Source: an uncultured Pseudomonadales bacterium (GTDB lineage: Bacteria; Patescibacteriota; Microgenomatia; UBA1400; PJMF01). From it: a stretch of 64,000 bases of DNA. The stretch is taken from positions 23,026 to 87,025 of the forward strand of contig CAZBEW010000003.1 in NCBI GenBank assembly GCA_964491115.1. Direction: 5' to 3'. Of the stretch, positions 1-64,000 are shown one piece after another (position 1 is the first letter of the stretch; each line of letters starts with the position of its first letter). The notes below the pieces were generated by a model. That model was not told the DNA's origin and searched no databases. It saw nothing but the letters and a program-made list of their open reading frames with translations. Both the position numbers and the translations under genes were made by a program.

Positions 1-97
1 GCGTTGTAAGCGATTGTGAATAAAGAAAATTAAGACGAACAATAATAAAAAAATTATTAAATAGTCAAAGATATTTAATTTATTAATAAAAACTTTT

Positions 98-1588
98 ATG
101 TCCTGTATAATGCGCCTTATGAGAGATTTCTTTTTAAACAAAGATTTTCGTTTTTTCATAGTTAATACAATATTTTTATTCAGTTTATTATTGGTAAATT
201 CAAACAAAGTCCTATTATTGCTTGCTTGCGCGTATTTAATCATATTGATTAAAAAAACGCAAAATTATCGCCTGAGCTTGTTTATTATGTTTTTTAACTT
301 TTTACCGCTGATTGTGGGTAGAAATATCATTGAAACTACTTTAATCGATCAAAGGGAAATCGTCGGTTTTTCAATTTTTAGTGTTAAATATTTTTTCCCA
401 ATTTATTTATCTGACTTATTTTTACTGTTAATTTATCAAAACTATTTTTCTGAAAAATTTTTTGCAAAAAATAAGCAAAATATACATAAAAAACAAGCAA
501 GCAATAAAAAACTAGCAATACCCTTTATCAGCTTAAGCTTGTTTTTTTGTCTGGTGCTGATAAGAAGCCTCAATCATGAATTTTCTGATCTATTGTTTTT
601 TGCCTCACTGATTATTGTTAAATACTTGCTCATTTTTTCTTTACCGTTAATACTTAATTTTAAAAAATCCTCAAAACTATTTACTCAATTACTAGCTAGT
701 AGTCTTTTTTTTCACAGCATCATTATTTTCATTGAACAAATAAAAGGCGGAAATATCGGTAGATTTATTGAAAACAGACTGCCTGGATTAGAAATGGGTA
801 CTCTATCCTCCGAGTCAAAAGATTTGCTGAGAGCAGATGGCATTTTTAATGAACCAAATATTAGTGCCATTTTTCTATTAATCAACATTGTGGTTTTGAG
901 CAATATTGCCATTACCCAACAAAATAAAAATAAAAAACTTAGTTATTTTTATTACATTATTATCTTTTTGGCTTTGGTAGCTATCATATTTACAGGTAGT
1001 CGAAGTTTGTATGCTATAACCATCATTTATTTATTCATCTTCTTTTATAAACACAAAAAACAAGCAATAAGATTACTAGAAAAAATCTGGAAAAATCGCC
1101 TGCTTAAAACGCTTATTATCAGCTCATTAATCTTGATTTTGCCCTACTTCCTTAGTCGGATGGATAGTGTTAAAAATGTATTTACTGATACCGGAAGTTT
1201 AACTTACCGATCAGAACTTAACCGAACAGTATTATCAATGTCTTATAAAAAATTACTTGGATTTGGTTTAGATTTGACTCCATATTATTTAGCAAAAAGT
1301 TTAAAGACTGTAGACAGTCTCCCTGTAATTTTTGATCAAGCTCCTGCGCACAATATTCTAGTGCAAATTTTGGCTGAAACCGGCATTTTTGCGTTTATCT
1401 TTTTTATTATTTTTGTTTATTATTCCTTAAAAATTGGCTTTCAAGGAAAAAATAAATATTTTAGTTTAGCTGCGCTTTTTTATTTGTTAGCTGCTCAATT
1501 TCATCCAGTGTTCACCAATCACTATGAATTAACTGCTTTTTTCTTTTTATATTTAGGCTTAGGAATGTATGAAAAAAAATATAAATAA
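98..1588 (+). CDS. Polytopic membrane protein, O-antigen ligase/polymerase-like (Wzy_C-like)
   Basis: At least 10 hydrophobic segments; a 'TGSRS' motif in a loop resembles the O-antigen ligase family; lies in a glycan-biosynthesis neighbourhood. Confidence 0.4.
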   Translation: MSCIMRLMRDFFLNKDFRFFIVNTIFLFSLLLVNSNKVLLLLACAYLIILIKKTQNYRLSLFIMFFNFLPLIVGRNIIETTLIDQREIVGFSIFSVKYFFPIYLSDLFLLLIYQNYFSEKFFAKNKQNIHKKQASNKKLAIPFISLSLFFCLVLIRSLNHEFSDLLFFASLIIVKYLLIFSLPLILNFKKSSKLFTQLLASSLFFHSIIIFIEQIKGGNIGRFIENRLPGLEMGTLSSESKDLLRADGIFNEPNISAIFLLINIVVLSNIAITQQNKNKKLSYFYYIIIFLALVAIIFTGSRSLYAITIIYLFIFFYKHKKQAIRLLEKIWKNRLLKTLIISSLILILPYFLSRMDSVKNVFTDTGSLTYRSELNRTVLSMSYKKLLGFGLDLTPYYLAKSLKTVDSLPVIFDQAPAHNILVQILAETGIFAFIFFIIFVYYSLKIGFQGKNKYFSLAALFYLLAAQFHPVFTNHYELTAFFFLYLGLGMYEKKYK

Positions 1589-4500
1589 AAAAACTAGCCA
1601 GTTATTTTTGTGGCTTGTTATTGTTGTTTTACTTGCCTTAATTTCTGTCACTTACTTATATAAAAAAAGCCAAAATTGGCAATTTTATACAGATAAAAGT
1701 ATTGGGCCAAATAATAAATTCACTATTTTTGATAATTTAATTTTTGACAATAATACAGTTTTTTTTAATAGTCAAAATAATAATACTTATGCCTTAAATA
1801 AAAATAGTGGTCAAATTAGCTGGATATTTAGTGCTGAATACTACAGCCCTTTTCCGCCAACAATTGCTGACGACAAAGTTTTTTTAGCAAATTTTGACGG
1901 CAACATTTATTGTCTCAACGAAAATACTGGCAAAAAAATTTGGCAATTTAGCACAGAAGAACAATATCAGCCTGATACACCAGTATTAAAATCAAGCAAT
2001 CATGACCTACTTTTTGTCGGTTCGAGAAATGGAGCTCTATATGCTTTAAACAGTGTCGATGGCTCATTGATATGGAAAAAACAATTTCAAGAACTCGATG
2101 CTGCTAAAGCTTTTGTTGGAGGGTCAATTCATTTTGGCAGCATTTATCTTGATAATGATGATGTCTATGTTTTTAATGCCGTAGAGAATAAGTTTTTTTC
2201 AATTGCACAATTAGATGGAACAATTAATTGGCAAATAGACAATCTAAGCTTCAGTTATAGATCGCCAATGTTTTATCCCGATCACATCATTATTAAACAA
2301 AATAAATATGCGCTTAGCATTGATAAAAAAACTGGATCAATGCAAAAAATTAATCGCAGTGGTCAAGAAAATGTCGCTTGGGAAATATTTAAAATTGAGG
2401 ACGATAAACAACAGCTATTGATTTTAGATGATCATGCTTTGCAAAAAATTGATATAAATTTTCGTGAAATTGAATGGACCGCAAATAATGTGGATAATGT
2501 TCTTTTTTGGCAAAATAACACAGAATCTCCAAGTGTAAAAACTGCTGGAGAGCAAATTATTGCCCAAACTTTCTCAAGACTAGAAAATCAGAATATTTTA
2601 CTTTTCCTTGATTATCACACTGGCGTCATCACTAAAACACAAAAAGTTGATAACTCGATTAACGATCAATTATACGATGACGACAATATTTTTCTGTCAA
2701 CGGGTACGGGAGCAGTTTATTCGATCAATTCTGCTACTTCAGCAATAAACTGGAAAGTCATAATTGACGGTGAAACAGACTCGCTACATTTAATTAAAAA
2801 TCAGCTGCTTATAATTTCACTGAAACCTAGCGGAAAGATTTCTTTAACATATTTAAATAAAGAAACAGGAGAAAAAAAGTGGACATATACCAGTAATTTT
2901 ATTAGTAATAAAAAAGACATCTATGTCAAAGATCAATCGGTATTTGTTTTTAATCAAGACAATACCCTGCTTAATAAAATTAACATCAGCAATAAAAAGC
3001 CAAAAGATAAAACAATAAAAAAAATAAATTTTGTTTATGATCAAGATCAAAACACTAAAGATCCTTATCTAAAAATTGCAAGAGCAAATAATAAGCTGTG
3101 GCAACTGACAGAAAAAATTTCAGCATTTAAATATCGCCTCAAAAATTTTAAAAATATTTATTCTTTTAATTTTGATCAAGAAATTAAAAATAATGTTTTA
3201 GAAATTTTAATCACTCATGACGAAAATCTTTATCAAAATAAATTTACTGATTTAAAAATTGAAGCAGTTTTAGAAAAAATCGACAAGCAAGACAAAATAA
3301 AGCTTAATGGTTTTTATTATGATCACAACACTTGGAAAATTCGCTTCTCCGCTCCAAGCCCCGGACAATATAAATATCAAATTAATATCAAAAGCCCATT
3401 TACTATCAAAAAGCATTCTGGAATTATCCAATTTGATGTGGGCAAAGAAGAAATTATTGGTACTCAACAAGGGTTATTGCTAATTAATAATAAAACAGTT
3501 TTCTTTCCTTTGGGCATACAGGGTGCCTTTGCAGACTGGAATTATAACGGGAACATGATGGATACAATGAGTAATTCTGCGACCGATAAGCCCGTTTCAG
3601 ATGCAAATGAGTTTTCTTATCTAAATATTGATGATTATCTTGACTTATACCAAACAGAAGCCAAAATAAATATTTTTCGTTATGGAGTTGATCATTGGAC
3701 GATGCCCCTCTGGCACTCAATTGACCCGAAAAACATTATTTTAAGTACCAATGGAGGCAAATTTGGTGACACCCTAATAGAAAAATTAAAAAATAAAGAT
3801 ATAAAAATTATCATGACGATTTTTGGCTTTTATCCTCCCTATCGTTCTTATGAAGAAATTAGCGATAAAAATAATCAACAAGCTCTAAAATTTTATCTAG
3901 ATTACGTGATTGCCCGTTATTCTGCCCACATCGATTTATGGGAATTAAGTAATGAGGCCGAAGCTCATGAACTTTGGTATGAGTTTGTGATAAATTATTT
4001 AAAAGAAAATGATCCCTACCACCATCCAATTAGCACTAACTGGGAAACTGAATCAGCTAAAGATTTAGACTTTTTATCGGTGCATTGGTATAACCCCGAC
4101 ATCACAGATCCTGGTCATTTAGCTAATCAAATGGGATATCTAAATCAGAAATATAATAATCAAGAAAAAGCTGTATTAGTTAGTGAATTTGGTTTCAAAA
4201 ATGTTAGCTATTTTGCTAATTCTGCGGAAAGCATGAGGGTGCTGAGCTGGTTAGGTAGTTTTCAAAATATGGGTTTAATTTTTTGGACTCAAGGTCAAAA
4301 TGGCATCTACAAAAATCTAGATAATGCCAATATTTATTTGGGGCCAACAGAAAGAGTTTATTTGCGCAATCTGCAAGAATTTTTACCAAAAAATTTAGCA
4401 ATACCCGTTGAAAAGGAAATGTTGGTAATTGCAGAATTACACACTCAAGCTTATTTATTAAAAAACCAAGATTACATTTTAGCCTATTTGTTAAAATTAG

Positions 4501-4688
4501 ATGAAAGTCAAGAAAAAAATGCTTGGCTAAATTTAAACTTAAATAATAAGGCCAAATTGGAATGGATCGAACCAAAAACAGGCAAGATTTTAGAAAAAGG
4601 CACCTTGGAAAAGGGTGAGCAAAGCATTCACATTCCAAATTTTGACTTAGATCTTGCCATGAAAATTACTTATTTAGATAATGAATAG
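1569..4688 (+). CDS. Secreted/anchored fusion protein: PQQ-like beta-propeller repeats plus C-terminal GH5-like glycoside hydrolase domain
   Basis: N-terminal TM/signal; repeated 'G.IYALN...G...W' blades typical of PQQ/BamB-like propellers; C-terminal 'LWELSNEAE' and 'VLVSEFGF' match the two catalytic Glu motifs (NEP / TEFG) of clan GH-A / GH5. Confidence 0.5.
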   Translation: MKKNINKKTSQLFLWLVIVVLLALISVTYLYKKSQNWQFYTDKSIGPNNKFTIFDNLIFDNNTVFFNSQNNNTYALNKNSGQISWIFSAEYYSPFPPTIADDKVFLANFDGNIYCLNENTGKKIWQFSTEEQYQPDTPVLKSSNHDLLFVGSRNGALYALNSVDGSLIWKKQFQELDAAKAFVGGSIHFGSIYLDNDDVYVFNAVENKFFSIAQLDGTINWQIDNLSFSYRSPMFYPDHIIIKQNKYALSIDKKTGSMQKINRSGQENVAWEIFKIEDDKQQLLILDDHALQKIDINFREIEWTANNVDNVLFWQNNTESPSVKTAGEQIIAQTFSRLENQNILLFLDYHTGVITKTQKVDNSINDQLYDDDNIFLSTGTGAVYSINSATSAINWKVIIDGETDSLHLIKNQLLIISLKPSGKISLTYLNKETGEKKWTYTSNFISNKKDIYVKDQSVFVFNQDNTLLNKINISNKKPKDKTIKKINFVYDQDQNTKDPYLKIARANNKLWQLTEKISAFKYRLKNFKNIYSFNFDQEIKNNVLEILITHDENLYQNKFTDLKIEAVLEKIDKQDKIKLNGFYYDHNTWKIRFSAPSPGQYKYQINIKSPFTIKKHSGIIQFDVGKEEIIGTQQGLLLINNKTVFFPLGIQGAFADWNYNGNMMDTMSNSATDKPVSDANEFSYLNIDDYLDLYQTEAKINIFRYGVDHWTMPLWHSIDPKNIILSTNGGKFGDTLIEKLKNKDIKIIMTIFGFYPPYRSYEEISDKNNQQALKFYLDYVIARYSAHIDLWELSNEAEAHELWYEFVINYLKENDPYHHPISTNWETESAKDLDFLSVHWYNPDITDPGHLANQMGYLNQKYNNQEKAVLVSEFGFKNVSYFANSAESMRVLSWLGSFQNMGLIFWTQGQNGIYKNLDNANIYLGPTERVYLRNLQEFLPKNLAIPVEKEMLVIAELHTQAYLLKNQDYILAYLLKLDESQEKNAWLNLNLNNKAKLEWIEPKTGKILEKGTLEKGEQSIHIPNFDLDLAMKITYLDNE

Positions 4689-5810
4689 TTGTTGATGTTA
4701 AAAAATAAAGTAATCATTATCCCGATTGAAAATGCTTGGGATCATAGCGCTGATTTTTTGCGCCAAACAGCCTTTGTTTTGAGTAAACACAATTTGGTTT
4801 ACATTTATGACCACAACAACCATTATTTTTTTGGCAAAAAAAAGCGGAAAAACGTTTACCCAAATTATAAAAACATCATATTTCATCAAGTTAAATATTA
4901 TTTGCCTTTTGAGAGATTTAAAATCATTGATAAGCTCAATCGCTACTTAAGTTTTAAATTATTTTTAGCAAAACATCGTCGTGCAGATAAAATTTTGTGG
5001 ATTTTTTATCCAAATTATTATGATTTTGCACAAGTAAACAGTCGAAAAATGCTAAAAATTTACGATTGTGTTGACTATAGTGAAGATCAGCAAAAAGAAA
5101 ATATTTTAATTAACAGCGTTGATTATTTTTTTGTTAACTCAAAAGCTTTAAAAAACTTGTACGCAAAAAGGAAACTGAACAAGCAAGCAATTTATATTAG
5201 CGCCCAAGGATTTTTCCAACCAAATGATAAAAAAATAAAATCAGTGCCACTTAAAAAAGGCAAAAGCAAAACTGTAATTGGTTATATTGGTGGCCTTAAT
5301 TGTCGCTTGAACTACCCACTACTTGATCAATTAATCAGCAATCACCCGGAATGGCTATTTGTATTTTATGGCCCAGAACAAAAAAATATTGAAAAAGATA
5401 AAATTTATCATACACAAAAATGGATTAAAAAATTAAAAGAACACAAAAATACTCTTTTTGGCTATAGTAATGATCGATATTTCATTTATGGTCTCATAAA
5501 AAGCTTTGATATAGCAATTATTCCTTATAATCTAGACTTGGTTTTCAATTTATATTGTTATCCAATGAAAATTTTTGAATATTTTTATCTGGGGGTGCCA
5601 GTTGTTACTAGTGCTATTCTTGAATTAAAAGAAAAACGTTTTGACGGGCTGATTAACATTGCCAATGATTATAAAAGTTGGGAAAATAGCATAGAAAAAT
5701 GGTTAGAAAACAAAATGCCTGCCAAAAAACAAAGACGACAGAGAGAGTTGGCAATAAACAATAGTTGGCAAAATAAAATTAAAAAAATAGCTAAGGTGAT
5801 AGATTGTTAA
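4689..5810 (+). CDS. Glycosyltransferase (GT1/GT4-like C-terminal domain)
   Basis: 'IGYIGGL..RLNYPLLDQL' and 'PMKIFEYFYLGVPVVTS' resemble the Glycos_transf_1 nucleotide-sugar-binding region (E-x7-E-like region). Confidence 0.45.
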   Translation: MLMLKNKVIIIPIENAWDHSADFLRQTAFVLSKHNLVYIYDHNNHYFFGKKKRKNVYPNYKNIIFHQVKYYLPFERFKIIDKLNRYLSFKLFLAKHRRADKILWIFYPNYYDFAQVNSRKMLKIYDCVDYSEDQQKENILINSVDYFFVNSKALKNLYAKRKLNKQAIYISAQGFFQPNDKKIKSVPLKKGKSKTVIGYIGGLNCRLNYPLLDQLISNHPEWLFVFYGPEQKNIEKDKIYHTQKWIKKLKEHKNTLFGYSNDRYFIYGLIKSFDIAIIPYNLDLVFNLYCYPMKIFEYFYLGVPVVTSAILELKEKRFDGLINIANDYKSWENSIEKWLENKMPAKKQRRQRELAINNSWQNKIKKIAKVIDC

Positions 5811-6701
5811 TTATTTACTTTTGGGTGATAGCTGAGGAATTGTTAACAGAAAGCGATTTGGGGAGTTGGATTCAAAAGAATCAAGTTTTATATTCGAGAT
5901 AAGCAAATTAGCTTTTGATATATAAGTGTGTAGTGTAAAAAATTCTTGCCATTTCTTTACTATACTTTCAAATTGAAGTGCTAAGCCTAAGTTTAGAATA
6001 AATATACCATTTTTATTGAGCGCGCCTTGAATGTCTTTGATAAATGCTCGATCAACAACTCCTTTATTAAAATTATAGCCATCAAACATATCTATAATTA
6101 TTAGATCGTAAGAACCGTTCACTAATTTCGGAAACTTTAAACCATCACCCTGTATTAAATTTATTTCAGAATCGTCTTTTAAAAAATACTTTTTTGCCCA
6201 TTCAATCATCGTTGGATTATATTCAATGACATCAACTTTTTTACCTATTTTATTTTCAACAAAATAACTAGCTAAAGAACAACCAGCTCCACCTAAAAGC
6301 AATATTTTTTGAGAAGATAAATTAGCGGTTAAATATTTAACTATGTCTAAAAAGAAATATTGCTTAGAATTTTTGTTAAAAAGCGGAGATCTACTACTAA
6401 AACCTGATGTTCCAGGTTGAGAAATTTCTCGAAAACTTTTATTTAAATCTCGTGGATAAATAAAATTACGCACATGATAAATATTTCCATCGATATTGCG
6501 TTTATCTAGTAAAAGAAAAAAACCTTCAGTAAAAATTTGATAAGCAATCCGTGCAAGGTAAAAAATGAGTATTCCAATAAGAATTAAGGCTATTGAGTGA
6601 CTAAAATACAAATCAGCAAATAAAATTAAAGATAAAAGAATACAAAAAAAAGTAAAAAATTCTTTTAAATTTAAACCATTTTTTAAATACATTTGCATCA
6701 A
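5811..6701 (-). CDS. Spermidine-synthase-like (aminopropyltransferase fold) protein with N-terminal TM segments
   Basis: 'LLLGGAGCSLASY', 'VDVIEYNPTMIEWAKKYF', 'INLIQGDG', 'YDLIIIDMFDG' fit the spermidine/spermine synthase Rossmann motifs; N-terminal hydrophobic helices. Confidence 0.45.
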   Translation of the reverse strand: MMQMYLKNGLNLKEFFTFFCILLSLILFADLYFSHSIALILIGILIFYLARIAYQIFTEGFFLLLDKRNIDGNIYHVRNFIYPRDLNKSFREISQPGTSGFSSRSPLFNKNSKQYFFLDIVKYLTANLSSQKILLLGGAGCSLASYFVENKIGKKVDVIEYNPTMIEWAKKYFLKDDSEINLIQGDGLKFPKLVNGSYDLIIIDMFDGYNFNKGVVDRAFIKDIQGALNKNGIFILNLGLALQFESIVKKWQEFFTLHTYISKANLLISNIKLDSFESNSPNRFLLTIPQLSPKSK

Positions 6702-6745
6702 ATTATATCATAAGTATAGGACCTCATTTTCTTTGCTATAATTCT

Positions 6746-7537
6746 TTGACTTATAAATTTAAGGTAGGTAATTCTATAGAACATAATATTTCTGATATGA
6801 AATTTTTAAATTATTTTAAAATAATTCTAAGCAAAATTGGATTGAGAGAACTTTTTATCGATTGGGGCTTGATTCATCCAGAATTACAACAAAGCCTTAT
6901 TAAGAGACAAGTTTCTAAAAAATTAATTAAAATTTACGACGGAGATGAGGGTCACGCAGTCAATTTTACTCAATACTCTTTAGGGTTTGGATATATTCAC
7001 TACGCTTTTATTCGCAATATAAAGGCTAAAAACATCCTATGCATCGGTTCTTGTAAAGGTTATATTCCAGCCATATTAGCTTTAGCTTGCAAAGATAATC
7101 AATTCGGAAGCGTTGACTTTGTTGATGCTGCTTACAGTCAATACAATAAAAAAGACAGTAAAAAACATTGGCGTGGTGTTGGCTTCTGGAAAGAAATTAA
7201 TCCAAAAAAACATTTTGCCAAAATTAAAGTAGATCAATATATTGATACTTATGTTATGACTTCGGAAGAATATGCAAAGAAATTTCCCAAGAAAAAATAC
7301 CAATATATTTACATCGACGGCGATCATTCTTATGAAGGAGTAAAGCTCGATTACAAATTATTTTGGCCCAAGCTTGAAAAAAATGGTTTTATGGTTTTTC
7401 ATGATGTGGTAGCTAAGGGATATTTAGATAAAGGCTTGTTTGGTGCTTGGAAATTTTGGCAAGAATTGAAAAATAAAAATAAAATCATTTTTCCTTTTCC
7501 CAAGGAGTCTGGTCTAGGAATTTTACAAAAGGATTAA
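6746..7537 (+). CDS. Class I SAM-dependent methyltransferase (TylF/CmcI, Methyltransf_24-like)
   Basis: 'ILCIGSCKGY' Gly-rich SAM loop; 'YIYIDGDHSYEGV...NGFMVFHD' matches the DGDHSY signature of the TylF/CmcI family. Confidence 0.55.
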   Translation: MTYKFKVGNSIEHNISDMKFLNYFKIILSKIGLRELFIDWGLIHPELQQSLIKRQVSKKLIKIYDGDEGHAVNFTQYSLGFGYIHYAFIRNIKAKNILCIGSCKGYIPAILALACKDNQFGSVDFVDAAYSQYNKKDSKKHWRGVGFWKEINPKKHFAKIKVDQYIDTYVMTSEEYAKKFPKKKYQYIYIDGDHSYEGVKLDYKLFWPKLEKNGFMVFHDVVAKGYLDKGLFGAWKFWQELKNKNKIIFPFPKESGLGILQKD

Positions 7538-7543
7538 AACAGC

Positions 7544-8791
7544 ATGTTTGGTGTAAAAACAAAAATACTAAACAAAATAAACAAAAATTTCAAAACTATT
7601 GATACTGATAAATCTATTACAAAAGTTGAGAGTTATATTTTAACGCGTTTGATAAAAAAAGAACTAAAAAAAGAGGCTGATATTAGTGACAATCAACAAG
7701 TAATAATAAAAAAAACTAATAATTTTGCTTCAAAAATCATTAAAAAAACTAGTGATTTTATGCCAAATAACTTGGGTAATTGGTCTATAAAAAACCCTCA
7801 CACACTTAGCGCTAAACTAGAACTAACCGCCATTAGAACAATAAAAAATCTTTTGGGTGCCAACAAAGAAATAATCGGGCACTTTAGTTCAGGAACAACT
7901 GAGGGTAATATTTATGCGACCTGGATAGCCCGCAATTACTTGCAAAAACAACTAAATTTAAAAGAATCACATAAAATTGTGATAATAAAAAGTTGTCTAG
8001 CCCACTATTCTATTGATAAAGCTGCAGACATAGTTGGTCTAAGACTCATAACAACTGGTATTCATCAATCCAAATATAATATTGATTTAAAATATTTAGA
8101 AAAAAATATTGCCTCTTTATATAATCAGGGAATTAGAGGGTTCATTATTCCATTAACTTTGGGTTATACGGTTACTGGCACAGATGATGAATATGTAAAA
8201 ATTGTTGATTTAGTCAAGAAGTTTGAAAAAGAAAAAGTTGATTGTAAATTCTTTTTATGGATTGATGCTGCATATTCTGGAATGCTAAAAGCTTATCTTG
8301 ACGATGATTTTCATCCTTTTGCTCAAAAAAGTATCCAATTAATCAGCACCGATTTACATAAAAGTTTAGCTATTCCTTATCCAGCTGGTATTTTGCTTTA
8401 CAGAAAAGAATTATTAGACTATATCAAAAAAACAATTCCATACATCGATCAATTTGATACTACGCTTTTAGGATCAAGGCCCGGCTCAAGCGTGTTGGCT
8501 AGTTGGTTTACTTTCATTAATCTAAGTAAAAAAGAGATTAGAAATTATTATAATAAGGCAAATGAAAGAAAAAATAACTTTTTAGAAAAGATTGTGAATG
8601 AAAATATTGGAGTACAAATAATTAACAATGCCACTAGTCTTCAGGCCTGCCTGATTAGCTTTAACAAGGCTTCCGATAAGATTTTGAACGATAAATATCA
8701 TTTAAAGAGTATTAACTATAAACTATTGTTTGGACAAAAAATTAAAACTGTTAAGCTATATAAACTATATTTCTTTATGAATCTGAAATAG
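7544..8791 (+). CDS. PLP-dependent group II decarboxylase (MfnA/tyrosine-glutamate decarboxylase-like)
   Basis: 'HFSSGTTEGNIYATWIAR' (GGTE-like) and 'STDLHKSLAIPYPAGILLYR' (S.D.HK PLP-lysine motif). Confidence 0.55.
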   Translation: MFGVKTKILNKINKNFKTIDTDKSITKVESYILTRLIKKELKKEADISDNQQVIIKKTNNFASKIIKKTSDFMPNNLGNWSIKNPHTLSAKLELTAIRTIKNLLGANKEIIGHFSSGTTEGNIYATWIARNYLQKQLNLKESHKIVIIKSCLAHYSIDKAADIVGLRLITTGIHQSKYNIDLKYLEKNIASLYNQGIRGFIIPLTLGYTVTGTDDEYVKIVDLVKKFEKEKVDCKFFLWIDAAYSGMLKAYLDDDFHPFAQKSIQLISTDLHKSLAIPYPAGILLYRKELLDYIKKTIPYIDQFDTTLLGSRPGSSVLASWFTFINLSKKEIRNYYNKANERKNNFLEKIVNENIGVQIINNATSLQACLISFNKASDKILNDKYHLKSINYKLLFGQKIKTVKLYKLYFFMNLK

Positions 8792-8794
8792 TAA

Positions 8795-9799
8795 ATGAAA
8801 AAAAGCCATCAAATAGATCTAAACACCATTAGTGAAAAAGAGTTTAAGAAAAAAATCAAAAAAAGAAGCTTTGAAAATACCAAGCTGATCGATTCTATCG
8901 AAAAGTATTTTATAGAAAAACGGGGCTATGTATTCAAAATGCCAAAACCAGAAGAATCGGTAATATTACTCTATTCTGGTGGTTTAGACTCGACAGTTGC
9001 CTGGTCTTATCTAATAGAAAAATACAAATTACATGTATATCCATTAGTATTTAAAAATAGAAACAGTTTTGGACAAAAAAAATCGATTTTTTATTTTAAA
9101 AAATATTTTAAAAAAAGATATGGTAATTATTATCACGAGCCCTTAGAAATATATAGCAATTTTTTTCCAGCAAAACTTTTCAAGCAAATGGCTGATCTAA
9201 AAAAGATTCATCCTGAAACCCTGTTGAACTACTTAATAGATAATCACAAATCTTTTAAATTTAATAATTTTTTTCCAGGATCAAATGCTTTAACTCCGAT
9301 TTCTGGCGTTATGTATCAAAAATATCTCGAAAACCAATATAATATAAAAATTAAAGCCATTTTTTTAGCAGTGCTGGCTGGAGATGGCACTGAAATTCCA
9401 TCGCAAAGTTTTACCTATTTGCGTAAGACTATGCTCTTTTTAGACGAATTTATTCAGACAGGAAATTTGCAAATTGCTTCAATTTTTTTTGAAAAGGAAA
9501 TAGGCTTGTTTTGTGAAAAAAAAGATATTATTAAACTAGGAGTTAAAACGCTTAAGATCCCCTTAGAAAAAACCTATAGTTGTTATGCAAAAAAATTATT
9601 TCACTGTAATGACTGCCTTGCCTGTTATTCAAGGCGTCTAGAGTTCAAGAAAGCAAATATTGTTGACAAAACTATGTACTATGATAAGCTTTTTATAGTA
9701 AAAAAAGTGGCTAAATTTAAGCATTTAGCGAAGTGTTATTTATTAAAAGGAAAAACTTTATGCAAGCATATCAAGCGCCAAGTTGTGAAAAAATCGTAA
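8795..9799 (+). CDS. PP-loop ATP pyrophosphatase, QueC-like (7-cyano-7-deazaguanine synthase family) with N-terminal extension
   Basis: PP-loop 'SGGLDST'; C-terminal Cys cluster 'SCYAKKLFHCNDCLACYSRR' resembles the QueC zinc-binding C..C..C..C motif. Confidence 0.45.
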   Translation: MKKSHQIDLNTISEKEFKKKIKKRSFENTKLIDSIEKYFIEKRGYVFKMPKPEESVILLYSGGLDSTVAWSYLIEKYKLHVYPLVFKNRNSFGQKKSIFYFKKYFKKRYGNYYHEPLEIYSNFFPAKLFKQMADLKKIHPETLLNYLIDNHKSFKFNNFFPGSNALTPISGVMYQKYLENQYNIKIKAIFLAVLAGDGTEIPSQSFTYLRKTMLFLDEFIQTGNLQIASIFFEKEIGLFCEKKDIIKLGVKTLKIPLEKTYSCYAKKLFHCNDCLACYSRRLEFKKANIVDKTMYYDKLFIVKKVAKFKHLAKCYLLKGKTLCKHIKRQVVKKS

Positions 9800-9871
9800 T
9801 TTCTGTTCTTTGTGGTGAAAATGAGACAATAGAATAGATAATCTTTTTTGCCAGTTTAATAGAGCCATATT

Positions 9872-10141
9872 ATGTTGCTTTATTGTCGTTCTGATTTTAT
9901 CTTCCAAAGAAAAATCGATAACACTCTTTGTTTATTAAAAAACAAAGACAAATATATTTATAGATTAAACGAAACAGCTAGTTTTTTGTGGCAAATACTG
10001 GAAAAAGAAGCCTCAAGTGAAGACCTAAGTCAAGCTTTAAGTAAAAAATACAATATCCCCTTGGCACAAGCATCCAACGATGTAGATAATTTTTTAACTT
10101 ATTGGCTGAAAGAAAAATTAATCAAAAAAGTTGTTCAATAA
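9872..10141 (+). CDS. PqqD-family protein (RiPP-recognition-element-like peptide chaperone)
   Basis: 89 aa; 'YIYRLNETASFLWQIL...EDLSQALSKKYNIP...ASNDVDNFLTYWLKEKLI' closely follows the PqqD consensus (Y.LN.t...iW.ll.g...eI...l...y.v....a..Dv..fl..L...gli). Confidence 0.5.
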   Translation: MLLYCRSDFIFQRKIDNTLCLLKNKDKYIYRLNETASFLWQILEKEASSEDLSQALSKKYNIPLAQASNDVDNFLTYWLKEKLIKKVVQ

Positions 10142-10555
10142 TCGCAATCTAAACAACAATCTTTGCCAGACGATAAATAATCGCTTATCAAAATAGCTAA
10201 GTTCACGATTTGTTTTTGATTTAGAAACAGCTAGGCCAACAAAGTCTTTTTTAGCAACTGGATCAAAATCAGCAACACTCAAATTATCACCCATGGTCAC
10301 CAACTTAATGCTAGGCTTGTTTTTTGTATATAGTTTTTTAATAACTCGGTGAATAATTAAATTTTTGTCAAAAGCTCGATAAAAACAAATTATGTCTCCA
10401 GTTTGAATTCTGGCAAACTGAGTTTTCTCCACCCAAACATTATCTCCGATTAAAAACAATGGCGCCATGCTATCACTTTTTATTTTTACTTGAAACATCG
10501 CGCCAATTGGTAAATTTAAAAATAATTTTGCAGAATTCAAAGTTTTTTTATTCAT
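10118..10555 (-). CDS. Signal peptidase I, ER/archaeal SipW-type (S26, Ser-His)
   Basis: Box B 'SDSMAPL', box C 'GDNVWV', box D 'IIHRV' (His in place of Lys), box E 'GDNLSVADFD'; translationally coupled with the ABC ATPase gene. Confidence 0.5.
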   Translation of the reverse strand: MNKKTLNSAKLFLNLPIGAMFQVKIKSDSMAPLFLIGDNVWVEKTQFARIQTGDIICFYRAFDKNLIIHRVIKKLYTKNKPSIKLVTMGDNLSVADFDPVAKKDFVGLAVSKSKTNRELSYFDKRLFIVWQRLLFRLRLLNNFFD

Positions 10556-11261
10556 TTTTTAGCATGATTAGCTTGTTGCAGTTTTCTTTTAAATATTGAA
10601 GGTTGTGACTAACTAACAAAAGTGTTGCTCCATTAGCAAACATTTCCTTCATTAATCGATTGGTTTTTTTTCTAAAATTTTCGTCACCCATGCTAATTAC
10701 TTCGTCCAATAATAGAATATCTGGCTCGGCGTGAACAGCAATACTAAAACCTAAGCGCAAGCGCATACCACTGGAATAAGTGTACAAGGGTGCAGTAATA
10801 AAATCGCCAATATCGGCAAAATCAATAATCTGCTTGAGTTTTTGTTCAATTTCTGTTTTTGACATACCCACAATTAGGCCATTTAAAAATATATTTTCTT
10901 GGCCAGTTAAGTCGGGGTGAAAACCAGCATCTAGGCTAATGAGAGAAACAATTTTACCTTTTGTTTGAACCGTCCCACTGGTTGGCTCACAAATACCGGC
11001 AATAATTTTCAACAAAGTGGTTTTGCCAGCTCCATTAGGCCCATAAAAGCCCACTTTTTCTCCCTTATGAATTGTTAAATTCACATCTTTGAGTGCCCAA
11101 AATTCTTCTTTTTTTTGGAAATGTATCATTCGACTCACATCTTCTGCAAGAGTCGGTTTTTCATGGGTGATGGTATATTTTTTGCTAATATTAGATAAAG
11201 AAATTACCACCTCATCGCTGATTTTTTTTCTTCGAATAATTGTTTCTGTTATTATTGTCAT
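10548..11261 (-). CDS. ABC transporter ATP-binding protein (Wzt/TagH-like polysaccharide exporter)
   Basis: Walker A 'GPNGAGKTT', signature 'YSSGMRLRL', Walker B 'ILLLDEV'. Confidence 0.85.
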   Translation of the reverse strand: MTIITETIIRRKKISDEVVISLSNISKKYTITHEKPTLAEDVSRMIHFQKKEEFWALKDVNLTIHKGEKVGFYGPNGAGKTTLLKIIAGICEPTSGTVQTKGKIVSLISLDAGFHPDLTGQENIFLNGLIVGMSKTEIEQKLKQIIDFADIGDFITAPLYTYSSGMRLRLGFSIAVHAEPDILLLDEVISMGDENFRKKTNRLMKEMFANGATLLLVSHNLQYLKENCNKLIMLKNE

Positions 11262-11273
11262 TTGAATCCAAAA

Positions 11274-12128
11274 TTATAGCCAATCGTCAAAGTTTTTACT
11301 TTCTTTTTTAAATACTCGCAGACCCAAATAAAAAACACAAATAATGATCACAACCGCTACCCAAATAAAGTTTGGCAAAGTTATAGGCAAACCCATCAGC
11401 GCATAATGGAACATCTCAATAATAGCTGTCATTGGATTTAAATAGAAAAGCGGTTGTAAAAATTCTGGCAATAAATTTAGTGCATAAACTACTGGTGTCG
11501 CATAAAACCACAGCATGACAGCCAGGGCCACCATAAAATTAACATCGCGAAAGCGCACATTGAGGGAAGAAGTAAATAAAGAAAAACCAACGGTAAAAAA
11601 AACTAATAATAATATGGCTGGTATTACCCACAGCATTCTCAACACGTAAAACAGCAATTGCATTAACCCATAACCCTCCAGCAATAACTTATCGCCAATT
11701 AGCACCACAATTAACAAAAGCAGGGCTACTGCAAAATGAAAAAGATTGGAAAAAATAATTGATAAGACAATGCTTTCTCTGGGAAATTTGGCCTTTTTAA
11801 TTAGACTTCCTTCATAAAAAAAAGCTGGAGTGGTTTTTGTTAAACTTTGCGCAAAAAAATTCCAAGGTAAAAGTCCAGCAAATAAATATAAAAAATAATT
11901 ATCAACCTTGACCGGCACAAAAAATTGGAAAACAAAACCCATCACCAACATTTGTAATAATGGATTTAACACAACCCATAAAAAACCAAAACTAGCCCTT
12001 TTATATCGAGCCTTAATTTCCTTTTGGGTCATGGCAGACAAAAAATCCAACCAATGGCGCTGTTTTTTGCTTAACTTCATAAACAATTTAATTGCTCTTT
12101 TTCTCTTAAAACACTCAAATAATAACAT
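11274..12128 (-). CDS. ABC-2 type transporter permease (Wzm/TagG-like)
   Basis: 6 TM; N-terminal 'KEIKARYKRASFGFLWVVLNPLL' is typical of ABC-2 polysaccharide/teichoic acid export permeases; adjacent to the ATPase. Confidence 0.7.
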   Translation of the reverse strand: MLLFECFKRKRAIKLFMKLSKKQRHWLDFLSAMTQKEIKARYKRASFGFLWVVLNPLLQMLVMGFVFQFFVPVKVDNYFLYLFAGLLPWNFFAQSLTKTTPAFFYEGSLIKKAKFPRESIVLSIIFSNLFHFAVALLLLIVVLIGDKLLLEGYGLMQLLFYVLRMLWVIPAILLLVFFTVGFSLFTSSLNVRFRDVNFMVALAVMLWFYATPVVYALNLLPEFLQPLFYLNPMTAIIEMFHYALMGLPITLPNFIWVAVVIIICVFYLGLRVFKKESKNFDDWL

Positions 12129-12174
12129 AAAAAAACATTAAGACTATCTTTAATTAACTTTTTCGATAAAATAT

Positions 12175-12867
12175 TTGCATATTACCGGGCTTATCCACAA
12201 TGAGCAGCAGCAAATGAAAAATTACAACTTTATTCATCATAGTTTTAAGGGTTTTTTGAAATCCTTTATCGATCTAATTTTAGCTTTAGTCGTTTTATGT
12301 GTTTTGTTGCCTTTTTTCATTATTTTTTGGCCAATTATGATTTGGCAAATTGGTTCACCAATTATTTTTAAACAAAAAAGAACTGGAAAAAATGGAAAAG
12401 TTTTTACCATTTATAAATTTCGTACTATGGTAAAAAATGCAGAATTAATCCGCGCAAAAAATCGGGCTAAGCTTTCTAAATTAAATTATGCCCCACTACC
12501 AATGTTTAAAATTGGTGACGATCCGCGTTTTATTAAATTTGGCAAATTCTTATCTCGCAGCGGTTTAGACGAACTTCCGCAGCTAATTAACATTATTAAA
12601 GGAGAAATGTCCTTAATTGGACCGAGACCGTTACCAGTTGCTGAAGCTAATTCTTTAAAAGATATTGATTACGACTGGTATACTTGGAGACATCAAGTTA
12701 AACCCGGTTTATTCTCACTGTGGGTTTTAGATGATAAAAGACATCAAGATCTGAAAACCTGGAAAAAATTAGAAAGAGAAACGTTAAAACTTAATCTGAT
12801 TCAGCAATATTTATTAATTTTTAAAGTAATTTTTTTACAATTACAAAGAATTTTGCAATTTAATTAA
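12175..12867 (+). CDS. Undecaprenyl-phosphate sugar phosphotransferase (bacterial sugar transferase, WbaP/WcaJ C-terminal-domain type)
   Basis: 'KFRTM...DELPQLINIIKGEMSLIGPRPL' canonical Bac_transf motif; N-terminal TM. Confidence 0.8.
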   Translation: MHITGLIHNEQQQMKNYNFIHHSFKGFLKSFIDLILALVVLCVLLPFFIIFWPIMIWQIGSPIIFKQKRTGKNGKVFTIYKFRTMVKNAELIRAKNRAKLSKLNYAPLPMFKIGDDPRFIKFGKFLSRSGLDELPQLINIIKGEMSLIGPRPLPVAEANSLKDIDYDWYTWRHQVKPGLFSLWVLDDKRHQDLKTWKKLERETLKLNLIQQYLLIFKVIFLQLQRILQFN

Positions 12868-12989
12868 TCATTTTTAAAAATAAACAAAAATAAATACCGT
12901 ATCTTTACAATTAATTGCTACTTGCCTAAGATAGTAAAAATGTATTATGCTTAATTATTAGCAATTTGTGATTGTGTATTTAATAACAT

Positions 12990-14303
12990 ATGTCTGATCT
13001 AAGCAACTTTCTACCCAAAAACCATCTAAAAACTCCAGCAGAAGATGAAATGATCAAACCCATTAGTTCTCTAAATATACCCAAGAATGATCTTCCTCAG
13101 AATTCTACAGTGGGTGGAGGTGCTGGCAATTTAGCAAATAATGATTTAGTAGCAAACAGCGCTTCTTCAGATAATAAGCTTGCAGAAACAAACACTGCTG
13201 GAGAAAAAAATGGAGGAAAAGCTACAAAAAAATTCCAAATAAAATCAGCATCCAAGAAAAAAAATATCCTTCTATTGTTGGCATTACTGTTTCTTTTGGT
13301 CGGCAGTGGAGCTGGCTTACTGTTAATGAGACAGCGTCAAGATACGAGGCAAGAAGCTTACCTAATCTCTATAACTCCAAGCCCCTCTCCTCGTACAACC
13401 CAGCCTCCTGGCGGAGGTGGTTTTTGTGGCCCAAGTGCTTATGGCACTTATTGTGAGGCTTGTCGTACTCGTCCAGGCGGTTGCACAGAAGATGAGCGCT
13501 GGTATGGAAACTGTGTTCTAATTTATTGCCCTAATGGCAATCCAACTGGACAAGGTTGTCATGAAAATGATCCTGATGCATATTGGAAATTTGGTACTTG
13601 TACTAGTTTGCTAAGCGAAGCACGCAACAATCCAGAAGTGCCTGGTTGTTGGCAAGTAGACACTGTTGATAAGAAAAATGTATATTGTCATGTGATGGGC
13701 TGTACAAGTTATGAGCACGATTTAAGTAGATGTGGCAAAACAACACCAACACCACCAACCGTGCCACCAACAGCAATCCCGCCAACAACGATACCACCGA
13801 CCAGGCCACCAACACCAGGAGTTTCAACAACGGTGCAACCGACTGTAACGCCAACAGTGGTGCCTACCAGGCCACCAACACCAGGAGTTTCAACAACGGT
13901 GCCACCAACTGTAACACCAACAACAGTGCCTCCAACAGTAACCGGGACACTGGCTCCAACATCAACTGGTACTCCTGCACCTACAACTGAGCCAACAAAA
14001 GATCCAACATCTGTTCCAAGCACTCCTACACCAATAATTACGCAAGTGATTACTACTGTTGGCTGTAATGAAGCCTGTAAAGAAAACGCCGACTGTGCCA
14101 ATATCAGTCACATTTGTTATGAGGGTTTTTGTCGCCTAGATGTAAACCCAACTGACGTTAATTGTCGACTAGCTGATGGTGGCAATGTTATAGAAAGAGC
14201 TGTAACTGTGCCAACCGAATCTGGTTTTGCCGACTGGTTTAACTTCATTAAAGTTGGCTTTGGCATTCTTGGCTTAGGAGCTTTATTACTACTGCTTCTA
14301 TAA
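12990..14303 (+). CDS. Surface protein: N-terminal TM, 14-Cys domain, Pro/Thr-rich repeat linker, second Cys-rich domain, C-terminal hydrophobic anchor
   Basis: 'ILLLLALLFLLVGSGAGLLL' near the N-terminus; Cys-rich 'CGPSAYGTYCEACRTRPGGC...'; long 'TPTPPTVPPT...' tract; C-terminal 'ILGLGALLLLLL'. Confidence 0.55.
   Translation: MSDLSNFLPKNHLKTPAEDEMIKPISSLNIPKNDLPQNSTVGGGAGNLANNDLVANSASSDNKLAETNTAGEKNGGKATKKFQIKSASKKKNILLLLALLFLLVGSGAGLLLMRQRQDTRQEAYLISITPSPSPRTTQPPGGGGFCGPSAYGTYCEACRTRPGGCTEDERWYGNCVLIYCPNGNPTGQGCHENDPDAYWKFGTCTSLLSEARNNPEVPGCWQVDTVDKKNVYCHVMGCTSYEHDLSRCGKTTPTPPTVPPTAIPPTTIPPTRPPTPGVSTTVQPTVTPTVVPTRPPTPGVSTTVPPTVTPTTVPPTVTGTLAPTSTGTPAPTTEPTKDPTSVPSTPTPIITQVITTVGCNEACKENADCANISHICYEGFCRLDVNPTDVNCRLADGGNVIERAVTVPTESGFADWFNFIKVGFGILGLGALLLLLL
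13800..13931 (+). repeat. Two tandem copies of a 66-nt (22-aa PTRPPTPGVSTTV.PTVTPT..) unit inside a longer Pro/Thr low-complexity tract (about 13738-14040)
   Basis: Direct nucleotide comparison: 'accaggccaccaacaccaggagtttcaacaacggtgc...' recurs with period 66 at 13800 and 13866. Confidence 0.8.
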
Positions 14304-14408
14304 TCTATAAATTGCTGCTTTTATCTTTTATAGAAAAGAAAGCTTTATAGTTTATAGAAAATTGGCAAATAAGTTTTCTCCAGTTGTTTGCTATAATGCA
14401 TATCAAGC

Positions 14409-14485
14409 GCGTGTGTAGCTCAATCGGTTAGAGCTCCAAGCTTATACCTTGGCGGTTTTAGGTTCGAGTCCTAACACACGCACCA
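14409..14485 (+). tRNA. tRNA-Ile with anticodon UAU (encoded CCA end)
   Basis: Manual fold: acceptor GCGTGTG/CACACGC, D-stem GCTC/GAGC, anticodon stem CCAAG/CTTGG with loop CTTATAC (anticodon TAT at 14443-14445), T-stem TTAGG/CCTAA with TTCGAGT loop, discriminator A, CCA. Confidence 0.8.
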
Positions 14486-14487
14486 TT

Positions 14488-14937
14488 ATGAAATTGCTGT
14501 CCAATTTTTTTAAAATATTGTTGGTTTGTGTGCTTTTATTAGTGCTAAGTCTTTTTCTTTATCAAAAAGGTTGGCTCAAAAGTCATCCCCTACAGGATCA
14601 ACTTGCCCAATTTCAGGAGGGAAAGATAAAAAGCCCTGCTGATTTCATTAATTCGTTTAAGAAACAAGACGAACTCAACTTAGAATTGGATCAATTAAGC
14701 AGCAACGCTGGCGAGCAAATTAAGATTACCACTCAAAAAGCTATTGAAGCGGGAAAAGTCGCCCAAGAATTTATTGCTGGATCAATTAAAACTGATGAAT
14801 CATCAGATAAAAACTTAGGAGAAAAAGCTTTTGAATATGGCCAATATGTTTATTGCAGAGCTGTTGTAGATGATTGGGAGCAACAACTTGAGAAAAATAA
14901 CTCTACAACTGAGACACAAGATGCTGAGACACAATGA
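14488..14937 (+). CDS. Hypothetical membrane-anchored protein
   Basis: ORF-track start 14449 overlaps the tRNA; the first ATG after the tRNA (14488) gives 'MKLLSNFFKILLVCVLLLVLSLFLY' as N-terminal TM. Confidence 0.45.
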   Translation: MKLLSNFFKILLVCVLLLVLSLFLYQKGWLKSHPLQDQLAQFQEGKIKSPADFINSFKKQDELNLELDQLSSNAGEQIKITTQKAIEAGKVAQEFIAGSIKTDESSDKNLGEKAFEYGQYVYCRAVVDDWEQQLEKNNSTTETQDAETQ

Positions 14938-14940
14938 GCA

Positions 14941-15741
14941 TTAACGAATACTCGTCCCCACACAGTCTCGATTTGTCAGTGCCCAATATAAATTGTCTTG
15001 CAACATCCCAGAGATGATCATTGATTCAATGCCCTTTTTTGCAAGATTTAATGATTCTTCAATTTTTAAACCCATGCCTCCAGTGACATCAAAACCTCTG
15101 GTGCGATGCAAATCTTGACTAACTTTGGTCCAATTTTGGGCAGTAATTTCTGGCACGATTTGGCCAGTTTTATCTAAAAATCCAGCCACTTCAGTGACGT
15201 GGATAATTTTATTTACCTGAATTTTTTGTTCTAAAAAATAGGGAGCAAGAAAAGCTAAAATTTCTTCAGTCGACCAAATAGTGCAACCCTGCTCTTTGTC
15301 AACTAAAACATCGCCACAAGTAACCGGTAATAAGCCTTTTCGTAAATATTCATTAATCACCTCGGCACAAAAAGCAGCCTTTTTCCTTTTCTTAGTGACA
15401 ATGGTATTACTAGCATAAAAAGAGACAGCAGGTAAATTATGTTTGAGAAATTCATGAACCACCAAACGATTGAGAGTGGCAGCGCTATCTTGGACAATGG
15501 CCATACCCAATAAGCTTTCTTCATTGATAAAACCAGCCATCGTTTGATATTTACTAGCAGGCACATGAGCAAAACTGCCTTGACCATGCCCAACAAGCAA
15601 TAATTGATCTGGGTTTTCCTGTTTAGCGCGAGCAATTTCTCCAACCAAGCGTGTTAGAATGTTTTTTCTCAGCGACATGGGAATTTCTTTATCAGTAATT
15701 ACCGAGCCGCCAAGTTTAATTAGAGTCAAATTTTTTAGCAC
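14941..15741 (-). CDS. ipk: Isopentenyl phosphate kinase (amino-acid kinase fold)
   Basis: 'LIKLGGSVITDK' (identical core to archaeal IPK 'LKIGGSVITDK'), 'VGHGQGSFAH' (HGGGSFGH), 'DVTGGMGLK', C-terminal 'VGTSIR'. Confidence 0.85.
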   Translation of the reverse strand: MLKNLTLIKLGGSVITDKEIPMSLRKNILTRLVGEIARAKQENPDQLLLVGHGQGSFAHVPASKYQTMAGFINEESLLGMAIVQDSAATLNRLVVHEFLKHNLPAVSFYASNTIVTKKRKKAAFCAEVINEYLRKGLLPVTCGDVLVDKEQGCTIWSTEEILAFLAPYFLEQKIQVNKIIHVTEVAGFLDKTGQIVPEITAQNWTKVSQDLHRTRGFDVTGGMGLKIEESLNLAKKGIESMIISGMLQDNLYWALTNRDCVGTSIR

Positions 15742-15758
15742 TGCTACCTTTTTTTAAA

Positions 15759-16655
15759 TTAGTTAAGTAATTTAGTATCTTGATAATAGTTGGTCACTTC
15801 TTCTTGAGGAATTTTTCCTTCTTCTGCTAAAAAAAGCAGTGCTGCTGGTAAGAAATCTAAAACAGCCAAGGTGGCTTTACGAATTTCCCTTTGATCTATT
15901 TCTGACAAATCCTGAAATGAATAAAGTCGCCAGCCTTCTCGTTCGATTTTTGCCAAATCGCCCTCATCAATTAAAATCGCTAGCACAAAAACCATAAAAT
16001 CATACAAGGCCTTGTTTTGCTTATTTTCGCCGATTGGCCGAATTTGTTCGATATTAAATGAAGATTTAGAAAATAAATGCACTTTGTCTTCTAAATCCGC
16101 AACCGATAAACCTGGAACTTCCTCTTCCATTTCTCTCAACATACTCAAGTATAAAGCATTAACAAAAGCTGGTGGCAAATCCCTAAAATCTAGTGAAGCA
16201 TAATTTTCACTGTTATGTAAAAAATCCAACACCACTGTAGATTCTCCATTGTCAACTTTTCCGGTGACAGTATTGATGCCAGTTGGTTTTGTAAAAATAT
16301 CTCGGCCAAAATTTATTGAGCTAGGATCAATCCAAGAATTTTGACTGTTTTTGTCTTCAGGAAAAATCACTCTTTCTCGTTTTTTACTGTCATCATCGGA
16401 TAAATTACTTTCAACATCGTCAAACAATAATATTTTTAAACCCGTTTCGGTGGCAACAAAAGTGAGTGCACCAACACCTACTGCTTTGGAGCGAAAAGCA
16501 AGCTCTTCTTTCATTGAAGAATTGCAGGCTGTGCAGACAGGGCGATCTGGTGGAAATATTTTTGCACCACAAACAGGACAAACGGCTAATTTTAACTCGC
16601 CTTCACTATTGCCATAGCGCGTTTTTTGCAAGCGCCAGTGTCTTGGAACTTCCAT
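15759..16655 (-). CDS. Hypothetical protein with N-terminal zinc ribbon (CPVCG...CTACN)
   Basis: Four-Cys ribbon at the N-terminus; rest unassignable by eye; lies between ipk and the polyprenyl synthase. Confidence 0.35.
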   Translation of the reverse strand: MEVPRHWRLQKTRYGNSEGELKLAVCPVCGAKIFPPDRPVCTACNSSMKEELAFRSKAVGVGALTFVATETGLKILLFDDVESNLSDDDSKKRERVIFPEDKNSQNSWIDPSSINFGRDIFTKPTGINTVTGKVDNGESTVVLDFLHNSENYASLDFRDLPPAFVNALYLSMLREMEEEVPGLSVADLEDKVHLFSKSSFNIEQIRPIGENKQNKALYDFMVFVLAILIDEGDLAKIEREGWRLYSFQDLSEIDQREIRKATLAVLDFLPAALLFLAEEGKIPQEEVTNYYQDTKLLN

Positions 16656-16731
16656 GATAATTCATTAGTCGGAATTCTGTCAGAAATCACGCAAATTTAG
16701 TTAATTTGCGCTTTCATAGTATGATATCTAC

Positions 16732-17838
16732 ATGACTAAACATGACCTTGTTCTTGACGAATATAAAAGCCACATCGCACAGTATTTAACTCATTTTTTA
16801 GCCCAAAAGAAGCAATCTTTTGCCCAAATTAGCCTAGACGACGATGTTTTCAAGACTATTAAAAATTTTGCTTTACGAGGAAAAATGGCTCGAGCCCACT
16901 TATTAATTCTGACTTATCAAGCATTTGGCAACAAAATTGACAAAAAATCCTTGGAAAAATGGCTTTTGCCACTGGCTAGTGCTCTAGAACTGATTCAAGC
17001 TGGTTTATTAATTCACGACGATATTATTGACCAAGATCAACAGCGTCGAGGTCAAGACTCCATTTGGCAATATTACACTTTACAAAAACAGCCAGCTGAC
17101 CAGCATTATGGAAAAAGTCAGGCTATCTGTTTAGGAGATTTGTGTTTTTTTCTTGCGAATCAACTAGTCAATGAGGGCGTGGTGAATTTGCAATTGATGA
17201 CAAATTCAAAAAAAACTTCAGCACTTGATTCTGTATCCATAAAAATTCAAGAATTAATTAATCGGGAAATTAGTCAAGTAATCATGGCCGAAATGCTTGA
17301 TGTGCAATTGGCTGCCGAAGACAAAGTGCCTTCGCTACAGCAAATCACCGAAATGAATCTTTATAAAACCGCTAGATACAGTTTTTCACTGCCTTTCATG
17401 CTGGCTGCTTATGCCGCAAGACAAAGCCATGCAAACATCGAGCAACTAAGCAAAATCGGCGAAAAACTTGGTTTAATTTTTCAAATTCAGGATGATTATT
17501 TGGGAATTTTTGGAGATGAAAAAATTACTGGTAAACCAATCCTTTCTGATGTTAGAGAAGGAAAAAAAACAATCTTTTACTATTATTTAGTGAAAAGCAA
17601 AAAGTTGAACGCTCATGAAAAGAAACTATTAGACCGCTGTTTTGGCGCAGCTTCTATCAATAAAAAAAATGTGGTGGCAGTGCAAGCAATGTTTCAAGTT
17701 CACGCCCTTAATCAAGTTACGAGCTTGCTTGATCAACTAAAGCAAGAAACCATTAAAGATATTGAGCAATTGGAGAATCAAGACTTACAAATATTACTAA
17801 CAAAGCTTTTAAACACGCTCCAGCACCGTCAGAAGTGA
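16732..17838 (+). CDS. Polyprenyl diphosphate synthase (FPP/GGPP synthase family)
   Basis: First Asp-rich motif 'LIHDDIIDQDQQRRGQ', second 'FQIQDDYLGIFGDEKITGKP'. Confidence 0.8.
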   Translation: MTKHDLVLDEYKSHIAQYLTHFLAQKKQSFAQISLDDDVFKTIKNFALRGKMARAHLLILTYQAFGNKIDKKSLEKWLLPLASALELIQAGLLIHDDIIDQDQQRRGQDSIWQYYTLQKQPADQHYGKSQAICLGDLCFFLANQLVNEGVVNLQLMTNSKKTSALDSVSIKIQELINREISQVIMAEMLDVQLAAEDKVPSLQQITEMNLYKTARYSFSLPFMLAAYAARQSHANIEQLSKIGEKLGLIFQIQDDYLGIFGDEKITGKPILSDVREGKKTIFYYYLVKSKKLNAHEKKLLDRCFGAASINKKNVVAVQAMFQVHALNQVTSLLDQLKQETIKDIEQLENQDLQILLTKLLNTLQHRQK

Positions 17839-17847
17839 TAAAAACGG

Positions 17848-19080
17848 TCAGACCTTTGGATCTTGATGCTCTTTAACCAGCAAGGTTAGCAAAACACCAA
17901 CAGCCGCAATCACAAATAGACTTATCCAGGCTTCACCAAAAAAATAGAATAAGAAAAACACTGCAGACCAAAACAGAACCGCAGCGGCACTAGTAATCAT
18001 CTGTCGATAAGTAAAATAGGATAAGCCCTCACGGCCCTTGCCTCTCACCACCCAAACACGATCAAAAAACAACCAGTGAAAACTAGAGGTGATTCGATCA
18101 AAAGTGTTGACCAGCACCACTGACCAAAAACCAGTGATAAAACTTCTAATGATCCAAAAAAAAGATAAAACTCCAGCAGAAACCACAAAAGGTTTACGAC
18201 TCTTGTTCTTATCAATGACATTGCCCACCACATAACTAATAATCATCGCTAATAACAAAGAAGAACTATACAAAAGACCAACCTTCGTGCTGGTGCCTAA
18301 TAATATAAAAATATAGAGTGGCCACAACACCAACATGCCATTGTTAAAATATTGACCAGCAAAAGTCAGACCCAGGCGTCTGAATCCAGGTTCAGACATC
18401 CATGTTGCAAATTCTTGCCAAGAAATTTTGTCTCGAATCTTAACGCCGTCCATTAAAATTGTAAAAATCAAGGCAATAACTATTAAGACCAAACCCAATA
18501 AAAATAAATTACTATAACCTAGACTAGAAATAATCACCCCACCTAAAGCTGGAGAAATCATAGTTACCAGATTAAGTAAAAAATTAACAGTTCCTAAATT
18601 GCTTCCAACTCGACGATGATCGCTATTGCGACTTAAAGAATAATAATAACTACTCCAAAAATAATTAATTTGCACACCCTCAAATAGAACGGCTAATAAA
18701 GCCCAATAGGGATTTTTCTGAGAGAAAAATAAAAGAACTGTAAATACAGCGTACAAAATTTGCCCCATGATAAAAGAGTGCTTAGTACCACGTTTAATCG
18801 TGCGATTGGCTACCCAAATTGAAGAAACAAAACTGGCCAAATAACAAAGGAGATGTAAGATGGCAATGTTAAAAATACCAATTTGTAATGCCGTAAACGG
18901 TGTTTGTCCATTTTTAATTAAGCTCCAATTAATGTTATCCCAGAAGGGAAAATGCAGATTAAAATAATAAATTGGCAAATAAAACATCACCAATTTATTT
19001 ACCAACTCCCTCATGAGACGAATAATATACAGACTCTTTAAATCAGAGTTGTTTTGAAAAGAGAACTTGGGCAGTTTCAT
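17848..19080 (-). CDS. Polytopic membrane transporter (MFS-like, about 12 TM)
   Basis: Hydropathy pattern only. Confidence 0.35.
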   Translation of the reverse strand: MKLPKFSFQNNSDLKSLYIIRLMRELVNKLVMFYLPIYYFNLHFPFWDNINWSLIKNGQTPFTALQIGIFNIAILHLLCYLASFVSSIWVANRTIKRGTKHSFIMGQILYAVFTVLLFFSQKNPYWALLAVLFEGVQINYFWSSYYYSLSRNSDHRRVGSNLGTVNFLLNLVTMISPALGGVIISSLGYSNLFLLGLVLIVIALIFTILMDGVKIRDKISWQEFATWMSEPGFRRLGLTFAGQYFNNGMLVLWPLYIFILLGTSTKVGLLYSSSLLLAMIISYVVGNVIDKNKSRKPFVVSAGVLSFFWIIRSFITGFWSVVLVNTFDRITSSFHWLFFDRVWVVRGKGREGLSYFTYRQMITSAAAVLFWSAVFFLFYFFGEAWISLFVIAAVGVLLTLLVKEHQDPKV

Positions 19081-19086
19081 AAATAA

Positions 19087-19638
19087 TTAAGCTTTAGCCC
19101 CCAACACTAGTTCCTGTAAAAGCTCTGTTATGGTTTTATGTAAAATTTGCTGTTCTTCTTTTGACATGGTTTGCAAGACATAGTCGGCTGCCGGCACAGT
19201 TCTCAGACCAGCTCTTGCATCTATTCCCAAGCGTAAATGCCAAAACTCTTTGCTGCCTAAATGCTGATAAATTGATTGTAAGCCATGATGATCTTTTGGA
19301 CCAATGCCTTTCTGAAATTTAAAAGATCCCAGCGCTAAATCTAAATCATCGTGAATAACAATTAAATCTTCAGGCCCAAGCAAAGAGCCTTGCAAATCAA
19401 TTTTTAGATAATCAAAAAAAGCTCTAATGGCTTGACCAGAATTATTCATAAAAGTTTGTGGTTTAATTAAAAAAATATCATCTCTTTTACTTGCTATATC
19501 AGCATTAATTTTCTTTTCATATTTGAAAGTTAAAGCCAGCGCTTCAGCCAAAGCATCAACAAACATAAAGCCAGCGTTGTGTCTTGTGTGTTGATACTGT
19601 TTTCCAGGATTGCCTAAGCCAAGATAAATTTTCATCAA
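19087..19638 (-). CDS. pth: Peptidyl-tRNA hydrolase
   Basis: 'MKIYLGLGNPGKQYQHTRHNAGFMFVD' canonical Pth N-terminus; 183 aa. Confidence 0.9.
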   Translation of the reverse strand: MMKIYLGLGNPGKQYQHTRHNAGFMFVDALAEALALTFKYEKKINADIASKRDDIFLIKPQTFMNNSGQAIRAFFDYLKIDLQGSLLGPEDLIVIHDDLDLALGSFKFQKGIGPKDHHGLQSIYQHLGSKEFWHLRLGIDARAGLRTVPAADYVLQTMSKEEQQILHKTITELLQELVLGAKA

Positions 19639-19690
19639 TCTTATTTTAACATTTTATTATCCTTAAAACTTATGCTTTATAATGTAATTC

Positions 19691-20821
19691 ATGAAAAAGA
19701 CGATTGGGATTTTTAGCACTAAACAAGGTCATCAAAGCATTGCCGAAGCAATTAAAGAGAAAATTGAACGAGCAGCTAATGATCGTTATCAGGTAAAAAT
19801 TTTTTACACAAAATTGCTATTAGAACAGCCATACAACTTTTTTTATCGCTTTGCCCCCTCGAGTTTTAAATTTCCCTACAATTTATCCGTCAAAATAGTG
19901 GAAAAAGACGCTGAGCTAAAGAAATTAATTTTTTATCACTTTTTTCAAACAACTTATAGATCTAGTTTGCAGTTTACAAAAAAAAATGAAATTGATTTAG
20001 CAATTAGTTGCTATTTCCCTTTTAGCCCTACTTTAGAAAAAATCCAAAATAAAATGGGTATCCCTTATCTCAACATTATTACCGACCCACGCACCATTCA
20101 CCCTTGGCAAATTTCAACTCAAGCACAAAGTAATTTCTTTTTTGATCAGACTGCTATTGCTAATTTTCACAAGCAGTGCCAAGCAGCTGTTTCTGGCTGG
20201 TTTGTGAGTGATAAATATGAAAAAAACTATGATAAGGAAAAAGTCAAACAAGAGCTAAAAATTAAAGAAGATTTGGTTTTTTTAATTGTTTCTGGTTCAG
20301 ATGGCTCAGAGGCAATTCTGAAAATTTTACCAAGCCTAATTAATTGTCAAAAACCATTAAGAGTTTTTGTGGCCTGCGGAAAAAATCAGGCTCTTTACAA
20401 GAATGTTTTGGGTGTCAAAAAAAGTTTAACTTTATTTGGTCAATCAAAAGCAGTAATTACTCCCCTAGGTTTTACTCAAGATATGCATCTCTATATGCAA
20501 GCAGCAGATTTAATTATTGGCAAAGCAGGACCAAATACCCTATTTGAAAGCGTTGCGACTTTAACTCCTTTCTTTGCTATTACCCACATGGTTCAAGAAG
20601 AGGGCAATTTAGACATTATTAAAGAAAAACACTTGGGTTATGTAGAAGAAAAAGCTGAAATAGCCAACGACAAACTTTTAAAAATCATCAATCGTCCCGA
20701 GCAGCTTAAAGTATTTCAAAAATCTTTAATAGATTTAAAAAAATATAATCAACAGTCGGGAAAAATCTTAATCAGAAAAATTGATCAAATTTTTCAAGAA
20801 CAACAAGCAAAGATAATTTAG
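19691..20821 (+). CDS. Glycosyltransferase, GT28 MGDG-synthase/UgtP-like
   Basis: N-terminal 'IGIFSTKQGHQSIAEAI' and C-terminal 'IIGKAGPNTLFES' resemble the MGDG-synthase family. Confidence 0.4.
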   Translation: MKKTIGIFSTKQGHQSIAEAIKEKIERAANDRYQVKIFYTKLLLEQPYNFFYRFAPSSFKFPYNLSVKIVEKDAELKKLIFYHFFQTTYRSSLQFTKKNEIDLAISCYFPFSPTLEKIQNKMGIPYLNIITDPRTIHPWQISTQAQSNFFFDQTAIANFHKQCQAAVSGWFVSDKYEKNYDKEKVKQELKIKEDLVFLIVSGSDGSEAILKILPSLINCQKPLRVFVACGKNQALYKNVLGVKKSLTLFGQSKAVITPLGFTQDMHLYMQAADLIIGKAGPNTLFESVATLTPFFAITHMVQEEGNLDIIKEKHLGYVEEKAEIANDKLLKIINRPEQLKVFQKSLIDLKKYNQQSGKILIRKIDQIFQEQQAKII

Positions 20822-20876
20822 GGAAAAAAGAAAAATTAGCTAAAAGAAAAATTATCCAGAAATGCCAAAATTTTGC

Positions 20877-22709
20877 TTATGCCTGCTTGATTTCTTTTAA
20901 TTCTTGCAAAGTGGTGGCTTGTTGCCAATTTTTATCACGACGAATCTTGATTAAACGAGGAAAACGCAGTGCCACTTTGGCCGTATGGCTAGGAGATTGA
21001 GAAATTTCATCAGCCGCTATTTCTAAGACAATATTTGGTTCAAGCCAAACATCAGCTTTTAATTCTTTTTTAAAATCATATTGATGATTAGCTTGATTCT
21101 GCTTGCTTAAATGTTGATCAGCTAATTTTTTAATTTCTTGAAACTGAGCGTCAGTTAAACCGGTGCCTATTTTGGATAAAGTCTTAATTTTGCCACTTTT
21201 TTGATCAAAAACACCAACCAATAAAGCTCCAATCCCAAAATTCTGTCGTTTGCCTTTACCTAAATAATAACCAAGCATGATGCAATCAAGAGTGTCGTTT
21301 AATTTACCCCGTTGACCCTCTGCCTCCTTAATCTTCACCCAGCGCCAACCCTTGCGACCAGCAAGATAAAGCGAATCAGGCTTTTTCATCACTGCCCCCT
21401 CTAAACCAAGAGCTAATTGCTGATGATGATAATCGGTTAACACCTGTGCATCGCTTATTTCTTGGAAAAGGGTTTTTTTTATCACTGGTGAATCAGTAAT
21501 TACTTGCTTTAATATTTTTTTTCGATCCAACAATTTTTCTTCGATTAATGCCTGACCATCAACATAAAGCAGATCAAAAGCATAAAAACAAATCGGCGTT
21601 TCTTGCGCTTTGAGCGCTATTTGATATTTGCGTTTTCTAGAAATAGTTTCTTGAAAAGCGACAAATTTGCCAGAATCAGGATCAAAACCAATGGCTTCAG
21701 TATCAAAAACTGCTGTTTGAGCTGAACATTGAGCTAAGACCAAATCTAATTCTGGAAACATGGCCGACACTTCTTCTAAATTGCGCGTATAAGCCTTGTA
21801 AAAACTACCGTCTGGGAAACCCTTTTTATTAATATGAATTTGAATACGTAAGCCATCATATTTTGGTTCGGCAATGACTCTGCCCATTTTTTCAATAATT
21901 TCTTGACCACTATTCAGTCGCTGACACAAAGCCGGCATTACAGGAATACCTAATTCCATGTGATATAGCTTGCTCAATTCTTCTATCTTGATATTTTCCT
22001 TAAATAAATACAATTGAGCTAATAAACCAAAATCAGCCTTTTTTTGAAAAGCTTCTTCTAGAATTGTTGCTTGACTTTTATCTCCAGTTTTCGCCCAAGA
22101 CAAGGCATCGAGCATCGTCATTGTTGAAAAACCTAAACGCATTTTTCCTAAAATAATTCGTGAAATATATTTGGCTGATAAAGCATTGACCTGCCCCAAT
22201 AAATCAGCCAGTAAATTAATTTTTTTATCTTGAGAGCCTTCACCGCCAACCCTAGCCAGGGCAATTAGTTGCTGATGAACTTGCCCAATGCTTAATTCAT
22301 TTTTCGCCGTCGAAGACGCTGGCAAATCGCCAACCACTTGATAGAACAAGTCGCCTAAATCGCCTAAATCTTTATATCGCTTATTTAATTTATCTATGGT
22401 TAGATCTTGATTAGCATCTTCAAACAAACTTTGCTCGGCAGACAACTGGCTTTGTTCGAGAGGTCCTTCGTGACGAATATAAAAATTCGCTAAAGCACGA
22501 ATCAACATTTTACTTGACAACTGAAATTCTAAACTTTGATAGCTAGCCATCAAACTTCCCTGCAATAAATAGCTCGCGGGAACAATTTCTTCTCGATTTA
22601 ATTCTTGGAATAGTTGAGCTAACAACTCAGTCATCGCTAAACGAGAATTAAGTTTTTCTAAATCAGCTAAATATTGGGCAAAATGATTAAAAAACATATA
22701 TTCCTTCAA
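20877..22709 (-). CDS. ATP-dependent DNA ligase (Lig-I-like, with DNA-binding, adenylation and OB domains)
   Basis: Motif I 'AEPKYDGLRIQIH' (adenylated Lys); length 610 aa. Confidence 0.85.
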   Translation of the reverse strand: MKEYMFFNHFAQYLADLEKLNSRLAMTELLAQLFQELNREEIVPASYLLQGSLMASYQSLEFQLSSKMLIRALANFYIRHEGPLEQSQLSAEQSLFEDANQDLTIDKLNKRYKDLGDLGDLFYQVVGDLPASSTAKNELSIGQVHQQLIALARVGGEGSQDKKINLLADLLGQVNALSAKYISRIILGKMRLGFSTMTMLDALSWAKTGDKSQATILEEAFQKKADFGLLAQLYLFKENIKIEELSKLYHMELGIPVMPALCQRLNSGQEIIEKMGRVIAEPKYDGLRIQIHINKKGFPDGSFYKAYTRNLEEVSAMFPELDLVLAQCSAQTAVFDTEAIGFDPDSGKFVAFQETISRKRKYQIALKAQETPICFYAFDLLYVDGQALIEEKLLDRKKILKQVITDSPVIKKTLFQEISDAQVLTDYHHQQLALGLEGAVMKKPDSLYLAGRKGWRWVKIKEAEGQRGKLNDTLDCIMLGYYLGKGKRQNFGIGALLVGVFDQKSGKIKTLSKIGTGLTDAQFQEIKKLADQHLSKQNQANHQYDFKKELKADVWLEPNIVLEIAADEISQSPSHTAKVALRFPRLIKIRRDKNWQQATTLQELKEIKQA

Positions 22710-22754
22710 AGCATATTATGCCAAAATAAGTAGAAAAACCAAGCCAAAACTAAA

Positions 22755-23867
22755 TTAATCAAGACTGTAAGAAACTCCTTTAGTCACACCGTGTTTCTTA
22801 ACTACTCCTTTAACAATTAGGTCTTTGAGATCTCGCAAAATTGTGTCAACAGAGACATTGGGCAACATCTTCTGCGCATCATCAGAAGTCATGCTGCCTT
22901 GATTTTGCAATAATTCTAATAAAATAATCTGCCGCTCAGATAAAGCTACTTGTTGGCCCAACTCGCGTTTCAGTTTCAAATCTTGAGATAATTTGGCGAC
23001 TTTAGCTTTAACTTTATCAATTTCCAAGGCCAAACCATAGGTAAAATATTCTAGCCAATAAGTTAAATCTTGTTTAGGATTTTGTTGAACAGACAGTAAG
23101 GCTTGATAGTAGGCATCAACATCATTGTCAAAATACTCTTCAAGAGAGAAAAAACGCTTAAAATCATAGCCTGCCTCATAAAGGGCTAAGGTTGCAAAAG
23201 CACGGGCTGTTCGACCATTGCCCTCAACGTATGGATGAATATACACCAATTGATAATGGAGGATGGCCGCTCGAAGAATGGGGTGAAGATTTTGACTCTC
23301 CTCACTTTTTACCCAAGAAAACAAGTCATCTAATAAAAAAGGAATTTCAGCTGCCACCGGTGGGCGAAACACCACCTGACCATCTCTGGCCCCACGCACG
23401 ATTACTTGTTTAGTGCGCAATGTAGCAACCTGTTCGTCTTCCAACAACATGTTCATGGTCAAACGATGTAATAAATTCAAAGTTTCAACATTAATTAAAG
23501 AGGATTCTGCCACTTGCTCTGTTTTAAGCAATGGCTGCTGATCAATCCAAGCCAAGACATTACGATAATTAATTACCTCTTGAATATCTCTTTCTCTGGC
23601 AATTAGTCCTGTTTGTTCTAACACGGCCTGCGCATCATTGGTTTTTTCTAAAGATAGCACTTGCCCTGCTTGTTCAGCACTCAGATCATTACCCTCAATT
23701 TTAGTACCATAATGAACACTGCGAACTAGAGCCTCGTCACGAAATTTAGCTTCCCAAGCTGGAACTAATGGCGAATTGTCGATAATAGCTTTTGCTGACT
23801 CAATAGCGGAGATATAAGTTAAAAGATTATTGCTAATTTGGAAATGAGGTTGGTACATTAAAGTCAT
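22755..23867 (-). CDS. Fic family protein (AMPylator-type) with C-terminal winged-helix
   Basis: Fic motif 'HPYVEGNGRTARAF'; start moved to internal Met (MTLMYQP...) because the first 62 codons of the track ORF are low-complexity Cys/Phe/Leu read-through. Confidence 0.75.
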   Translation of the reverse strand: MTLMYQPHFQISNNLLTYISAIESAKAIIDNSPLVPAWEAKFRDEALVRSVHYGTKIEGNDLSAEQAGQVLSLEKTNDAQAVLEQTGLIARERDIQEVINYRNVLAWIDQQPLLKTEQVAESSLINVETLNLLHRLTMNMLLEDEQVATLRTKQVIVRGARDGQVVFRPPVAAEIPFLLDDLFSWVKSEESQNLHPILRAAILHYQLVYIHPYVEGNGRTARAFATLALYEAGYDFKRFFSLEEYFDNDVDAYYQALLSVQQNPKQDLTYWLEYFTYGLALEIDKVKAKVAKLSQDLKLKRELGQQVALSERQIILLELLQNQGSMTSDDAQKMLPNVSVDTILRDLKDLIVKGVVKKHGVTKGVSYSLD

Positions 23868-24002
23868 ATTTTGGCACAGTTTGATAGCTAAAACAAGAGT
23901 TATTTTTGCAAACCGTGCGATTTTAAGCAAAATAAAAATAGAAAAAATTGACAAGCATTTAAAAAGACAACAACATGCAAAAAAACATAGTAAAATAAAA
24001 AG

Positions 24003-24893
24003 GTGTCTAAAGATCAAGAACAAACAGCGCCAACTCAGCAAATAATTGAACAAAGTTTCCGCGATTTAAAAATTGCTGAAAAAGACTCTCATAAAGGCCA
24101 AAATGGAAAGTTATTAATCATTGGTGGCTCACAGCTTTTTCATGCGGCCAGCAAATGGAGTTTAGATATAGCCAGCAAAATAGTTGATATGGTCTTTTAC
24201 AGCTCAGTGCCCAGCAATAATTGTTTAATCAGCATGTGGCAAAAGGGAGAGCTTGATCAGCAACTCAATCAAGAGGCGAAGAAAAATTTTTGGCAAGGCA
24301 TAGTTATCAGCCGCAATCAGATTAAAAACTACATAGAAGAAGCTGACTGTGTTTTGTTAGGCCCAGGCATGGAAAGAGGAGCTTATACCGCTCGTTTAAG
24401 CAATCGTTTATTAAAAAAATATCCAGAAAAAAAATGGGTGATTGATGCGGGCGCCTTGCAAATGCTTAATCCAAATTTGCTAAACGCCAATTGTGTAATT
24501 ACCCCGCACCAAAGAGAACTTGAAGTTCTGAGAAAAAAAGACCCACGCTTTAGTCCAGAAAACTATCAAGCTTTGCCCATCTGTTTGCTCAAGGGACCAG
24601 AAGATCAAATTTTCTTTGGTCAAGATTTTAAGCAACTTGCTCTACCCAAGTCGATTTTACTCAAAGGCGGTAATGCTGGTATGACCAAAGGAGGAACGGG
24701 AGATGTCTTAGCTGGACTACTGGCGGCCTTGTATTGCAAAAATTCAGCTGTAGTTAGCACTGTGATTGCTAGTTATATCAATAAAAAAACTGGTGATTAT
24801 CTTTTTGACAGTGTTGGTCCACACTTCAATGCCAGCGATTTGGTTAATAATATTCCTAAAATATTGTGGCAAGTTAAGAAAAACATAACTTGA
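24003..24893 (+). CDS. ADP-dependent NAD(P)H-hydrate dehydratase (YjeF C-terminal / carbohydrate kinase fold)
   Basis: 'GQNGKLLIIGGSQLFHAA', 'LLGPGM', 'GGTGDVLAGLLAAL'. Confidence 0.65.
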   Translation: MSKDQEQTAPTQQIIEQSFRDLKIAEKDSHKGQNGKLLIIGGSQLFHAASKWSLDIASKIVDMVFYSSVPSNNCLISMWQKGELDQQLNQEAKKNFWQGIVISRNQIKNYIEEADCVLLGPGMERGAYTARLSNRLLKKYPEKKWVIDAGALQMLNPNLLNANCVITPHQRELEVLRKKDPRFSPENYQALPICLLKGPEDQIFFGQDFKQLALPKSILLKGGNAGMTKGGTGDVLAGLLAALYCKNSAVVSTVIASYINKKTGDYLFDSVGPHFNASDLVNNIPKILWQVKKNIT

Positions 24894-24990
24894 AAAGTTG
24901 ACAAAAAAGATTAGAATATCCAAGTCTGTTTAAGACAAAAGCAAGGTAAAAGTAAATTTTTTAGATTTAATTTAAATAGAACAATCAATT

Positions 24991-25326
24991 ATGCGTAATA
25001 AAGAGCATTTGCCAAAACCAGCTGGTGAAGAAGGCGATTTTTTAACCAATGAGTTAGCAAAAAATAAATTTAGAGATTATTCCCTTGAGGAAATTATAAA
25101 AATCGAGGCTGATCCTGATCATTATTATGACCCTGATTTACAGATGATTAGAGAGTGTCTTGAAGCGCTGAAAATATCAATTGGACTATGCAATACGTTT
25201 ATCGGTGGAGAAATAGTTAAAACTAATAAGGCACACGCTAAATATCTCACGAAGATCTTAAAGCAACATCGCTGGTTTAACGAATTACTAAATGAAAACA
25301 AATCTCGCTTTAATAAGCCTAGATAA
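24991..25326 (+). CDS. Hypothetical protein
   Basis: ORF only. Confidence 0.3.
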   Translation: MRNKEHLPKPAGEEGDFLTNELAKNKFRDYSLEEIIKIEADPDHYYDPDLQMIRECLEALKISIGLCNTFIGGEIVKTNKAHAKYLTKILKQHRWFNELLNENKSRFNKPR

Positions 25327-25365
25327 CGAAGCAAATAAACAAAATAAATACATTTTTAAATATTT

Positions 25366-26508
25366 TTAATTTAGTTTGATTAGCTGACAATGTTTAATAG
25401 TTTTTCTTAATTCTTTTGCCAAATCGTCATCAGCCGTCGTCAAAACCACCTGATAGTTTTCCAGAAGACTTAACACCATAGCCTTACTATCTTGATCCAG
25501 TTCAGACATAATATCGTCCAAAAGTAAAATTGGTTGATAATTAATTCGACTATGTAAAAATTGCAGTTCCGCAATTTTTAACCAGAGCACTCCCAAGCGT
25601 TGCTGACCCCTTGATCCATAAGCCAATAAACTCAAATCTTCAATCTTTTTTTTAGGCAAAGAAAATTTAACTAAAAAATCATCTTTGTGCGGACCAATTA
25701 AGCTATGTCCAACAAGAATTTCCTTATTTAAATATTTGTTTAAGCGAGCCTCATTAATTAGAGAAGGCAAATACTCGATATTTAATTCAAAGGGGAAAAT
25801 TACTTCACGAATAAAATCGATAAAATTACTACGTTCTCTTTGTAAAAATTCTCCATGTTTAATCAGATTTAAATTCCAAAAAGACAGAATATTTGCTGCT
25901 TCTTCGCCATCTCGCACTTTTTGCAACAAGAGGTTGCGTCGTTTGAGAATCTGTTCATATTGTTGCAGCGAGCGCTGGTATTCCCAATCCAACATCGATA
26001 AAGTTTGATTTAAAAAAAGGCGGCGGCGGTAGGGGCTGCCCTCAATTAGTCTTAAATCTTCGGGGCGAAAAACCACCACCGACAAATTTTTTAAAAAATC
26101 GGCACGCCGCCGCCGCACATCATTGACACTAAATAAACGATATTGGCTTTTTTTACCAGCCACCACACCTCTGGTTAGCATTATTTCCAATTTTAATTCT
26201 TCTGGAGACTTGGCTTTATTATTTAATACATCTACAGCGCTTAAACTTGGCTTAGAAAGAGAAACAGAATTTTCTGGTGTTTCCACCTCAAACAAAGCTT
26301 GCACTCTACTCAATTCAGATTCTAAACGAATCATTTCTTCAACTCGACCCGCTCGAAAACTGTCGCCGCTTGCTAATAAATTTAATGCCTCAATAATTGA
26401 AGTTTTACCACTCCCATTTTGACCAAGAAAAATCGTCGTCCGAGCAAAATCCCAATGCTGATTGCTAAAATTTCGAAAATTTTGTAATGCTAACTTGCGC
26501 AAAAACAT
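25366..26508 (-). CDS. recF: DNA replication and repair protein RecF
   Basis: 'LALQNFRNF', Walker A 'GQNGSGKTSIIEAL', 'LLLDDIMSELD'. Confidence 0.85.
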   Translation of the reverse strand: MFLRKLALQNFRNFSNQHWDFARTTIFLGQNGSGKTSIIEALNLLASGDSFRAGRVEEMIRLESELSRVQALFEVETPENSVSLSKPSLSAVDVLNNKAKSPEELKLEIMLTRGVVAGKKSQYRLFSVNDVRRRRADFLKNLSVVVFRPEDLRLIEGSPYRRRLFLNQTLSMLDWEYQRSLQQYEQILKRRNLLLQKVRDGEEAANILSFWNLNLIKHGEFLQRERSNFIDFIREVIFPFELNIEYLPSLINEARLNKYLNKEILVGHSLIGPHKDDFLVKFSLPKKKIEDLSLLAYGSRGQQRLGVLWLKIAELQFLHSRINYQPILLLDDIMSELDQDSKAMVLSLLENYQVVLTTADDDLAKELRKTIKHCQLIKLN

Positions 26509-26528
26509 ATTCTTAAAATATTCTACAA

Positions 26529-26837
26529 CTAATTGCGAAAGGCTCGTTTAAAACGCCAATACAAATAAAACAATAATATCTGCCACAATAAAAAGAAAAA
26601 GAAAAAAGACCTATAAATCAATCTAAAAATTAATGAGCCGTCATAAAATAAGCCTAACAACCACCAAGCAAACAAAAGATAAAAAATAATGGCTAAAAAA
26701 GTTGGCAAGAACATTAAAGGAATGAAAACCCGATCTCGAACTAAATTTTGCATGCTTTGATATGGGTGCACAAACAAACCAAAAATAATTTGTCCTAATG
26801 AATAAAAAAATGAGTTAATGACTGAAATTTTATCCAT
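26529..26837 (-). CDS. Small polytopic membrane protein
   Basis: ORF plus hydropathy. Confidence 0.3.
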   Translation of the reverse strand: MDKISVINSFFYSLGQIIFGLFVHPYQSMQNLVRDRVFIPLMFLPTFLAIIFYLLFAWWLLGLFYDGSLIFRLIYRSFFFFFLLWQILLFYLYWRFKRAFRN

Positions 26838-27039
26838 TGCTTCCTTGATAAAAAAAACATTCCCACAAAACTGAAATAAAAAAAGCCAAAAGCATTAGTA
26901 TTTGCCAGGGATGAGAAGCCACCAGATTAGCCAAAGTGCTCAAGCGATCGGGTACAAATTTTTCTTTTTTGAGAGCACTTATTACTTTTGCTTCAGCTTT
27001 TAATTTTTCTAAAAATTCCCGCTGTTTGTTTTTTAACAT
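26830..27039 (-). CDS. Small single-TM protein immediately downstream of the ECF sigma (possible anti-sigma)
   Basis: 69 aa, charged N-terminus followed by one TM; position only. Confidence 0.3.
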   Translation of the reverse strand: MLKNKQREFLEKLKAEAKVISALKKEKFVPDRLSTLANLVASHPWQILMLLAFFISVLWECFFYQGSNG

Positions 27040-27051
27040 TTTTACTCTTAA

Positions 27052-27612
27052 TTAAGTATTTTGATCAATATCAGCCCACAATAAGCGAAATTCTTTCCTG
27101 GCTCTAAATAATTCTGATTCAATGGCTTTTTCTGTTCGCCCCCATTCCTTAGCTAATTCTTTAATTTTCTTTTCATCTACATATTTTTTTATTAATAATT
27201 CTCTTGATTGGCTAGTCATTTTCTTTAAAACTAACTTCACCATCTCTGCCGTTTCATGAGCGTCTTTGTATTCATGATCTAATAAAAACTCAGACAAGGG
27301 AATGATTTGAATGAACTTTTTTGCATAACGCTTGCGGTAAAAATCATTGATTTCATGACGCAAAATGCTTTGCATGTAAGTTAGTAGTGAACTATCTCCC
27401 TTAAACAGGGTGATACTGCGCAAACAATTAATAAAAGTTTCTTGAGTAATTTCTTCAGCTATTGATGGGCTGGGTAATTTTTGCAGGGCTAATTTATATA
27501 GCTTTTGATAATAATTTTTAAACCAATATTCAATTGCCAGCTCATGGCCATTTTTGATGGCTTCAACTAAAATTTGCTCGTTTGTAAATCCAACAAAACG
27601 TTTCATAATCAA
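27052..27612 (-). CDS. ECF-type sigma-70 family RNA polymerase sigma factor
   Basis: Region-2-like 'AEEITQETFINCLRSITLFKGDSSLLTYMQSILRHEINDFYRK'; region-4 HTH 'IKELAKEWGRTEKAIESELFRARKEF'. Confidence 0.6.
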   Translation of the reverse strand: MIMKRFVGFTNEQILVEAIKNGHELAIEYWFKNYYQKLYKLALQKLPSPSIAEEITQETFINCLRSITLFKGDSSLLTYMQSILRHEINDFYRKRYAKKFIQIIPLSEFLLDHEYKDAHETAEMVKLVLKKMTSQSRELLIKKYVDEKKIKELAKEWGRTEKAIESELFRARKEFRLLWADIDQNT

Positions 27613-27647
27613 ACTACCCTATCATATCAGAAAATTTTATTTTATAA

Positions 27648-28103
27648 TTGTTGTTGATGAAAAAGAAATTAAGGTCCTTCTTTCTAATTTTATTATTTCT
27701 CATCTCACATTTTTTAAGTTTAAAAACTTTAAATGTCAACTTTTTACCTCAAGTTAATGCACAAAGTCAAAGTCCGAGCCCAAGTCCAGGTGACGAAGAA
27801 GTAGAAATTGATTTAGGAAGTTATTTAAAATTAAGTGGTGGCCAAAAAGTCAGTGATGTTTTTCAAAAACCTAGCGATATGCTTAATTTAGTTATAAAAG
27901 TGGTTTTTGTTGTAGTTGGTTTACTTCTTTTTGCAATGGTGGTCATTGCTGGTTTGTCAATGATTGCTTCAGGCACAACTGATAGTAAAGATAAGGCTAA
28001 AGGCACGATGACTTCAGCTTTAATGGGGTTTATCGTTATTTTTGCTGCCTATTGGATTATGCAAATTATTCAAGTTCTAACTGGAACAGATATTGGCTTT
28101 TAA
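27648..28103 (+). CDS. VirB2/TrbC-like T4SS pilin family protein (paralog 1 of 7)
   Basis: Signal peptide, then two hydrophobic helices flanking a short 'SG.TDSKDKAKG' loop. Confidence 0.55.
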   Translation: MLLMKKKLRSFFLILLFLISHFLSLKTLNVNFLPQVNAQSQSPSPSPGDEEVEIDLGSYLKLSGGQKVSDVFQKPSDMLNLVIKVVFVVVGLLLFAMVVIAGLSMIASGTTDSKDKAKGTMTSALMGFIVIFAAYWIMQIIQVLTGTDIGF

Positions 28104-28132
28104 AAAGGAGCTTAGTATAATGAGGGTTTGAA

Positions 28133-28573
28133 ATGAAAAAAAATATCTTAATTTTACTCATAACAATTTTTTCTTTATTCCTAATTACAAACAAACCTGT
28201 TCTGGCCCAGAGCCCAGCGCCAATTGTGAGCGAAGATCCTTTTGGGGCTATCGAAGCTCCTCCGGGAGTGGACAAGTTTAATCAACAAGCTGGAGCAAGC
28301 GGCATTGGTCTTATTATTTTTTTCTCCAACTTAATTAAATTTCTCGCTGTTATTGCTGGTTTATGGACAATGTTAAACTTTATTTCTGCTGGTTTTACGT
28401 ATATCACCTCATCTGATTCAGGATCTATCAGTAAAATTGGTACAAAACTAACGCTAAGCGTAGTTGGCTTGGCCATAATTGTCGCTTCTTACACCATAGC
28501 AGCCGTTCTTGGATTAATACTCTTTGGAGATGCTACTTTTATTATCAATCCAAAAATACCAAGTCCTATTTAA
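28133..28573 (+). CDS. VirB2/TrbC-like pilin (paralog 2)
   Basis: Signal peptide 'ILLITIFSLFLITNKPVLAQ'; two TM hairpin around 'ISAGFTYITSSDSGSISKIGTKL'. Confidence 0.55.
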   Translation: MKKNILILLITIFSLFLITNKPVLAQSPAPIVSEDPFGAIEAPPGVDKFNQQAGASGIGLIIFFSNLIKFLAVIAGLWTMLNFISAGFTYITSSDSGSISKIGTKLTLSVVGLAIIVASYTIAAVLGLILFGDATFIINPKIPSPI

Positions 28574-28592
28574 TTAATAATAATTAACAATT

Positions 28593-29030
28593 ATGACAAA
28601 AATCACCAAACTCATAGCTGACGTAGATATTGGCTCCATCCAACCTGTTACTGATGTGCGTCAACCCGCAAATTTGCAAGAAACCACAGTTTTATCTACT
28701 CTGGAAACCTGGATCAGCGACATTATTGGCGTGATCACCATTTTAGCCACCTTATTCTTTATTGTTTATGCCTTTGTAGCTGCCTTTAATTGGATTACAG
28801 CTGCGGGAGATAAAAGTAAAATTGAACAAGCTAGAAATCGTTTGGTAATGAGCACGCTTGGCTTAATTCTCATTGTCGCTACCCATGCGATTATTGGTTT
28901 AATCGGAGGCATCATTGGTTTAGAACTATTAAACCCAGGAAACATGATTCGACAAATTCTTCCAAACGCAGGTTCGCTAACACCAACCATAATGCCGCCA
29001 GTAATTACAATTTCGCCAGCTCCTTTTTAA
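28593..29030 (+). CDS. VirB2/TrbC-like pilin (paralog 3)
   Basis: 'NWITAAGDKSKIEQARNRLVMSTLGLILIV' motif between two TM segments. Confidence 0.6.
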   Translation: MTKITKLIADVDIGSIQPVTDVRQPANLQETTVLSTLETWISDIIGVITILATLFFIVYAFVAAFNWITAAGDKSKIEQARNRLVMSTLGLILIVATHAIIGLIGGIIGLELLNPGNMIRQILPNAGSLTPTIMPPVITISPAPF

Positions 29031-29039
29031 TAAAAAATT

Positions 29040-29474
29040 ATGAAAAAAAATAAACAATTAACCTTGAGCCAAAAACTAATTGCCAGCTTTAATTTGTTTC
29101 TAATTAGTTTTTTTTACAGCGCAAAATCCGTTTCTGCTCAAATTACTAATCCTGTGACAGGCAATTTGGGAGTTAGCGATCCAGACGCTCCAAGTGGTAG
29201 TAGATTTATTCAATATGTTGTTTATTTGTGGCGAGCTTCTGTTACCCTCGGCGCTTTAGCAGTCATCGTTTTTTTTCTACTAGGAGCTTTTACTTGGATT
29301 ACTGCTGGAGGAGATAAAAACAAAATTGAACAAGCCCGCAATCAAATTATGAACTCTATTGTTGGCTTGGTATTATTAGTTAGCTCTTTTGTTTTACTTA
29401 GTTTTCTAAGTAAATTATTATTTGCTGGAGAATTTGATATATTTCAATTAAGTCTTCCAGGAACAAACAATTAG
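29040..29474 (+). CDS. VirB2/TrbC-like pilin (paralog 4)
   Basis: 'TWITAGGDKNKIEQARNQIMNSIVGLVLLV'. Confidence 0.6.
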   Translation: MKKNKQLTLSQKLIASFNLFLISFFYSAKSVSAQITNPVTGNLGVSDPDAPSGSRFIQYVVYLWRASVTLGALAVIVFFLLGAFTWITAGGDKNKIEQARNQIMNSIVGLVLLVSSFVLLSFLSKLLFAGEFDIFQLSLPGTNN

Positions 29475-29492
29475 CGTTAAAAAGCAAAAAAT

Positions 29493-29852
29493 ATGAATAA
29501 ACTTATACTTACAGCACAAGCCAGTGAAGGAACCGTTCTAAATATAGCTGAAGAAGCTCAAAGACAAGGTCTACTCGGTGCCGAAAACGCCAATACTGAA
29601 GATGGGGGTTTTGGTCTTTGGCTCAGCAATCTTTTGAAAGTAGCCATGACTCTTGGGGCCGTGGTTTGTTTAGCCTTTATCATCTTGGGAGCGGTTCAAT
29701 GGATTACTTCAGGTGGCGATAAAAGCAAAATTGAAGAAGCACGTAATAAAATTACTAATGCTGTTATTGGTCTGATTGTTTTAGCAGCCACTATGGCTCT
29801 TTTTAATCTGGTGGCTAGTTTTCTTGGTATTGATGTAATAAGAATCATCTAG
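29493..29852 (+). CDS. VirB2/TrbC-like pilin (paralog 5)
   Basis: 'QWITSGGDKSKIEEARNKITNAVIGLIVLAA'. Confidence 0.6.
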   Translation: MNKLILTAQASEGTVLNIAEEAQRQGLLGAENANTEDGGFGLWLSNLLKVAMTLGAVVCLAFIILGAVQWITSGGDKSKIEEARNKITNAVIGLIVLAATMALFNLVASFLGIDVIRII

Positions 29853-29857
29853 ATTTT

Positions 29858-29903
29858 TTTGCTAAATACTAATAAACTTGATATAATAAAAGTAGAAAAG
29901 TAT
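29858..29903 (+). promoter_or_regulatory. Candidate promoter (TTGCTA ... TATAAT) and AAAGGAG ribosome-binding site for pilin paralog 6
   Basis: TATAAT at about 29883-29888; TTGCTA 19 nt upstream (spacing slightly long); AAAGGAG at 29897-29903. Confidence 0.25.
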
Positions 29904-29916
29904 AAAAGGAGAAATT

Positions 29917-30321
29917 ATGAAATCTATAAAAAAAATTGCTTTAGGCTCCGCTAGCGCGTTGGGCAGCATGTTTTTAACAGCAAAAACTGTCTTGGCGGCA
30001 TCAATCTCAGATATTGAGGTCAGTCCAGGAACTGGTTATGCCACTGATTTTGGCAAGATGTTTAGCTCTGTCTTAAACATTGTGATGTTAATTGCTGCAG
30101 TTTTAGTATTTGCCTTCCTTATTTTCGGTGGTATTCAATGGATTACTTCCGGTGGTGATAAAAGCAAAGCTGAAGAGGCACGTAATAAAATTACATCAGC
30201 CGTTATTGGTTTAATCATTGTTGCTGCTTCTTACGCGGTAATTAACCTAGTGGTTAACTTCCTCGGATTTTCTGACTTCAACAGTGTTTTCAAAAACGTA
30301 ACCCCTATTAGCGGTAATTAA
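29917..30321 (+). CDS. VirB2/TrbC-like pilin (paralog 6)
   Basis: 'QWITSGGDKSKAEEARNKITSAVIGLIIVAA'; AAAGGAG RBS 7 nt upstream. Confidence 0.6.
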   Translation: MKSIKKIALGSASALGSMFLTAKTVLAASISDIEVSPGTGYATDFGKMFSSVLNIVMLIAAVLVFAFLIFGGIQWITSGGDKSKAEEARNKITSAVIGLIIVAASYAVINLVVNFLGFSDFNSVFKNVTPISGN

Positions 30322-30331
30322 ATAAATCACT

Positions 30332-30378
30332 ATCCCCTCTCTTTTCATGAAAACTTGGAATGAGAGGGGATTATTGTT
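30332..30378 (+). terminator. Hairpin (ATCCCCTCTC ... GAGAGGGGAT) followed by a T-rich run
   Basis: 10-bp perfect inverted repeat at 30332-30341 / 30362-30371 after the paralog-6 stop, then 'tattgttat'. Confidence 0.4.
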
Positions 30379-30390
30379 ATAATTAATATC

Positions 30391-30801
30391 ATGAATAGAG
30401 CAATCTCCCTATTTCCCATTGTTAAACAGGTCCAGGCCCAGACTAAAGAGTGGCAAACTATTAGTGAATACTGTGTTATTAATGATGTCGCTACCGTCCA
30501 AGGTGTGGGTTGTTTATTAGCTAATGTTTTGTCAGTTGCCCTGCGCTTACTTGGAATTACCGGCTTTATCATGATTGTTTATGCAGCTTTTAACCTATTG
30601 ATGTCGGCAGGAAATAGTCAAAAAATGGAAGAATCAAAAAAGACCATCACTTTTGCAATTATTGGAATTATTTTAGCTTTATCAGCCTTTATTATTATTA
30701 ATTTAATTGCAAATTTCACTGGAGTTAGTCTGGTGAAGGAATTTACCATCCCCAGTTCAGAAAAAAATTGGGTTTCACCTACGCCCACTCCCATTCCCTA
30801 A
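30391..30801 (+). CDS. VirB2/TrbC-like pilin (paralog 7, divergent)
   Basis: 'NLLMSAGNSQKMEESKKTITFAIIGIILALSAF' motif; true start uncertain. Confidence 0.5.
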   Translation: MNRAISLFPIVKQVQAQTKEWQTISEYCVINDVATVQGVGCLLANVLSVALRLLGITGFIMIVYAAFNLLMSAGNSQKMEESKKTITFAIIGIILALSAFIIINLIANFTGVSLVKEFTIPSSEKNWVSPTPTPIP

Positions 30802-30813
30802 AAATTTGAAATT

Positions 30814-31542
30814 TTATTGACCAAAGCGTCTTTGTCTTGAAGAATAGTCTGCGAGGGCTTTGGCAAATTGTTTTTCATCAAAATCTGGCATCAAAGTCGG
30901 GCAAAAATACAATTCGCTATAAACTGCTTGCCAAGGCAAATACCCAGACAAACGCTGCTCTCCACCCGGCCTAATTATTAGTTCTGGATCTGGTAATTTA
31001 ATGTCTTGCTGAGTATCTAAATATTTTTCTAGGAGCTCAACGCTTATTTGATGACTCTTTAAGTTTTTTTCTTCAGCAATTAAACGCTGAACCGCTCTAA
31101 TTATTTCGTCACGACCTCCGTAATTTAGTGCAAAAGTGACCACTAATTTGTGGTTATTTGCCGTTTCTTTTTTCCAATCTTCTACTCCACTTCTAATATC
31201 TTCAGGAAAATGACTTAAATCTCCAATGCTGTGCACCCTCACACCTTTTTTGTGCAAGCGTTCGGCTGCCGTCGCAAAAGTTTCACGAAATAGATTCATA
31301 ATTCCATCCACTTCTTCTTGATCACGCTGCCAATTTTCGGTACTAAAAGCCCAGAGCGTTAAAAATTTAATGCCAACTTGAATTGAGTAATCTGCTAAAC
31401 GCTCAATGGTTTCTTCTGCTGTTTTACGATGACCTTGTATAATCGCCAAGCCGCGTTTTTTTGCCCAGCGACGATTGCCATCCATGATAATTGCTACGTG
31501 TTGAGGGACTGCTACTTGCTGAGAAATTGTGCTTTTTTTCAT
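30814..31542 (-). CDS. uppS: Undecaprenyl diphosphate synthase
   Basis: 'HVAIIMDGNRRWAKKRGL', 'LTLWAFSTENWQR', 'RPGGEQRLSGYLPWQ'. Confidence 0.9.
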   Translation of the reverse strand: MKKSTISQQVAVPQHVAIIMDGNRRWAKKRGLAIIQGHRKTAEETIERLADYSIQVGIKFLTLWAFSTENWQRDQEEVDGIMNLFRETFATAAERLHKKGVRVHSIGDLSHFPEDIRSGVEDWKKETANNHKLVVTFALNYGGRDEIIRAVQRLIAEEKNLKSHQISVELLEKYLDTQQDIKLPDPELIIRPGGEQRLSGYLPWQAVYSELYFCPTLMPDFDEKQFAKALADYSSRQRRFGQ

Positions 31543-31546
31543 AATT

Positions 31547-32206
31547 TTAATTAGTTAAATTACTCGATTCTTCTAAAAATTGTTCAATAGCTTGAATAAT
31601 TTTGGGCTCCTGTAAAAACAGTTTAAACCAGGGCGTCAATATTAAACCAGGAATTTGCTGATTTTCTTTTAATTCTGACCAACTAAGCCAACGCACTTCA
31701 CTCACTTCTGCTGGATTCAATCCTATTGTTAAATCTTTAAGTCCTGACTCAGCAACTTGTTGCTCATCTAAAAAGAGAGCAAAAATATGATCTATTTCTC
31801 GCTCACTGTACTGATGATTACAAGCAACATGATACTTAAATACAAATATTTCTTTTAACTGTCGCTGAATATTTTTGGGGAAATTAATCCCCAACTCTTG
31901 ACGCAAGCGTCTCCATAAGCATTGTTGATGAGTCTCACCCTCAGCCACATTGCCACAGACTGTATTAGCCCATTGCTCTGCACCAACTATTTTTTGTTGA
32001 CTGCGCTTTTGCATTAACAATTCAACATCACCCTGTTGATTTTTTCTGAATAAAAATAAAGAAATTGCTTGATGAAGCAATGCTTCTCCCAAGTGAGCCT
32101 CATACTTGTCGGCACTAGCAATAATTTCATCATTGTCATTAACCAAATTCACTCGATCATAATTCACTGCGTTCTTTGTCATCTTTAGTATTTTAACAGA
32201 CAACAA
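31547..32206 (-). CDS. idi: Isopentenyl-diphosphate delta-isomerase, type 1 (Nudix fold)
   Basis: Aligns by eye with E. coli Idi: 'LHQAISLFLF' (LHLAFSSWLF), 'WANTVCGNV' (WTNSVCGHP), 'WRRLRQELGI' (RRCRYELGV), 'TPWFKLFL' (SPWMVM). Confidence 0.75.
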   Translation of the reverse strand: MLSVKILKMTKNAVNYDRVNLVNDNDEIIASADKYEAHLGEALLHQAISLFLFRKNQQGDVELLMQKRSQQKIVGAEQWANTVCGNVAEGETHQQCLWRRLRQELGINFPKNIQRQLKEIFVFKYHVACNHQYSEREIDHIFALFLDEQQVAESGLKDLTIGLNPAEVSEVRWLSWSELKENQQIPGLILTPWFKLFLQEPKIIQAIEQFLEESSNLTN

Positions 32207-32260
32207 GCAAAAACTGCTCTGCTAGAGTCGAACCAGCTTCGATGCTATAATTAAAGGTTC

Positions 32261-34588
32261 ATGGATAAACACTACCAAGCACAAGAAAATGAGCAAGAAA
32301 TCTATCAGCTTTGGCAAAAAGCTGATGCTTTTAATCCAGATAGCGAAGTTAATCAAAAGTTAAAAAACAATGATTTACCAAGCTTTTCTATTATAATGCC
32401 TCCGCCAAATGCTAATGATCCCCTACATCTTGGTCATGCTTGTTTTATTACCCTAGAAGATATTTTAATTCGTCACGCGCGAATGAAAGGCCACGACACT
32501 CTCTGGCTGCCTGGAGCAGATCACGCCGGAATCGAAACTCAATTTGTCTTTGAAAAAAAACTCAAAAAAGAAGGAAAAAGTCGTTTTCAATTTGATCGGC
32601 AAGATTTATATCAAATGATCTGGGATTACGTGGCAGAAAATAGTCAAACTGCCATTCAGCAAAGCAAACAGCTTGGTGCTAGTGCCGACTGGAGTCGTTT
32701 CAAATTTACCCTAGATGAAGATATCGTCAACAGCGTTTTAACTAATTTTGCAAAAATGATTAATGATGGATTGATTTATCGCGCTAATCGCTTGGTAAAT
32801 TATTGTCCAAAATGTGGCACTAGTTTTAGTAATCTAGAAGTCGATCATCAAGAAGAACGAGGCGCTCTTTATTATTTAAAATATGGGCCAATTACTATTG
32901 CTACCACTAGACCTGAAACTATTTTCGCTGATGTGGCTATTGCCGTTCACCCTCAGGATAAAAGATATCAAAAATATCACGGTCAAATTATTGAATATCA
33001 AGGCTTGCTAGGTTTGGTTAAACTTAAAGTTATCGCTGATGACTTTGTTGATCCAGAGTTTGGTACTGGCGCAGTCAAAATCACCCCTTTTCATGATTTT
33101 AATGATTTTGCTTTTTGGCAGAGACATCAAGCAGAACTAGAATCAGCTGTGGCAAAAAATGGGCTGGGTTATGTGGACTTGAAAGAACTACTGATTAAAG
33201 AAAAAGAACTGAGCGAAGAAGAAATAAAATCACCAGCAATTGCTGTAGATTTTAGCGGTAAATTAACCAAATTTACTGGCAAATATGCTGGAACAAAAGC
33301 TCTAATTGCCAGAGAAGCAATCGTCAAAGATTTGCAAGAAAGCAATCTCATCGAAAAAATTGATAATAATTACCTGCACGCCGTCACCAAGTGCTATCGC
33401 TGTAATAGCAACATCGAACCTCTAGCTCTTCCCCAGTTTTACGTCAAAGTTGCTCCACTCACTCAGGCAGTTTTAGAAAAAATCGACAATAAAACATTAA
33501 CTATTCATGGTGCTGGTTACGACAAAATCCTCAAGCATTGGTTAAAAAATTTAGAAGACTGGAATATTAGTCGGCAAATTGTTTGGGGTATTCGTTTGCC
33601 TATCTGGTATGACATTGAGCAAAATCCTAACTTAAGAATTAGCTTTATAGATAAAAATCAAGAAAGGGTGACCGGACTAATTGCCGAGCTAATAAAAAAA
33701 CACAGCTTTCAAGAAATCGAGTCTGGCCTACAAAGCTTAAGCGCCCCAATTAATGCCCAGTTTATCGTGAATAAAAATAAACCAGATGAAAACGGGCAGT
33801 TTTTACAAGAAACCGACACTTTTGATACTTGGTTTTCTTCAAGTCAGTGGCCAGTTATTACTCTACAAAATAATCAAAAAAGTGACTTTGAGCGCTTCTA
33901 CCCCACCACCGTTATGGAAACTGCCTACGACATTCTAGTTTTTTGGGTGATGCGCATGCTGATGATGGGTCTCTATCTCACTAAAGAATTGCCTTTTAAG
34001 AAAATTTACTTGCACGGGCTCATTAGAGATGCTAAAGGTCAAAAAATGAGCAAGAGCAAGGGAAATGTGGTTAATCCACTAGAAATAGGCGAAAAATACG
34101 GCACTGACGCGCTTAGAATGGCCATCGTCATTCGATCTACTGCTGGTTTAGACAAAAGTATTAGCGAAGCAGATTTTAAGGCTATGCGCAACCTTAATAA
34201 CAAGCTCTGGAACGCTGCTCGTTTTATTCTGTTGCAAATAAAGCAAGATTCCAAAGCCAAGACAGAAGAAAAAAAATTAGACGAGCAATTTACTAAAAAA
34301 TTGCAAGAAATTGTGGCAAGCGTTAGTCGCAATCTTGACCAACTACAAATTGGTTTAGCAGCAGATACTTTACACAATGAATTTTGGCACTGGTTTTGCG
34401 ATCAATGTATAGAAGAATCAAAAAAAGACTTGATAAGTCAAGAAAAATTGCTTGAGGGTTTAATAGTTTTTTTGAAATTATTTCACCCTTTTATTCCCTT
34501 TGTTACAGAAAAAATTTGGCAAATTCTAGTTACTGAACAGCTAGTCGATGAGCCTATGCTTATGACTAGCCCCTGGCCCAGATGTTAA
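32261..34588 (+). CDS. valS: Valine--tRNA ligase (compact form lacking the long C-terminal coiled coil)
   Basis: HIGH motif 'PPPNANDPLHLGHA', KMSKS 'KMSKSKGN'; N-terminal region tracks E. coli ValRS closely (MDKHYQAQENEQEIYQLW...). Confidence 0.9.
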   Translation: MDKHYQAQENEQEIYQLWQKADAFNPDSEVNQKLKNNDLPSFSIIMPPPNANDPLHLGHACFITLEDILIRHARMKGHDTLWLPGADHAGIETQFVFEKKLKKEGKSRFQFDRQDLYQMIWDYVAENSQTAIQQSKQLGASADWSRFKFTLDEDIVNSVLTNFAKMINDGLIYRANRLVNYCPKCGTSFSNLEVDHQEERGALYYLKYGPITIATTRPETIFADVAIAVHPQDKRYQKYHGQIIEYQGLLGLVKLKVIADDFVDPEFGTGAVKITPFHDFNDFAFWQRHQAELESAVAKNGLGYVDLKELLIKEKELSEEEIKSPAIAVDFSGKLTKFTGKYAGTKALIAREAIVKDLQESNLIEKIDNNYLHAVTKCYRCNSNIEPLALPQFYVKVAPLTQAVLEKIDNKTLTIHGAGYDKILKHWLKNLEDWNISRQIVWGIRLPIWYDIEQNPNLRISFIDKNQERVTGLIAELIKKHSFQEIESGLQSLSAPINAQFIVNKNKPDENGQFLQETDTFDTWFSSSQWPVITLQNNQKSDFERFYPTTVMETAYDILVFWVMRMLMMGLYLTKELPFKKIYLHGLIRDAKGQKMSKSKGNVVNPLEIGEKYGTDALRMAIVIRSTAGLDKSISEADFKAMRNLNNKLWNAARFILLQIKQDSKAKTEEKKLDEQFTKKLQEIVASVSRNLDQLQIGLAADTLHNEFWHWFCDQCIEESKKDLISQEKLLEGLIVFLKLFHPFIPFVTEKIWQILVTEQLVDEPMLMTSPWPRC

Positions 34589-35007
34589 AAAAAATCAAAA
34601 ATTTTATTTTACTGGCTATATTCATTATCCGCCTGTTAACCAGCCTGCTTGTTTTTGGCACTCAGTTTCTCTTGCTAAAATTAAACAAAAAGAGAGCTTT
34701 AACTCCCCTATTGTTACTTGTTTTTTTAATTATTTGTCTAATTAATTGGCAATTGTGGCAAAAGAAGAAAAACCCGATAATTCAACTAAAACCCGCTCTT
34801 AGCCAAAATTCTGGTGAAATTTTGTTTGCGCTGGATCAGCAGGAAATGCAAAGTTTAAAAAACTTTTACTATAATTTAGAAAATAGACAAAAAAACAATC
34901 GAGATGTCTTATTTAATTTAGGTAAATTGCTAGAATTAGACGATCAAGATCTGGCTGAAGAAAAATTTAGACAGTCTTGGGAACTCGATCCAAATTATTT
35001 AAGGTAA
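34582..35007 (+). CDS. Hypothetical membrane protein
   Basis: ORF with two N-terminal TM segments. Confidence 0.3.
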   Translation: MLKKIKNFILLAIFIIRLLTSLLVFGTQFLLLKLNKKRALTPLLLLVFLIICLINWQLWQKKKNPIIQLKPALSQNSGEILFALDQQEMQSLKNFYYNLENRQKNNRDVLFNLGKLLELDDQDLAEEKFRQSWELDPNYLR

Positions 35008-35061
35008 ACTTTAGCTGTCAACTCACACTGGCAAACCATTAAATGTCGACGCTGATTTTCT

Positions 35062-35757
35062 TTAATCCTCGCTCTTTTCTGACCCTGATCCCTGATTAGC
35101 CTCGGCTTTTTCAGCTTCAGCTTTTTCTGAACGTTCTGCTTCGCCAATTACTTCTGGTTCTACCAATTCTTCGCTAACTTCTTCCACCTCTTCTTCTGCT
35201 TGGGCCTGGACAGACACCAATACCCGCTCGCTGGGATCTTCATCTTCTGCTAAAACCAATTGAATTTTTTCTTTGTCATAGATTAAATCAGCCAATGAAA
35301 AACTGTCGCCAATGGCTTTTAGATTACTAGCATCAAAAACAAATTTCTCTGGAAAATCGGTTGGTAAAGCTTCGATTTCCACTTCATCTTGAACCGTGAT
35401 TAACACTGCATCTACAACATCGAATTCGCCAACAACTTCTACTGGAATCTTGGCAGTGATTTTTTCTTTTAAGTCAACGCCACGAAAAACCACGTGTTCA
35501 AAGTTGCTACCTAAATAATCTTTAGTTACTTGATCAATAAGCGCTGGAATGGCCTTGCTTTCTCCCTCAATGTTTAAATAGACAAGTCCAGTCTCCCCAA
35601 CTTCTTGATAAAGCTTAGTAAAAGCGACTGGATTGATTTCCAAAGCAATCGAATCCTTTTTTGGAATATAAACGTTAGCTGGCAAAAGACCAAGTCGACG
35701 TAGTTGCTTGGCTTTTTTAGCCGAGCGTTTGTTTGCATTAAATTTAGTTTGTGTCAT
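35062..35757 (-). CDS. rplY: 50S ribosomal protein L25 / general stress protein Ctc form with acidic C-terminal tail
   Basis: 'RSAKKAKQLRRLGLLPANVY' N-terminus and 'HVVFRGVDL' resemble the L25/Ctc family; Glu/Ala-rich tail. Confidence 0.7.
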   Translation of the reverse strand: MTQTKFNANKRSAKKAKQLRRLGLLPANVYIPKKDSIALEINPVAFTKLYQEVGETGLVYLNIEGESKAIPALIDQVTKDYLGSNFEHVVFRGVDLKEKITAKIPVEVVGEFDVVDAVLITVQDEVEIEALPTDFPEKFVFDASNLKAIGDSFSLADLIYDKEKIQLVLAEDEDPSERVLVSVQAQAEEEVEEVSEELVEPEVIGEAERSEKAEAEKAEANQGSGSEKSED

Positions 35758-35969
35758 AAGCAGATTTCCTATTTTTCTCGAAAGTTTCCTTTGACAGGGT
35801 AAACGGTTTACTATTCTACCACATAGCTCGCAAAATCTCTCAAATGATTTACCCGAAATTCAGCGAATGAAATAGATCAATTAAATCCGACTTTTCTTAA
35901 AAAAAATAAGGCAATAAAGCGCCATAGATCGTTGTATTTAGATAAAAAAGGCCATTTTATCACGTGAAA

Positions 35970-38900
35970 TTAAAAAGCGACGGCAAAGAGAAAATTGTCC
36001 TGATTATTATTTACAAAGTTAATTTCTTTATTTTCATATGTTGCTTGAGGCGCAATCAACTTAGCTTGAAAACTTTCCGCAAACAAAACTCTATAGTTAC
36101 TTGTTTTGTTAAAGATGCCCGCTTGTTTTTGGTCTAAAAACACATAGGAAAATGGCACTTTTAACTGATGTGGTATTAAATAAATTAACTCTAGTTCTCC
36201 AGTCGAAAGAATTGGCACTGTAAACTTATGAGAGAGCACCAACCTGTTGCTTTCCTCAAATAAATTGTAGTCACCAGAGGGGAGCGCTATTCCATTAAAA
36301 CTAATTTTTTCCAACTGAGCGCTTTTTGGTAAATAAAATTTTAAATAACTTTGATAATTTCCCTCAGGCCAGTAGTTTTGCCGACTCAAATTATTAAATT
36401 TAATCACCCGCTTGTGTCTAATAAATTTATCACTTATCCCAACGCTGTGATTAATTTCTTGAGTAATTAGACGATTAACCTTATTCAAACCAACATTATT
36501 TTCCAACTGATAAATTCCATCGGTAAAACACTGCTCAGAGTTATTGCTAAAGTCGCTTGGGCAAGGCGTGTCCAGAATGCCACCAGACCATAGGTTTTTT
36601 TGTAAAATGTTTGCCAACTGTTCGTCTCTACTAGTCATAAAAGTTTCTCGAGTTTCTAGGGTTGAAATAAATTCTGCGAATACTTGCTCGAACTCAGTGG
36701 CTGACATAGCTAACAGTCGATTGGCTATCTCCTTACTTAGCTCGCTAAAATCAAAATTCTCTTGTCTCAACAATTCTTCAAAAAAGTTGTTTTCGTTTAC
36801 AGAAACATTATTTATTGTAATGGGGTAGAGGGGCTCAGCAATCTCGGCCAAATTCTTACTGTTTATACCGATAATTAAATCAGGAGTTAAACTCAAACTT
36901 TGCTCGATAAACCAAGCTATATCTGTTCCAGCATCAACAAAATTAACCGGCCAATTAGCATCTCTCAATTGTAGTTTTTCTGCAAGCAACAATTGCTTAA
37001 TTTCATCATTAGCAATTCGATCGCCATAAATTCTTTGGTCAAGAGTTGGCACATCATAAACTTGCCAATTCAACAAACGACTATTTTCAAAACTTAAAGT
37101 AATTACTGAAACTAAAAAACCACCGCCAGAGCGCAACTCATTGCTGTCTTGAACCAGTAACACAATGTTACTGCGCGCCGGACTAAGAATGAGCTGACTT
37201 AAAGCCTCTAAAAATACATGTACTCGCTGCTGAATTTTTATTTGTTTAAGCAACTGTGTTTGATAATTTGAGATTATTTTAGCCCTGTTTTCAGACAAAA
37301 TATCTAAATTAAGTTGCTCCAGCTGGTTATATAACACTTGTTGCTGTTGAGAGTGCTCCTTGCTTTTATTTAAGAAAATTGACCAGAATTCTTCTGGGTC
37401 GCCATTAGTTGTTAAAACTTCTTGATATAAGTTATATGAATCAGTCCTTAAATCTTTGGCAAGTTTTTGTTCTTGAGATATTTCATTAAAAATTTGCCAA
37501 TAATTTAGTGGAGTAGAGAGGATGTCACGACCAAGAATTTTTTGATAATTGTCTAATTGCCATTTAAAAAAACCAGTTTTTCTCTGGCTCACGTCAAAAC
37601 TCTGCTCAAAAGATTGAGTTTCTTGTTTTTCCATAAACGACAGTAAATTATTTTCAAAGCTTTTTTGTGATAAATAAAAAGTTGCAAATAAAATTAGGGT
37701 TAAGCTGCCGCAAGTTGCCAAAAATATTCCAATGTAAAAAGATAGGCGACGAAATTTACTTTTTTTAACAATTTTATGCGCGCCTTTCAGATTTTTGTTA
37801 AAACGATCGTCTTGTCGCTCTCTTTGTTCACTGCGAAAAATATCTTGTAGTTTTTTATCAATATTAACTGATTTATCAATCTTTTTTTTAATTACTTTGT
37901 TTTCATTGCTTTTAACAATAGGCTTTTCTTCTACAAAATTATTAGTTTTTGACAAGTTTTTTTTCTCTTCCGCCTTATTGCTAGGCGGGGGAACTGCTTC
38001 CTCACCTAAGGGAGCTGTTTCCTCATCTAACTGTGTTTTTTCCTCACTCACTTGTATTTTTATTTTGTCTTTTGCGGGCTCTGGCTCGCTCACTTTCGGC
38101 GTTTTAACTTCTTCCTGGCTAGTTCTTTGTGCGGGACTGTTGTCGGTAGTTTTTTGAGCCTGAATTGTCAGCAAATCCTGAGAAAGATGTTTTAACTCTG
38201 TGTTTAGAGATACGGGTAAACGACGAATTTTTTGATCTAGGATTCTATTGACAGATTCATTAGGGTAATAGGTTTTAATAAAATTGGCTAAAAGAGCCTC
38301 ATTTTCTTGTTTTTTTACAAAAAGTTGGGCAATGCTAAATTTTTCAAGAAAATAACGATCGCAAAGATCACGCGCCTTTTCTAAAAAATTCGCCGCTGTT
38401 TCTTTCTGACCCCTTAACAACAACCTTCCTCCAGGTTTAGCTTGAAAAAATATTTTCTCAAAATGTTTTAAAAAACCCTCTTTGCTTTGCCAACAACACT
38501 GATCCTGACTGTTTAAGAGTAAGTGTTGATCAAAAAGGGAAAAATATAAATTAAACTTCGGGCTAAAATCAAACTCTAGATCAACATAGTCTTCCAGCAA
38601 ACAGAATTGCGCTAAAGGAAAACTTTTTAAAGCCTTGTTTAAAAAGCTATTTTGCCTAGTCCAAAATAATTTAAAACTGTCCAGCCTCAAGTCAATAGCA
38701 TCAATCGGGCTCGAATAATTAATCAAGAAAGATGTTGGCAGAGCCTGACTTTCTTGAACAAAACTTTCTTCAATCGCTTGAACCACCCTCAATAAAAAAT
38801 CGGGATTTTCTGCAAAATTAGGCTTAAAACCTGTGACAACTAGCAATTTATAAACCGCTATTTGTCTTATTGCTTGGTATTCGGCCAGCGCTTGTTCTGG

Positions 38901-39062
38901 CTCAAGAAACGACTTTGCAAATAAGAGCTTAACATTCAAATTGTTGTTTTCAAAAAAAGTTATTAATTGTCTGGTGAAAGCGTTTTCCTCCTCAACTAAC
39001 AATAACACCGTCGGTTGCACCTCGGAAACTTCAGTGATTAACTGTTTTTTTTGGCCAAACAT
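35970..39062 (-). CDS. Large bitopic membrane protein: cytoplasmic N-domain, Lys/Glu-rich linker, TM, extracytoplasmic DUF4012-like domain
   Basis: 'LLVQDSNELRSGGGFLVSVITLSFENSRL' resembles the DUF4012 signature (N.E.R.tGG.ig); single TM 'LSFYIGIFLATCGSLTLILFATFYL'. Confidence 0.45.
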   Translation of the reverse strand: MFGQKKQLITEVSEVQPTVLLLVEEENAFTRQLITFFENNNLNVKLLFAKSFLEPEQALAEYQAIRQIAVYKLLVVTGFKPNFAENPDFLLRVVQAIEESFVQESQALPTSFLINYSSPIDAIDLRLDSFKLFWTRQNSFLNKALKSFPLAQFCLLEDYVDLEFDFSPKFNLYFSLFDQHLLLNSQDQCCWQSKEGFLKHFEKIFFQAKPGGRLLLRGQKETAANFLEKARDLCDRYFLEKFSIAQLFVKKQENEALLANFIKTYYPNESVNRILDQKIRRLPVSLNTELKHLSQDLLTIQAQKTTDNSPAQRTSQEEVKTPKVSEPEPAKDKIKIQVSEEKTQLDEETAPLGEEAVPPPSNKAEEKKNLSKTNNFVEEKPIVKSNENKVIKKKIDKSVNIDKKLQDIFRSEQRERQDDRFNKNLKGAHKIVKKSKFRRLSFYIGIFLATCGSLTLILFATFYLSQKSFENNLLSFMEKQETQSFEQSFDVSQRKTGFFKWQLDNYQKILGRDILSTPLNYWQIFNEISQEQKLAKDLRTDSYNLYQEVLTTNGDPEEFWSIFLNKSKEHSQQQQVLYNQLEQLNLDILSENRAKIISNYQTQLLKQIKIQQRVHVFLEALSQLILSPARSNIVLLVQDSNELRSGGGFLVSVITLSFENSRLLNWQVYDVPTLDQRIYGDRIANDEIKQLLLAEKLQLRDANWPVNFVDAGTDIAWFIEQSLSLTPDLIIGINSKNLAEIAEPLYPITINNVSVNENNFFEELLRQENFDFSELSKEIANRLLAMSATEFEQVFAEFISTLETRETFMTSRDEQLANILQKNLWSGGILDTPCPSDFSNNSEQCFTDGIYQLENNVGLNKVNRLITQEINHSVGISDKFIRHKRVIKFNNLSRQNYWPEGNYQSYLKFYLPKSAQLEKISFNGIALPSGDYNLFEESNRLVLSHKFTVPILSTGELELIYLIPHQLKVPFSYVFLDQKQAGIFNKTSNYRVLFAESFQAKLIAPQATYENKEINFVNNNQDNFLFAVAF

Positions 39063-39096
39063 TGTTTGCCATCATTGTAAATTAAAGCCAGGACAA

Positions 39097-39525
39097 TTAA
39101 CAAGCTCGATCCATTGCTTCGTTTGCCAAATAGTCTGCGTTTTGATTTTTTTCTCTAAGCAAATGATTGATCTTAATCGAGTAGGGTAGGGTGCTTAAAT
39201 TTTTCCAAGCGTTGTCTGCTAAACTTTTTAACTCAGTTTTTTTAATTTTCCAACGGCGATTGATTTGTTCAACCACTAATTTTGAATCTAGATAAAACTC
39301 GACACCACCAATCACCCCGGGGTTTTTAATTTCATATTGCATTAAATAATCAAGTGCCAACAAAAAAGCCAAATATTCTGCCTCATTGTTGGTTTTAGTA
39401 CCTAAAAAGCGTGATTCTCGATAAAATTCTTGGCCATTAGCATCTTCCATATACACTCCCGCACCTGCTAAGCCAGGATTCCCCCTAGAACCACCATCAG
39501 TGAAGACTTTTATGTTTTTTTTCAT
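39097..39525 (-). CDS. rnhA: Ribonuclease HI
   Basis: 'VFTDGGSRGNPGLAGAGV', 'TNNEAEYLAFLLAL', 'DSKLVVEQI', 'NADYLANEA'. Confidence 0.85.
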   Translation of the reverse strand: MKKNIKVFTDGGSRGNPGLAGAGVYMEDANGQEFYRESRFLGTKTNNEAEYLAFLLALDYLMQYEIKNPGVIGGVEFYLDSKLVVEQINRRWKIKKTELKSLADNAWKNLSTLPYSIKINHLLREKNQNADYLANEAMDRAC

Positions 39526-39571
39526 GACTCTCTGATTATTAACGCATAATTAGCGCATTATTCTCGCAAGC

Positions 39572-40030
39572 TCAAGTGTTTTTCAATTCTACAATTAGCA
39601 CTCGGCCCAAATCTCTATCTTCAGAATGACTGTGTAAATCTTTAAACTCTGGGTTTTCTGCTATCAATTCGTGAACCAAGTGTCTTTCGTAGGAATTTAA
39701 ATAGCGAAGTTCACTAGGCCTGCCAGTTTCTAAAACCCGCTGTGCCAAATCATAAGCCTTTTCTTTTAAACGCTCTTCTTGGCGAACTTTATATTGATTA
39801 ATATCTAAGACAATTAGCTTATCGGGATATTCGTCTTTAAAGCTTAACTTGCACAACAACTCGATTGCCTCAAGTGTTTCGCCTCGATTGCCAATGAGCA
39901 GGGCCGTATCTTCTTCGTCGGTTTGAATATAAATTTGTACCCGTTTTTCTCCTTCCTCAATTTTGATTTCAATCTCACCCTCAAAACCAAGGTGCTCTAT
40001 AAGTTTGCTTAGGTATTCTTCAATTTTCAT
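39572..40030 (-). CDS. jag: Jag/KhpB-like RNA-binding protein (KH + R3H)
   Basis: 'ALLIGNRGETLEAIELL' (KH) and 'LNSYERHLVHELIAENPE...HSHSED' (R3H); directly downstream of yidC. Confidence 0.6.
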   Translation of the reverse strand: MKIEEYLSKLIEHLGFEGEIEIKIEEGEKRVQIYIQTDEEDTALLIGNRGETLEAIELLCKLSFKDEYPDKLIVLDINQYKVRQEERLKEKAYDLAQRVLETGRPSELRYLNSYERHLVHELIAENPEFKDLHSHSEDRDLGRVLIVELKNT

Positions 40031-40048
40031 ATAAAATCTTTGGGTTGT

Positions 40049-41056
40049 TTATCTTTTACCTCGTTTTTTCTTTTTTCGGTTTTTTTTAATTTTCTCTTGA
40101 ATTTTAGCCTTGGTTGCACGAGTGTTCTTTTTAGGTAAAGGCTCGGTGCTACCATCTTTTTTAGCCAATAGATTGGCTAAATCACTTGTTTCTTTACTTG
40201 CTGCCGGACTCTTAAAAAGCTTGCTGGCAAAAGACTCTTTAATATTTTTTTGCTCTTTTTCTTCTTGCAACAAGAGGTTCTTCCCTTGCTCTTCCGGCAA
40301 CAATTTTCCTCCAAAATATCCTTTTTTAGCAACGTGATTGTTCCAAAACACAGCAATTCCGCCTAGTCCAGAAATAAAATATTGCGTGACAATACTAAAG
40401 ACAGTGCCAATTATCCAATAAAGGGCAAGTCCAGAGGGTAATTTTAGAGCAATAAAACCAGTCATCAGTGGCATCATAAACATCATTTGACCCTGCATGC
40501 TGGCTGCCATTTCTGCCACATCCTCTTCTTTTTCATTGGCTTTTTTTAATAAGTCGCTTTGTGTTTTGTTTGGCACTATGTCTCTGGTTTGTGTAGCAGG
40601 AGAAACCATTAAAGACAAAATAAATTGAGTTGCAGCAGCCAAAATAGGAAAAATATATTTCCCGTCTGGCTTGCTAAGATCTAGCCATAAAAAATTAAAA
40701 TTAAGACCGCTGTCTTGACTGAACAAGCGGGTTATCGACTGATACAAAACAATCAAAATCACTAATTGCAGTATTTGTGGTAAACATCCGGCTAAAGGAT
40801 TGATATTATAACTTTTATAAAGTTGAGACTGAGCCAGCGCAAAACCTTGCTGGTCGTTTTTATATTTTTCTTTAATTTTATCTAGCTCTGGTTGAAGTTT
40901 TTTAATTTTTTGAGACGACTTAATACTTGGTAAGGTTAAGGGCAAAATTAACGCGCGAATTATTATGGTAAAAACTATCAAAGCCCAACCGGCGTTGCCA
41001 AAAATACTATTCAAATAAAGCAAAGAGTTAGAGAAAAAATTAATTAAAAAATCCAT
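40049..41056 (-). CDS. yidC: Membrane protein insertase YidC (short Gram-positive/CPR type)
   Basis: 'GNAGWALIVFTIIIRALILPL', 'KLQPELDKIKEKYKND', 'YNINPLAGCLPQILQL'; Lys/Arg-rich C-tail. Confidence 0.85.
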   Translation of the reverse strand: MDFLINFFSNSLLYLNSIFGNAGWALIVFTIIIRALILPLTLPSIKSSQKIKKLQPELDKIKEKYKNDQQGFALAQSQLYKSYNINPLAGCLPQILQLVILIVLYQSITRLFSQDSGLNFNFLWLDLSKPDGKYIFPILAAATQFILSLMVSPATQTRDIVPNKTQSDLLKKANEKEEDVAEMAASMQGQMMFMMPLMTGFIALKLPSGLALYWIIGTVFSIVTQYFISGLGGIAVFWNNHVAKKGYFGGKLLPEEQGKNLLLQEEKEQKNIKESFASKLFKSPAASKETSDLANLLAKKDGSTEPLPKKNTRATKAKIQEKIKKNRKKKKRGKR

Positions 41057-41063
41057 AGATAAA

Positions 41064-41246
41064 TTAGTGGTGACAGTGCAATACTCGCCACATTCCTTTC
41101 GTTAGCCCAACGATTATACCATTTTTTTTAATTTCGATTGCGGTGTATTGACTACAACTTGGTTGCTGACGACACACTGGAGAATAACCAAAAGCACTAT
41201 ACATAATATTGTGGTAAATGGTGCTTAATAACTTATAAAGTTTCAT
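41064..41246 (-). CDS. yidD: Membrane protein insertion efficiency factor YidD
   Basis: 'YSPVCRQQPSCSQYTAIEIKKNGIIVG' canonical YidD motif. Confidence 0.75.
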   Translation of the reverse strand: MKLYKLLSTIYHNIMYSAFGYSPVCRQQPSCSQYTAIEIKKNGIIVGLTKGMWRVLHCHH

Positions 41247-41250
41247 GAGA

Positions 41251-41616
41251 TTAATCTAAAATTTTTAAAAAAACTACGTCTAGGTCTTTTTTTAAATCTA
41301 TGATGGAAAAGTCCTTTTTTTTATAGACTAGTACCACGTCAACACTCTCTTTAAAGATGTTTTTAGCAGCACTCTTGTTCAGCTCGTCGGCTTTTTCTCT
41401 AATTAAATTATAAATTAATCGACGATGGTGGTTGCGCTTAGTTGCCTCTGGGAAAAGGCGAGAGGGTGCAAGTGCGGCAACTCTCAAGAGCGAAAGATTG
41501 TTGTGTTGATAATATACAATTAAGTTTTCAGTTAACAGTCGCTTGCTTTTTTGAAAATCAAAACCATTATTATCTATCGCTAAAGATAGATTAAGGCGGT
41601 GTTTTTTTGCTAACAT
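41251..41616 (-). CDS. rnpA: Ribonuclease P protein component
   Basis: Size, position between rpmH and yidD, basic 'ATKRNHHRRLI' RNR-like motif. Confidence 0.55.
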   Translation of the reverse strand: MLAKKHRLNLSLAIDNNGFDFQKSKRLLTENLIVYYQHNNLSLLRVAALAPSRLFPEATKRNHHRRLIYNLIREKADELNKSAAKNIFKESVDVVLVYKKKDFSIIDLKKDLDVVFLKILD

Positions 41617-41639
41617 TGAATTAATTTAGTTTAAAAGGG

Positions 41640-41786
41640 TTATCCCTTTTTGATAACCGTTAGTTTGCTTCGTTTTTTAGCCCGACGCCTAGCTAAAACT
41701 TGACGTCCGCCAAGACTAGACATTCTAGCCAAAAAACCATGCATTCTGAGGCGCTTTTTTTTCTTAGGATTCCAAGTTCTTTTCAT
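41640..41786 (-). CDS. rpmH: 50S ribosomal protein L34 (not in ORF track; found by reverse-complement reading)
   Basis: Reverse complement translates to [48 protein letters not shown]. Confidence 0.85.
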
Positions 41787-41807
41787 AAGTGGCAATTATA
41801 ACACAAG

Positions 41808-42953
41808 CTAGTCATTAACTCTAAACGGCATGCTGATGTAAAAATAGTCTTTATTGTTCTGACCAACGAAGCGAGCCGGCTTGAGGCTTTCATTAATTGA
41901 TATAGAAATTTTTTCCGAATGAACGGCGTTAATAAAATCAATTAAATAAAGAGCATTAAAGGCAATTTGCAAATCATCTACTTCTTGATCACTCAAATCT
42001 GTTTTTATCTCAACCGTGATTTCGCTATTATATTCGCCAAAACTAGGAGAAATCGCCTTAATCATCAAGCCACTTTCTTCTTTAGTTTTTTTAAAGGAAA
42101 AACGAACAATATTAGATGTTTCTCTAGCAAAAATTTGCGCTCTTTTAAGTTGGCTTAAAAATTCATCGCTATCCACTTCAAGCGTAAGTTTAAAGCTTGG
42201 AGGAATAATTTTTTGATACGGAGGAAAATCTCCCTCAATTAAACGCACAAAAAAATCAACGTTACCCACTTTAAACAACAATTGTTTAAGCTCATTAGAG
42301 ACAACAACCGACACCTCTTCAATTTGCCCTTGCTTAGCAATTCTTAATAATTCAGCAATCGCTTTAGCTGGCACCAATAGGTTTTGTTTGAAAGAGAAAT
42401 TAAGCTGTTTTAAGCTAAAACTAGCCAGGCGAAAACCGTCCGTTCCAATTACCAACAAGCCTTTTTCAGAAAAATCCATTAACAACGAAGTTAAAACTGG
42501 CCGCGTTTGATCATTGCTAGAAGCAAACACAGTTAAACTATTAATTTTTTCTAGATCAGCGACATTTAAGTTAAAATTATCACCAGTTACTTTGGGAAAT
42601 TTTGGATACTCCTCTGCAGATTGACAACTTAATTTAGCTATTGTTTTTCCCTGACTAATATACAAAACAGCCTCTTTTAGTTCTAGAGTAATTTTTCCAG
42701 GAGGAAGAGAGCTAATAAGACTTCTAAAAGTATCTCCATCGACTACTAAGCTTCCGCTTTCTTTAACTTCAACTACCAAGCTAGCTCGCATTCCTAAATA
42801 TAAGTCAGTGGCTGCTAAAACGAGCTTGTTGTTTTTTGCTTCTAAAAAAATTGATGACAAGATTGGCAACTGCGGTTTGTTTGGCACTATCTTTTGCAGA
42901 TAGTCCAATTGTTGTTTTAAGGTTTCCTGAAGAACACTTATTTTCATATTCAT
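41808..42953 (-). CDS. dnaN: DNA polymerase III beta sliding clamp
   Basis: 'MKISVLQETLKQQLDYLQKIV...LSSIFLEAKNNKLVLAATDL'; 381 aa; position next to dnaA. Confidence 0.85.
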   Translation of the reverse strand: MNMKISVLQETLKQQLDYLQKIVPNKPQLPILSSIFLEAKNNKLVLAATDLYLGMRASLVVEVKESGSLVVDGDTFRSLISSLPPGKITLELKEAVLYISQGKTIAKLSCQSAEEYPKFPKVTGDNFNLNVADLEKINSLTVFASSNDQTRPVLTSLLMDFSEKGLLVIGTDGFRLASFSLKQLNFSFKQNLLVPAKAIAELLRIAKQGQIEEVSVVVSNELKQLLFKVGNVDFFVRLIEGDFPPYQKIIPPSFKLTLEVDSDEFLSQLKRAQIFARETSNIVRFSFKKTKEESGLMIKAISPSFGEYNSEITVEIKTDLSDQEVDDLQIAFNALYLIDFINAVHSEKISISINESLKPARFVGQNNKDYFYISMPFRVND

Positions 42954-42959
42954 TTTTTA

Positions 42960-43280
42960 TTTTAGTATTGTTTATTCATATTGTAACTGATGATTATGTT
43001 TAATATTTATTAAATTTTTAAAAAGTAATAGTAGTAGTAGGGCATGTGGTAAAGTGAAAAATAGCAAAATAAACAAAAAAAACAACGATTGTTTGCGATT
43101 ATTTAATAATAAGATTTGTGGATAAGTATAATATTCTTTGTGAATATTTTATTAAAAATAACTTAATTTATGTAGAAAACTTTTAAAGAAATTAACATTA
43201 TGGGTGAAGTTATTCACAATTATTCACAATGTATTCAGAAGATTTCCACAAAATCGAAAATTTATGTGGAAAAGAGAATA
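42960..43280. promoter_or_regulatory. Candidate oriC: AT-rich unwinding region plus DnaA boxes
   Basis: Perfect TTATCCACA (complement strand) at 43117-43125; two TTATTCACA boxes 10 bp apart at 43210-43218 and 43220-43228; TTTTCCACA-like at 43242-43250 and 43265-43273; AT-rich 42960-43100; additional TTATACACA at 44925-44933 upstream of dnaA. Confidence 0.55.
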
Positions 43281-43341
43281 GGTGTTAAGTGCTTTTTTCT
43301 AAAAAAGCCTTAATCATCAGTTTTTTAATGTGCTTGCTTTC

Positions 43342-44859
43342 TTATTTAGAAACAGCAATTAAAGACATTTTTAGGGCAGAAAGATCCTGGGCGAGGTCTT
43401 CATCGACTAAAAGTTCTTGTTCGATTTTTTTTACCGCGTGGATAACGCTGGTGTGGTCGCGTCCCCCAAACCACTGACCAATTTCTTCCAAAGAACTATT
43501 CAGCTCTTGTCTTAACAGGTACATGGCCACGTGTCGCGCCCTGACCAAGTGTTTGTTGCGACGTCCACCTTTAATTGCGCTTTGCTTGAGGTGATAGTGG
43601 TTACCGACGCTTTGAATAATGTCTTGAGGTTTAACGCGCAGGGTTGTTTGGTGGTTTTGTCTAATTTCTTTTTTTAAAATGATGTCAATTAATTCGCTGT
43701 TAATTTCAGCTCCTTGTAATTCGACAGCGCTGCGGATTTTTTGAATAATTCCCTCAATTCGTCTTGCGCTATCAACTTGAGAAGCAATTTTTTGCGCCAA
43801 ATGGTTGGGAATGTTAATGTGACCCGTTTCTGCTTTAAGCAATAAAATCGCGGTGCGTAATTCCAGAGTGGGCTGCTGGATGTCAATTATTAGTCCTGCC
43901 TCGAAGCGCGAGCGAATTCTGTCTTCTAGTAAACTTATTTCATGTGGCGGAAGATCAGAGGTTAGAACAACCTGAGAGTTGTTAGCAGTCAGTGCGTTAA
44001 ATGTGTGAAAAAACTCTTCTTGAACACTTTTTTTACCAGCAATAAATTGAATGTCGTCTAATAAAAGCAGATCGGCTTTTCGATATTTATTGCGAAACTG
44101 AGCAGAGTTTTTATTTTGTATTGAGCGAATGATTTCGTTAGTGAATTGTTCTCCAGTGCAAAAAACAATGTTGGAATCTGGGTTGTTTTTTAACACATAA
44201 TTGGCAATCGCGTGCATGAGGTGGGTTTTACCAACGCCTACGCCACCATACAAAAAAAGAGGATTGTAACTCGTCCCTAAACTGCTAGCAACCTTGGTTG
44301 CCGCAGCGTGAGCCATCTGATTGCTTGGGTCGACGGCGAAGTTTTTAAAGGTATAATCTGTTTTTAAGCCAATTTGTTTAGCTGTTAAAATATACCTATC
44401 AACAGTGTTATTTTTAATATTTGAGTAAGAAAATAGTTCATCAACGGTGGGTGATAAAAGGTCTGGTCTGCTGCTTGTGTCGTCCATTACGCTTTCATTA
44501 CTTAGCGCTGTTTTTTTGTTTTTTTGAATTCTTTGGTCGGCTTGGGCGAAACCCTCGCGTCCTTGTTGTAGAGTTCGATTACCAACAATAAAATTAATTT
44601 CGATCGGTCGATTAACATATTTCTCCAAAGCAGTCTTAATTGGCAAATAAAGGTTAGACTTGAGGTTGGTTACGTGAAAAGCGGTCATGCAACTAATGGT
44701 GGCCTCGGCTTTTAAATCGTCGACAATTGTCAGTTGTACTAGGGGACTTGGCAAAATCCAGGTGTTGAAAATCGCAGGACTGAGACTGTTTTCTAGATCA
44801 TTTTTAGCCATTTGCCAAATTTGTTCTACGGTTTGAACATCATAGTTTTGTTCAGACAT
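43342..44859 (-). CDS. dnaA: Chromosomal replication initiator protein DnaA
   Basis: Walker A 'GGVGVGKTHLMHAIANY', 'LLLDDIQFIAGK', C-terminal 'HTSVIHAVKKIE' DnaA-box-binding helix. Confidence 0.9.
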   Translation of the reverse strand: MSEQNYDVQTVEQIWQMAKNDLENSLSPAIFNTWILPSPLVQLTIVDDLKAEATISCMTAFHVTNLKSNLYLPIKTALEKYVNRPIEINFIVGNRTLQQGREGFAQADQRIQKNKKTALSNESVMDDTSSRPDLLSPTVDELFSYSNIKNNTVDRYILTAKQIGLKTDYTFKNFAVDPSNQMAHAAATKVASSLGTSYNPLFLYGGVGVGKTHLMHAIANYVLKNNPDSNIVFCTGEQFTNEIIRSIQNKNSAQFRNKYRKADLLLLDDIQFIAGKKSVQEEFFHTFNALTANNSQVVLTSDLPPHEISLLEDRIRSRFEAGLIIDIQQPTLELRTAILLLKAETGHINIPNHLAQKIASQVDSARRIEGIIQKIRSAVELQGAEINSELIDIILKKEIRQNHQTTLRVKPQDIIQSVGNHYHLKQSAIKGGRRNKHLVRARHVAMYLLRQELNSSLEEIGQWFGGRDHTSVIHAVKKIEQELLVDEDLAQDLSALKMSLIAVSK

Positions 44860-44963
44860 ATTAACGTAACCCTTAAATTTACTGGGGCAGAATTAGAATA
44901 ATAAGTGAAAACTAGCAAGCATAGTTATACACAGAGTTTTTCACATTTGACAAGGGGCAATTT

Positions 44964-47216
44964 TTATTCTGAGCCTTTGTAGTCGTCAATAGAGTAGCCG
45001 TATAGCTGTCTGGTTTTTGGTTGAGCTTCTTGTTCAAGCTCTTGAGTGTTGTCAAAATTATTGTTTAAATCGCTGTTTTGGCTACTTGCTGTCTCGTTTT
45101 GAATGTTTGTTTCTTCGTTTTGTCCACTCGCCACCTCATTTTCAGCAACTGTTTGTTGTTTTTGTTCAGCATCAAAAATATTTTTGATTTGCGGTAGAGT
45201 GTTGCTTTGACGTAATCTGATTTCTGCTTGACGCTCGGCATTTTCTAGTAAATCAGTCTCTATTTTAACCTTTTCTCCTTGCCAGGGAATTTTTTCAGGT
45301 CTGCTAAATTCTCCAACTTTTTCCTCGCTTTTCTCAATCGTGCTTTCTTGTTCTAGTCGACGACGTCTAAGCTCACGCTCTGCCTCAGCCTGTTTCTTTT
45401 TGGCTAAAATTTCTTCAGGATCTGTTGTGATTGCTCTATCTTCTTTTTCTGACGCAATAACTCGTAGTGCCACGTGATTTTGGCCAGCAAAAAAGATGCC
45501 TTCGCCAACATCTGAAGTCACCAACAGCTGTCTTTCTCCCTCAGACAAATAAAAAGTTTGCGCTAAAAGAGGAATCGAGGAGGTTGATTGCTTCATTAGA
45601 AACTGAATAGAAGAGTTAGAAACGATTGCTCGCCCATAATCGTTGCGCAAAAAGTCTTCAACGTCTTGAGTAATGGTGGTAATACCAAGGAAATATTTAC
45701 GAGCGCGTTTAACCATCGAATATACAAAAGCAGAGCTATCTTGATGCATCATGAAGTACCAGGCTTCATCAATCACTAAAATTCGTTTTTTAAGATCTTT
45801 TTTCACTTTTGTCCAAATGAAATCAAGAATCACGTACATGGCAATTGGTCGCATTTCTTCTTCCATTTCTCTGACGCTAAAAACAGTGAAGGGGGAGCGA
45901 ATGTCAATGTTTGAAGCTTTATCAAAAATTCCCCGAAAAGACCCCGTAATAAATTTTTCTAAACGTGCTGACAAATCATCGCTTTCATCTTGTTCCATGC
46001 CGACTAAGGCCTTGTATAGGTCTTCCATTAGGGGTGGAGTATTAGTTTGAGTGTTGGGATCGGGAGTAATGCCCTTGGCTTTATAGCTGGCAATGATTGC
46101 TCGATCAAGAATTGCTTCTTGTTGAGGAGTCATTTCTCCCAACATCACTTTTAGCAGACCATGCAAGGACAAAATCTTTTGACCAAGCTCATTTTCTCCC
46201 TCTTCGTACAAATTAGATAGGTCAAATGGATTAATTTTTGCCTTAGAACCAAAAGTAAAATTAATATATTCTCCGCCAACCATATTACATAGCTCTTCAT
46301 ATTCATGTTCTGGATCTAGCACGATAATTTCCGTGTCAAACATGAGCTGGCGCAAAATTTCTAGTTTTACTGTGTAGGATTTTCCTGCACCAGATTTAGC
46401 AAAAATAACCATGTTGGCATTTTCCATTTTAAAACGATCAAAAATTACCAAAGAATCGTTGTGTTCGTTGATGCCATAAACAATGCCAGTTTCCATGGTT
46501 AATTCTGAGGAAGTAAAGGGAAAGGTTGTGGCTAACGAAGTGGTGTCCATGTTTCTAGTGATTAACAGGCGATCGGTGCCCATTGGCAAGGTGTTTTTGA
46601 AGCCCTCATCCATTTGTAAAGCGGTTTTTTTTGAAACAATTAATAAAGAGCCTAAAGAAGATTGAATGGCTTTGGTGATTTTGTCTAATTGCTCTCTAGT
46701 TTCGCTTTTAATAGTGACGTATAAGCTAAATTGGAAAAATCTTTCCGAGCCAGCCGCCAGTTGCTCTCGCATGACTCGCGCGTCATTTAATTTAATTTCA
46801 GTGTTAATATTACTAATTTTACCGTTGCGGAGATCTGAGGTTATTTCTGCCTCCATTTCAGTGATTTTTCTTTTCAAATCATCTAAAATTTTGCTGGTGT
46901 CAGACGGAAAAACAAACATCGAAATATTAGCTTGAGTGGGAAAATTAATTAGCGGTGACAACCAGTTGGCTGGGACAGTACGCGGATAACCAGCCACAAA
47001 AATAGTTCTTGTATATGTTGAATTAATTTTTTGATAGGTGAAATCCACCTCTATTGCTTCTGGGGCAATAATATCTTGAATAGTCACTAGACCACGAGAA
47101 AAATCTTTCAATCTTTCTTGAGTATATTGCTCTGCATCAATCTTTTTTTTCTCAACAGGATCAGTGACTGTTTCTTTCTTTTTAAAAAATGGTAGGTTTA
47201 GGTTTAGTAATGACAT
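44964..47216 (-). CDS. VirB4/TrbE/CagE-family T4SS ATPase with a 130-aa acidic/Gln-rich C-terminal tail
   Basis: Walker A 'AKSGAGKSYTVK', Walker B 'ILVIDEAWYF'; N-terminal 'GYPRTVPANWLSPL' VirB4 N-domain. Confidence 0.8.
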   Translation of the reverse strand: MSLLNLNLPFFKKKETVTDPVEKKKIDAEQYTQERLKDFSRGLVTIQDIIAPEAIEVDFTYQKINSTYTRTIFVAGYPRTVPANWLSPLINFPTQANISMFVFPSDTSKILDDLKRKITEMEAEITSDLRNGKISNINTEIKLNDARVMREQLAAGSERFFQFSLYVTIKSETREQLDKITKAIQSSLGSLLIVSKKTALQMDEGFKNTLPMGTDRLLITRNMDTTSLATTFPFTSSELTMETGIVYGINEHNDSLVIFDRFKMENANMVIFAKSGAGKSYTVKLEILRQLMFDTEIIVLDPEHEYEELCNMVGGEYINFTFGSKAKINPFDLSNLYEEGENELGQKILSLHGLLKVMLGEMTPQQEAILDRAIIASYKAKGITPDPNTQTNTPPLMEDLYKALVGMEQDESDDLSARLEKFITGSFRGIFDKASNIDIRSPFTVFSVREMEEEMRPIAMYVILDFIWTKVKKDLKKRILVIDEAWYFMMHQDSSAFVYSMVKRARKYFLGITTITQDVEDFLRNDYGRAIVSNSSIQFLMKQSTSSIPLLAQTFYLSEGERQLLVTSDVGEGIFFAGQNHVALRVIASEKEDRAITTDPEEILAKKKQAEAERELRRRRLEQESTIEKSEEKVGEFSRPEKIPWQGEKVKIETDLLENAERQAEIRLRQSNTLPQIKNIFDAEQKQQTVAENEVASGQNEETNIQNETASSQNSDLNNNFDNTQELEQEAQPKTRQLYGYSIDDYKGSE

Positions 47217-48329
47217 TTAAAGTTCTACAGGTGCAGGTGAGTTATTTGCTTTCTTGCTAATTGTTGTTGGGTTGGGGTTTGCTTCTTCTCCATAATCGAG
47301 GTGTTTCTGAACGGCAGGTGCCTGTCCTGTATCTCGAATCATGGGATTTTGCTGATTAATTTGTGTTTGAAGTGAGGGAATTTCTTCTCTAAAGCTAGAG
47401 GAGGAGCTTGTTTGCCAATGGGGGGCTACCGGACTTGTTGGTCTAGTGGCGGGAGCAATTTCCTCTTGCTTGGGTCTTGGCACTGGCGACTCAACTTTTT
47501 CTTGTCTGCGCTCTGATGCTGGCGCTTTGATTTCTTCTTGGTCAGGCGCTGTAGTTGCTGTTGTCGCATCGTCATCTCTTAACGCCCCACTTTCTGTATA
47601 GAGTGTTTGGCGGAAATTCTGGCGTATTCGTTGTGGATCTTGTTCTTCAGCAAGGCTGGCTCTCACGATTGGTGTAGTGTAACTGTCGCTATTAGCCACC
47701 TCCTGACCCTCCGTGGACTCTGGATTGTAATTGACGTAAAAATTTTGAATGATTTCTTGAGTGTCTAGTTGTCTGGCAAATAAGCCCACTCGGTTGAATT
47801 GGGCAATGAGATGATCTCTTCTTGGATCGAGAATAGCGCTAGCTTTTTCAACTAAAACGGTTTTTTCGTGGTTGTTAATATCAAACTTGGTTTTACCGGG
47901 TAAGACACTTTCTGCGGTGTATAAACCCATTTCAGCTGCGTTAGTAGGTACAACAACAAAAAACTTTTTTTCTAAAACATTGCGCTCGTAGATTAAGTTG
48001 GCTACAAATTCTCTATATTCAGCAATTAATTGAGACTTAGCTCTTGATTTACTTTCCTTAATTTGATTGTCTAACAATCTTAAATAGCGACTAGCATCCT
48101 TGACGTTCGACTGAATATTAATTTGAATTGGAAAATTTAAAGAATTAAGCAACGCTCCATAAGTGTACATGATGGCGTCTTGTTCTTGTTCCGCCAAGAG
48201 ACTAAAGTTCATGGTGCCAATTTGCATAATTATTGACACCACGCCATCTTTAAGAATCACCATATCATTGGTGATGTCATAAACATCTAGAAATTCCTGC
48301 GTGGTAGAGTTGATACTGTTGTCACTCAT
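47217..48329 (-). CDS. Hypothetical T4SS-associated protein (globular N-domain plus Pro/Thr/Glu-rich tail); abuts the VirB4 start
   Basis: Position only; no recognisable motif. Confidence 0.35.
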   Translation of the reverse strand: MSDNSINSTTQEFLDVYDITNDMVILKDGVVSIIMQIGTMNFSLLAEQEQDAIMYTYGALLNSLNFPIQINIQSNVKDASRYLRLLDNQIKESKSRAKSQLIAEYREFVANLIYERNVLEKKFFVVVPTNAAEMGLYTAESVLPGKTKFDINNHEKTVLVEKASAILDPRRDHLIAQFNRVGLFARQLDTQEIIQNFYVNYNPESTEGQEVANSDSYTTPIVRASLAEEQDPQRIRQNFRQTLYTESGALRDDDATTATTAPDQEEIKAPASERRQEKVESPVPRPKQEEIAPATRPTSPVAPHWQTSSSSSFREEIPSLQTQINQQNPMIRDTGQAPAVQKHLDYGEEANPNPTTISKKANNSPAPVEL

Positions 48330-48380
48330 AAAGCTATTTCAGTTTACTAGATTTTAAGTGCTAATAAAAGAGCTTTGTCC

Positions 48381-49397
48381 CTAATTAGCAATAATTTTAA
48401 TTTCTGGTACTATCCTTCCGGTTAATCTAATAGAGATGGGGTCAAAGTTTAAATCCTTTGCTTCGGTTTTAATGAGGTATTCGCCGTTAGGAAGGGCAGT
48501 TTTAATGGCAAATTCACCCTCAATGTTGCTTTTGCTAATGCGTAAAGCCTGGTCGTCATTGCTGGCAAAAACTTCAATTAAGGCATTGCTTACTGGCTCG
48601 TTTTCTTGATTAAAAACAAGACCAAACAGTTGGTTTGCTAACATGCTCTCTCTTTCCGACTGCTTTTCTTCATCAGCTTGATCTTCTTTGTTGGTATTTT
48701 TTAGAGGGTAGTTTTCTTGGACCTTTTTTGCCTCGGTTTTTTCCTGTATTTCTTGTTTAGCTGGCAATGGATCGCTTTCTTGGGCGTATTGTACTTGTTG
48801 TTGTTCCTGAATTTGCTCAAGGCTTTTAATTTTTCTCACTCTTGTTTTTAAATGAGGTTTGTCCACCCTAATATCTTTTTGAACAGAAATATTTTCTGCC
48901 TTAATTTCTACTTGACTAAAATTGGCCAGCAAATCTTCTGCTCTTTGATTGTAATGTAAATCCCATTGGTCAAGATCTTCGTTGGCACTAGGAACGCTTT
49001 TTAGATATTCTTGAACGCGCTGTTTTCTAGCTGGCGAGTAATTTACCTCTGGAGTAATATCTAAATTTTGATTTTGATCCGCTTGGTAGTTAAAAAAATC
49101 GGGGACCTTGGGTGCTTTTTTCCAAAAAAATTTAGTTGGTTTCCATATGTTTTTGAAAAAAGTTACGATCCAAAAATCTAAGGGTCTTTCTTCAACCGGA
49201 ACAAAAGCAATCATGACAGCCAAAATGATAATAAAAATAAACAGTGGCCACTTTACTATGGCAATTAAGTTACTTTTGAAAACAATAAAAGCAATGATAG
49301 CGCCAGCAGCCAATTCGCCAAACTGCTTTAGAGTCATGCTGCCGATTAGGTGAAACTTGTAGCCAGTTATATCTTGGGGAATAGAGTGTTGTATCAT
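48381..49397 (-). CDS. PrgI/VirB3-like two-TM protein fused to a C-terminal carboxypeptidase-regulatory-like beta-sandwich domain
   Basis: N-terminal 'SIPQDITGYKFHLIGSMTLKQFGELAAGAIIAFIVF ... PLDFWIVTFFKNIWKP' matches the PrgI-family pattern; C-terminal 'NALIEVFASNDDQALRISKSNIEGEFAIKTALPNGEYLIKTEAKDLNFDP'. Confidence 0.45.
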   Translation of the reverse strand: MIQHSIPQDITGYKFHLIGSMTLKQFGELAAGAIIAFIVFKSNLIAIVKWPLFIFIIILAVMIAFVPVEERPLDFWIVTFFKNIWKPTKFFWKKAPKVPDFFNYQADQNQNLDITPEVNYSPARKQRVQEYLKSVPSANEDLDQWDLHYNQRAEDLLANFSQVEIKAENISVQKDIRVDKPHLKTRVRKIKSLEQIQEQQQVQYAQESDPLPAKQEIQEKTEAKKVQENYPLKNTNKEDQADEEKQSERESMLANQLFGLVFNQENEPVSNALIEVFASNDDQALRISKSNIEGEFAIKTALPNGEYLIKTEAKDLNFDPISIRLTGRIVPEIKIIAN

Positions 49398-49822
49398 AGG
49401 GACAGCTTATTTGACTGATATTCAAAGCGACTACTGTCGATATCGCCAAATCCTTTTTCATTTAACCATATTTCGAGCGCTTTTTCTGTAGCATTTAGAC
49501 CCATGTCCGATTTGACAACAAAACCGCCGGTTTTATAAGAAAATTCGATGGTGAAATTTGACGTGCTTACTGGAGTGATGTTTTTTAATTCTGTGATCTG
49601 ACGATGTTGCTCGGTAACTTCTTCACTAAAATCTGGCTGGTCTGTGGGATAACCATGATCATGAATGTTTTTAATTTTTTCGAACTCTGGAGTGGGCGAC
49701 GCTTGTTGTGGCACGTTTCCTTCCTGACCACCTTGCTGAGTTACTCTTTGCAATACTATTATGGCAATTAGAATAAGTATTAATAAGATGATAATAAGCA
49801 GGGTTTTTTTCTTTTTTTTCAT
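49394..49822 (-). CDS. Small N-terminally anchored protein
   Basis: 'LLIIILLILILIAIIVL' TM; overlaps neighbouring genes by 4 nt (operon). Confidence 0.35.
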   Translation of the reverse strand: MKKKKKTLLIIILLILILIAIIVLQRVTQQGGQEGNVPQQASPTPEFEKIKNIHDHGYPTDQPDFSEEVTEQHRQITELKNITPVSTSNFTIEFSYKTGGFVVKSDMGLNATEKALEIWLNEKGFGDIDSSRFEYQSNKLSL

Positions 49823-49826
49823 ATTT

Positions 49827-52800
49827 TTAATTTACTATTAGCACAAGATTTTTAAATACTGTTTCAGACCCAACTTGGTGAACTACATTTTTTCCCCACC
49901 ACGGGTCGTAGGCAGTGACGGTGCCGGGGGTTTCAACACAAACAATAACGTAATAATGGCCAAAGCCTTTAGTGTCTGTGTGTGCTAGCAAAAGATTACC
50001 TTGTGCTAAATAATTACTAATTTCGTTAGTAATCTCAGTTGGAGAACCTGTTGGAGTTGCCACCCAGGTGGCAGTTACACCATTGCTGTTGAGAGTATCA
50101 ATTAAGTCACTAAGGTAACTACCAGCACATGTTGTTTTACCGCAACCTAGATAGCCCTCTCTAATAGACATTTGCTCAGGATCTTCATTTAAAATCATTG
50201 CGATGCTTGTTGGGCCACAAGCAACATCACCAAACCAACATCCACCGCAAATCCTAATATGACTCATGCTTTTCTGATCATAATAAGTTAGATTTCCCAC
50301 ATTTGTCCCATTACAATAAACGGTTTCTCCGCCACCGCCACCACCATCAGTGGGGAAATGGGTTAAAAAAGCACTATTTATTGTAGTTTGGTAAAAAAGA
50401 GTTCCGCCAGCTACCAAACCAAAGGCTGTGATAACAGCTTGGCCGGCAGTGGCCATAACGCCTTTGCCTAGAGCCGTTGCTGACGATAAACCGCCAGCAC
50501 TTAGCGCTTTAGCTCGAACACTAATTGGGCCTTGAGCTTCAGCACCCAAGGTGTCTGGTGCTGAGGCAGCTACGCCTTTTCCTCTTCCAAGCAGAGAGTT
50601 AATGATTGATGCGGAGGCGTTAGTAGCTTGTGAGAACAAACTATTTTGAGTTGAAACCGCACCCGCTCCTTTTGCTCCGCCACCCAAGCCAAAAAAATTA
50701 AGAGCCTTTATGGTTAAAGCTATTAAGGCGCCGAAAGCAGCCACTGTTGCAGCCAATATTAGTTTTAATAGAGGTTCTACTATTTTTCTAATTCTTCCCC
50801 AAGCCTCTTGCTCTATCATTTGCTTTATTGGCTCAGGTAGACTTTCAAAAGCACCGGCTGTGGCGTAATTAAGTCCAGCCCTAACAGCCTTTTGGCCAAC
50901 AAAATCCATCGCTTTATTACCAATATTTTTAACAGCGGTAAAACCATCTTGGAGACTATTCTCGATCCCTCCCTCATCATTTAATGATCTGTACAGCGGA
51001 TATTCATTGTTTTCATAATCTCCAAAAGCTTGATTGTAATTGATTGCGCCCAAGTCATAAGGGGAAAATTGTGTCAAAGTGTTGGCTTGTAGGACCATAT
51101 TGCCCGTGGTGTATTTTTCTCCAGGCAAATAATAATGTAAGGTAACAATTTGTGCTTGAGGACCAGAATCATTAATTACGTCCAAAAAGCTTTGCCGATA
51201 CACTGTTGTTAGCTTGTTTAAGTTGTCAATTTCCTCGCTACTAAAGCGAGAAAAGTCTATTTGATCTTGAGAGAAACCAGCTATTTTTTTGCTAACAACC
51301 TCCGCATCAATGAGGTTATAACTTGCTTGGTGTTTTATTTGTTGAAAATAAATGTTTTGTTTTTGTAAAATTTGTTTATCTTTTTTTGAAAGATTTTTAC
51401 GAGCTTTATCTTTTGAATCAAACTTGCTTGGTTCAACACTGTCGAACTCATCCCAGATTTGTTCAAGATCTTCTGGAGTGTAAATTTCATTATCAATACC
51501 CTGGTGAATGTTATGACTCCATTCAGCCCGCTGCGTTTTCCAGTAACAAGTGAGCAGGTCTTTAATAACACGCTCATTGGCAACAAAAGTGTTCTCTCCA
51601 ATAATATCTCGGCCAAAATGTGCTTGAAATCGTGTCCAATTAAGATTTTCTATATATTCAACCGGATAATTTTGTTGAATAAATACATCGATAACTGGCA
51701 AAATGTTGTCTTCAACCAAGAAAGCTTTATCAACAGCGCTTTTATCATTAGCAATAATTTTGGTCCATTCACCTAAAAAATTGTTTTTGGTAACTCTGGT
51801 AAAACTGGCACCGATATTTGCTAAAAAGTCTTGATTAAGGTCTTTTTTTTCATCAATTGCGGCAAAAAACGCTTCAGCCTCTTCAGTGGATAATTCTTCC
51901 AACTGTTCTTTTAAATCTTCAGGAACATTTTCGCCATTAACACTGAATTTTGCATCAAGTAGTTTTTGTCTAAATTTTTGTTCCTCGTTTGCGATTAACT
52001 GCTTTTTTAGCTCTAAAGGATCTTGCCCACTCTGAGTTAATCGACCAAGTTCTCGGGCAAATATTTCGCCACCCCTAATATCGGTCATGACTTTCAGAGC
52101 AACTTCTTTAGAGAAGCTGATGCGCATCGACGGAGTGCTAATTAATTTTTCTAAATTATATTGACCACCTATTAGCAAGCTTTCAATTTTAGAAAAAGTA
52201 ATACCCAATAATTGTTGTCTACTTTCTAAAGATAGTTGATTAAAGTTGGGAATTTGTTCAAAGCCCATGTTCATTAGTTGCTCTTTAGTTAAATTAGCAA
52301 ATTGAAAAATTAGGGCTTGGTTAACTGAAACAATAGCCAAAGAGCGAATATACAGTTTCGAATTGTCGTCAAGACGAGCCAAGTTAAATTCTTTAGAAAA
52401 ATTTTCTGGTAGTCTTTGTTGATGGTCTTCTTCGGCACCACCAGTGTCTGATTCATCTTCTGCTTGGGTTTCTGTTGATTTACTAAGCAGGCCAGGCGCT
52501 GTCGCTGGGGCTTTACTTTCTTCTTGGTCTGGTTCCTTTTCTGGCTCTTTATCTTCTACTTTTTCTTCTTCAGCAATGATGTCCAAGAGTGTTTGGCCAA
52601 TCTCGTTGCTAATCTTTTGCCAATAATCAGAACTATCTTCAAGTTTTTTTAATTCTGACAAAGCTATCTGGTCAGTACTTATTTTTGATGCTAAGCCTAT
52701 TCGCCTAAAATAATCGTTGCCGAGTTTAGCCAAAGTCTGTTTGTTATTTTGCTTAAGATATTTGGAGAGTGGAAGCGTGCTTTGCTCAAGAAAAGCTAAT

Positions 52801-53153
52801 ACATCACTGGCAAATATATTGTTTTCTAAGATTTCGTTTTCTTGTTTTTTTAATTTGTCAATTTCTTTTTCTTTTTCTTCTGGAGGAAGCGATTGATCTT
52901 GACCAACTCTAGCTATAAGAGCGAGATACTTTTCAACCTCATCACTTTTTATTAATTTAAAAGTTTTCCCAGCAAAACCCCGGACTGAAAAGGGCAGATT
53001 AAAACTCTTCTTAAATTGTTGGGGCAAATCTTGATCAAAAAAATCAGCACAAAAGGTAATAATTTCTTTTAATTCCGCTAGCTCAAGACTATCTTGACTA
53101 GCAAGCTCTTTTAGAGGAATTAAAAACCTATCGCTATTAGTTCGATCCGCCAT
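49827..53153 (-). CDS. 1108-aa membrane protein: about 780-aa N-domain, TM/Gly-Ala-rich segment, C-terminal papain-fold C39-like cysteine peptidase domain (candidate T4SS cell-wall hydrolase, VirB1/PrgK analogue)
   Basis: 'ACGPTSIAMILNE' (catalytic Cys context of Peptidase_C39_2) and 'GHYYVIVCVETPGTVTAYDPWWG' (His/Asp); 'LLKLILAATVAAFGALIALTIKAL' TM; poly-Gly 'TDGGGGGGE'. Confidence 0.5.
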   Translation of the reverse strand: MADRTNSDRFLIPLKELASQDSLELAELKEIITFCADFFDQDLPQQFKKSFNLPFSVRGFAGKTFKLIKSDEVEKYLALIARVGQDQSLPPEEKEKEIDKLKKQENEILENNIFASDVLAFLEQSTLPLSKYLKQNNKQTLAKLGNDYFRRIGLASKISTDQIALSELKKLEDSSDYWQKISNEIGQTLLDIIAEEEKVEDKEPEKEPDQEESKAPATAPGLLSKSTETQAEDESDTGGAEEDHQQRLPENFSKEFNLARLDDNSKLYIRSLAIVSVNQALIFQFANLTKEQLMNMGFEQIPNFNQLSLESRQQLLGITFSKIESLLIGGQYNLEKLISTPSMRISFSKEVALKVMTDIRGGEIFARELGRLTQSGQDPLELKKQLIANEEQKFRQKLLDAKFSVNGENVPEDLKEQLEELSTEEAEAFFAAIDEKKDLNQDFLANIGASFTRVTKNNFLGEWTKIIANDKSAVDKAFLVEDNILPVIDVFIQQNYPVEYIENLNWTRFQAHFGRDIIGENTFVANERVIKDLLTCYWKTQRAEWSHNIHQGIDNEIYTPEDLEQIWDEFDSVEPSKFDSKDKARKNLSKKDKQILQKQNIYFQQIKHQASYNLIDAEVVSKKIAGFSQDQIDFSRFSSEEIDNLNKLTTVYRQSFLDVINDSGPQAQIVTLHYYLPGEKYTTGNMVLQANTLTQFSPYDLGAINYNQAFGDYENNEYPLYRSLNDEGGIENSLQDGFTAVKNIGNKAMDFVGQKAVRAGLNYATAGAFESLPEPIKQMIEQEAWGRIRKIVEPLLKLILAATVAAFGALIALTIKALNFFGLGGGAKGAGAVSTQNSLFSQATNASASIINSLLGRGKGVAASAPDTLGAEAQGPISVRAKALSAGGLSSATALGKGVMATAGQAVITAFGLVAGGTLFYQTTINSAFLTHFPTDGGGGGGETVYCNGTNVGNLTYYDQKSMSHIRICGGCWFGDVACGPTSIAMILNEDPEQMSIREGYLGCGKTTCAGSYLSDLIDTLNSNGVTATWVATPTGSPTEITNEISNYLAQGNLLLAHTDTKGFGHYYVIVCVETPGTVTAYDPWWGKNVVHQVGSETVFKNLVLIVN

Positions 53154-53223
53154 GACTTTATTATAGACAGAAATTTAATGCGTGACTAGGCAAAAAAATT
53201 GAAAAATAGTATAATAACTAATT

Positions 53224-55815
53224 ATGAGCGCAAATCCAAATATTGTTGGAGGCTTTTCTCCAGAGCGGGGCTTTTTTAACCAAGCGGACACTGGGATGGG
53301 TGGTGGTGCAGGTAGTGGCAAGGATGATGAGCCAGTTGCTAAAAATCCTGATCAAGAGTCCGGTCAGGAACCCACTGATAAAAAACCAGATATTGCGAGT
53401 CAATTAAGCGTTAATTTAGGCCAAATTGAATCTTTCATTCGTGGCAAGGAGCCTAAGCCTGGTCAGGCTAGAGATTTGGTGAAAGAATCTCTGAAACTAA
53501 TAGAGGACTACGAACCAAGCTCTGAGGATGAAAAGGCCGACATACTTTTCTTTATTGATAAGTTAATATTGAGGGCAAAAGCTCTTTACCCACCCGAATT
53601 GAAGACAGAAGCTATTAACCTTAAATCAAAATTAGAAGTTTCTTACTATGGTGAAGAAAGTATAAAGAAATCAAATGTGAGTTCAGCAAAACAAGATAAG
53701 CTGAGTCCTTCTAAAATTAAAGAAAGCGATTCTGAAGGTGATGAACAAAGTGAAGATGATCGAATTGAAGACCTTACTCAGTTACTGATGAATTTTGATG
53801 ACGAGTTAAAAATTCTAGAAGACCAGTCTTTTGTTTTTGCAGATGATCGAGATTGGGTGAGCGAATCTTTTGAAGAGATAAATGGCCATCTTGCCACATT
53901 GAAAGGATCAAATAATGTTGATAAGGAAGTAATAAAAACTAAAGAGATTTTGTTGTTGCAACTTGAGTATAAAAAAAGAAGAGAGGCGATGTTTAAAACA
54001 CTCACCGAAATGGAAGGGAGTCAGTCGTTAACTGAAGGTTTTTTTGCTAGAGCTATTGAGGGTCCGGGTTTGACTAGAATGAATAATATTGTGTCTAGAT
54101 TAAAACTGTTAGCGGGTGGGGCAGAAAACATAAAGTATCAAGAAGATTTAGAAAAAATCAACAAGCATTATTTGGCAAGGAAGTGGTTGCTTCTTACTTG
54201 GTTGTATGTTAATCCTAAGATATATGAGGGTTCGGGTGCAGAGGGAGCAAGAACCTCTTTTGGACAAGTTGGTGACAATCAATTTCCAATTAAGGGTAAA
54301 GACTTCCAGGAACTTATACTTGGCGGATTAGATTTTAACCCTGAGTTTGGAGGTTTGTTGAATCAGAAACTAGGTGTTGAGTCAGTTCAGCTTGGCGAAA
54401 ATGAAAAGAAAGATATCGAGGTAACTTTATTTACCTTTTGTATGCGGGAGTTTGATAGAATCTACAAAGATAAAGATGGGACGGGTAGTACTGATCCTGA
54501 AGATAAAAATAAAACTATTACTAAAATTACAACGCAAAACTTAAGAGAAAATAACGGCCCCCTAATTGATTATGTTTGGAAAAAGGCAAAACAATATAAG
54601 AAAGAACACGATGGCGATTTTGCTAATCAGACTGGAGTTGAAATAGACAAACATGCGGTTGACATGGCTTTTAGAACTCATTTAATTTTAACCATGCATC
54701 ATTGTCGTTATGCTAGTGGGAGTCCTAGTTTGAGAGATGATTGGTACTATGCCTTTAATTGGCCTAAATATGTTCTTAGTTATCGTGAAAAAGGAGTTGA
54801 TAAATTTGATTGGTTGGTTACGATGTTGCAGTTTGGACTCAGGCCTGGTTTTAATGGTGATCAAGTGTCTGATAAAAATCTTCTTGCTCTGTTATTTGAT
54901 GCTTCTGCGGTTCGAAAAGCTAAAAGAAAACTAGAAGCTAGAGGGATGTTAAATGAAGGAGACAGGGGTTTGAGGTCATTAAGGGGCTTAATAAATGGAT
55001 ATGCAATTAGCTTGCCAGATGTATCTCCTCAAGTAACTCAAGCGACTGAAGATGCTCCAGACTCCGATAAAAAACCAGATAAACAGCCAGAGTACTCGTT
55101 TCTCGCACCCCCACTTAGGTATCTAAGGCAAAAAGGCGAAGACGGAAAGTTTGTTACTCATCCTGCTCCTGAAGGATCAAATGGATTGCATGTTTTTTTG
55201 GATGAAATTAGAGATGAAAAAGGTGATTTGCTCTATGAGGAATTTAATTATGAACAACTGGGCAATGATTTAATGGATTATTACAACAATATGAATGCGC
55301 ACGGTATTGATAATTTTTTAAACAAATTTATAAAAACAGAGCGTTTTGAATTTATGGAAAACGCCACAAGTCCTAAGGTTTTAAAAAATTGGAAGAATGA
55401 GGCTAGATATTGCGCAACACTTCTGCCTAGGGTTGGAAAGTTTGCGCTAATGAATATGAAAGACTCTGGAGATCCAGTAAAACTAAACCCTAGTAGGTAT
55501 CCTACTGAAGAATCTAAAAAAGGAGCGCGGAAATCAAGTGTTGCTGAAGCGGTTATGGATAGAATTTTATACCAAATTGTTTTTATCAATTGTATGCTTC
55601 GTACCGATTATACTGTTGATGATAAATATTTTTGGTCAGACGTTGAGGTGAGAAAGTATTTATCCGATCTTAGTAGTGAACAAATTTTAACCACTCAAGA
55701 AGCTGATGCAATTTATGAAGTGGTTATTGCTTATCGCGGTCAAGTAAAAATATTTGTTGAGGGAGTTAGAAAAGAAACAGCCAAACAGATTGTGCACTCA
55801 AACCTTTTTAAGTAA
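53224..55815 (+). CDS. Hypothetical 863-aa soluble acidic protein, opposite strand inside the T4SS-like locus
   Basis: ORF only; N-terminal Gly-rich 'GMGGGAGSGKDDEP'. Confidence 0.35.
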   Translation: MSANPNIVGGFSPERGFFNQADTGMGGGAGSGKDDEPVAKNPDQESGQEPTDKKPDIASQLSVNLGQIESFIRGKEPKPGQARDLVKESLKLIEDYEPSSEDEKADILFFIDKLILRAKALYPPELKTEAINLKSKLEVSYYGEESIKKSNVSSAKQDKLSPSKIKESDSEGDEQSEDDRIEDLTQLLMNFDDELKILEDQSFVFADDRDWVSESFEEINGHLATLKGSNNVDKEVIKTKEILLLQLEYKKRREAMFKTLTEMEGSQSLTEGFFARAIEGPGLTRMNNIVSRLKLLAGGAENIKYQEDLEKINKHYLARKWLLLTWLYVNPKIYEGSGAEGARTSFGQVGDNQFPIKGKDFQELILGGLDFNPEFGGLLNQKLGVESVQLGENEKKDIEVTLFTFCMREFDRIYKDKDGTGSTDPEDKNKTITKITTQNLRENNGPLIDYVWKKAKQYKKEHDGDFANQTGVEIDKHAVDMAFRTHLILTMHHCRYASGSPSLRDDWYYAFNWPKYVLSYREKGVDKFDWLVTMLQFGLRPGFNGDQVSDKNLLALLFDASAVRKAKRKLEARGMLNEGDRGLRSLRGLINGYAISLPDVSPQVTQATEDAPDSDKKPDKQPEYSFLAPPLRYLRQKGEDGKFVTHPAPEGSNGLHVFLDEIRDEKGDLLYEEFNYEQLGNDLMDYYNNMNAHGIDNFLNKFIKTERFEFMENATSPKVLKNWKNEARYCATLLPRVGKFALMNMKDSGDPVKLNPSRYPTEESKKGARKSSVAEAVMDRILYQIVFINCMLRTDYTVDDKYFWSDVEVRKYLSDLSSEQILTTQEADAIYEVVIAYRGQVKIFVEGVRKETAKQIVHSNLFK

Positions 55816-55849
55816 TTTAAAGTGTCAGGTTTTTTTGGATATTTGTGTT

Positions 55850-55975
55850 GCGCTAATTTATTCGCCTACTACTTGATCTGCTACCTCTTTCGCTTCTGCA
55901 GTTTCTGGTATGGAACTAGGCAAACCCTGTTCACCTGTTTCTGGCTTTGTGCTTAATGAGTCACTTATTGCACTT
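55850..55975. repeat. Direct repeat copy A (about 88 percent identical to 56138-56263)
   Basis: 'gcgctaatttattcgcctactacttgatctgctacctctttc...gcagtttctggtatggaactaggca' present at both positions. Confidence 0.8.
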
Positions 55976-56106
55976 GCTGCAGCACTCGTACTTTGGTTGT
56001 CTTTACGTATTTCTTTTTGTCTTTGACTGTCTTGAAGAGCACCAATAAGTTTTATATTTAAAGAGTCGCTTAATTGACCTAAAAAAATATCTTTAATTTT
56101 TGTCAT
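55858..56106 (-). CDS. 82-aa protein whose C-terminal 38 aa duplicate the C-terminus of the downstream VirB6-like protein
   Basis: 'SDSLSTKPETGEQGLPSSIPETAEAKEVADQVVGE' vs 'RDALSTSPEANEQVMPSSIPETAGGKEVADQVVGE'; about 125-nt direct repeat. Confidence 0.35.
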   Translation of the reverse strand: MTKIKDIFLGQLSDSLNIKLIGALQDSQRQKEIRKDNQSTSAAASAISDSLSTKPETGEQGLPSSIPETAEAKEVADQVVGE

Positions 56107-56137
56107 ATCAAAACAATTTTCTGTATAAAATTAACCA

Positions 56138-56263
56138 GCGCTAATTTATTCGCCTACTACTTGATCTGCTACCTCTTTCCCTCCTGCAGTTTCTGGTATG
56201 GAACTAGGCATAACCTGTTCATTTGCTTCTGGACTTGTGCTCAATGCGTCTCTTATCGCTTCT
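56138..56263. repeat. Direct repeat copy B (3' end of the VirB6-like gene and its stop-proximal flank)
   Basis: See copy A. Confidence 0.8.
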
Positions 56264-57885
56264 TCTGCAGCACCTCCTCTTTGACTTGCTTGAGCTATTT
56301 CTTTAGCCTTTTTACGAGTTGCATATGCTTCTGTTGCTCTTGTGCTTAGTCCTTGTTGAGCCTGTTGAATACCCGTGTTAATAGTGCCTGTTACTAATTT
56401 GGGAACGTTAGCAATTACGGTTGGAGCTGCAACACCAAAAGCTCCACCCTTAATTGCTCCTTCACCAGCTGCTTTTAATCTATCTTGAAAAGACGCTCCT
56501 TCACCAGCTCTAGCAAAACCTACACCAGCTCCTGCCAAGCCACCAAGAGCCCCTGTTCCTGCCGACACTCCTGCTCCCACCATGAATTTACCTCCTTTAT
56601 TCCAACCTTCTTGCAACTGCTTCATTGCCGCTCCAGCTAAATTGCCCATGATTCCCTCTGATAGTCCCAACATTTTCTTTACCTCTTTCATAATTTCTGG
56701 AATTATTAGTAATATGCCGATACCTACTAAAACTGGAAAAACTGCACCTTGACCAGATCCTAGTAAATAGGGTGGCATAAATCCGCCCGATGAGCCACCT
56801 TCATAATAAGTAGAACTGGTTAACATTCTATTAACTAAAAGACATATTAGAATTATGGGCCACATAATTAAATTACCAGTCAAATTTTTTAACCAAGATA
56901 CAAAGGTGTTTTGGCCAGGAATAGCGCCAACCATTAAAATTACTGGAGCAAAGACTACTTGTAAAATAATTGAGACATATGATTTTAATAGCTCTAAAAA
57001 GATTTTAAAAACACTAAATAAGATTGCTAATCCTACAATCATTGATGCTGACAATGAAGAAAATAAGACTAAGGCATCTGCAACAAAACCTTCTCCTAAC
57101 AAGTTTTCCATCAAAGCTGTCACAGCTTGCCTAACGTCAGGCCCAAAGCTCCTAAACATGCTTCCCACTAAAGTAAAAATACTACCTGAAATTAAGTCTT
57201 GTTGACCATCAAACAGTGAAGTTAATAAGTATAACAAAAGATACATTATATCAATCATAAATCCGGCAATGGCATAGGAAAAGGTAACTGCTAATAGGGC
57301 AACAATGATGTTGGGAATGGCCTGTTGCACGGTAATGGCTACTTGGCCAATTTTAGCTCGAAACATAATCATAAAGCCAATCACTAAAAAAATGACCACA
57401 AAAAACAGATAAGCTATATTACGAAACTGCTTCCAGGTTTCAAGGATTGGATCTAATGAGGCAAAACCTAGGCCTTGTGCTTGTGCTTCTGGAATAATTT
57501 TAGCGTTTTGTAGTAAATCAGCTAAGTAAACTTGAGAATTAATGGGAGAATCATACATGGCCACAATACTACTATTAACTGTGCCAATTAGCCCTGAACC
57601 AACACTTTGTTGCAACATGGCGCTTTCGCTAGATTCACTCTCTGTAGTGCCGAGAACATGAAGATTAATCACGTTCATTAAGTTTGAAGTTGTTTCTGTA
57701 ACGTGTTTTTCTCCACTTACACCTTCTTGAGTAATGCTAGTCTGCATGTTTTCACTAGCTTCTTTTGAGCGAAATTGAGCTCTAATCCAATCCCAGACGT
57801 TGGCTTGAGCGGGTTTAACAGCCACTGACCACGCCATTAGAAAGGTTAAAGCAAAGACTAACAAACGAGAAGCAGATTTTCTCAT
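56146..57885 (-). CDS. VirB6/TrbL-like polytopic membrane protein with signal peptide and Gly-rich C-terminal region
   Basis: Signal peptide 'LLVFALTFLMAWSVAVKPAQA'; at least 6 TM; Gly-rich 'GAGVSAGTGALGGLAGAGVGFARAGEG' as in TrbL. Confidence 0.45.
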   Translation of the reverse strand: MRKSASRLLVFALTFLMAWSVAVKPAQANVWDWIRAQFRSKEASENMQTSITQEGVSGEKHVTETTSNLMNVINLHVLGTTESESSESAMLQQSVGSGLIGTVNSSIVAMYDSPINSQVYLADLLQNAKIIPEAQAQGLGFASLDPILETWKQFRNIAYLFFVVIFLVIGFMIMFRAKIGQVAITVQQAIPNIIVALLAVTFSYAIAGFMIDIMYLLLYLLTSLFDGQQDLISGSIFTLVGSMFRSFGPDVRQAVTALMENLLGEGFVADALVLFSSLSASMIVGLAILFSVFKIFLELLKSYVSIILQVVFAPVILMVGAIPGQNTFVSWLKNLTGNLIMWPIILICLLVNRMLTSSTYYEGGSSGGFMPPYLLGSGQGAVFPVLVGIGILLIIPEIMKEVKKMLGLSEGIMGNLAGAAMKQLQEGWNKGGKFMVGAGVSAGTGALGGLAGAGVGFARAGEGASFQDRLKAAGEGAIKGGAFGVAAPTVIANVPKLVTGTINTGIQQAQQGLSTRATEAYATRKKAKEIAQASQRGGAAEEAIRDALSTSPEANEQVMPSSIPETAGGKEVADQVVGE

Positions 57886-57983
57886 ACTAGGTATATTCTA
57901 ATTGATAATTGTGTTTTGTGTAAAGTGAAGTTTATTATTTTAACTCTTGACAAGATATCGCAAAGTATTTAAAACTATCACAA

Positions 57984-58871
57984 GTGATCGATCAAAACCA
58001 AACAACGCGTCTACTTGAGTTTTTAGCTCTTAGTCCAAAGATTTTTTTATTATTTTCAAGCAGTCAACAGCTAGATATTTTTTTAACGACGCTTGCTTGT
58101 TATTTGTTTTTTCAAGACGTGGCTAATCTTAATCTCGAGCAGTATCCCTTAAAGGAGCCGTTGCTTTTTGGGCCAAAGAAAATTAAGCAAACACTCAATA
58201 GATATGCAGAATTATCCAATTATTTAGAAAGCCAAAAAATATTGTCTATTTGTCAACATGATTTGGGCAGAGAGAATTTATTAATCACTTTTCCTTATCA
58301 GCCGGAGCAAGTTGATCAAGTTTCTTCTCAAATTGGGGACAATGGTCAACGCTTTTATTTGAATATTAAACCTAAAAAAGGTCATTTGCCATTAAATTAT
58401 GAAGACGTTGAGTTTAGTTATGTTGGTGCGAGTGCTGATTTGCTGATTTTATTTGGAATTGATGATTTGTCAGATTTAAAAGATCTTTATTTCAAAAACA
58501 AAGAGCTTTATCAAAACACTCCTTTAATCAGTGTAAATAATTTTTTGCCAGATTTTGGCACGCTCAATTTAGATATCAGTGGAAGTAGTTGCTATGGAGA
58601 AGCGGTTTTTTATTTAATTAAAAATGTGGCTAGTTTAATGAACATCGAGCTAAATTCTCTAGAGAGTATTAAACAATTAGCCGCCTTATTGCTTGCAAGT
58701 ATTAGCTTAAAAACAAACAATTTTAGTCATCCAAAAATGACAACTAACAGTTTTTTGGCAGTGGCAGAACTTTTACAACTAGGGGCTCAGCGCTTAAATT
58801 TAGAACCATCGGCAAAAGCAGTAAAAGCCAAAAAAACAAAAAATACTAAAACAGAAGATCAGCTGGCTTAA
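57984..58871 (+). CDS. Hypothetical 295-aa protein (opposite strand within locus)
   Basis: ORF only. Confidence 0.35.
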   Translation: MIDQNQTTRLLEFLALSPKIFLLFSSSQQLDIFLTTLACYLFFQDVANLNLEQYPLKEPLLFGPKKIKQTLNRYAELSNYLESQKILSICQHDLGRENLLITFPYQPEQVDQVSSQIGDNGQRFYLNIKPKKGHLPLNYEDVEFSYVGASADLLILFGIDDLSDLKDLYFKNKELYQNTPLISVNNFLPDFGTLNLDISGSSCYGEAVFYLIKNVASLMNIELNSLESIKQLAALLLASISLKTNNFSHPKMTTNSFLAVAELLQLGAQRLNLEPSAKAVKAKKTKNTKTEDQLA

Positions 58872-58890
58872 AATTCTTAACTTAAAATTA

Positions 58891-61719
58891 TTAATGACTG
58901 TTGTGCATAATTATTGCAGTTGTTAGCACACCCAATCGTTGGAAAAGTGGATACTTAGTGGTGTTATTGTTAGTAGTGTCTGGATTACAAGCCACGCCAC
59001 CCATAAAACAATTTGTTAGAGCGCTACTTACAAATTCTGCACTTGGTGATCTGCCCATTACAGCAGTGTAACGATCTATAATATCGTTGCTGTCGCTTGC
59101 TTGAGCTGCTCGATTACAGGTAAATTCAACCGCATCCATACAAAAAATTAGATCCATTTCTTGATGTTTGTCATCGAGCCAATTGGCAGGATAAATATGA
59201 TCATCTCCCTCAAGAGAAACGGGACAATAGCCAGCTGCTCGCCAACGAGTTGGTCGCTCTTGATTTAAAAAGCTGTCAAAAGTACAGTTGCCATTACCTC
59301 CGCCATTATATCTAGCTAAACCCATTAATAATTTTTCGTAATCAAGCTGAACTTGGTCTGGAGCTACACCCTCGATGCCCATTTTTCCTTTCAAATGCTC
59401 CATGGCTGCAGTAGCATCTTCCAAGAGGGTGCCACGTAAAGCACCGCCATCAAAAACTGATTGATTTGGATTCATGCCGCCTTCAATCCAGTGCACCCCA
59501 GCTACTATTTCACAAGGAATACCAGTATCAGCTTCAACTTGACCATATACTGACACTAGTTCTTCTGTAACTCTTGAAGAGACATAAGTTTCAAAATTGC
59601 TTTTAGCAACTTCTGGAATACCAGAAAATTCTGGCAAACCCTCAATTTTTTCAAATGCTAAACCCTCACAGGTGGCTTCTAACTCTCCTGGCATTCGCCC
59701 TCGACAGCGACCTAAAAATAAGTCCTCAACGCGTTCACAAGAAGCAATATATTTGTATGCTTCTTCGGTGGTGCTACGAATTGTGGTCTGAATTTTTCTA
59801 ATGAACCAGCCTAAACCAAAATCGGGGAAGAGAATGGGGTTTTCTGGTTTACCTGCCACAGTTACTCCAAATGTTTTTTCATCACAAATCTCAATGTAGA
59901 TGGGATTTCCTAATGGATCAACTGCGCCACTTGGATCTGGTTCTAGGCGACAATTAGTTTTCCAAGTATAGGCATCACTACTACTATAATTAACATTGCT
60001 ATTTTTTATGGTGTAATATTTTGGTATCGCTCCAGTTTTTCCCTCCATATCAACTACAACATTGTTTTTAACCAGCTCAAACAAAGTATCACGATTCCAA
60101 AAAATACTAAAAGCCTTGTTAACATCTTTTACATTTTCTCCCATTGGTAAAACGAGATAAGCGCGCACTTTGATTTTGTCATCATTATTCAAACTCAATC
60201 CAGGACTACTAACTGTAATATTCCAAGAGAAATTTGTTTCGGTCTTGCTTTCTAATCGATCTAATAATTTAGTATTCAGTGGGTTATTTTTATAAGGATT
60301 ACGGGCAGTGTCATCAAAATATTTAATTGCTGGAGTAAAAAGATCACCCGCTTTCTCAAAAGTAAGATCATTGGTGTTGATGATATCTTCAATGTGTAAA
60401 TCACTGTCCGGATCGTCTAATTCGACCACGCCAATTGCCTCAACATCACAAGAGGGCTCGGCGCCATTAATAATGTCAACTAAAACATTTTCAAGAACGT
60501 TATCCTGTGAGCGCTGACATTGAGGCATGCCAGCACATTTAATTGTTTTTTCATTTTCTGACCAAGAATTAGCTTCGATTGCAGCTTCGGCCAAGGATTC
60601 TCTTGCTAAGTTTTGATCAGCAAAATCTTGGACATTCAGGTCGTGACTTTGTAAAACAGCTTTGGTTAATTCTAGGCTATCAACATTGTCCAAAGTTCGA
60701 GATTTATTGGTGGCAAATTCGGGAATTTTAAAAGCAATGAAAATTGGAGCATCTTTATCGTGGATGCCGCCATTAGTTTGCAAAAATTGCAGCTGACCAT
60801 CGCTTGACGATTGTCTTGGAACTAAAACTAGGAAAGCCAAGCGATAAAGGTTGTCTAAATCGAAGTTAACTTTTTCAATAGCTGCTCGGCTAAGGGCTAG
60901 TGTTTCAGCATCAGCTGAGCTGGTAGTAGCGCCTTCTGGATATAAATCACCACAAATAGTCGAATTTTTTTCAGTTCTTTCTTCCTTAGATCCACTGCTC
61001 AATTCTGGACGGAGATCGTCTAAGCGTTTTTTAATGTTTAAATAGTCAAGATTGGCAGTAGGAATATTTAGTGCTGGATTGCCCTCAATTTTAACTTCTC
61101 TGTTTAAGAAACAATTAATAAAAAATTTACTGCACAATTCTTCAATCACGTCCAAATTGTTTTTCTTATAAAAACACTGCCAATAAGAACTTAATAATCT
61201 GCCAGCTACGCCGGTGGCATTTTCATAATCAAGTGCAGTAAAAGTTTTTTGTAAATTTGCGCCAAACATTCCCTCAAATGAATCATTTTTATCGGTTAAT
61301 TCGCCATCTTCCATCCCTCTTAAAAGAGGAATGCGCGCCTTGTCAAAATCTACATATTGAGGGCTGGTGCCACTAAAAAGTCTGGGTGAGTCGGGAAATT
61401 CAGCAAAATAATCGACAACATCTCCCCAAACACTGGCATCAATTAACCACTCTTTTTGAGCGCAATGAGCTTCATAACCCTGGTCTAAAACCATATTCGA
61501 TAAAAGATCGTCATGAGCACTACTAGCCATGCCTGGATTAAGCACCAGTGGTAATATGTTGTAGGTAGCGGGATCTCTTTTTTCAGGATTAAGATCAAAG
61601 GTTCCAGATGCAGTTGACTCTTGGGCAAAAACAGTAAAATTTGGCTTAGTAAATAAGTTTAACAATAAAAAAAACGTAAACAACAATTTGACAGCTTTTA
61701 GCACAACTTTATTATACAA
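58891..61719 (-). CDS. 942-aa secreted cysteine-rich protein; C-terminal region possibly lysozyme-like
   Basis: Signal peptide 'LLFTFFLLLNLFTKPNFTVFA'; more than 25 Cys; 'HWIEGGMNPNQSVFDGGALRGTLLED ... GLARYNGGGNG' weakly resembles the SLT/lysozyme E...AYNAG pattern. Confidence 0.4.
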   Translation of the reverse strand: MYNKVVLKAVKLLFTFFLLLNLFTKPNFTVFAQESTASGTFDLNPEKRDPATYNILPLVLNPGMASSAHDDLLSNMVLDQGYEAHCAQKEWLIDASVWGDVVDYFAEFPDSPRLFSGTSPQYVDFDKARIPLLRGMEDGELTDKNDSFEGMFGANLQKTFTALDYENATGVAGRLLSSYWQCFYKKNNLDVIEELCSKFFINCFLNREVKIEGNPALNIPTANLDYLNIKKRLDDLRPELSSGSKEERTEKNSTICGDLYPEGATTSSADAETLALSRAAIEKVNFDLDNLYRLAFLVLVPRQSSSDGQLQFLQTNGGIHDKDAPIFIAFKIPEFATNKSRTLDNVDSLELTKAVLQSHDLNVQDFADQNLARESLAEAAIEANSWSENEKTIKCAGMPQCQRSQDNVLENVLVDIINGAEPSCDVEAIGVVELDDPDSDLHIEDIINTNDLTFEKAGDLFTPAIKYFDDTARNPYKNNPLNTKLLDRLESKTETNFSWNITVSSPGLSLNNDDKIKVRAYLVLPMGENVKDVNKAFSIFWNRDTLFELVKNNVVVDMEGKTGAIPKYYTIKNSNVNYSSSDAYTWKTNCRLEPDPSGAVDPLGNPIYIEICDEKTFGVTVAGKPENPILFPDFGLGWFIRKIQTTIRSTTEEAYKYIASCERVEDLFLGRCRGRMPGELEATCEGLAFEKIEGLPEFSGIPEVAKSNFETYVSSRVTEELVSVYGQVEADTGIPCEIVAGVHWIEGGMNPNQSVFDGGALRGTLLEDATAAMEHLKGKMGIEGVAPDQVQLDYEKLLMGLARYNGGGNGNCTFDSFLNQERPTRWRAAGYCPVSLEGDDHIYPANWLDDKHQEMDLIFCMDAVEFTCNRAAQASDSNDIIDRYTAVMGRSPSAEFVSSALTNCFMGGVACNPDTTNNNTTKYPLFQRLGVLTTAIIMHNSH

Positions 61720-61748
61720 GAACTAGAAACGAAGAACTAGCTTCTTTC

Positions 61749-62330
61749 TTAAACTCCTAAAATTGCTATTCCAAAAACTACTTCGATTAATTGGATTATC
61801 CAGTAAGAAGCAAAAAGAATGATAAATCCGATAATAGCTGTAGTAATGATTTGTTTGCCTTCATCCATATTTTTGGAATTAGTAGCACCAGTGAGCATTT
61901 TAACACCAGCTAAAACTAACATGCCAAATAGAATCATCCCAGCTATAGGGAAAGCATATTTCAAAACTTCGCTAATAATTCCGCCTGGAGTTGATAATTT
62001 TTCAGCTTTAGTCGAAAAAAGTTTAAGTGGGTTGAGGTTGTCTAATAGCTCTTGATCTACTGGAGGAATGGGTACGGCTAGAGTGGGAGTAGCTGTTGGA
62101 GCAGCTGTTGGTGGTGGAGAAGCATGGCACCCCGTTGTAGAATCGTACCAGCCGCAACACCATATAGGAGGATTCCAACCAACGTGGACTTTATTTGCAC
62201 AATTACATGCACCATAGGCAAAATATTCTCCGCATTCAGCTGGATCAAGTAGTCCACCTTTTACTGGTTTGGCTGGAAAGGCAAATATTAGAGAAAAAGC
62301 AATTAATAAATAAAGGATTGTTTTTTTCAT
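61749..62330 (-). CDS. Pilin-fusion protein: signal peptide, 8-Cys ectodomain, Pro/Thr/Ala linker, C-terminal VirB2-like two-TM pilin module
   Basis: 'CGEYFAYGACNCANKVHVGWNPPIWCCGWYDSTTGCH'; 'PPPTAAPTATPTLAVP'; C-terminal 'GMILFGMLVLAGVKMLTGATNSKNMDEGKQIITTAIIGFIILFASYWII'. Confidence 0.5.
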   Translation of the reverse strand: MKKTILYLLIAFSLIFAFPAKPVKGGLLDPAECGEYFAYGACNCANKVHVGWNPPIWCCGWYDSTTGCHASPPPTAAPTATPTLAVPIPPVDQELLDNLNPLKLFSTKAEKLSTPGGIISEVLKYAFPIAGMILFGMLVLAGVKMLTGATNSKNMDEGKQIITTAIIGFIILFASYWIIQLIEVVFGIAILGV

Positions 62331-62333
62331 TTC

Positions 62334-63281
62334 TTATGGTTGTCCAAAACCAGGTATTTTAATAACTGAAACGCCAATAAATTGCAATATGGTCACAGAG
62401 AAAATGATAAATAAGAGTCCTACAATGGCTGAGGTAATGATCTCTTTTGCATCTTGAGTTTTTTTAGGGTCACCTTTAGAGGTAGAAAGCATAAAGGCGC
62501 CAACTAAAATCATAACTAAAACAATGCCTCCACCTAGTATAAGACCGATTCTCATTATTGTATAAATAATGCCTTCAGAACTGCTTGGTATACAGCCAAT
62601 TGCTGTCCAAATTCCTCCCGAATTAAAGCAGGTTATACAACGACTAAAAGCATTGGTGTTGCTGGAACTAATTTGTGTCAAGCAAAGATCAAATTCAGTG
62701 CCTTCAGCATCTGTTGGCTCTGAACTACAACTATTAGGATTACAGCTATTGGACACTATGAAAGGGGCGCTTTGTTTTATATCACATAATATACTTTGGT
62801 TATAAATAATCTTGCGATAAGATACGCCAACAAGATATCTTCCCTCTTCTTCATCGATCATTAGGGAAGCGGAAGCCGTATTATTTATAATATCTGCTGT
62901 CGCTTCCGAGGAAGTCGCAACAGCCCTATCACCAACCATTTTCCTTAGTGTAAACCTAACTTTTTCTGGAATTATTGAGCTATCATTTTTAGGATCGTTC
63001 CAAGTGAGATTCTCAATTGTAATATTTACGTCTGAGCCAGATTGAATGCAACTTGGGGGGTAGTAACATTTTTTTCCATCTCTTTCTTGATAAATTTGGA
63101 AACCTGATGCTGTAAAAGTTGCATCTAAGACTGATGGAGGATTAAGACCACCAGTAAACCACAAACACTGTCCTGGTACAAAGTCATCAGCAAAAACCGA
63201 AAATTGGCTCTTTTGAAATTTTGTAACAAGTGAGGTTAATAGTAGGAGTGATAACAATATTCTCAATATTTTATTTTTCAC
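62334..63281 (-). CDS. Pilin-fusion protein: signal peptide, about 230-aa Cys-containing ectodomain, C-terminal VirB2-like pilin module
   Basis: C-terminal 'IGLILGGGIVLVMILVGAFMLSTSKGDPKKTQDAKEIITSAIVGLLFIIFSVTIL' has the same architecture as the 27.6-30.8 kb paralogs. Confidence 0.5.
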   Translation of the reverse strand: MKNKILRILLSLLLLTSLVTKFQKSQFSVFADDFVPGQCLWFTGGLNPPSVLDATFTASGFQIYQERDGKKCYYPPSCIQSGSDVNITIENLTWNDPKNDSSIIPEKVRFTLRKMVGDRAVATSSEATADIINNTASASLMIDEEEGRYLVGVSYRKIIYNQSILCDIKQSAPFIVSNSCNPNSCSSEPTDAEGTEFDLCLTQISSSNTNAFSRCITCFNSGGIWTAIGCIPSSSEGIIYTIMRIGLILGGGIVLVMILVGAFMLSTSKGDPKKTQDAKEIITSAIVGLLFIIFSVTILQFIGVSVIKIPGFGQP

Positions 63282-63345
63282 CCCTCTATTTTAACTCAAA
63301 AATCTCAATCATAAAAGCAATAGAAAAATTTGTTACAATGAAAAG

Positions 63346-64000
63346 GTGTTAAAGAAGTTATCATCAGCGCTAATTATCCTATTGGTTTTAGTACTGTCGG
63401 GAGTATTAATGCCAACAGCGTTGACTTTTTTGCGTCAACAGCCTCAAGTTTTGGCAATCAGCGATGTCGACAAGCTGCAAGAAGAAATCGACGAACTACA
63501 ACACTTGAAAGAACTATCTGAATCAGCCACCGCTCCTCTAGAAACAGAAGTGGCCAATCTTGAGTCGCGCATTCGTTCAGCTCAGGCTGGAATTAATAGT
63601 GCCAAACAGCAAGCGGTTGAATTAGCTACTAGTATTGAGCAAAGAGAGGAAGACTTAGCTTATCATTATCAACTTTTTGCTAATCGAATTGCCGAAAGTT
63701 ATAGACGGATACGTAGTTTTAATCCTTTAAGCCTAATTTTTTCAAGTCCAAATGCTACTATTTTTAGTAAAAATTTAGTTTATCAAGATTCAGCCAAGGC
63801 TCAAGATGATCGACTAATTCGCTCAATTTCTGGAGAATTAAAGCAATTGGCTGATGATAAGCAAGAATTAGAAGCGACTCAAGTTCATTTAACTGCTCTG
63901 CAAAGTCAACTTGACGGGCAAGCAGATTTTTTTAAGGGGGAAATCGCTAAAGCCAAACAATATCAACAAGAATTGGGTAGTCAAATAGCTGAATTATCGG
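63346..64000 (+). CDS. Partial CDS (runs off window): N-terminal TM plus long coiled coil, EnvC / M23-peptidase-activator-like N-terminus
   Basis: Open frame from GTG 63346 to window end with no stop: 'VLKKLSSALIILLVLVLSGVLMP...LQEEIDELQHLKELSES...' heptad-rich; start codon uncertain. Confidence 0.3.
   Translation, partial: MLKKLSSALIILLVLVLSGVLMPTALTFLRQQPQVLAISDVDKLQEEIDELQHLKELSESATAPLETEVANLESRIRSAQAGINSAKQQAVELATSIEQREEDLAYHYQLFANRIAESYRRIRSFNPLSLIFSSPNATIFSKNLVYQDSAKAQDDRLIRSISGELKQLADDKQELEATQVHLTALQSQLDGQADFFKGEIAKAKQYQQELGSQIAELS

Follow-up and report, generated by a model that had tools for sequence, protein, structure and literature searches.

A type IV secretion system cluster beside dnaA in a Patescibacteria genome, very probably a vertically inherited, non-conjugative host-interaction conduit

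Positions 44964–63281 of the window, the 64,000-nt stretch of DNA analysed here from an organism known from metagenomes only, hold a type IV secretion system (T4SS) cluster whose last gene, virB4, ends 104 bp upstream of the co-oriented dnaA (43342–44859, minus strand). All open reading frames (ORFs) named in a first-pass annotation were recovered in place, and its T4SS-like reading of the locus is borne out by component profile matches and conserved synteny. The gene set does not lie wholly on the minus strand, as that annotation had described: two plus-strand genes, encoding proteins of 863 aa (p863; 53224–55815) and 295 aa (p295; 57984–58871), divide the locus into three minus-strand units. 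The dnaA–dnaN spacer (42954–43341) is the probable oriC, with a perfect DnaA box at 43117, boxes with one mismatch apiece at 43210, 43220 and 43265, a GC content of 18–23% across 43000–43300, and a cumulative GC-skew minimum at ~42–43 kb.

The dnaA-proximal gene (44964–47216, minus strand) encodes a 750-aa VirB4-like ATPase that matches the CD1110 family model NF045971 (E 1.7e-113; 380 bits, NCBIfam cutoff 325) over profile positions 170–733 of 752, as well as PF19044 (E 1.4e-25), and in which Walker A (GAGKS) and Walker B (LVIDEAW) motifs are legible. These matches point to a VirB4 of the Gram-positive CD1110 type; since the protein passes a curated model, the VirB4-family label of the first-pass annotation, which had named the lack of a VirB4 match as evidence against itself, is upheld. 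The ATPase is without its usual N-terminal domain and ends in an E/Q/K-rich low-complexity tail from about residue 600. Adjacent to it, a 370-aa protein (47217–48329, minus strand) is TrsD-like, residues 1–~205 being a predicted detached VirB4 N-terminal-like domain and the C-terminal part a disordered P/Q/S/T-rich tail. Its matches to NF041427 TrsD/TraD (E 2.3e-7) and to VirB4_plasma (profile 100–279; E 1.7e-5) fall under the cutoffs, its orthologue in locus L085 carries a precomputed match to PF26593 (TraC-like), and in related loci it invariably neighbours VirB4; direct hhalign comparison of the family with pCF10 PrgJ was negative. The 338-aa PrgI/VirB3-like membrane protein (48381–49397, minus strand) scores 28.3 bits against PrgI PF12666 (gathering cutoff 27), and its long C-terminal extension matches CarboxypepD_reg weakly (E 0.0013, under cutoff), so that of the proposed fusion to a beta-sandwich domain the PrgI part is confirmed and the beta-sandwich at the C-terminal end is probable.

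A 142-aa bitopic membrane protein (49394–49822, minus strand; transmembrane (TM) helix 7–25) occupies a slot that holds ~200- or ~330-aa proteins in relatives; none of 43 proteins from this slot had a Pfam match. It matches NCBIfam TrsH very weakly (E 0.04) and the slot families f12 and f16 with hhalign probabilities of only 31–40%. It is possibly a VirB8/TrsH analogue, and no VirB8 homologue was demonstrated in the cluster. The 579-aa polytopic membrane protein (56146–57885, minus strand), whose N-terminus resembles a signal sequence and whose C-terminal tail is rich in Gly and Ala, has a predicted VirB6 fold in an AF2 model of moderate overall confidence (mean pLDDT 65), in agreement with the VirB6/TrbL-like channel protein proposed earlier; profile comparison of its family with pCF10 PrgH was negative. 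The neighbouring 82-aa ORF (55858–56106, minus strand) arose as a partial tandem copy of this gene's 3' end, which a 167-nt direct repeat (55850–56016 and 56138–56304, 83% identity) documents. The two proteins have nearly identical C-termini, and the ORF, present in the closest relative (L001) only, is probably not an independent component.

Two of the proteins are candidate wall hydrolases. P1108 (1108 aa; 49827–53153, minus strand) consists of a ~790-aa cytoplasmic N-terminal region, a single strong TM helix (795–813), a Gly-rich linker and an extracytoplasmic C-terminal domain, in which most of its Cys residues were seen on inspection of the sequence. At the equal position, 63 ORFs across loci make up a family whose N-terminal parts have no Pfam match and whose C-terminal wall-hydrolase module is interchangeable: among 51 members it was M23, the module of most relatives, in 34, NAGPA in five, CHAP in one, and a weak C39_2 in the clade of the window. 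The C39-like peptidase reported in the first-pass annotation recurs in 6/6 close orthologues with invariant Gln, Cys, His and Asp, at PF13529 scores that stay sub-threshold (best 19.5 bits, cutoff 24), and the domain is a putative papain-like cysteine peptidase. We infer that P1108 is a T4SS-dedicated wall hydrolase. The second protein, p942 (58891–61719, minus strand; 942 aa counted from a TTG, database copies being 937 aa with a start five codons later), is the secreted Cys-rich protein recognised previously, with a hydrophobic, signal-peptide-like N-terminus and 20 Cys. Its first ~680 residues show no known fold; its C-terminal domain (~680–942) is modelled as lysozyme/lytic-transglycosylase-like, which would make it a VirB1 analogue (AF2, moderate, mean pLDDT 70), and a Foldseek search of p942 against the PDB returned nothing significant.

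The two plus-strand proteins are soluble, and neither matches Pfam, NCBIfam, PHROG or the PDB. In p863, where neither a TM helix nor a signal peptide is present, ~120 conserved residues at the N-terminus precede a hypervariable remainder; sister species share the first ~110–130 aa, after which the sequences are unrelated. The p863 family is very narrowly distributed and evolves fast (only 10 homologues by word index; 35 representatives among 1.84 billion), and its slot in relatives holds a reverse-strand gene of 748–1203 aa. By comparison, p295 is kept in position and sequence (39–57% identity) among relatives. The 370-aa protein, which the first-pass annotation had left unnamed, is now assigned as TrsD-like, and the gaps at p942 and P1108 are filled by their predicted C-terminal domains.

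Both pilin fusions described at the far end were confirmed by PF18895 (T4SS_pilin) scores above the cutoff of 26.6 bits. The 193-aa protein (61749–62330, minus strand; 38.9 bits, residues 114–180) runs from a signal peptide through a small 6-Cys domain and a Pro/Thr linker to the pilin domain, with TM helices at 125–143 and 161–179; the 315-aa protein (62334–63281, minus strand; 29.1 bits, residues 236–302) has a signal peptide and a ~200-aa 10-Cys domain before the pilin domain, and is conserved over its full length among orthologues. On the opposite side of the origin, outside the coordinates of the earlier annotation, lie seven tandem small VirB2-like pilin genes (27648–30801, plus strand; 119–151 aa), six of which exceed the PF18895 gathering score (30.5–42.4 bits); the seventh (28133–28573) has an identical architecture. 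This array belongs functionally to the T4SS of the cluster, bringing the VirB2-like pilin genes to nine. Divergent from it is an ECF-type sigma factor gene (27052–27612, minus strand; Sigma70_r2 E 1.1e-11, Sigma70_r4_2 E 3.5e-9), a candidate regulator on grounds of adjacency alone.

As the first-pass annotation had stated, no VirD4/T4CP, relaxase or VirB11 was found in the window, the other side of the locus included: every ORF of at least 296 aa outside the locus was scanned, shorter ones being too short for these proteins, and all fell into unrelated families save a 437-aa ORF (12990–14303), which had no family match. The genome could still carry a T4CP or relaxase gene outside the window, and many VirD4 homologues of Patescibacteria lie far from virB4 (PMC12102498). 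Synteny was followed in 80 loci from distinct species, the nearest relatives all being Patescibacteria MAGs labelled Pacebacteria, Woesebacteria or Microgenomates. PrgI, TrsD and VirB4 stood in this order in 59 of 61 loci, and VirB4 and dnaA were co-oriented in 69/69 (median gap 117 nt), so that the genes are linked in related genomes rather than scattered. The far half (pilin–pilin–p942–p295–VirB6-like–slot gene–P1108) is kept in loci L082–L086, where p942 is just 36–71% identical. Because the order PrgI–TrsD–VirB4–dnaA is found in about 60–70 related MAG species, we regard the locus as vertically inherited rather than a mobile element; the divergence of the cluster parallels that of its housekeeping neighbours in the dnaA/dnaN/yidC setting.

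Much of this system has been described before. The catalogue of Quinonero-Coronel et al. 2025 (PMC12102498) nests a Patescibacteria VirB4 clade in MPF-FATA, with TrsD as its commonest partner, PrgI, pilin (VirB2) arrays, especially in Microgenomatia, rare relaxases, and proximity to dnaA/dnaN (and rnpA/rpmH) in Microgenomatia and Paceibacteria. That survey saw little VirB6, and few VirB3 genes linked to virB4, in Microgenomatia, and ascribed this to divergence; in the window a predicted VirB6-fold protein and PrgI both sit within the cluster, and relatives conserve them. In the Saccharibacterial Candidatus Southlakia epibionticum ML1, compared through published gene descriptions, a chromosomal T4SS a few kb from dnaA/dnaN (SEML1_0006–0019) is essential; its products include VirB4, PrgI, VirB6, six pilins, a protein with lysozyme and cysteine-proteinase domains, and another, of 1113 aa, that ends in a metallopeptidase domain (Wang et al. 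2023, Tables S1, S2; PMC10633639). It shares with the window the protein in the TrsD position beside VirB4, the VirB2-like array, the lysozyme-like hydrolase, the protein of >1100 aa with a C-terminal peptidoglycan peptidase domain, and the lack of a nearby relaxase or coupling protein. However, its hydrolases lie downstream of virB4, whereas in the window the P1108 gene precedes prgI, and dnaA is the immediate neighbour of virB4; its lysozyme and cysteine-proteinase domains are joined in SEML1_0006, with the metallopeptidase on the large protein, whereas in the window the lysozyme-like domain is on p942 and the C39-like one on P1108; and it has an NTF2-like (VirB8-like) protein for which no counterpart was shown here. 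The components are the normal complement of the lineage's system, and their description as unusual overstated the novelty.

The prototype MPF-FATA system, Prg/Pcf of Enterococcus pCF10, likewise combines PrgI (VirB3), PrgJ (CD1110-type VirB4), the VirB6-type PrgH and the large wall hydrolase PrgK in a single operon, but it has the T4CP PcfC, the relaxase PcfG, the adhesin PrgB and the VirB8-like PrgL, no pilins, and a VirB4 in one piece. A separate TrsD/TraD related to the VirB4 N-terminus, and a VirB8-like TrsH/TraH, occur in the Trs/Tra systems of staphylococcal pGO1 and pIP501, although the 370-aa and 142-aa proteins fall far under the curated cutoffs for TrsD and TrsH, and these plasmid systems are conjugative, with relaxase and T4CP. 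Helicobacter pylori ComB (a diderm VirB2-4/6-10 set) and archaeal Ced are T4SS-derived systems that take nucleic acid inward without a coupling protein or relaxase; the window VirB4 reaches just 53.6 bits with the CedB model and 24.1 bits with CedD, weak matches against cutoffs of 700 and 600.

We conclude that the cluster is very probably the chromosomal, vertically inherited T4SS typical of the ultrasmall Patescibacteria (CPR), here in the form belonging to Microgenomates/Pacebacteria, derived from the MPF-FATA conjugation apparatus of monoderm bacteria and serving as a non-conjugative host-interaction conduit. With no relaxase, coupling protein or VirB11 alongside, and a fixed place beside dnaA in many species, it is not a conjugation module, in line with the first-pass annotation, and the earlier reading as a CPR host-interaction or uptake apparatus is supported. 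A degenerate or integrated conjugative element, still exporting DNA with the help of a relaxase and a coupling protein from other loci, would account for the conjugative CD1110 type of VirB4 and for TrsD and PrgI, which are conjugation-module proteins, and would fit the frequent distance of VirD4 homologues from virB4 and the ~100 Patescibacteria genomes with relaxases (PMC12102498). It is nevertheless very improbable: one gene order recurs beside dnaA/dnaN/yidC in about 60–70 species, with a divergence that follows the housekeeping neighbours; within the window the cluster is not bordered by an integrase, a repeat boundary or a tRNA (the sole tRNA gene is 30 kb away); and VirB2 pilins are absent from Gram-positive conjugative systems, against nine here.

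Injection of proteins into the host bacterium, an idea speculated on in reviews (PMC11665869), ranks second to uptake and seems to us unlikely, if less so than the other alternatives. The hypervariable p863 would be its substrate: soluble, encoded within the cluster in a slot that relatives also fill with a reverse-strand gene, narrowly distributed, and reminiscent of polymorphic effectors in its common N-terminal module followed by unrelated sequence. Yet known T4SSs depend on a coupling protein to export cytoplasmic substrates, and no gene for one lies close by. Scans of p863 and of eight longer homologues revealed neither a toxin nor an enzyme domain, no immunity-like gene was seen adjoining p863, and T4SS signals known so far are usually C-terminal. 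An attachment or penetrating pilus that transfers no substrate is improbable; the nine pilins, two with extra Cys-rich surface domains, and the essential pilin arrays of S. epibionticum would suit it, but in these bacteria adhesion and motility are already served by type IV pili (PMC11665869), and phylum-wide retention of VirB6 and a full VirB4 suggests a working channel. A purely adhesive pilus and residual conjugation jointly take up what uptake and effector export leave.

The reading we prefer, at somewhat short of an even chance, is that the machine takes up macromolecules of the host, for instance nucleic acids, in a contact-dependent way; the analogy is with the ComB and Ced importers, which lack a T4CP, and it has already been invoked for Patescibacteria (PMC11665869). 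VirB4 and its N-terminal domain, the separate TrsD protein, would form the energising unit, docking on a membrane platform of the PrgI/VirB3-like and VirB6-fold proteins. Two enzymes, the secreted p942 and the membrane-anchored P1108 with its swappable C-terminal module, would open the peptidoglycan of the cell itself or of its host, and pilins, drawn out of the membrane, would be assembled into a polymeric tube reaching the host bacterium. A bioRxiv 2026 preprint (10.64898/2026.06.21.733656) describes tubular structures at the parasite–host interface and uptake of host RNA. The system type, the missing conjugation genes and the dnaA-side position were already described in 2023–2025; what is newly filled in here, and not singled out in PMC12102498, is the predicted lysozyme/lytic-transglycosylase fold of the 942-aa protein and the P1108 family, whose wall-hydrolase module is exchanged among relatives.

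The locus at window positions 44964-63281 is real and was read correctly by the first-pass annotation, which had described an origin-adjacent gene set resembling a type IV secretion system (T4SS). Its parts list and synteny bear out that interpretation, and it matches systems described by Wang et al. 2023 (PMC10633639) and Quinonero-Coronel et al. 2025 (PMC12102498); the kind is already known, and no new kind of system is represented here. The former study found an essential T4SS beside dnaA in S. epibionticum, with pilins and with neither coupling protein nor relaxase. The latter surveyed 3,035 genomes and reported that the VirB4 proteins of Patescibacteria form a clade inside MPF-FATA. TrsD accompanies them most often; the systems also include PrgI, VirB6 and arrays of VirB2, seldom have relaxases, and in Microgenomatia and Paceibacteria lie near dnaA/dnaN. 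A 2025 review (PMC12857230) names the Patescibacteria T4SSs newcomers to the T4SS superfamily. The present analysis adds a structural argument for VirB6, a secreted protein family with a predicted lysozyme-like end (p942), a modular membrane protein family (P1108), and a conserved pair of reverse-strand genes.

Twelve ORFs occupy the locus, ten of them on the minus strand; the earlier description of a minus-strand gene set holds for these ten and fails for the genes encoding proteins of 863 aa (p863, 53224-55815) and 295 aa (p295, 57984-58871), both on the plus strand. Because of these two genes, the cluster is divided into three minus-strand units: two pilin genes with p942; the virB6-like gene with an 82-aa ORF; and P1108, p142, prgI, trsD and virB4. 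The last cluster gene, virB4, stops 104 bp short of the start of dnaA (43342-44859), beyond which lie dnaN, rnpA, rpmH, yidC, jag and RNase H. The dnaA-dnaN spacer contains, within 150 bp, one perfect DnaA box (43117) and three with one mismatch, its GC content is 18-23%, and the minimum of the cumulative GC skew lies at ~42-43 kb. This spacer is the probable site of oriC, and the T4SS cluster therefore starts ~1.6 kb from the probable origin. To the right of it the GC skew is flat, not positive. Over window positions 42954-63281, if oriC does lie in the spacer, the minus-strand T4SS genes run origin-ward, head-on to the replication fork for ~16 kb, and p863 and p295 are co-directional with the fork.

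Linkage of these genes in related genomes was assessed in the best 80 VirB4 loci (69-97% identity), obtained by scanning a single genome for each species. Nearly all are in Patescibacteria MAGs that bear the labels Pacebacteria, Woesebacteria or Microgenomates, and a few have other NCBI labels. The dnaA-side gene order is common to these loci wherever it was recovered: PrgI, TrsD and VirB4 follow in order in 59 of the 61 loci with enough upstream sequence, and VirB4 is co-oriented with dnaA in 69/69 (median gap, 117 nt), upholding the linkage expected by the first-pass annotation. The housekeeping genes downstream are also syntenic. The locus is a vertically inherited chromosomal feature; a reading as a mobile element is rejected because its synteny with housekeeping genes recurs in many species. 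Among the ORFs of the 64-kb window there was no T4CP, relaxase or VirB11, in agreement with the earlier statement that VirD4, relaxase and VirB11 were not visible. The pairing of a relaxase with a VirD4/TcpA-type coupling protein that marks a conjugative MPF-FATA system is thus missing within the window, and both could lie elsewhere in the genome. The window shares these features with the T4SS typical of Patescibacteria: dnaA/dnaN proximity, no relaxase or coupling protein nearby, and both membrane components, PrgI/VirB3-like and VirB6-like, in the cluster.

The 750-aa VirB4 (44964-47216, minus strand) is of the monoderm CD1110/MPF-FATA type. It passes the curated NCBIfam CD1110 model (NF045971, 380 bits against a cutoff of 325) and matches PF19044 (E 1.4e-25), which secures its assignment as a VirB4-family ATPase; an exact-sequence look-up returned no record. 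Scores of 53.6 bits against 700 (NF041017) and 24.1 against 600 (NF053655) place it outside the CedB/CedD-type ATPases. Its alignment to NF045971 covers profile positions 170-733, and the absent N-terminal part is, we predict, supplied by the neighbouring 370-aa TrsD-like protein, which lies next to virB4 in 59/61 loci. The latter matches, in each case under the cutoff, the TrsD/TraD model NF041427 (E 2.3e-7) and the first third of a mycoplasma VirB4 model (E 1.7e-5), and its orthologue in one relative carries a precomputed PF26593 (TraC-like) match. A TrsD profile search of PDB sequences gave no significant match, and hhalign of the TrsD family with pCF10 PrgJ was negative, a weak test with a single-sequence template. 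The 338-aa PrgI-like protein, which has a weak beta-sandwich match at its C-terminus, narrowly passes the PrgI model (28.3 bits against 27), and its earlier PrgI/VirB3-like label stands.

No family match was found for the 579-aa VirB6-like protein (56146-57885, minus strand), nor for 120 listed of its 729 homologues. Its AlphaFold2 model, built from 57 sequences, is all-helical with pLDDT 70-89 over the membrane core. This predicted structure argues for a VirB6-like protein in a class where VirB6 is reported scarce, and would fill a gap in the 2025 survey, in which VirB6 was apparently scarce. Comparison of the family with pCF10 PrgH by hhalign was negative, again a weak test with a single-sequence template, and the same method detected no kinship between the 579-aa protein and f15 and f18, families encoded before P1108 in more distant clades. 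The 82-aa ORF arose when the virB6-like gene was partially duplicated in tandem at its 3' end: a 167-nt direct repeat with 83% identity spans 55850-56016 and 56138-56304, and the C-terminus of the ORF copies that of the 579-aa protein.

Wall-hydrolase function would be split between the novel lysozyme-ended p942 (58891-61719, minus strand) and the modular P1108 (49827-53153, minus strand). Many cysteines are invariant among 56 full-length homologues of p942, in which no Pfam domain was detected (0/56); p942 itself had no match by sequence profiles against PDB and Pfam or by Foldseek, and none was found for its N-terminal 680 residues. In the AF2 model its C-terminal domain (~680-942) is of high confidence (pLDDT >90), and the predicted fold is lysozyme-like, as in the VirB1-type lytic transglycosylase/lysozyme-like superfamily; searched in isolation, this domain had no Pfam (SLT and related) or PDB sequence match. 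E746 (HWIEGG) is nearly invariant in the family and is a candidate catalytic Glu. Judged from the model, p942 is predicted to carry VirB1-like activity.

P1108 has 63 positional orthologues among the ORFs of related loci. The N-terminal 700-1200 residues of this family are poorly conserved, with no Pfam domain recurring to a notable extent among 51 members, and precede a single strong TM helix (795-813 here). At the C-terminus these 51 members have a variable module, which is Peptidase_M23 in 34, NAGPA in five and CHAP in one. In the clade of the window's own protein it has a Peptidase_C39_2 match below the PF13529 gathering threshold (best 19.5 bits against 24), and C39_2 is the best-supported family for 6/6 close orthologues. 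Q52, C71 (ACGP), H158 (GFGHYY) and D175 (YDPW) are invariant in the C-terminal alignment and, by motif analogy, are the predicted catalytic residues of a C39-like domain. The C39-like cysteine peptidase of the first-pass annotation is thus backed by a conserved Gln/Cys/His/Asp arrangement and falls short on score. Neither a PDB profile search (no significant match) nor tblastn against phages matched this domain. Since peptidoglycan-hydrolase modules swap on a constant membrane-anchored scaffold, the family argues for P1108 as the predicted dedicated wall hydrolase of the T4SS. It may be likened to an essential 1113-aa protein with a C-terminal metallopeptidase domain in the S. epibionticum T4SS cluster.

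Both pilin fusions (193 and 315 aa) were correctly recognised as such: each has a signal peptide, a Cys-rich extra domain and then a T4SS_pilin domain above its gathering score. Seven tandem small VirB2-like pilin genes (27648-30801, plus strand), of which six exceed the PF18895 cutoff, are outside the 44964-63281 interval assigned to the locus at first, beside a divergent ECF-type sigma factor gene (27052-27612, minus strand). Of the nine pilin genes in the whole window, eight pass the PF18895 gathering score and the remaining one shares their architecture. The array of seven is at the far side of the origin, which thus has T4SS genes to either side. Next to the pilin genes at the other end, a plus-strand gene cut by the window end (63346-64000) encodes a signal peptide and a coiled-coil N-terminus. 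At that position relatives have a SpoIID-domain protein and then a VanW/PG_binding_4 protein, so that further wall-remodelling genes border the cluster there.

The main lead from this locus is p863, which is hypervariable. It is soluble, and its homologues are few: 10 by word index, and 35 representatives in a set of 1.84 billion proteins. It shares with its counterparts in sister species the first ~110-130 residues (27-43% identity), and the rest is unrelated; in the species compared, VirB4 is 83% identical and the VirB6-like protein up to 69%. Where p863 is replaced beyond its N-terminus (loci L002, L004, L005 and L031), flanking T4SS genes are 54-83% identical. More distant relatives have a reverse-strand gene of 748-1203 aa in the same slot. 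A p863 profile search of PDB sequences gave no significant match, and an apparent Walker A motif was dismissed as a GSGKD string, without S/T, in a Gly-rich low-complexity stretch. Its partner p295, also soluble, is conserved in sequence and position and had no match in Pfam, NCBIfam, PHROGs or PDB profile searches. The bitopic p142 (49394-49822, minus strand) occupies the kind of slot expected for a VirB8-like (NTF2-fold) protein such as PrgL or TraM, and may plausibly have that role; its match to TrsH is very weak (E 0.04). With the families of ~200 and ~330 aa that hold its slot in relatives, hhalign gave 31-40% probability. Eight proteins of the cluster were also scanned against PHROGs, with no meaningful match.

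Several features of the window lie apart from the T4SS genes. Its sole tRNA (14409-14485, plus strand) is tRNA-Ile with anticodon TAT (UAU), an uncommon bacterial way of reading AUA. Positions 1-10000, with 28-31% GC against 33-40% elsewhere, carry genes with roles in surface glycans (glycosyltransferases, an O-antigen ligase-like Wzy_C protein and a PQQ beta-propeller protein of 1039 aa), and this segment may be a variable island of surface genes. At 22755-24053 (minus strand) a Fic domain and a DeoR-type HTH are joined in one protein, which adjoins an ATP-dependent DNA ligase (20877-22709, minus strand). In most related loci, synteny with the dnaA-side housekeeping block extends to a 1030-aa DUF4012 membrane protein (35970-39062, minus strand).

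Our observations are of the parts list and its conservation, and from these we infer a mechanism. VirB4/TrsD would energise assembly on a PrgI/VirB6 platform, p942 and P1108 would cut peptidoglycan, and the pilins would build a tube to the host. T4SS-derived machines without a T4CP include the importers ComB and Ced. For this reason, and because a 2026 preprint (10.64898/2026.06.21.733656) describes, for a cultivated relative, tubular structures and the uptake of RNA from the host, we tentatively favour inward transfer of host macromolecules over the other readings. Effector export by the same machine seems rather unlikely, and pilus-only adhesion, in which the pilins would serve for attachment, is considerably more doubtful. 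Conjugation, for which the window has neither relaxase nor coupling protein, is the least probable. Beyond inward transfer itself, the product of the slot gene may be a polymorphic cargo or a factor for host specificity, with the T4SS as a two-way or inward conduit feeding the epibiont from its host; we regard this as improbable. If true, the slot protein would be a defined candidate substrate for the Patescibacteria T4SS.

In conclusion, the locus provides a clean parts list, validated by synteny, of the T4SS in its Microgenomates/Pacebacteria form, and its conserved reverse-strand pair, one member of which is hypervariable, yields candidates for regulation or cargo. The role of the Patescibacteria T4SS has been described as completely unknown (PMC11665869), and the system is essential in the one species tested. 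Through it, a quarter of all bacterial diversity may tap its hosts.

Follow-up and report, generated by a model that had tools for sequence, protein, structure and literature searches.

What does a giant membrane protein that ends in a papain-fold peptidase do at the T4SS locus of a bacterium? The window analysed here, a stretch of 64,000 nucleotides, encodes such a protein, which a first-pass annotation had placed inside a T4SS-like locus and tentatively compared with the wall hydrolases PrgK and TraG. The genes that bear on the question are the following.

44964..47216 (-), VirB4-like ATPase, directly upstream of dnaA (P-loop_TraG, 90 bits; AAA_10; DUF87)
47217..48329 (-), 370-aa protein, in the slot held by a TraC-like (PF26593) gene at related loci
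48381..49397 (-), PrgI/VirB3-like membrane protein with a C-terminal CarboxypepD_reg-like domain; 4-nt overlap with the partner gene
49394..49822 (-), small partner gene, 142 aa; starts 4 nt past the giant ORF
49827..53153 (-), giant ORF, 1108 aa, ATG start; scaffold, membrane region and C39-like peptidase; first gene of the operon
56146..57885 (-), 579-aa polytopic membrane protein with multiple TM segments; VirB6-like candidate

The T4SS context was borne out, since the VirB4-like ATPase and the PrgI-like protein are accompanied in the window by nine T4SS_pilin proteins. The genes run in the order giant, 142 aa, PrgI-like, TraC-like and VirB4-like, with dnaA adjoining; the giant gene thus precedes the PrgI-like gene by two places and the VirB4-like gene by four, with spacings or overlaps of 4 nt, and relatives at 53% identity keep the same order. 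The host system is a monoderm-type (MPF_FATA-like) T4SS of a Patescibacteria bacterium (Woesebacteria/'Paceibacterota' lineage). Patescibacteria T4SS have been reported to be MPF_FATA-like and to lie near dnaA; in most classes a link between virB4 and a recognisable VirB1-type wall hydrolase (VirB1 homologue) is rare, and the authors suggested that other enzymes fill the VirB1 role (PMC12102498). In the sole lineage where this was tested, the T4SS is essential to epibiotic growth; the Patescibacteria T4SS lacks a relaxase, and protein export is thought likely (PMC10633639). The giant ORF is a real gene and not a chance reading frame, because public data hold 14 full-length homologues (52-100% identity) and its synteny is kept in Patescibacteria MAGs. 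It is present in single copy, and all public copies are currently labelled 'hypothetical protein'.

We examined the C-terminal domain, in which the following features were located.

49830..50327 (-), papain-fold cysteine peptidase domain, aa 943-1108; divergent branch of the Peptidase_C39_2 lineage
50274-50276 (-), codon of Gln960, catalytic (oxyanion)
50217-50219 (-), codon of Cys979, catalytic
50190-50219 (-), 'CGPTSIAMIL', aa 979-988
49956-49958 (-), codon of His1066, catalytic
49905-49907 (-), codon of Asp1083, catalytic
49893-49961 (-), 'GHYYVIVCVETPG...YDPWWG', aa 1065-1087

Both motifs on which the first-pass annotation had founded a C39-like assignment are therefore present. A direct HMM scan, which had been put forward as the check, gave a Peptidase_C39_2 (PF13529) match of 15.0 bits (E 0.037) that falls below the 24-bit gathering cutoff, an operational threshold, and extends over aa 975-1085 of the protein and positions 12-143 of the 143-position profile. 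The other two candidate families, CHAP (PF05257) and NlpC_P60 (PF00877), did not match the ORF at E <= 1. Neither did Peptidase_C39 (PF03412), and no ABC domain was found in the ORF or in adjacent genes. NCBIfam gave no match to the ORF, and the Pfam scan found no glycosidase domain (SLT or muramidase) in it. The C39-like assignment comes instead from searches with profiles, from the conservation of the catalytic residues and from a modelled structure. In a search space of 1.84 billion protein sequences, the family profile matched about 90 proteins over profile positions 955-1095 with E from 3e-11 to 1e-3 (P0034-P0128). Eight of the nine checked pass the PF13529 cutoff (P0034-P0037, P0039, P0040, P0058 and P0091; 24-39 bits), and some relatives carry PF13529 in precomputed annotations or the source name 'C39 family peptidase'. 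Gln960, Cys979, Gly980, His1066 and Asp1083 are invariant in 91/91 distant relatives, and the catalytic Gln, Cys, His and Asp, in that order, are also invariant in the 14 close homologues. The AlphaFold model of the domain (pLDDT 96.4, pTM 0.91) gave 37 Foldseek matches in the PDB with E no higher than 1e-3. Papain-fold peptidases or homologues of these (C39, C47, C70, C71 and phytochelatin-synthase-like) make up the 34 best, and a ubiquitin clippase accounts for the remaining three. PeiR, staphopains, the C39 domains of PCAT1/ComA and the StbD C39 toxin were all found at E ~1e-5 with probability 1.00. The domain is best called a divergent relative of Peptidase_C39_2, not a threshold member. 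The sequence and the model agree that the head is a papain-fold C39-like peptidase with an intact Gln-Cys-His-Asp site, the activity of which is predicted, and to that extent the earlier assignment was upheld.

The free-standing PF13529 peptidases (e.g. of Candidatus Roizmanbacteria) carry a homologous domain (E to 3e-11) with the same four residues. They are 200-430 aa long and have a linker besides the signal or anchor at the N-terminus, whereas the window protein is a fusion to a 940-aa scaffold and has no signal peptide. Genes in their neighbourhoods include one for a T4SS_pilin and one homologous to the gene of the 579-aa polytopic protein in the window; this homologue lies, in other Patescibacteria, two genes downstream of the free-standing C39_2 gene (E 2e-30, L014 11521-13197). 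Six conserved Cys accompany Cys979 in the peptidase domain. Cys972/Cys1009 are conserved also in free-standing relatives; Cys 947, 969, 1004 and 1072 are extra to the window domain, and the short insertion around Cys1004 is absent from the 91 relatives.

The scaffold that precedes the head consists of two modules and a membrane region. The modules are as follows.

52554..53126 (-), N-domain module 1, aa 10-200; mixed alpha/beta, confidently modelled (pLDDT 81-92)
52389..52553 (-), acidic disordered linker, aa 201-255; pLDDT below 50, poorly conserved with variable columns
50934..52388 (-), N-domain module 2, aa 256-740; all-alpha, pLDDT 73-94

The N-domain, to which the first-pass annotation gave 780 aa and no function, measures ~790 aa, and no relative of it was detectable by sequence or fold searches; the structural model that had been suggested thus yielded two modules and no fold match. 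Module 2 is the best-conserved part of the scaffold and is common to relatives with another head (profile positions ~100-940 match P0017-P0028). By profile search, at least 12 distant relatives keep the N-domain and both hydrophobic segments described below. Among seven that were scanned, six have a C-terminal Peptidase_M23 match, four of them above cutoff and up to 45.5 bits, and at both M23-type loci looked up the gene occupies the equivalent operon slot. Just two head types were seen on this scaffold, C39-like or M23, in different lineages and one per protein. The M23-type relatives keep HxH in 12/12 cases; since the canonical HxxxD is intact only in 3/12, the M23 head may be regulatory, by analogy with the LytM domain of PrgK.

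Do the heads cut proteins rather than walls? The first-pass annotation had offered the processing of a secreted substrate as an alternative. In the form considered here, the head would cut VirB2-like pilins, another secreted substrate, or, since C39 peptidases cleave after Gly-Gly, itself at the poly-Gly tract, freeing the peptidase. That tract was located as reported:

50328..50345 (-), poly-Gly GGGGGG, aa 937-942, directly before the peptidase domain

Some of the closest solved structures are enzymes that cut proteins, namely leader peptidases of the double-glycine type and a GyrB/ParE-cleaving toxin. Canonical C39 domains (PCAT/ComA) and StbD-CT share with the window domain the papain fold and the Gln/Cys/His/Asp residues (TM ~0.55), and give weak profile matches to it around the His-Asp region; among the nearest solved folds, the best rmsd values (2.5-3.1 A) belong to PCAT1/ComA, which are double-glycine leader peptidases. 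The C39 toxin StbD-CT auto-processes and cuts a Gly-Gly motif (bioRxiv 10.64898/2026.05.07.723447), a point in favour of processing when GGGGGG directly precedes the window domain. The nine pilins of the window also need maturation. Lysostaphin-type M23 enzymes, too, are Gly-Gly endopeptidases. However, pilin processing by M23 enzymes has no precedent, and the window pilins have ordinary hydrophobic signal peptides without double-glycine leaders. The identity to canonical C39/StbD-CT is 14-19%; in contrast to these, the window protein has no ABC-transporter fusion, CdiA-type delivery domain or PF03412 match, and it is encoded in a T4SS operon. Finally, G runs of 3-8 occur in the close family, but poly-Gly is missing in two more distant fused proteins, P0015 and P0016, in every M23-type member and in 88/91 free-standing relatives; judged by this distribution, the tract is most likely a lineage-specific flexible linker. 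We therefore consider a processing role quite improbable.

Wall cutting finds a counterpart in the top Foldseek match, the pseudomurein endoisopeptidase PeiR (PeiR/PeiW, C71; E 1.2e-5, TMq 0.56), a papain-fold cysteine peptidase that cleaves a cell-wall peptide cross-link; PeiR/PeiW differ in their methanogen phage/provirus origin, pseudomurein substrate and other accessory domains, and identity is 17%. Peptidase_C39_2 is catalogued as a phage-lysin lytic domain (PMC8223927), and one relative, P0058, combines an SLT_3 lysozyme-like domain with C39_2. In the literature searched, peptidoglycan-hydrolase activity was shown for no Peptidase_C39_2 protein.

We also asked on which side of the cytoplasmic membrane the head lies. 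The membrane region comprises the following features.

50679..50771 (-), hydrophobic segment 1, aa 795-825; strongly hydrophobic
50463..50678 (-), low-complexity Ala/Ser/Gly/Gln loop, aa 826-897; without Cys
50352..50462 (-), hydrophobic segment 2 and 'AFLTxFP' motif, aa 898-934; weakly hydrophobic, Gly/Ala/Thr-rich

Where a single TM segment had been annotated, we found two, a strong one at aa ~795-825 and a weak one at aa ~898-925. Segment 1 has an 18-22-residue core between Lys in the C39-type proteins, and 28-33 residues with a central Pro in their M23-type relatives; segment 2 together with its conserved 'AFLTxFP' motif (aa 898-934) is nearly invariant in both scaffold types. A resemblance of segment 2 to pilin/DUF5654 was considered and rejected. 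As the giant protein has two hydrophobic segments and no N-terminal signal peptide, the N-domain and the peptidase should be on one side, by naive topology the cytoplasm. The first-pass annotation had made its reading depend on this point: the naive two-span reading gives a cytoplasmic peptidase, and indirect arguments favour the outside. Taken literally, two spans would make the head a cytoplasmic peptidase that acts on cytoplasmic proteins or wall precursors, or that regulates or assembles the T4SS base. The short, low-complexity, Cys-free loop is compatible with an external loop, and two structural neighbours, the phytochelatin-synthase-like Alr0975 and the PCAT peptidase domains, work in the cytoplasm. 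Positive-inside analysis made the loop the most positive region in the C39-type family (mean net charge +2.7 over aa 826-897) and gave no signal in M23-type members. Against a cytoplasmic head, 76/91 free-standing relatives have one N-terminal hydrophobic segment (signal or anchor) and are thus built for export, and the M23 head found in its place comes from a family whose members are extracytoplasmic wall enzymes. In addition, Cys accounts for 7 of the 166 aa of the head and for 2 of the 790 aa of the N-domain, and non-catalytic Cys are even-numbered in both Cys-rich head types (6, or 10-12), which suggests disulfides in the heads; Cys content as such is a weak signal of location, being 0.82% in window proteins with an N-terminal hydrophobic segment versus 0.70% in cytoplasmic ones. 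The domain of the partner is also predicted to be outside (see below). On these indirect grounds the peptidase head may lie outside the cytoplasmic membrane, although the hydrophobic segments themselves give an ambiguous orientation; we rate the literal reading as a cytoplasmic peptidase as very unlikely.

The partner gene, missed by the first-pass annotation, encodes a protein that matched no known family; it starts with MKKKKK and continues with a single TM anchor, a linker rich in Pro and, at the C-terminus, a small domain. Because the anchor is N-in, this domain is predicted to be outside. A membrane-anchored partner of 135-148 aa was immediately downstream in 15/15 C39-like loci, whether the peptidase was fused or free-standing, and in 0/2 M23 loci, where an unrelated gene of 330-340 aa holds its position. 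The partner seems dedicated to the peptidase head, perhaps as an inhibitor or a positioning factor.

That the small gene downstream varies with the type of head also recalls polymorphic toxin-immunity systems, with their conserved N-region and alternative C-terminal heads (here two head types and two M23 loci). Accordingly, the giant protein could be an effector or penetration protein that is translocated and has the small protein as its immunity partner: made in the cytoplasm and exported by the T4SS towards the host cell, it would insert its hydrophobic pair into a target membrane, and the head would attack proteins of the host or its wall, while the small protein would protect the producer. 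The even number of hydrophobic segments, the lack of a signal peptide and the export of proteins presumed for the relaxase-less Patescibacteria T4SS (PMC10633639) fit this scheme, as do two structural neighbours, the StbD C39 toxin and the papain-like toxin/immunity pair 9l5u (bioRxiv 10.64898/2026.05.07.723447). The top BFVD matches, weak and non-significant, have a comparable layout and are long phage lysins and tape-measure proteins. However, the free-standing relatives have Sec-type N-terminal segments and keep the partner downstream, so that the pair is independent of T4SS export. Immunity to a delivered toxin is usually cytoplasmic, whereas the partner domain is predicted to be extracytoplasmic. 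The heads are deeply conserved within clades (52-100% identity), which argues against the rapid diversification of polymorphic toxins, and a single-copy gene at the head of the core operon is not what an effector would lead one to expect; no coupling protein or secretion signal was identified. We regard an exported effector as unlikely. A related proposal, which we hold to be rather improbable, is a tape-measure-like payload or needle-tip pushed through the T4SS, whose hydrophobic pair would insert in the host membrane while the head opens the wall and the partner self-protects; if true, it would be a device by which ultrasmall bacteria breach the host envelope.

The remaining comparison is with the Gram-positive VirB1 homologues. 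All those known are membrane-anchored with extracellular domains (PMC12857230), and in PrgK the N-domain is intracellular, residues 254-274 form a TM helix, and the LytM, SLT and CHAP domains are extracellular (PMC11323569). Like PrgK (pCF10), TraG (pIP501) and CwlT (ICEBs1), the giant protein is encoded in an MPF_FATA-type operon with adjoining VirB3-like and VirB4-like genes, and it has an N-domain, here presumably intracellular, followed by a membrane anchor and a catalytic domain. The papain-clan (CHAP or NlpC/P60) and M23/LytM domains of that group correspond to the C39-like head and its M23 alternative. Unlike these three proteins, it has no glycosidase, its cysteine peptidase is of the C39_2 lineage and not CHAP or NlpC/P60, and it has a dedicated small partner gene. 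Compared with PrgK, its N-domain is three times larger (790 vs ~253 aa), it has two hydrophobic segments rather than one, and it bears one head per protein, C39-like and M23 being alternatives across lineages rather than occurring together.

On balance, we think it somewhat probable that the giant protein is a PrgK-like wall hydrolase, analogous to VirB1, whose catalytic head can be exchanged and which has a dedicated partner. It is likely to be the wall-cutting part of the secretion machine because its papain-fold peptidase is intact, is replaceable by M23 in relatives and always comes with the partner. The wall role first suggested by analogy with PrgK/TraG is strengthened by the M23 head in the equivalent slot, the SLT_3 pairing and the N-terminal segments of the 76/91 relatives, from which we infer it. 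The helical N-domain (~790 aa) would be cytoplasmic and dock on the VirB4/VirB3 translocon; a membrane-embedded region would follow, and then the single C-terminal head acting outside the cytoplasmic membrane. There the head would cut peptide bonds in the peptidoglycan of the cell's own wall, and possibly also the host-cell wall at epibiont attachment. Such cutting would open a local gap for the secretion channel and VirB2-like pili.

For the Woesebacteria/'Paceibacterota' clade, this provides a testable wall-hydrolase candidate in the form of a core-operon scaffold with a C39-like or M23 head. If the C39-like wall role is true, a new two-gene cassette would be defined, a peptidase with a small anchored partner; the mostly uncharacterised Peptidase_C39_2 family would be tied to secretion-system biogenesis, and a 790-aa domain without detectable relatives would be flagged as a part of the T4SS.

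The giant gene (49827-53153, minus strand) encodes a product of 1108 aa, for which fourteen full-length homologues with 52-100% identity were found in public assemblies, all in MAGs of Candidatus Woesebacteria, Paceibacterota or Pacebacteria and every one annotated 'hypothetical protein'. The first-pass annotation had placed this gene in a T4SS-like locus, and the window indeed holds PrgI/VirB3-like, VirB4-like and T4SS_pilin genes:

49394-49822 (-), first downstream of the giant gene after a 4 nt gap: 142-aa anchored protein (the partner)
second downstream (-), 4-nt overlap with the partner gene: PrgI/VirB3-like protein
third downstream (-): 370-aa protein, TraC-like in related loci
fourth downstream (-): VirB4-like ATPase
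after the VirB4-like gene: dnaA, dnaN, rnpA, yidC, jag
27648-30801 (+): pilin array, seven tandem small genes, 119-151 aa, 2-4 hydrophobic segments each
56146-57885 (-): polytopic 579-aa membrane protein, VirB6-like candidate, no Pfam match
61749-62330 and 62334-63281 (-): two T4SS_pilin proteins, 193 aa and 315 aa

In the pilin array, six of the seven products scored above the Pfam T4SS_pilin (PF18895) cutoff and the seventh was sub-threshold; ~14 kb separate the array from the VirB4 operon, and arrays of VirB2-like pilins that resemble it have been reported for Patescibacteria. In the 193- and 315-aa proteins, which look like pilins with an extra exposed domain, the T4SS_pilin domain is C-terminal; the N-terminal region is rich in Cys (6 and 10, respectively), and both have a signal peptide. 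Between their genes and that of the 579-aa protein is encoded a 942-aa protein (58891-61719, minus strand) with an N-terminal signal-like segment, 20 Cys and no Pfam match, possibly a surface or pilus-associated component. The T4SS of Patescibacteria has been described as monoderm MPF_FATA-like and located near dnaA, as having pilin arrays and as lacking a relaxase (PMC12102498; PMC10633639), a picture which the locus in the window matches. Since the polytopic 579-aa protein is encoded separately (with a homologue at 11521-13197 of L014, a related locus; E 2e-30), the giant protein is unlikely to be VirB6 itself.

Other genes of the window are recorded here for completeness. Divergent from the giant gene, over a 70-bp intergenic region with promoter-like sites back to back, lies a gene for an 863-aa protein without a family match (53224-55815, plus strand); the two genes also adjoin in L001, a fetched locus identical in sequence to the window. 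The best promoter-like site of the giant gene (TAGTCA-17-TATAAT, 10/12, window 53154-53190) ends 6 nt before the ATG, so that an mRNA started from it would have no leader or almost none; shuffled sequence has promoter-like sites at least as often as this region. The dnaA-dnaN-rnpA-yidC-jag cluster ends with an RNase H gene, and just past it 35970-39062 (-) encodes a 1030-aa protein that has one hydrophobic segment and a DUF4012 domain. An ATP-dependent DNA ligase of archaeal/eukaryotic type, with N, adenylation and C domains all present, is encoded at 20877-22709 (-), and a 437-aa ORF at 12990-14303 (+), with 18 Cys (4.1%), two hydrophobic segments and no Pfam match, precedes a tRNA gene (14409-14482). 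Positions 1-10000, where the GC content is 28-31% (34-40% elsewhere in the window), may form an island of surface-glycan genes; encoded there are an O-antigen-ligase-like protein, a beta-propeller protein of 1039 aa, a glycosyltransferase and a PLP decarboxylase.

The C-terminal domain of the giant protein had been assigned a C39-like papain fold from two motifs, which are present at aa 979-988 and aa 1065-1087. In a direct HMM scan Peptidase_C39_2 matched below the cutoff (15 vs 24 bits), CHAP and NlpC/P60 were unmatched and NCBIfam gave no match; a single-sequence PDB search returned chance-level matches only. When a profile of the 14 homologues was run against 1.84 billion representatives, 115 proteins were recovered, about 90 of which cover positions 955-1095 only (E 3e-11 to 1e-3). 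Eight of nine relatives checked exceed the Peptidase_C39_2 cutoff, and some carry the source name 'C39 family peptidase'. In an alignment of 91 relatives Gln960, Cys979, Gly980, His1066 and Asp1083 are invariant, and Cys972 and Cys1009 are kept in 83 and 86, respectively. An AlphaFold model of aa 943-1108 (pLDDT 96.4, pTM 0.91) had only papain-fold enzymes as top Foldseek matches in the PDB, namely the pseudomurein endoisopeptidase PeiR, staphopains, the C39 domains of PCAT1/ComA (rmsd 2.5-3.1 A), the StbD C39 toxin, Alr0975 and AvrRpt2. Weak matches to this group also came from searching PDB sequences with a profile. Because profile matches, invariant catalytic residues and model agree, the proposed fold stands, and the domain is an apparently active papain-fold cysteine peptidase that branches divergently within the C39_2 lineage. 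Its substrate is determined neither by the fold nor by the family. One explanation, that it is a processing protease, would be served by a conserved autoprocessing site in the poly-Gly tract that precedes the domain. The tract is there as described (Gly6, aa 937-942), but it is missing in P0015 and P0016, two more distant fused C39-type proteins, in members with an M23 head and in 88/91 free-standing relatives; this weakens its case as a cleavage site, the tract being probably a lineage-specific linker, and we consider a processing role rather improbable.

What speaks most strongly for a cell-wall role of the head, as we call the catalytic domain, is its replacement in relatives by a wall-endopeptidase family. 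The same profile search found at least 14 proteins of 1200-1320 aa that match positions ~100-940 only and thus share the N-domain, both hydrophobic segments and an 'AFLTxFP' motif (together, the scaffold); in place of the C39-like head they have a Cys-rich C-terminus of ~300 aa with Peptidase_M23 at its end. Peptidase_M23 was above cutoff in 4/7 of those scanned (up to 45.5 bits), and the scaffold profile matched the PG endopeptidases ShyA, LytM, lysostaphin and DipM in the PDB. In both M23-type loci looked up, the gene has the equivalent place in the operon, with PrgI-like, TraC-like, VirB4 and dnaA genes downstream of it. The activity of the M23 heads is not certain, since HxH is kept in 12/12 and the canonical HxxxD in 3/12 only. 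One free-standing relative combines C39_2 with a lysozyme-like SLT_3 domain, and Peptidase_C39_2 is one of the lytic domains listed for phage lysins (PMC8223927).

The partner follows the catalytic head, not the scaffold. Directly after each of the four free-standing C39_2 genes looked up lies a gene for a 142-148-aa protein. These products are homologues of the 142-aa protein of the window (pairwise E 2e-8), equal it in length and are likewise built from an N-terminal anchor, a linker rich in Pro and a small domain at the C-terminus. In a profile search of all ORFs of the window and 17 fetched loci, the partner lay within ~25 nt downstream of the C39-like gene in 15/15 loci (~13 non-redundant; 10 fused, 5 free-standing), including the free-standing locus L011, which had no part in building the profile, and was found in 0/2 M23-type loci. 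There, an unrelated N-anchored protein of 330-340 aa (L012 11608-12600, L013 10399-11421; 37% identity to each other) fills the slot, perhaps as an M23-specific counterpart, perhaps as a VirB8-like subunit. Neither Pfam nor the PDB yielded a relative of the partner. At three of the free-standing loci the gene after the partner encodes a homologue of the 579-aa polytopic protein (E 2e-30) and a T4SS_pilin gene is nearby, so the free-standing cassette is T4SS-associated as well. Divergent from this cassette and directly upstream of it, the Roizmanbacteria-type loci L014 (5655-9950), L015 (5950-9990) and L016 (6143-9991) encode an unusually long ClpB-like AAA+ protein (1282-1431 aa), with a T4SS_pilin gene just past it. 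We infer that the partner is functionally coupled to the head directly, as inhibitor, regulator or positioning factor. The same pairing would suit a translocated effector with its immunity partner, a reading that we consider unlikely.

Topology is the weak point of the wall-hydrolase reading. Hydropathy confirmed a hydrophobic membrane region, not with one TM segment as first described but with two, at aa ~795-825 (strong) and ~898-925 (weak, Gly/Ala-rich), and gave no N-terminal signal peptide; both large domains are therefore formally on the same side of the membrane. A cytoplasmic peptidase, which this arrangement taken literally would give, is nevertheless highly improbable to us. The partner begins with MKKKKK followed by a TM segment, which predicts an outside-facing domain and is an argument for a head acting outside; 76/91 relatives are built for export, and the alternative M23 head is a further argument. 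The contrast in Cys between heads (7-12) and N-domains (0-3) was also counted for this side, although Cys density fails as a compartment marker window-wide (0.82% vs 0.70% between protein classes). The positive-inside rule gave flank charges without consistent orientation. A hairpin in segment 1 is plausible in M23-type members (28-33 residues, central Pro) but not in C39-type ones (18-22 residues between Lys), where the segment looks like a single span. A pilin-like second segment had been suggested by a DUF5654 match (E 0.015); it was rejected, as 1/18 family members only matched DUF5654 and comparing profiles with those of the seven pilins in the array gave 0.5% probability.

The N-domain was modelled (aa 1-945) as two confident modules, aa 10-200 and aa 256-740, joined by an acidic disordered linker, with the membrane region at low confidence. 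No relative of it was found with Foldseek in the PDB (best E 2.3) or BFVD (best E 0.05, probability <= 0.2), in PHROGs, or by tblastn in plasmids (N-domain query) and phages (whole-protein query); a PDB profile search gave M23 matches only, through C-terminal columns, and a third, word-indexed search with the scaffold alignment returned the close family only. From its position and by analogy with PrgK, which has an intracellular domain (PMC11323569), the N-domain would be a cytoplasmic scaffold touching the translocon.

No paper found in a literature search linked C39 peptidases to the T4SS of Patescibacteria. The proposed analogy to PrgK/TraG would be one of function, not of sequence membership: the giant protein has no glycosidase domain, carries a peptidase of C39_2 type and not of CHAP or NlpC/P60 type, has a far larger N-domain that is related to nothing known, and differs further by a second hydrophobic segment and a dedicated partner. 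By this analogy it would work most like the PrgK/TraG-type VirB1 analogues of Gram-positive T4SS (PMC12857230), and the reading we favour, by a modest preference, is that its head may serve as the wall hydrolase of the T4SS.

Follow-up and report, generated by a model that had tools for sequence, protein, structure and literature searches.

Organization of the locus

The window, a 64,000-nt stretch of a contig assigned to the Microgenomatia (Patescibacteriota), includes two adjacent genes, B315 and A193, which coincide exactly with the pair that the original prediction placed at positions 61749 to 63281 (Table 1). The B315 stop codon is separated from the A193 ATG by 3 nt, and hydropathy reveals in both products the N-terminal signal-peptide-like hydrophobic segment and the C-terminal module of two long hydrophobic helices that had been proposed for them. 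A193 is followed after a 29-nt gap by a gene for a 942-aa protein with no Pfam or PDB match, and the region of the divergent gene upstream of B315 is colinear with locus L007 at 94%, where that gene is called SpoIID. The VirB4-like ATPase and PrgI-like genes lie 12 to 17 kb from the pair on the same strand. The pair had been assigned to the distal end of a type IV secretion system (T4SS)-like locus; the T4SS association stands, with a VirB4-like ATPase, a PrgI/VirB3-like protein, and a conserved gene order, but the pair is not transcriptionally last, and B315 and A193 instead open a run of minus-strand genes. Promoter and terminator scans gave nothing better than shuffled sequence, and there is no VirB5-family Pfam match on B315, A193, or the neighboring proteins scanned.

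Table 1. Coordinates of the gene pair, its parts, and associated genes in the window
Feature	Position	Strand	Basis and details
Seven stand-alone PF18895 pilin paralogs, 119-151 aa	27648..30801	plus	ORFs, Pfam
VirB4-like T4SS ATPase	44964..47216	minus	Pfam P-loop_TraG (90.3 bits), AAA_10
PrgI-family (VirB3-like) T4SS membrane protein	48381..49397	minus	Pfam PrgI (28.3 bits, cut-off 27)
Secreted protein, 942 aa, no family match	58891..61719	minus	ORF
A193	61749..62330	minus	ORF, 193 aa, 6 Cys, ATG start
A193 conserved pilin core, residues 93-193	61752..62054	minus	PF18895 match, residues 114-180
A193 Pro/Thr/Ala-rich stalk, residues 70-92	62055..62123	minus	ASPPPTAAPTATPTLAVPIPP..., read from sequence
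A193 6-Cys head unit, residues 26-69	62124..62255	minus	C-G..C-x-C..C-C-G-W..C; Cys positions, AF2
B315	62334..63281	minus	ORF, 315 aa, 10 Cys, GTG start
B315 pilin-type helical hairpin, residues 233-307	62361..62585	minus	PF18895 match, residues 236-302
B315 juxtamembrane 4-Cys unit, residues 196-232	62586..62696	minus	GIWTAxGCIP; homolog alignment, AF2
B315 variable beta-sandwich ectodomain, residues 33-178	62748..63185	minus	AF2 model
B315 signal peptide, residues 1-32	63186..63281	minus	MKNKILRILLSLLLLTSLVTKFQKSQFSVFA followed by DD; hydrophobic segment, residues 4-23
Divergent upstream gene (partial), signal/coiled-coil N terminus of SpoIID-domain protein	63346..64000	plus	Open frame, start codon uncertain

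Architecture of the two proteins

The central proposal for these genes, that an exported, Cys-rich folded head is fused to a PF18895 pilin-type hairpin, proves genuine for both proteins by Pfam, hydropathy, and AF2 modeling, and their architecture and export topology are clear. The N terminus of B315 is modeled as a helix (residues 2 to 24), and an A-x-A-like VFA site can be read in its signal peptide; A31 is invariant among 59 homologs. The exported part is somewhat smaller than the ~230 aa originally given, spanning ~200 aa (residues 33 to 232) and containing 10 Cys. Its head is confidently modeled as an Ig-like beta-sandwich, with eleven strands in residues 38 to 170 and a twelfth at 174 to 177 (pLDDT 83 to 98), a generic fold that reveals no ligand, and the PDB matches are only to generic Ig-like, FN3, C2, and TapA structures. 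The Pro/Thr/Ala linker ascribed to both proteins is present in A193 (residues 70 to 90) but not in B315, in which a structured 4-Cys unit joins the head to the hairpin. The Cys residues of this unit are spaced C-x14-C-x2-C-x11-C (C200, C215-x2-C218, and C230), and all four, together with W225, T226, A227, and G229, are invariant in the 59 homologs. The unit is modeled as two short helices and a hairpin; the CxxC falls within a modeled helix, and Zn binding was therefore judged less likely than a role for the Cys residues as disulfide staples. No Dsb- or VKOR-type oxidoreductase is present among the window ORFs scanned, and extracellular disulfide formation is thus unsupported by local gene content. 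The two long helices of the hairpin span residues 235 to 267 and 272 to 307 (33 and 36 residues), and the protein ends with a conserved IPGFG tail. The AF2 model as a whole (mean pLDDT 86.9) places head, connector, and helical hairpin in one chain, and a database protein (P0001) is 100% identical to B315.

A193 has the same general plan on a smaller scale and is 93% identical to NLG06714.1 from Candidatus Pacebacteria. Its head contains 6 Cys in 36 aa (C33, C42, C44, C58, C59, and C68) rather than the 8 in ~45 aa initially counted, and is modeled as a small beta structure (pLDDT 90 to 94), followed by a stalk in which pLDDT falls below 50 at residues 80 to 85. The pilin core carries the motifs DxLNPLK and LSTPGGIIS and has nearly invariant columns in 41 homologs, and the hairpin helices span residues 115 to 147 and 152 to 186 (33 and 35 residues). 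The model again consists of head, connector, and helical hairpin, with a mean pLDDT of 80.0. The 6-Cys motif occurs once in the window, in A193, and the unit is present in 32 of 1857 ORFs from 80 other genomes, all of them with a pilin core; a three-unit head used as a query recovered four more pilins only and no other protein context, in a search whose sensitivity is limited by the word index.

Small Cys-rich heads of this kind could be released effectors or antimicrobial-peptide-like toxins, synthesized as pilin-tethered precursors and cut at the Pro/Thr/Ala stalk. The 36-aa, 6-Cys unit does match a knottin or defensin-like peptide in size, it is found in one to three or more tandem copies, and the stalk linking it to the pilin core is modeled as disordered and would be accessible to proteases. 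Release as a toxin is nonetheless very improbable, as the 6-Cys head has no toxin-family similarity in Pfam or Foldseek, no processing site or protease is evident, the unit never occurs outside pilin-core ORFs in the window or the 80 other genomes, and the B-type heads are large beta-sandwiches mounted on a structured unit without a stalk.

Relationship to PF18895 and VirB2

The C termini of both proteins score above the gathering cut-off of PF18895 (T4SS_pilin; 26.6 bits), at 38.9 bits for A193 (E 9e-10) and 29.1 bits for B315 (E 1e-6), as do six of the seven stand-alone paralogs, which all match the family and are presumed to be the major or shaft pilins. The C-terminal modules align with all seven, as anticipated, with 13 to 33% identity to A193. 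B315 and A193 have the signal peptide, two hydrophobic helices, and short charged loop that characterize the family, with the loops reading KGDPKKTQDAKE and NSKNMDEGKQ. They are unlike the family description of a stand-alone protein of ~100 to 150 aa in carrying ~200 aa (B315) and ~65 aa (A193) of extra exported sequence, and are best described as variants of the PF18895 family because this extra sequence includes folded heads.

The label VirB2-like is appropriate to the architecture and to the Pfam family name, but not to a demonstrable relationship with real VirB2/TrbC proteins. Comparison by hhalign of a CPR pilin profile (A3) with an alignment of five annotated VirB2/TrbC proteins gives a probability of 5.8%, such that homology is undetected, and in the Pfam scan the sole match to PF04956 (TrbC/VirB2) is on paralog 3, at an E value of 0.016 and below the cut-off. 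A search of PDB sequences with the pilin-module profile returned no pilin and only chance matches to membrane proteins. Foldseek matched the conjugation pilus of the archaeon Aeropyrum pernix (8dfu) with a TM score of 0.64 on the target and an rmsd of 2.8 A over 70 columns, a result that is not significant (E 4.6) and is equaled by other helical hairpins.

The PF18895-like family is very large, with 91,078 representatives at E<=0.001 in a search with the nine pilin proteins of the window; the best 150 are dominated by multi-module proteins with additive scores and yield no unbiased fraction of N-terminal extensions. Proteins with 2 to 17 tandem modules and various added domains occur. Extended or tandem PF18895 proteins are common within Microgenomatia-type CPR.

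These properties bear on the possibility that PF18895 is a mere two-helix membrane anchor and that B315 and A193 are ordinary cell-surface proteins with binding, sensing, or wall-associated roles, linked to the T4SS by genomic neighborhood only. Homology to VirB2 is undetectable by either hhalign or the PDB sequence search, and both the size of the family and its tandem modules with added domains are unusual for polymerizing pilins; moreover, at one locus (L003) the pair sits beside uppS, NUDIX, and mevalonate-pathway genes, and the large ORFs found downstream of it in the window are absent. We nevertheless consider a simple anchor improbable, given the consistent association with VirB4/PrgI loci and pilin arrays across genomes (also PMC12102498), the essentiality of the pilin genes of the T4SS cluster in Southlakia epibionticum (PMC10633639), and a tether of at most ~20 to 45 residues, on which a head would barely clear the wall and S-layer.

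Conservation of the pair

The architectures of B315 and A193 are shared by 302 and 63 database homologs, respectively, and a B relative is encoded in 183 species-level genomes. An A-type gene directly follows B in 74 of 79 loci from species-level genomes, with a gap of <=60 nt in 73, and each locus has one B and one A. The architecture is therefore not a product of chance, and the same fusion is indeed present in many other CPR genomes, in which it had been suggested that it be sought. In principle, an error of gene calling or assembly could have joined a pilin gene to that of an independent small secreted protein, a view with nothing in its favor beyond the general risk attached to metagenome-assembled sequence. 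With uninterrupted ORFs in the window, an identical 315-aa protein in independent assemblies, a high-confidence single-chain AF2 model, and the same architecture in hundreds of homologs and 79 species-level genomes, the probability of this is negligible, and the conservation data rule it out.

The neighborhood is also conserved. The order B, A, ~940 aa, ~290 aa (reverse), ~560 aa, ~870 aa (reverse), and ~1100 aa is found in L001, L004, L006, and L007, and a gene of 922 to 965 aa occupies the position of the 942-aa gene in these and in L008; the 942-aa protein itself is detected at 24 of 80 genome loci. SpoIID is upstream of B in L001 and in L003 to L007 and is detectable by Blastp at 64 of the 80 loci. 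At five loci (L035, L038, L056, L065, and L088), B and A head a run of stand-alone pilin genes.

Conservation is distributed very unevenly along the B protein, with mean pairwise identities among 59 homologs of 23% for the beta-sandwich, 55% for the 4-Cys unit, and 75% for the hairpin. By comparison, array pilins are only ~25% identical to one another (PMC12102498). The pair and its neighborhood are conserved in the lineage, and within the proteins a conserved hairpin goes with a variable head.

Variation and exchange of the heads

The exported heads of B and A range from ~45 to ~370 aa and vary in fold and copy number. B has a head in every case, with the pilin core starting anywhere from residue 90 to 398, and A lacks one in 19 of 74 cases and otherwise has up to three or more 6-Cys units, with Cys counts that cluster at 0, 6, 12, and 18. 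Heads swap between scaffolds and between strains. P0053, with a B scaffold, and P0128, with an A scaffold, have nearly identical heads but different hairpins. Contig L005, from a near-identical strain, matches the window at 100% identity over 1663 nt, comprising the A tail and the 942-aa gene, and at 96% over B, but the head of its A protein is unrelated to that of A193 and replaces that stretch, and its 5' end copies the 5' end of B. L005 is a short metagenomic contig that may be a chimera of two strains, which would weaken the claim of recombination but not the finding of different heads in close strains. The window has no DNA repeats between B315 and A193 that could drive recombination.

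A further reading is that B315 and A193 are membrane-resident structural parts of the T4SS, with hairpins fixed in the membrane complex, for example as a base or stalk replacing missing VirB5/VirB6-type parts, and with heads that span or organize the cell-wall zone, perhaps together with the neighboring SpoIID-type wall hydrolase. Hairpins that are 75% identical, against ~25% for array pilins, are expected of proteins that dock with conserved machinery; each locus has a single B and a single A, the SpoIID-domain gene beside the pair is conserved, and VirB6 homologs are reported to be scarce in Microgenomatia (PMC12102498). Heads that swap and that vary in fold, size (~60 to 370 aa), and copy number are ill suited to a fixed internal role, however, and headless A-type proteins in 19 of 74 genomes and the frequent position of the pair at the head of the pilin array itself also argue against it. 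We regard such a structural role as unlikely but deserving of consideration, and the conserved hairpin could equally reflect a fixed position inside a membrane machine and not in a filament.

Proposed role of B315 and A193

The reading we prefer, with about as much doubt as conviction, is that B315 and A193 constitute a conserved, co-transcribed, specialized pilin-module pair of the patescibacterial T4SS, likely minor pilins that display exchangeable host-binding heads along the T4SS pilus or at its tip. Both proteins would be exported through Sec by way of a cleavable signal peptide and held in the membrane by the PF18895 hairpin, with the N and C termini outside, the short charged loop inside, and a folded extracellular head at the N terminus. 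In B this head would be an Ig-like beta-sandwich, with the 4-Cys unit as its staple to the hairpin, and in A one 6-Cys knot on a Pro/Thr/Ala stalk, with the Cys units presumably disulfide bonded. B and A are most likely minor subunits of a filament built from the seven stand-alone paralogs, and would be located at its tip because they are probably the first to be incorporated. The heads would thereby be brought to the surface of the cell that hosts the epibiont, and may act as exchangeable specificity cassettes, with the conserved hairpins maintaining compatibility with the assembly machine. By rough geometry, a VirB2-type helical lattice could not accommodate a ~20-kDa head on each of its subunits, and B at least therefore cannot be a major subunit.

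A CPR T4SS pilus is itself still only a possibility, with none yet observed (PMC12857230), and polymerization, tip position, and adhesion are proposed here as predictions. A survey of 3,035 CPR genomes reports pilin arrays but "no adhesins" (PMC12102498), and T4SS-cluster pilin genes are essential in S. epibionticum (PMC10633639); B315 and A193 are candidates for the host-contact parts of this system. A bolder version, in which they provide the first natural case of adhesin-pilins with two domains in a conjugative-type (VirB2-like) pilus and form a conserved two-protein tip or cap whose recombining host-range head cassettes are Ig-like sandwiches and 6-Cys knots in one to three or more copies, is put forward tentatively, and we would not at present expect all of it to hold.

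Comparison with known systems

Patescibacterial VirB2-like arrays, such as those of Southlakia epibionticum ML1, share with B and A the PF18895 family, the signal peptide and two helices, and a T4SS and dnaA-proximal setting; the seven paralogs of the window form a typical array of this kind. The pilins described from such arrays, of which 441 are reported (PMC12102498), are hypervariable proteins of ~100 to 150 aa without extra domains, whereas B and A are single-copy and have conserved hairpins and heads of 45 to 370 aa. Head-pilin fusions are without mention in PMC12102498, PMC10633639, and PMC12857230.

VirB2 of the T-pilus, TrbC of RP4, and TraA of F resemble B and A in having a signal peptide, a pair of hydrophobic helices with a short basic loop, N and C termini that both lie outside, and linkage to a VirB4 ATPase gene, but with no detectable sequence homology and no significant structural match. 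To our knowledge, classical conjugative pilins lack a folded N-terminal domain, and only short epitopes have so far been grafted onto F-pilin. VirB2 and TrbC are cyclized head to tail, which a large N-terminal head would rule out. Fusion of a head to a pilin is unusual, as first suggested, only in relation to the VirB2/TraA/TrbC pilins that have been characterized; a head-bearing B pilin is universal among Microgenomatia-type CPR.

Other systems offer parallels of function or design. The VirB5-type tip proteins (VirB5, TraC of pKM101, and CagL) have the role proposed here, as minor pilus-tip components of a T4SS that contact the target cell, but are soluble, helical, and unrelated to pilin, whereas the candidate adhesins B and A are built on a pilin module. 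FimH and PapG of chaperone-usher pili, and the minor pilins CofB, TcpB, and GspK of type IV pili and type II secretion systems, follow the same design principle, joining a conserved pilin domain to a variable receptor-binding or capping domain in a protein that is of low copy and often located at the tip. B and A likewise have a conserved pilin domain and a variable distal domain in one chain, with a single copy of each per locus, although neither the folds nor the assembly mechanisms of these systems (donor-strand exchange or the type IVa N-terminal helix) are related to theirs, and the parallel is an analogy only. The Gram-positive PrgB-type adhesins similarly serve a monoderm T4SS in which contact with the partner cell depends on a surface protein, but are large, sortase-anchored (LPXTG) wall proteins, in contrast to the hairpin-anchored B and A, which have no LPXTG; none have been found in CPR (PMC12102498).

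In the only system tested, epibiotic growth requires both the patescibacterial T4SS and its pilins. With conserved anchors and fast-changing, swappable heads, the paired B and A proteins are clonable candidates for the host-recognition determinant, and their heads make host range experimentally approachable. A VirB2-like hairpin is evidently able to bear a large folded N-terminal domain, which bears on how such filaments assemble. If the adhesin-pilin reading is true, these proteins would close the "no adhesin found" gap in the essential patescibacterial T4SS, and their heads would set which host cells Microgenomatia-type epibionts attach to.

Two adjacent fusions of exported heads to a pilin module

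Genes B315 and A193, for which the original prediction described cysteine-rich ectodomains fused to pilin modules, lie exactly at the predicted position. They open a minus-strand run, since the start of an opposite-strand coiled-coil/SpoIID-type gene adjoins B315 upstream; 3 nt separate the B315 stop from the A193 ATG, and a 29-nt gap precedes the downstream 942-aa open reading frame (ORF). Each product has a signal-peptide-like N-terminal segment and a C-terminal pair of long hydrophobic helices, covered by PF18895 (T4SS_pilin) at 29.1 bits in B315 and 38.9 bits in A193 (Pfam gathering score, 26.6 bits). The predicted fusion is thus real, with minor details corrected: A193 has six cysteines (33, 42, 44, 58, 59, and 68) rather than eight, and the Pro/Thr/Ala linker proposed for both is found in A193 but not in B315, which contains 10 cysteines. 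Identical and 93%-identical proteins deposited from 'Candidatus Pacebacteria/Paceibacterota' metagenome-assembled genomes are annotated as hypothetical.

Features of the B-A locus, its surroundings, and the two modeled proteins (nucleotide positions are in the window unless a relative's locus is named; res, residues)
Feature	Position	Strand	Remarks
B315	62334..63281	-	315 aa, GTG start
A193	61749..62330	-	193 aa
942-aa ORF	58891-61719	-	no Pfam family, no PDB relative
579-aa ORF	56146-57885	-	no Pfam family
863-aa ORF	53224-55815	+	no Pfam family
1108-aa ORF	49827-53153	-	no Pfam family
PrgI/VirB3-like protein	48381..49397	-	wider region
VirB4-like ATPase	44964..47216	-	wider region
Coiled-coil + SpoIID-domain gene	63346-64000	+	partial, divergent from B315
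Same gene, relatives	L001 8210-9931; L003 8124-9803; L004 8044-9756; L005 1841-3553; L007 7240-8922
Seven stand-alone pilin genes (array)	27648-30801
uppS (prenyltransferase) + NUDIX gene	30814-32206		adjoin array
Peptidase_S24-like protein	10118-10555	-	145 aa, S24/S26 clan
B315 signal helix	res 2-24		AlphaFold2 model
B315 beta-sandwich	strands within res 38-177		AlphaFold2 model, pLDDT 83-98
B315 Cys unit	res 196-231		AlphaFold2 model; two short helices + hairpin, with C200, C215, C218, C230
B315 helical hairpin	res 235-267 + 272-307		AlphaFold2 model
A193 beta-rich head, small	res 30-70		model, pLDDT 90-94
A193 Pro/Thr/Ala stalk	between head and helices		model, disordered
A193 three short helices	before hairpin		model
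A193 helical hairpin	res 115-147 + 152-186		model

Both ectodomains are modeled as folded domains (mean pLDDT 86.9 for B315, an AlphaFold2 model built from 59 homologs, and 80 for A193). Foldseek comparison of the B315 model with the PDB returned sandwiches of generic kinds only (Ig-like, FN3, C2, macroglobulin, and TapA; top E value, 2e-4), and the predicted fold points to a surface or binding module, nothing narrower. A further reading, in which B and A are ordinary surface proteins with PF18895 as nothing but their anchor, we regard as quite improbable. A nearly invariant I-P-G-F-G-[EQ] tail (window 62337-62360; B-family alignment) closes the B-type proteins right after helix 2; A-type proteins lack this possible processing or docking motif.

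Relation to the array pilins and to VirB2

All seven array ORFs match PF18895, six of them above the cut-off, and their modules align with those of B315 and A193. When a profile of the CPR module was compared with five aligned, annotated VirB2/TrbC proteins, the probability was only 5.8%, which lends homology no support; a PDB sequence search with the module matched no pilin, and a structural match of the hairpin to an archaeal conjugative pilin was not significant. Because classical VirB2 homology could not be shown, 'VirB2-like' is an architectural and contextual label only. With 91,078 representatives at E<=0.001, the PF18895-like family is very large, and many of its members are single polypeptides with 2 to 17 tandem modules. 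Extended forms of the module are therefore common in CPR, but no discussion of them was found in the type IV secretion system (T4SS) literature searched. Tandem-module proteins, none from the window, include P0191 (552 aa, six pilin modules), P0195 (1775 aa, 17 matched stretches), P0199, and P0242. The multi-module proteins, some of which join an ectodomain or B-type module to further modules, may be either cleaved polyproteins or true multi-hairpin proteins.

Spread of the pair

Database searches yielded 302 homologs of B and 63 of A, nearly all with PF18895 and many from the same contigs. When each species was represented by a single genome, 183 genomes had a B relative, and all of these are CPR of the Pacebacteria, Woesebacteria, or Microgenomates type. 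Among 79 retained loci with a B gene, the gene immediately after B is of A type in 74 (gap of <=60 nt in 73), and three of the other five have less than 520 nt of contig remaining. Every B in these loci has an N-terminal extension, its conserved core beginning at residue 90 to 398 (median, 275). Nineteen of the 74 A genes are headless, and N-terminal cysteine counts in the remainder cluster at 6, 12, and 18, reflecting one to three copies of the unit C-G..C-x-C..C-C-G-[WFY]..C; a pattern search for this unit across the 1857 ORFs of these loci matched 32, each a pilin-core ORF. Judged from these comparisons, the fusion is a lineage-wide, paired, modular system of PF18895 pilins extending beyond this one genome, of which no description was found in the T4SS literature searched.

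Loci L001, L004, L006, and L007 share one gene order: B, A, ~940 aa, ~290 aa (reverse), ~560 aa, ~870 aa (reverse), and ~1100 aa. In L035, L038, L056, L065, and L088, stand-alone pilin genes follow in a run straight after the pair. L003, a distant genome, has the pair rather than the array next to uppS and NUDIX (10001-12900), which suggests that pair and array were once contiguous and were split apart in the window's lineage.

Conserved hairpins and exchangeable heads

Mean pairwise identity among 59 B homologs rises from 23% in the beta-sandwich to 55% in the four-cysteine unit and 75% in the hairpin; C200, C215, C218, C230, and a GIWTAxGCIP motif do not vary, and the IPGFG tail is conserved as well. 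Conservation is similar in the A-type cores, whereas the window's array pilins show the opposite pattern (~25% identity), as published for array pilins (~25% identical; PMC12102498). On the main rival reading, which we consider unlikely, the hairpin conservation would reflect parts of the machine that stay fixed in the membrane. The heads vary and move: the B-scaffold protein P0053 and the A-scaffold protein P0128 have almost identical heads but hairpins of different types. Contig L005 matches the window at 100% identity across 1663 nt (A stalk, hairpin, and 942-aa gene) and at 96% across B and the SpoIID gene, but unrelated sequence replaces the 205 nt coding the A signal peptide and head (window 62126-62330). 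The 5' end of this replacement (L005 4581-4878) is an 80% copy of the B 5' end (window 63255-63320), comprising its ribosome-binding region and signal peptide, which suggests that the B and A genes recombined at their 5' ends. L005 could be a chimeric assembly joining two strains, but in either case a very close strain carries a different A head.

Neighboring genes

The wider region also encodes dnaA, dnaN, and yidC, and the gene set agrees with published descriptions of origin-proximal T4SS loci in patescibacteria (PMC12102498). A SpoIID-domain gene lies divergently upstream of B in every locus inspected with Pfam labels, and the coiled-coil + SpoIID-domain gene is detectable by blastp in 64 of 80 genome loci. 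SpoIID domains remodel peptidoglycan. Because most T4SS loci of CPR reportedly lack VirB1, this gene could be the wall-opening partner of the system, a VirB1 analogue. The four large ORFs between the pair and the VirB4 region keep their order and orientation in relatives and are likely uncharacterized parts or substrates of the system. Elsewhere in the window, the Peptidase_S24-like gene adjoins an ABC transporter; the TrbC pilin of RP4 is matured by S26-type peptidases.

Proposed role

The sequences indicate that B and A are exported via Sec, with cleavage between VFA and DD in B and probably between VKG and G in A. In each, the two ends of the hairpin lie outside the membrane and its short charged loop lies inside. 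Their cysteine-rich heads, with cysteines always even in number, would most simply be stapled by disulfides. As low-copy subunits, they could join the array-pilin filament through their conserved hairpins under the VirB4-type machine, probably entering first and hence taking the tip, where exchangeable heads would face the host cell. We give this reading roughly an even chance, and the original designation as candidate tip adhesins is plausible. Two-domain adhesins of other pili have a comparable design, in which a conserved pilin domain carries a variable binding domain. No pilus of a CPR T4SS has yet been seen (PMC12857230), and a survey of 3,035 CPR genomes found no adhesin (PMC12102498). 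PF18895 pilins were already known; what is new is the paired, head-bearing fusions built on that module, which, if the filament-tip reading is true, would supply the adhesin missing from that survey.
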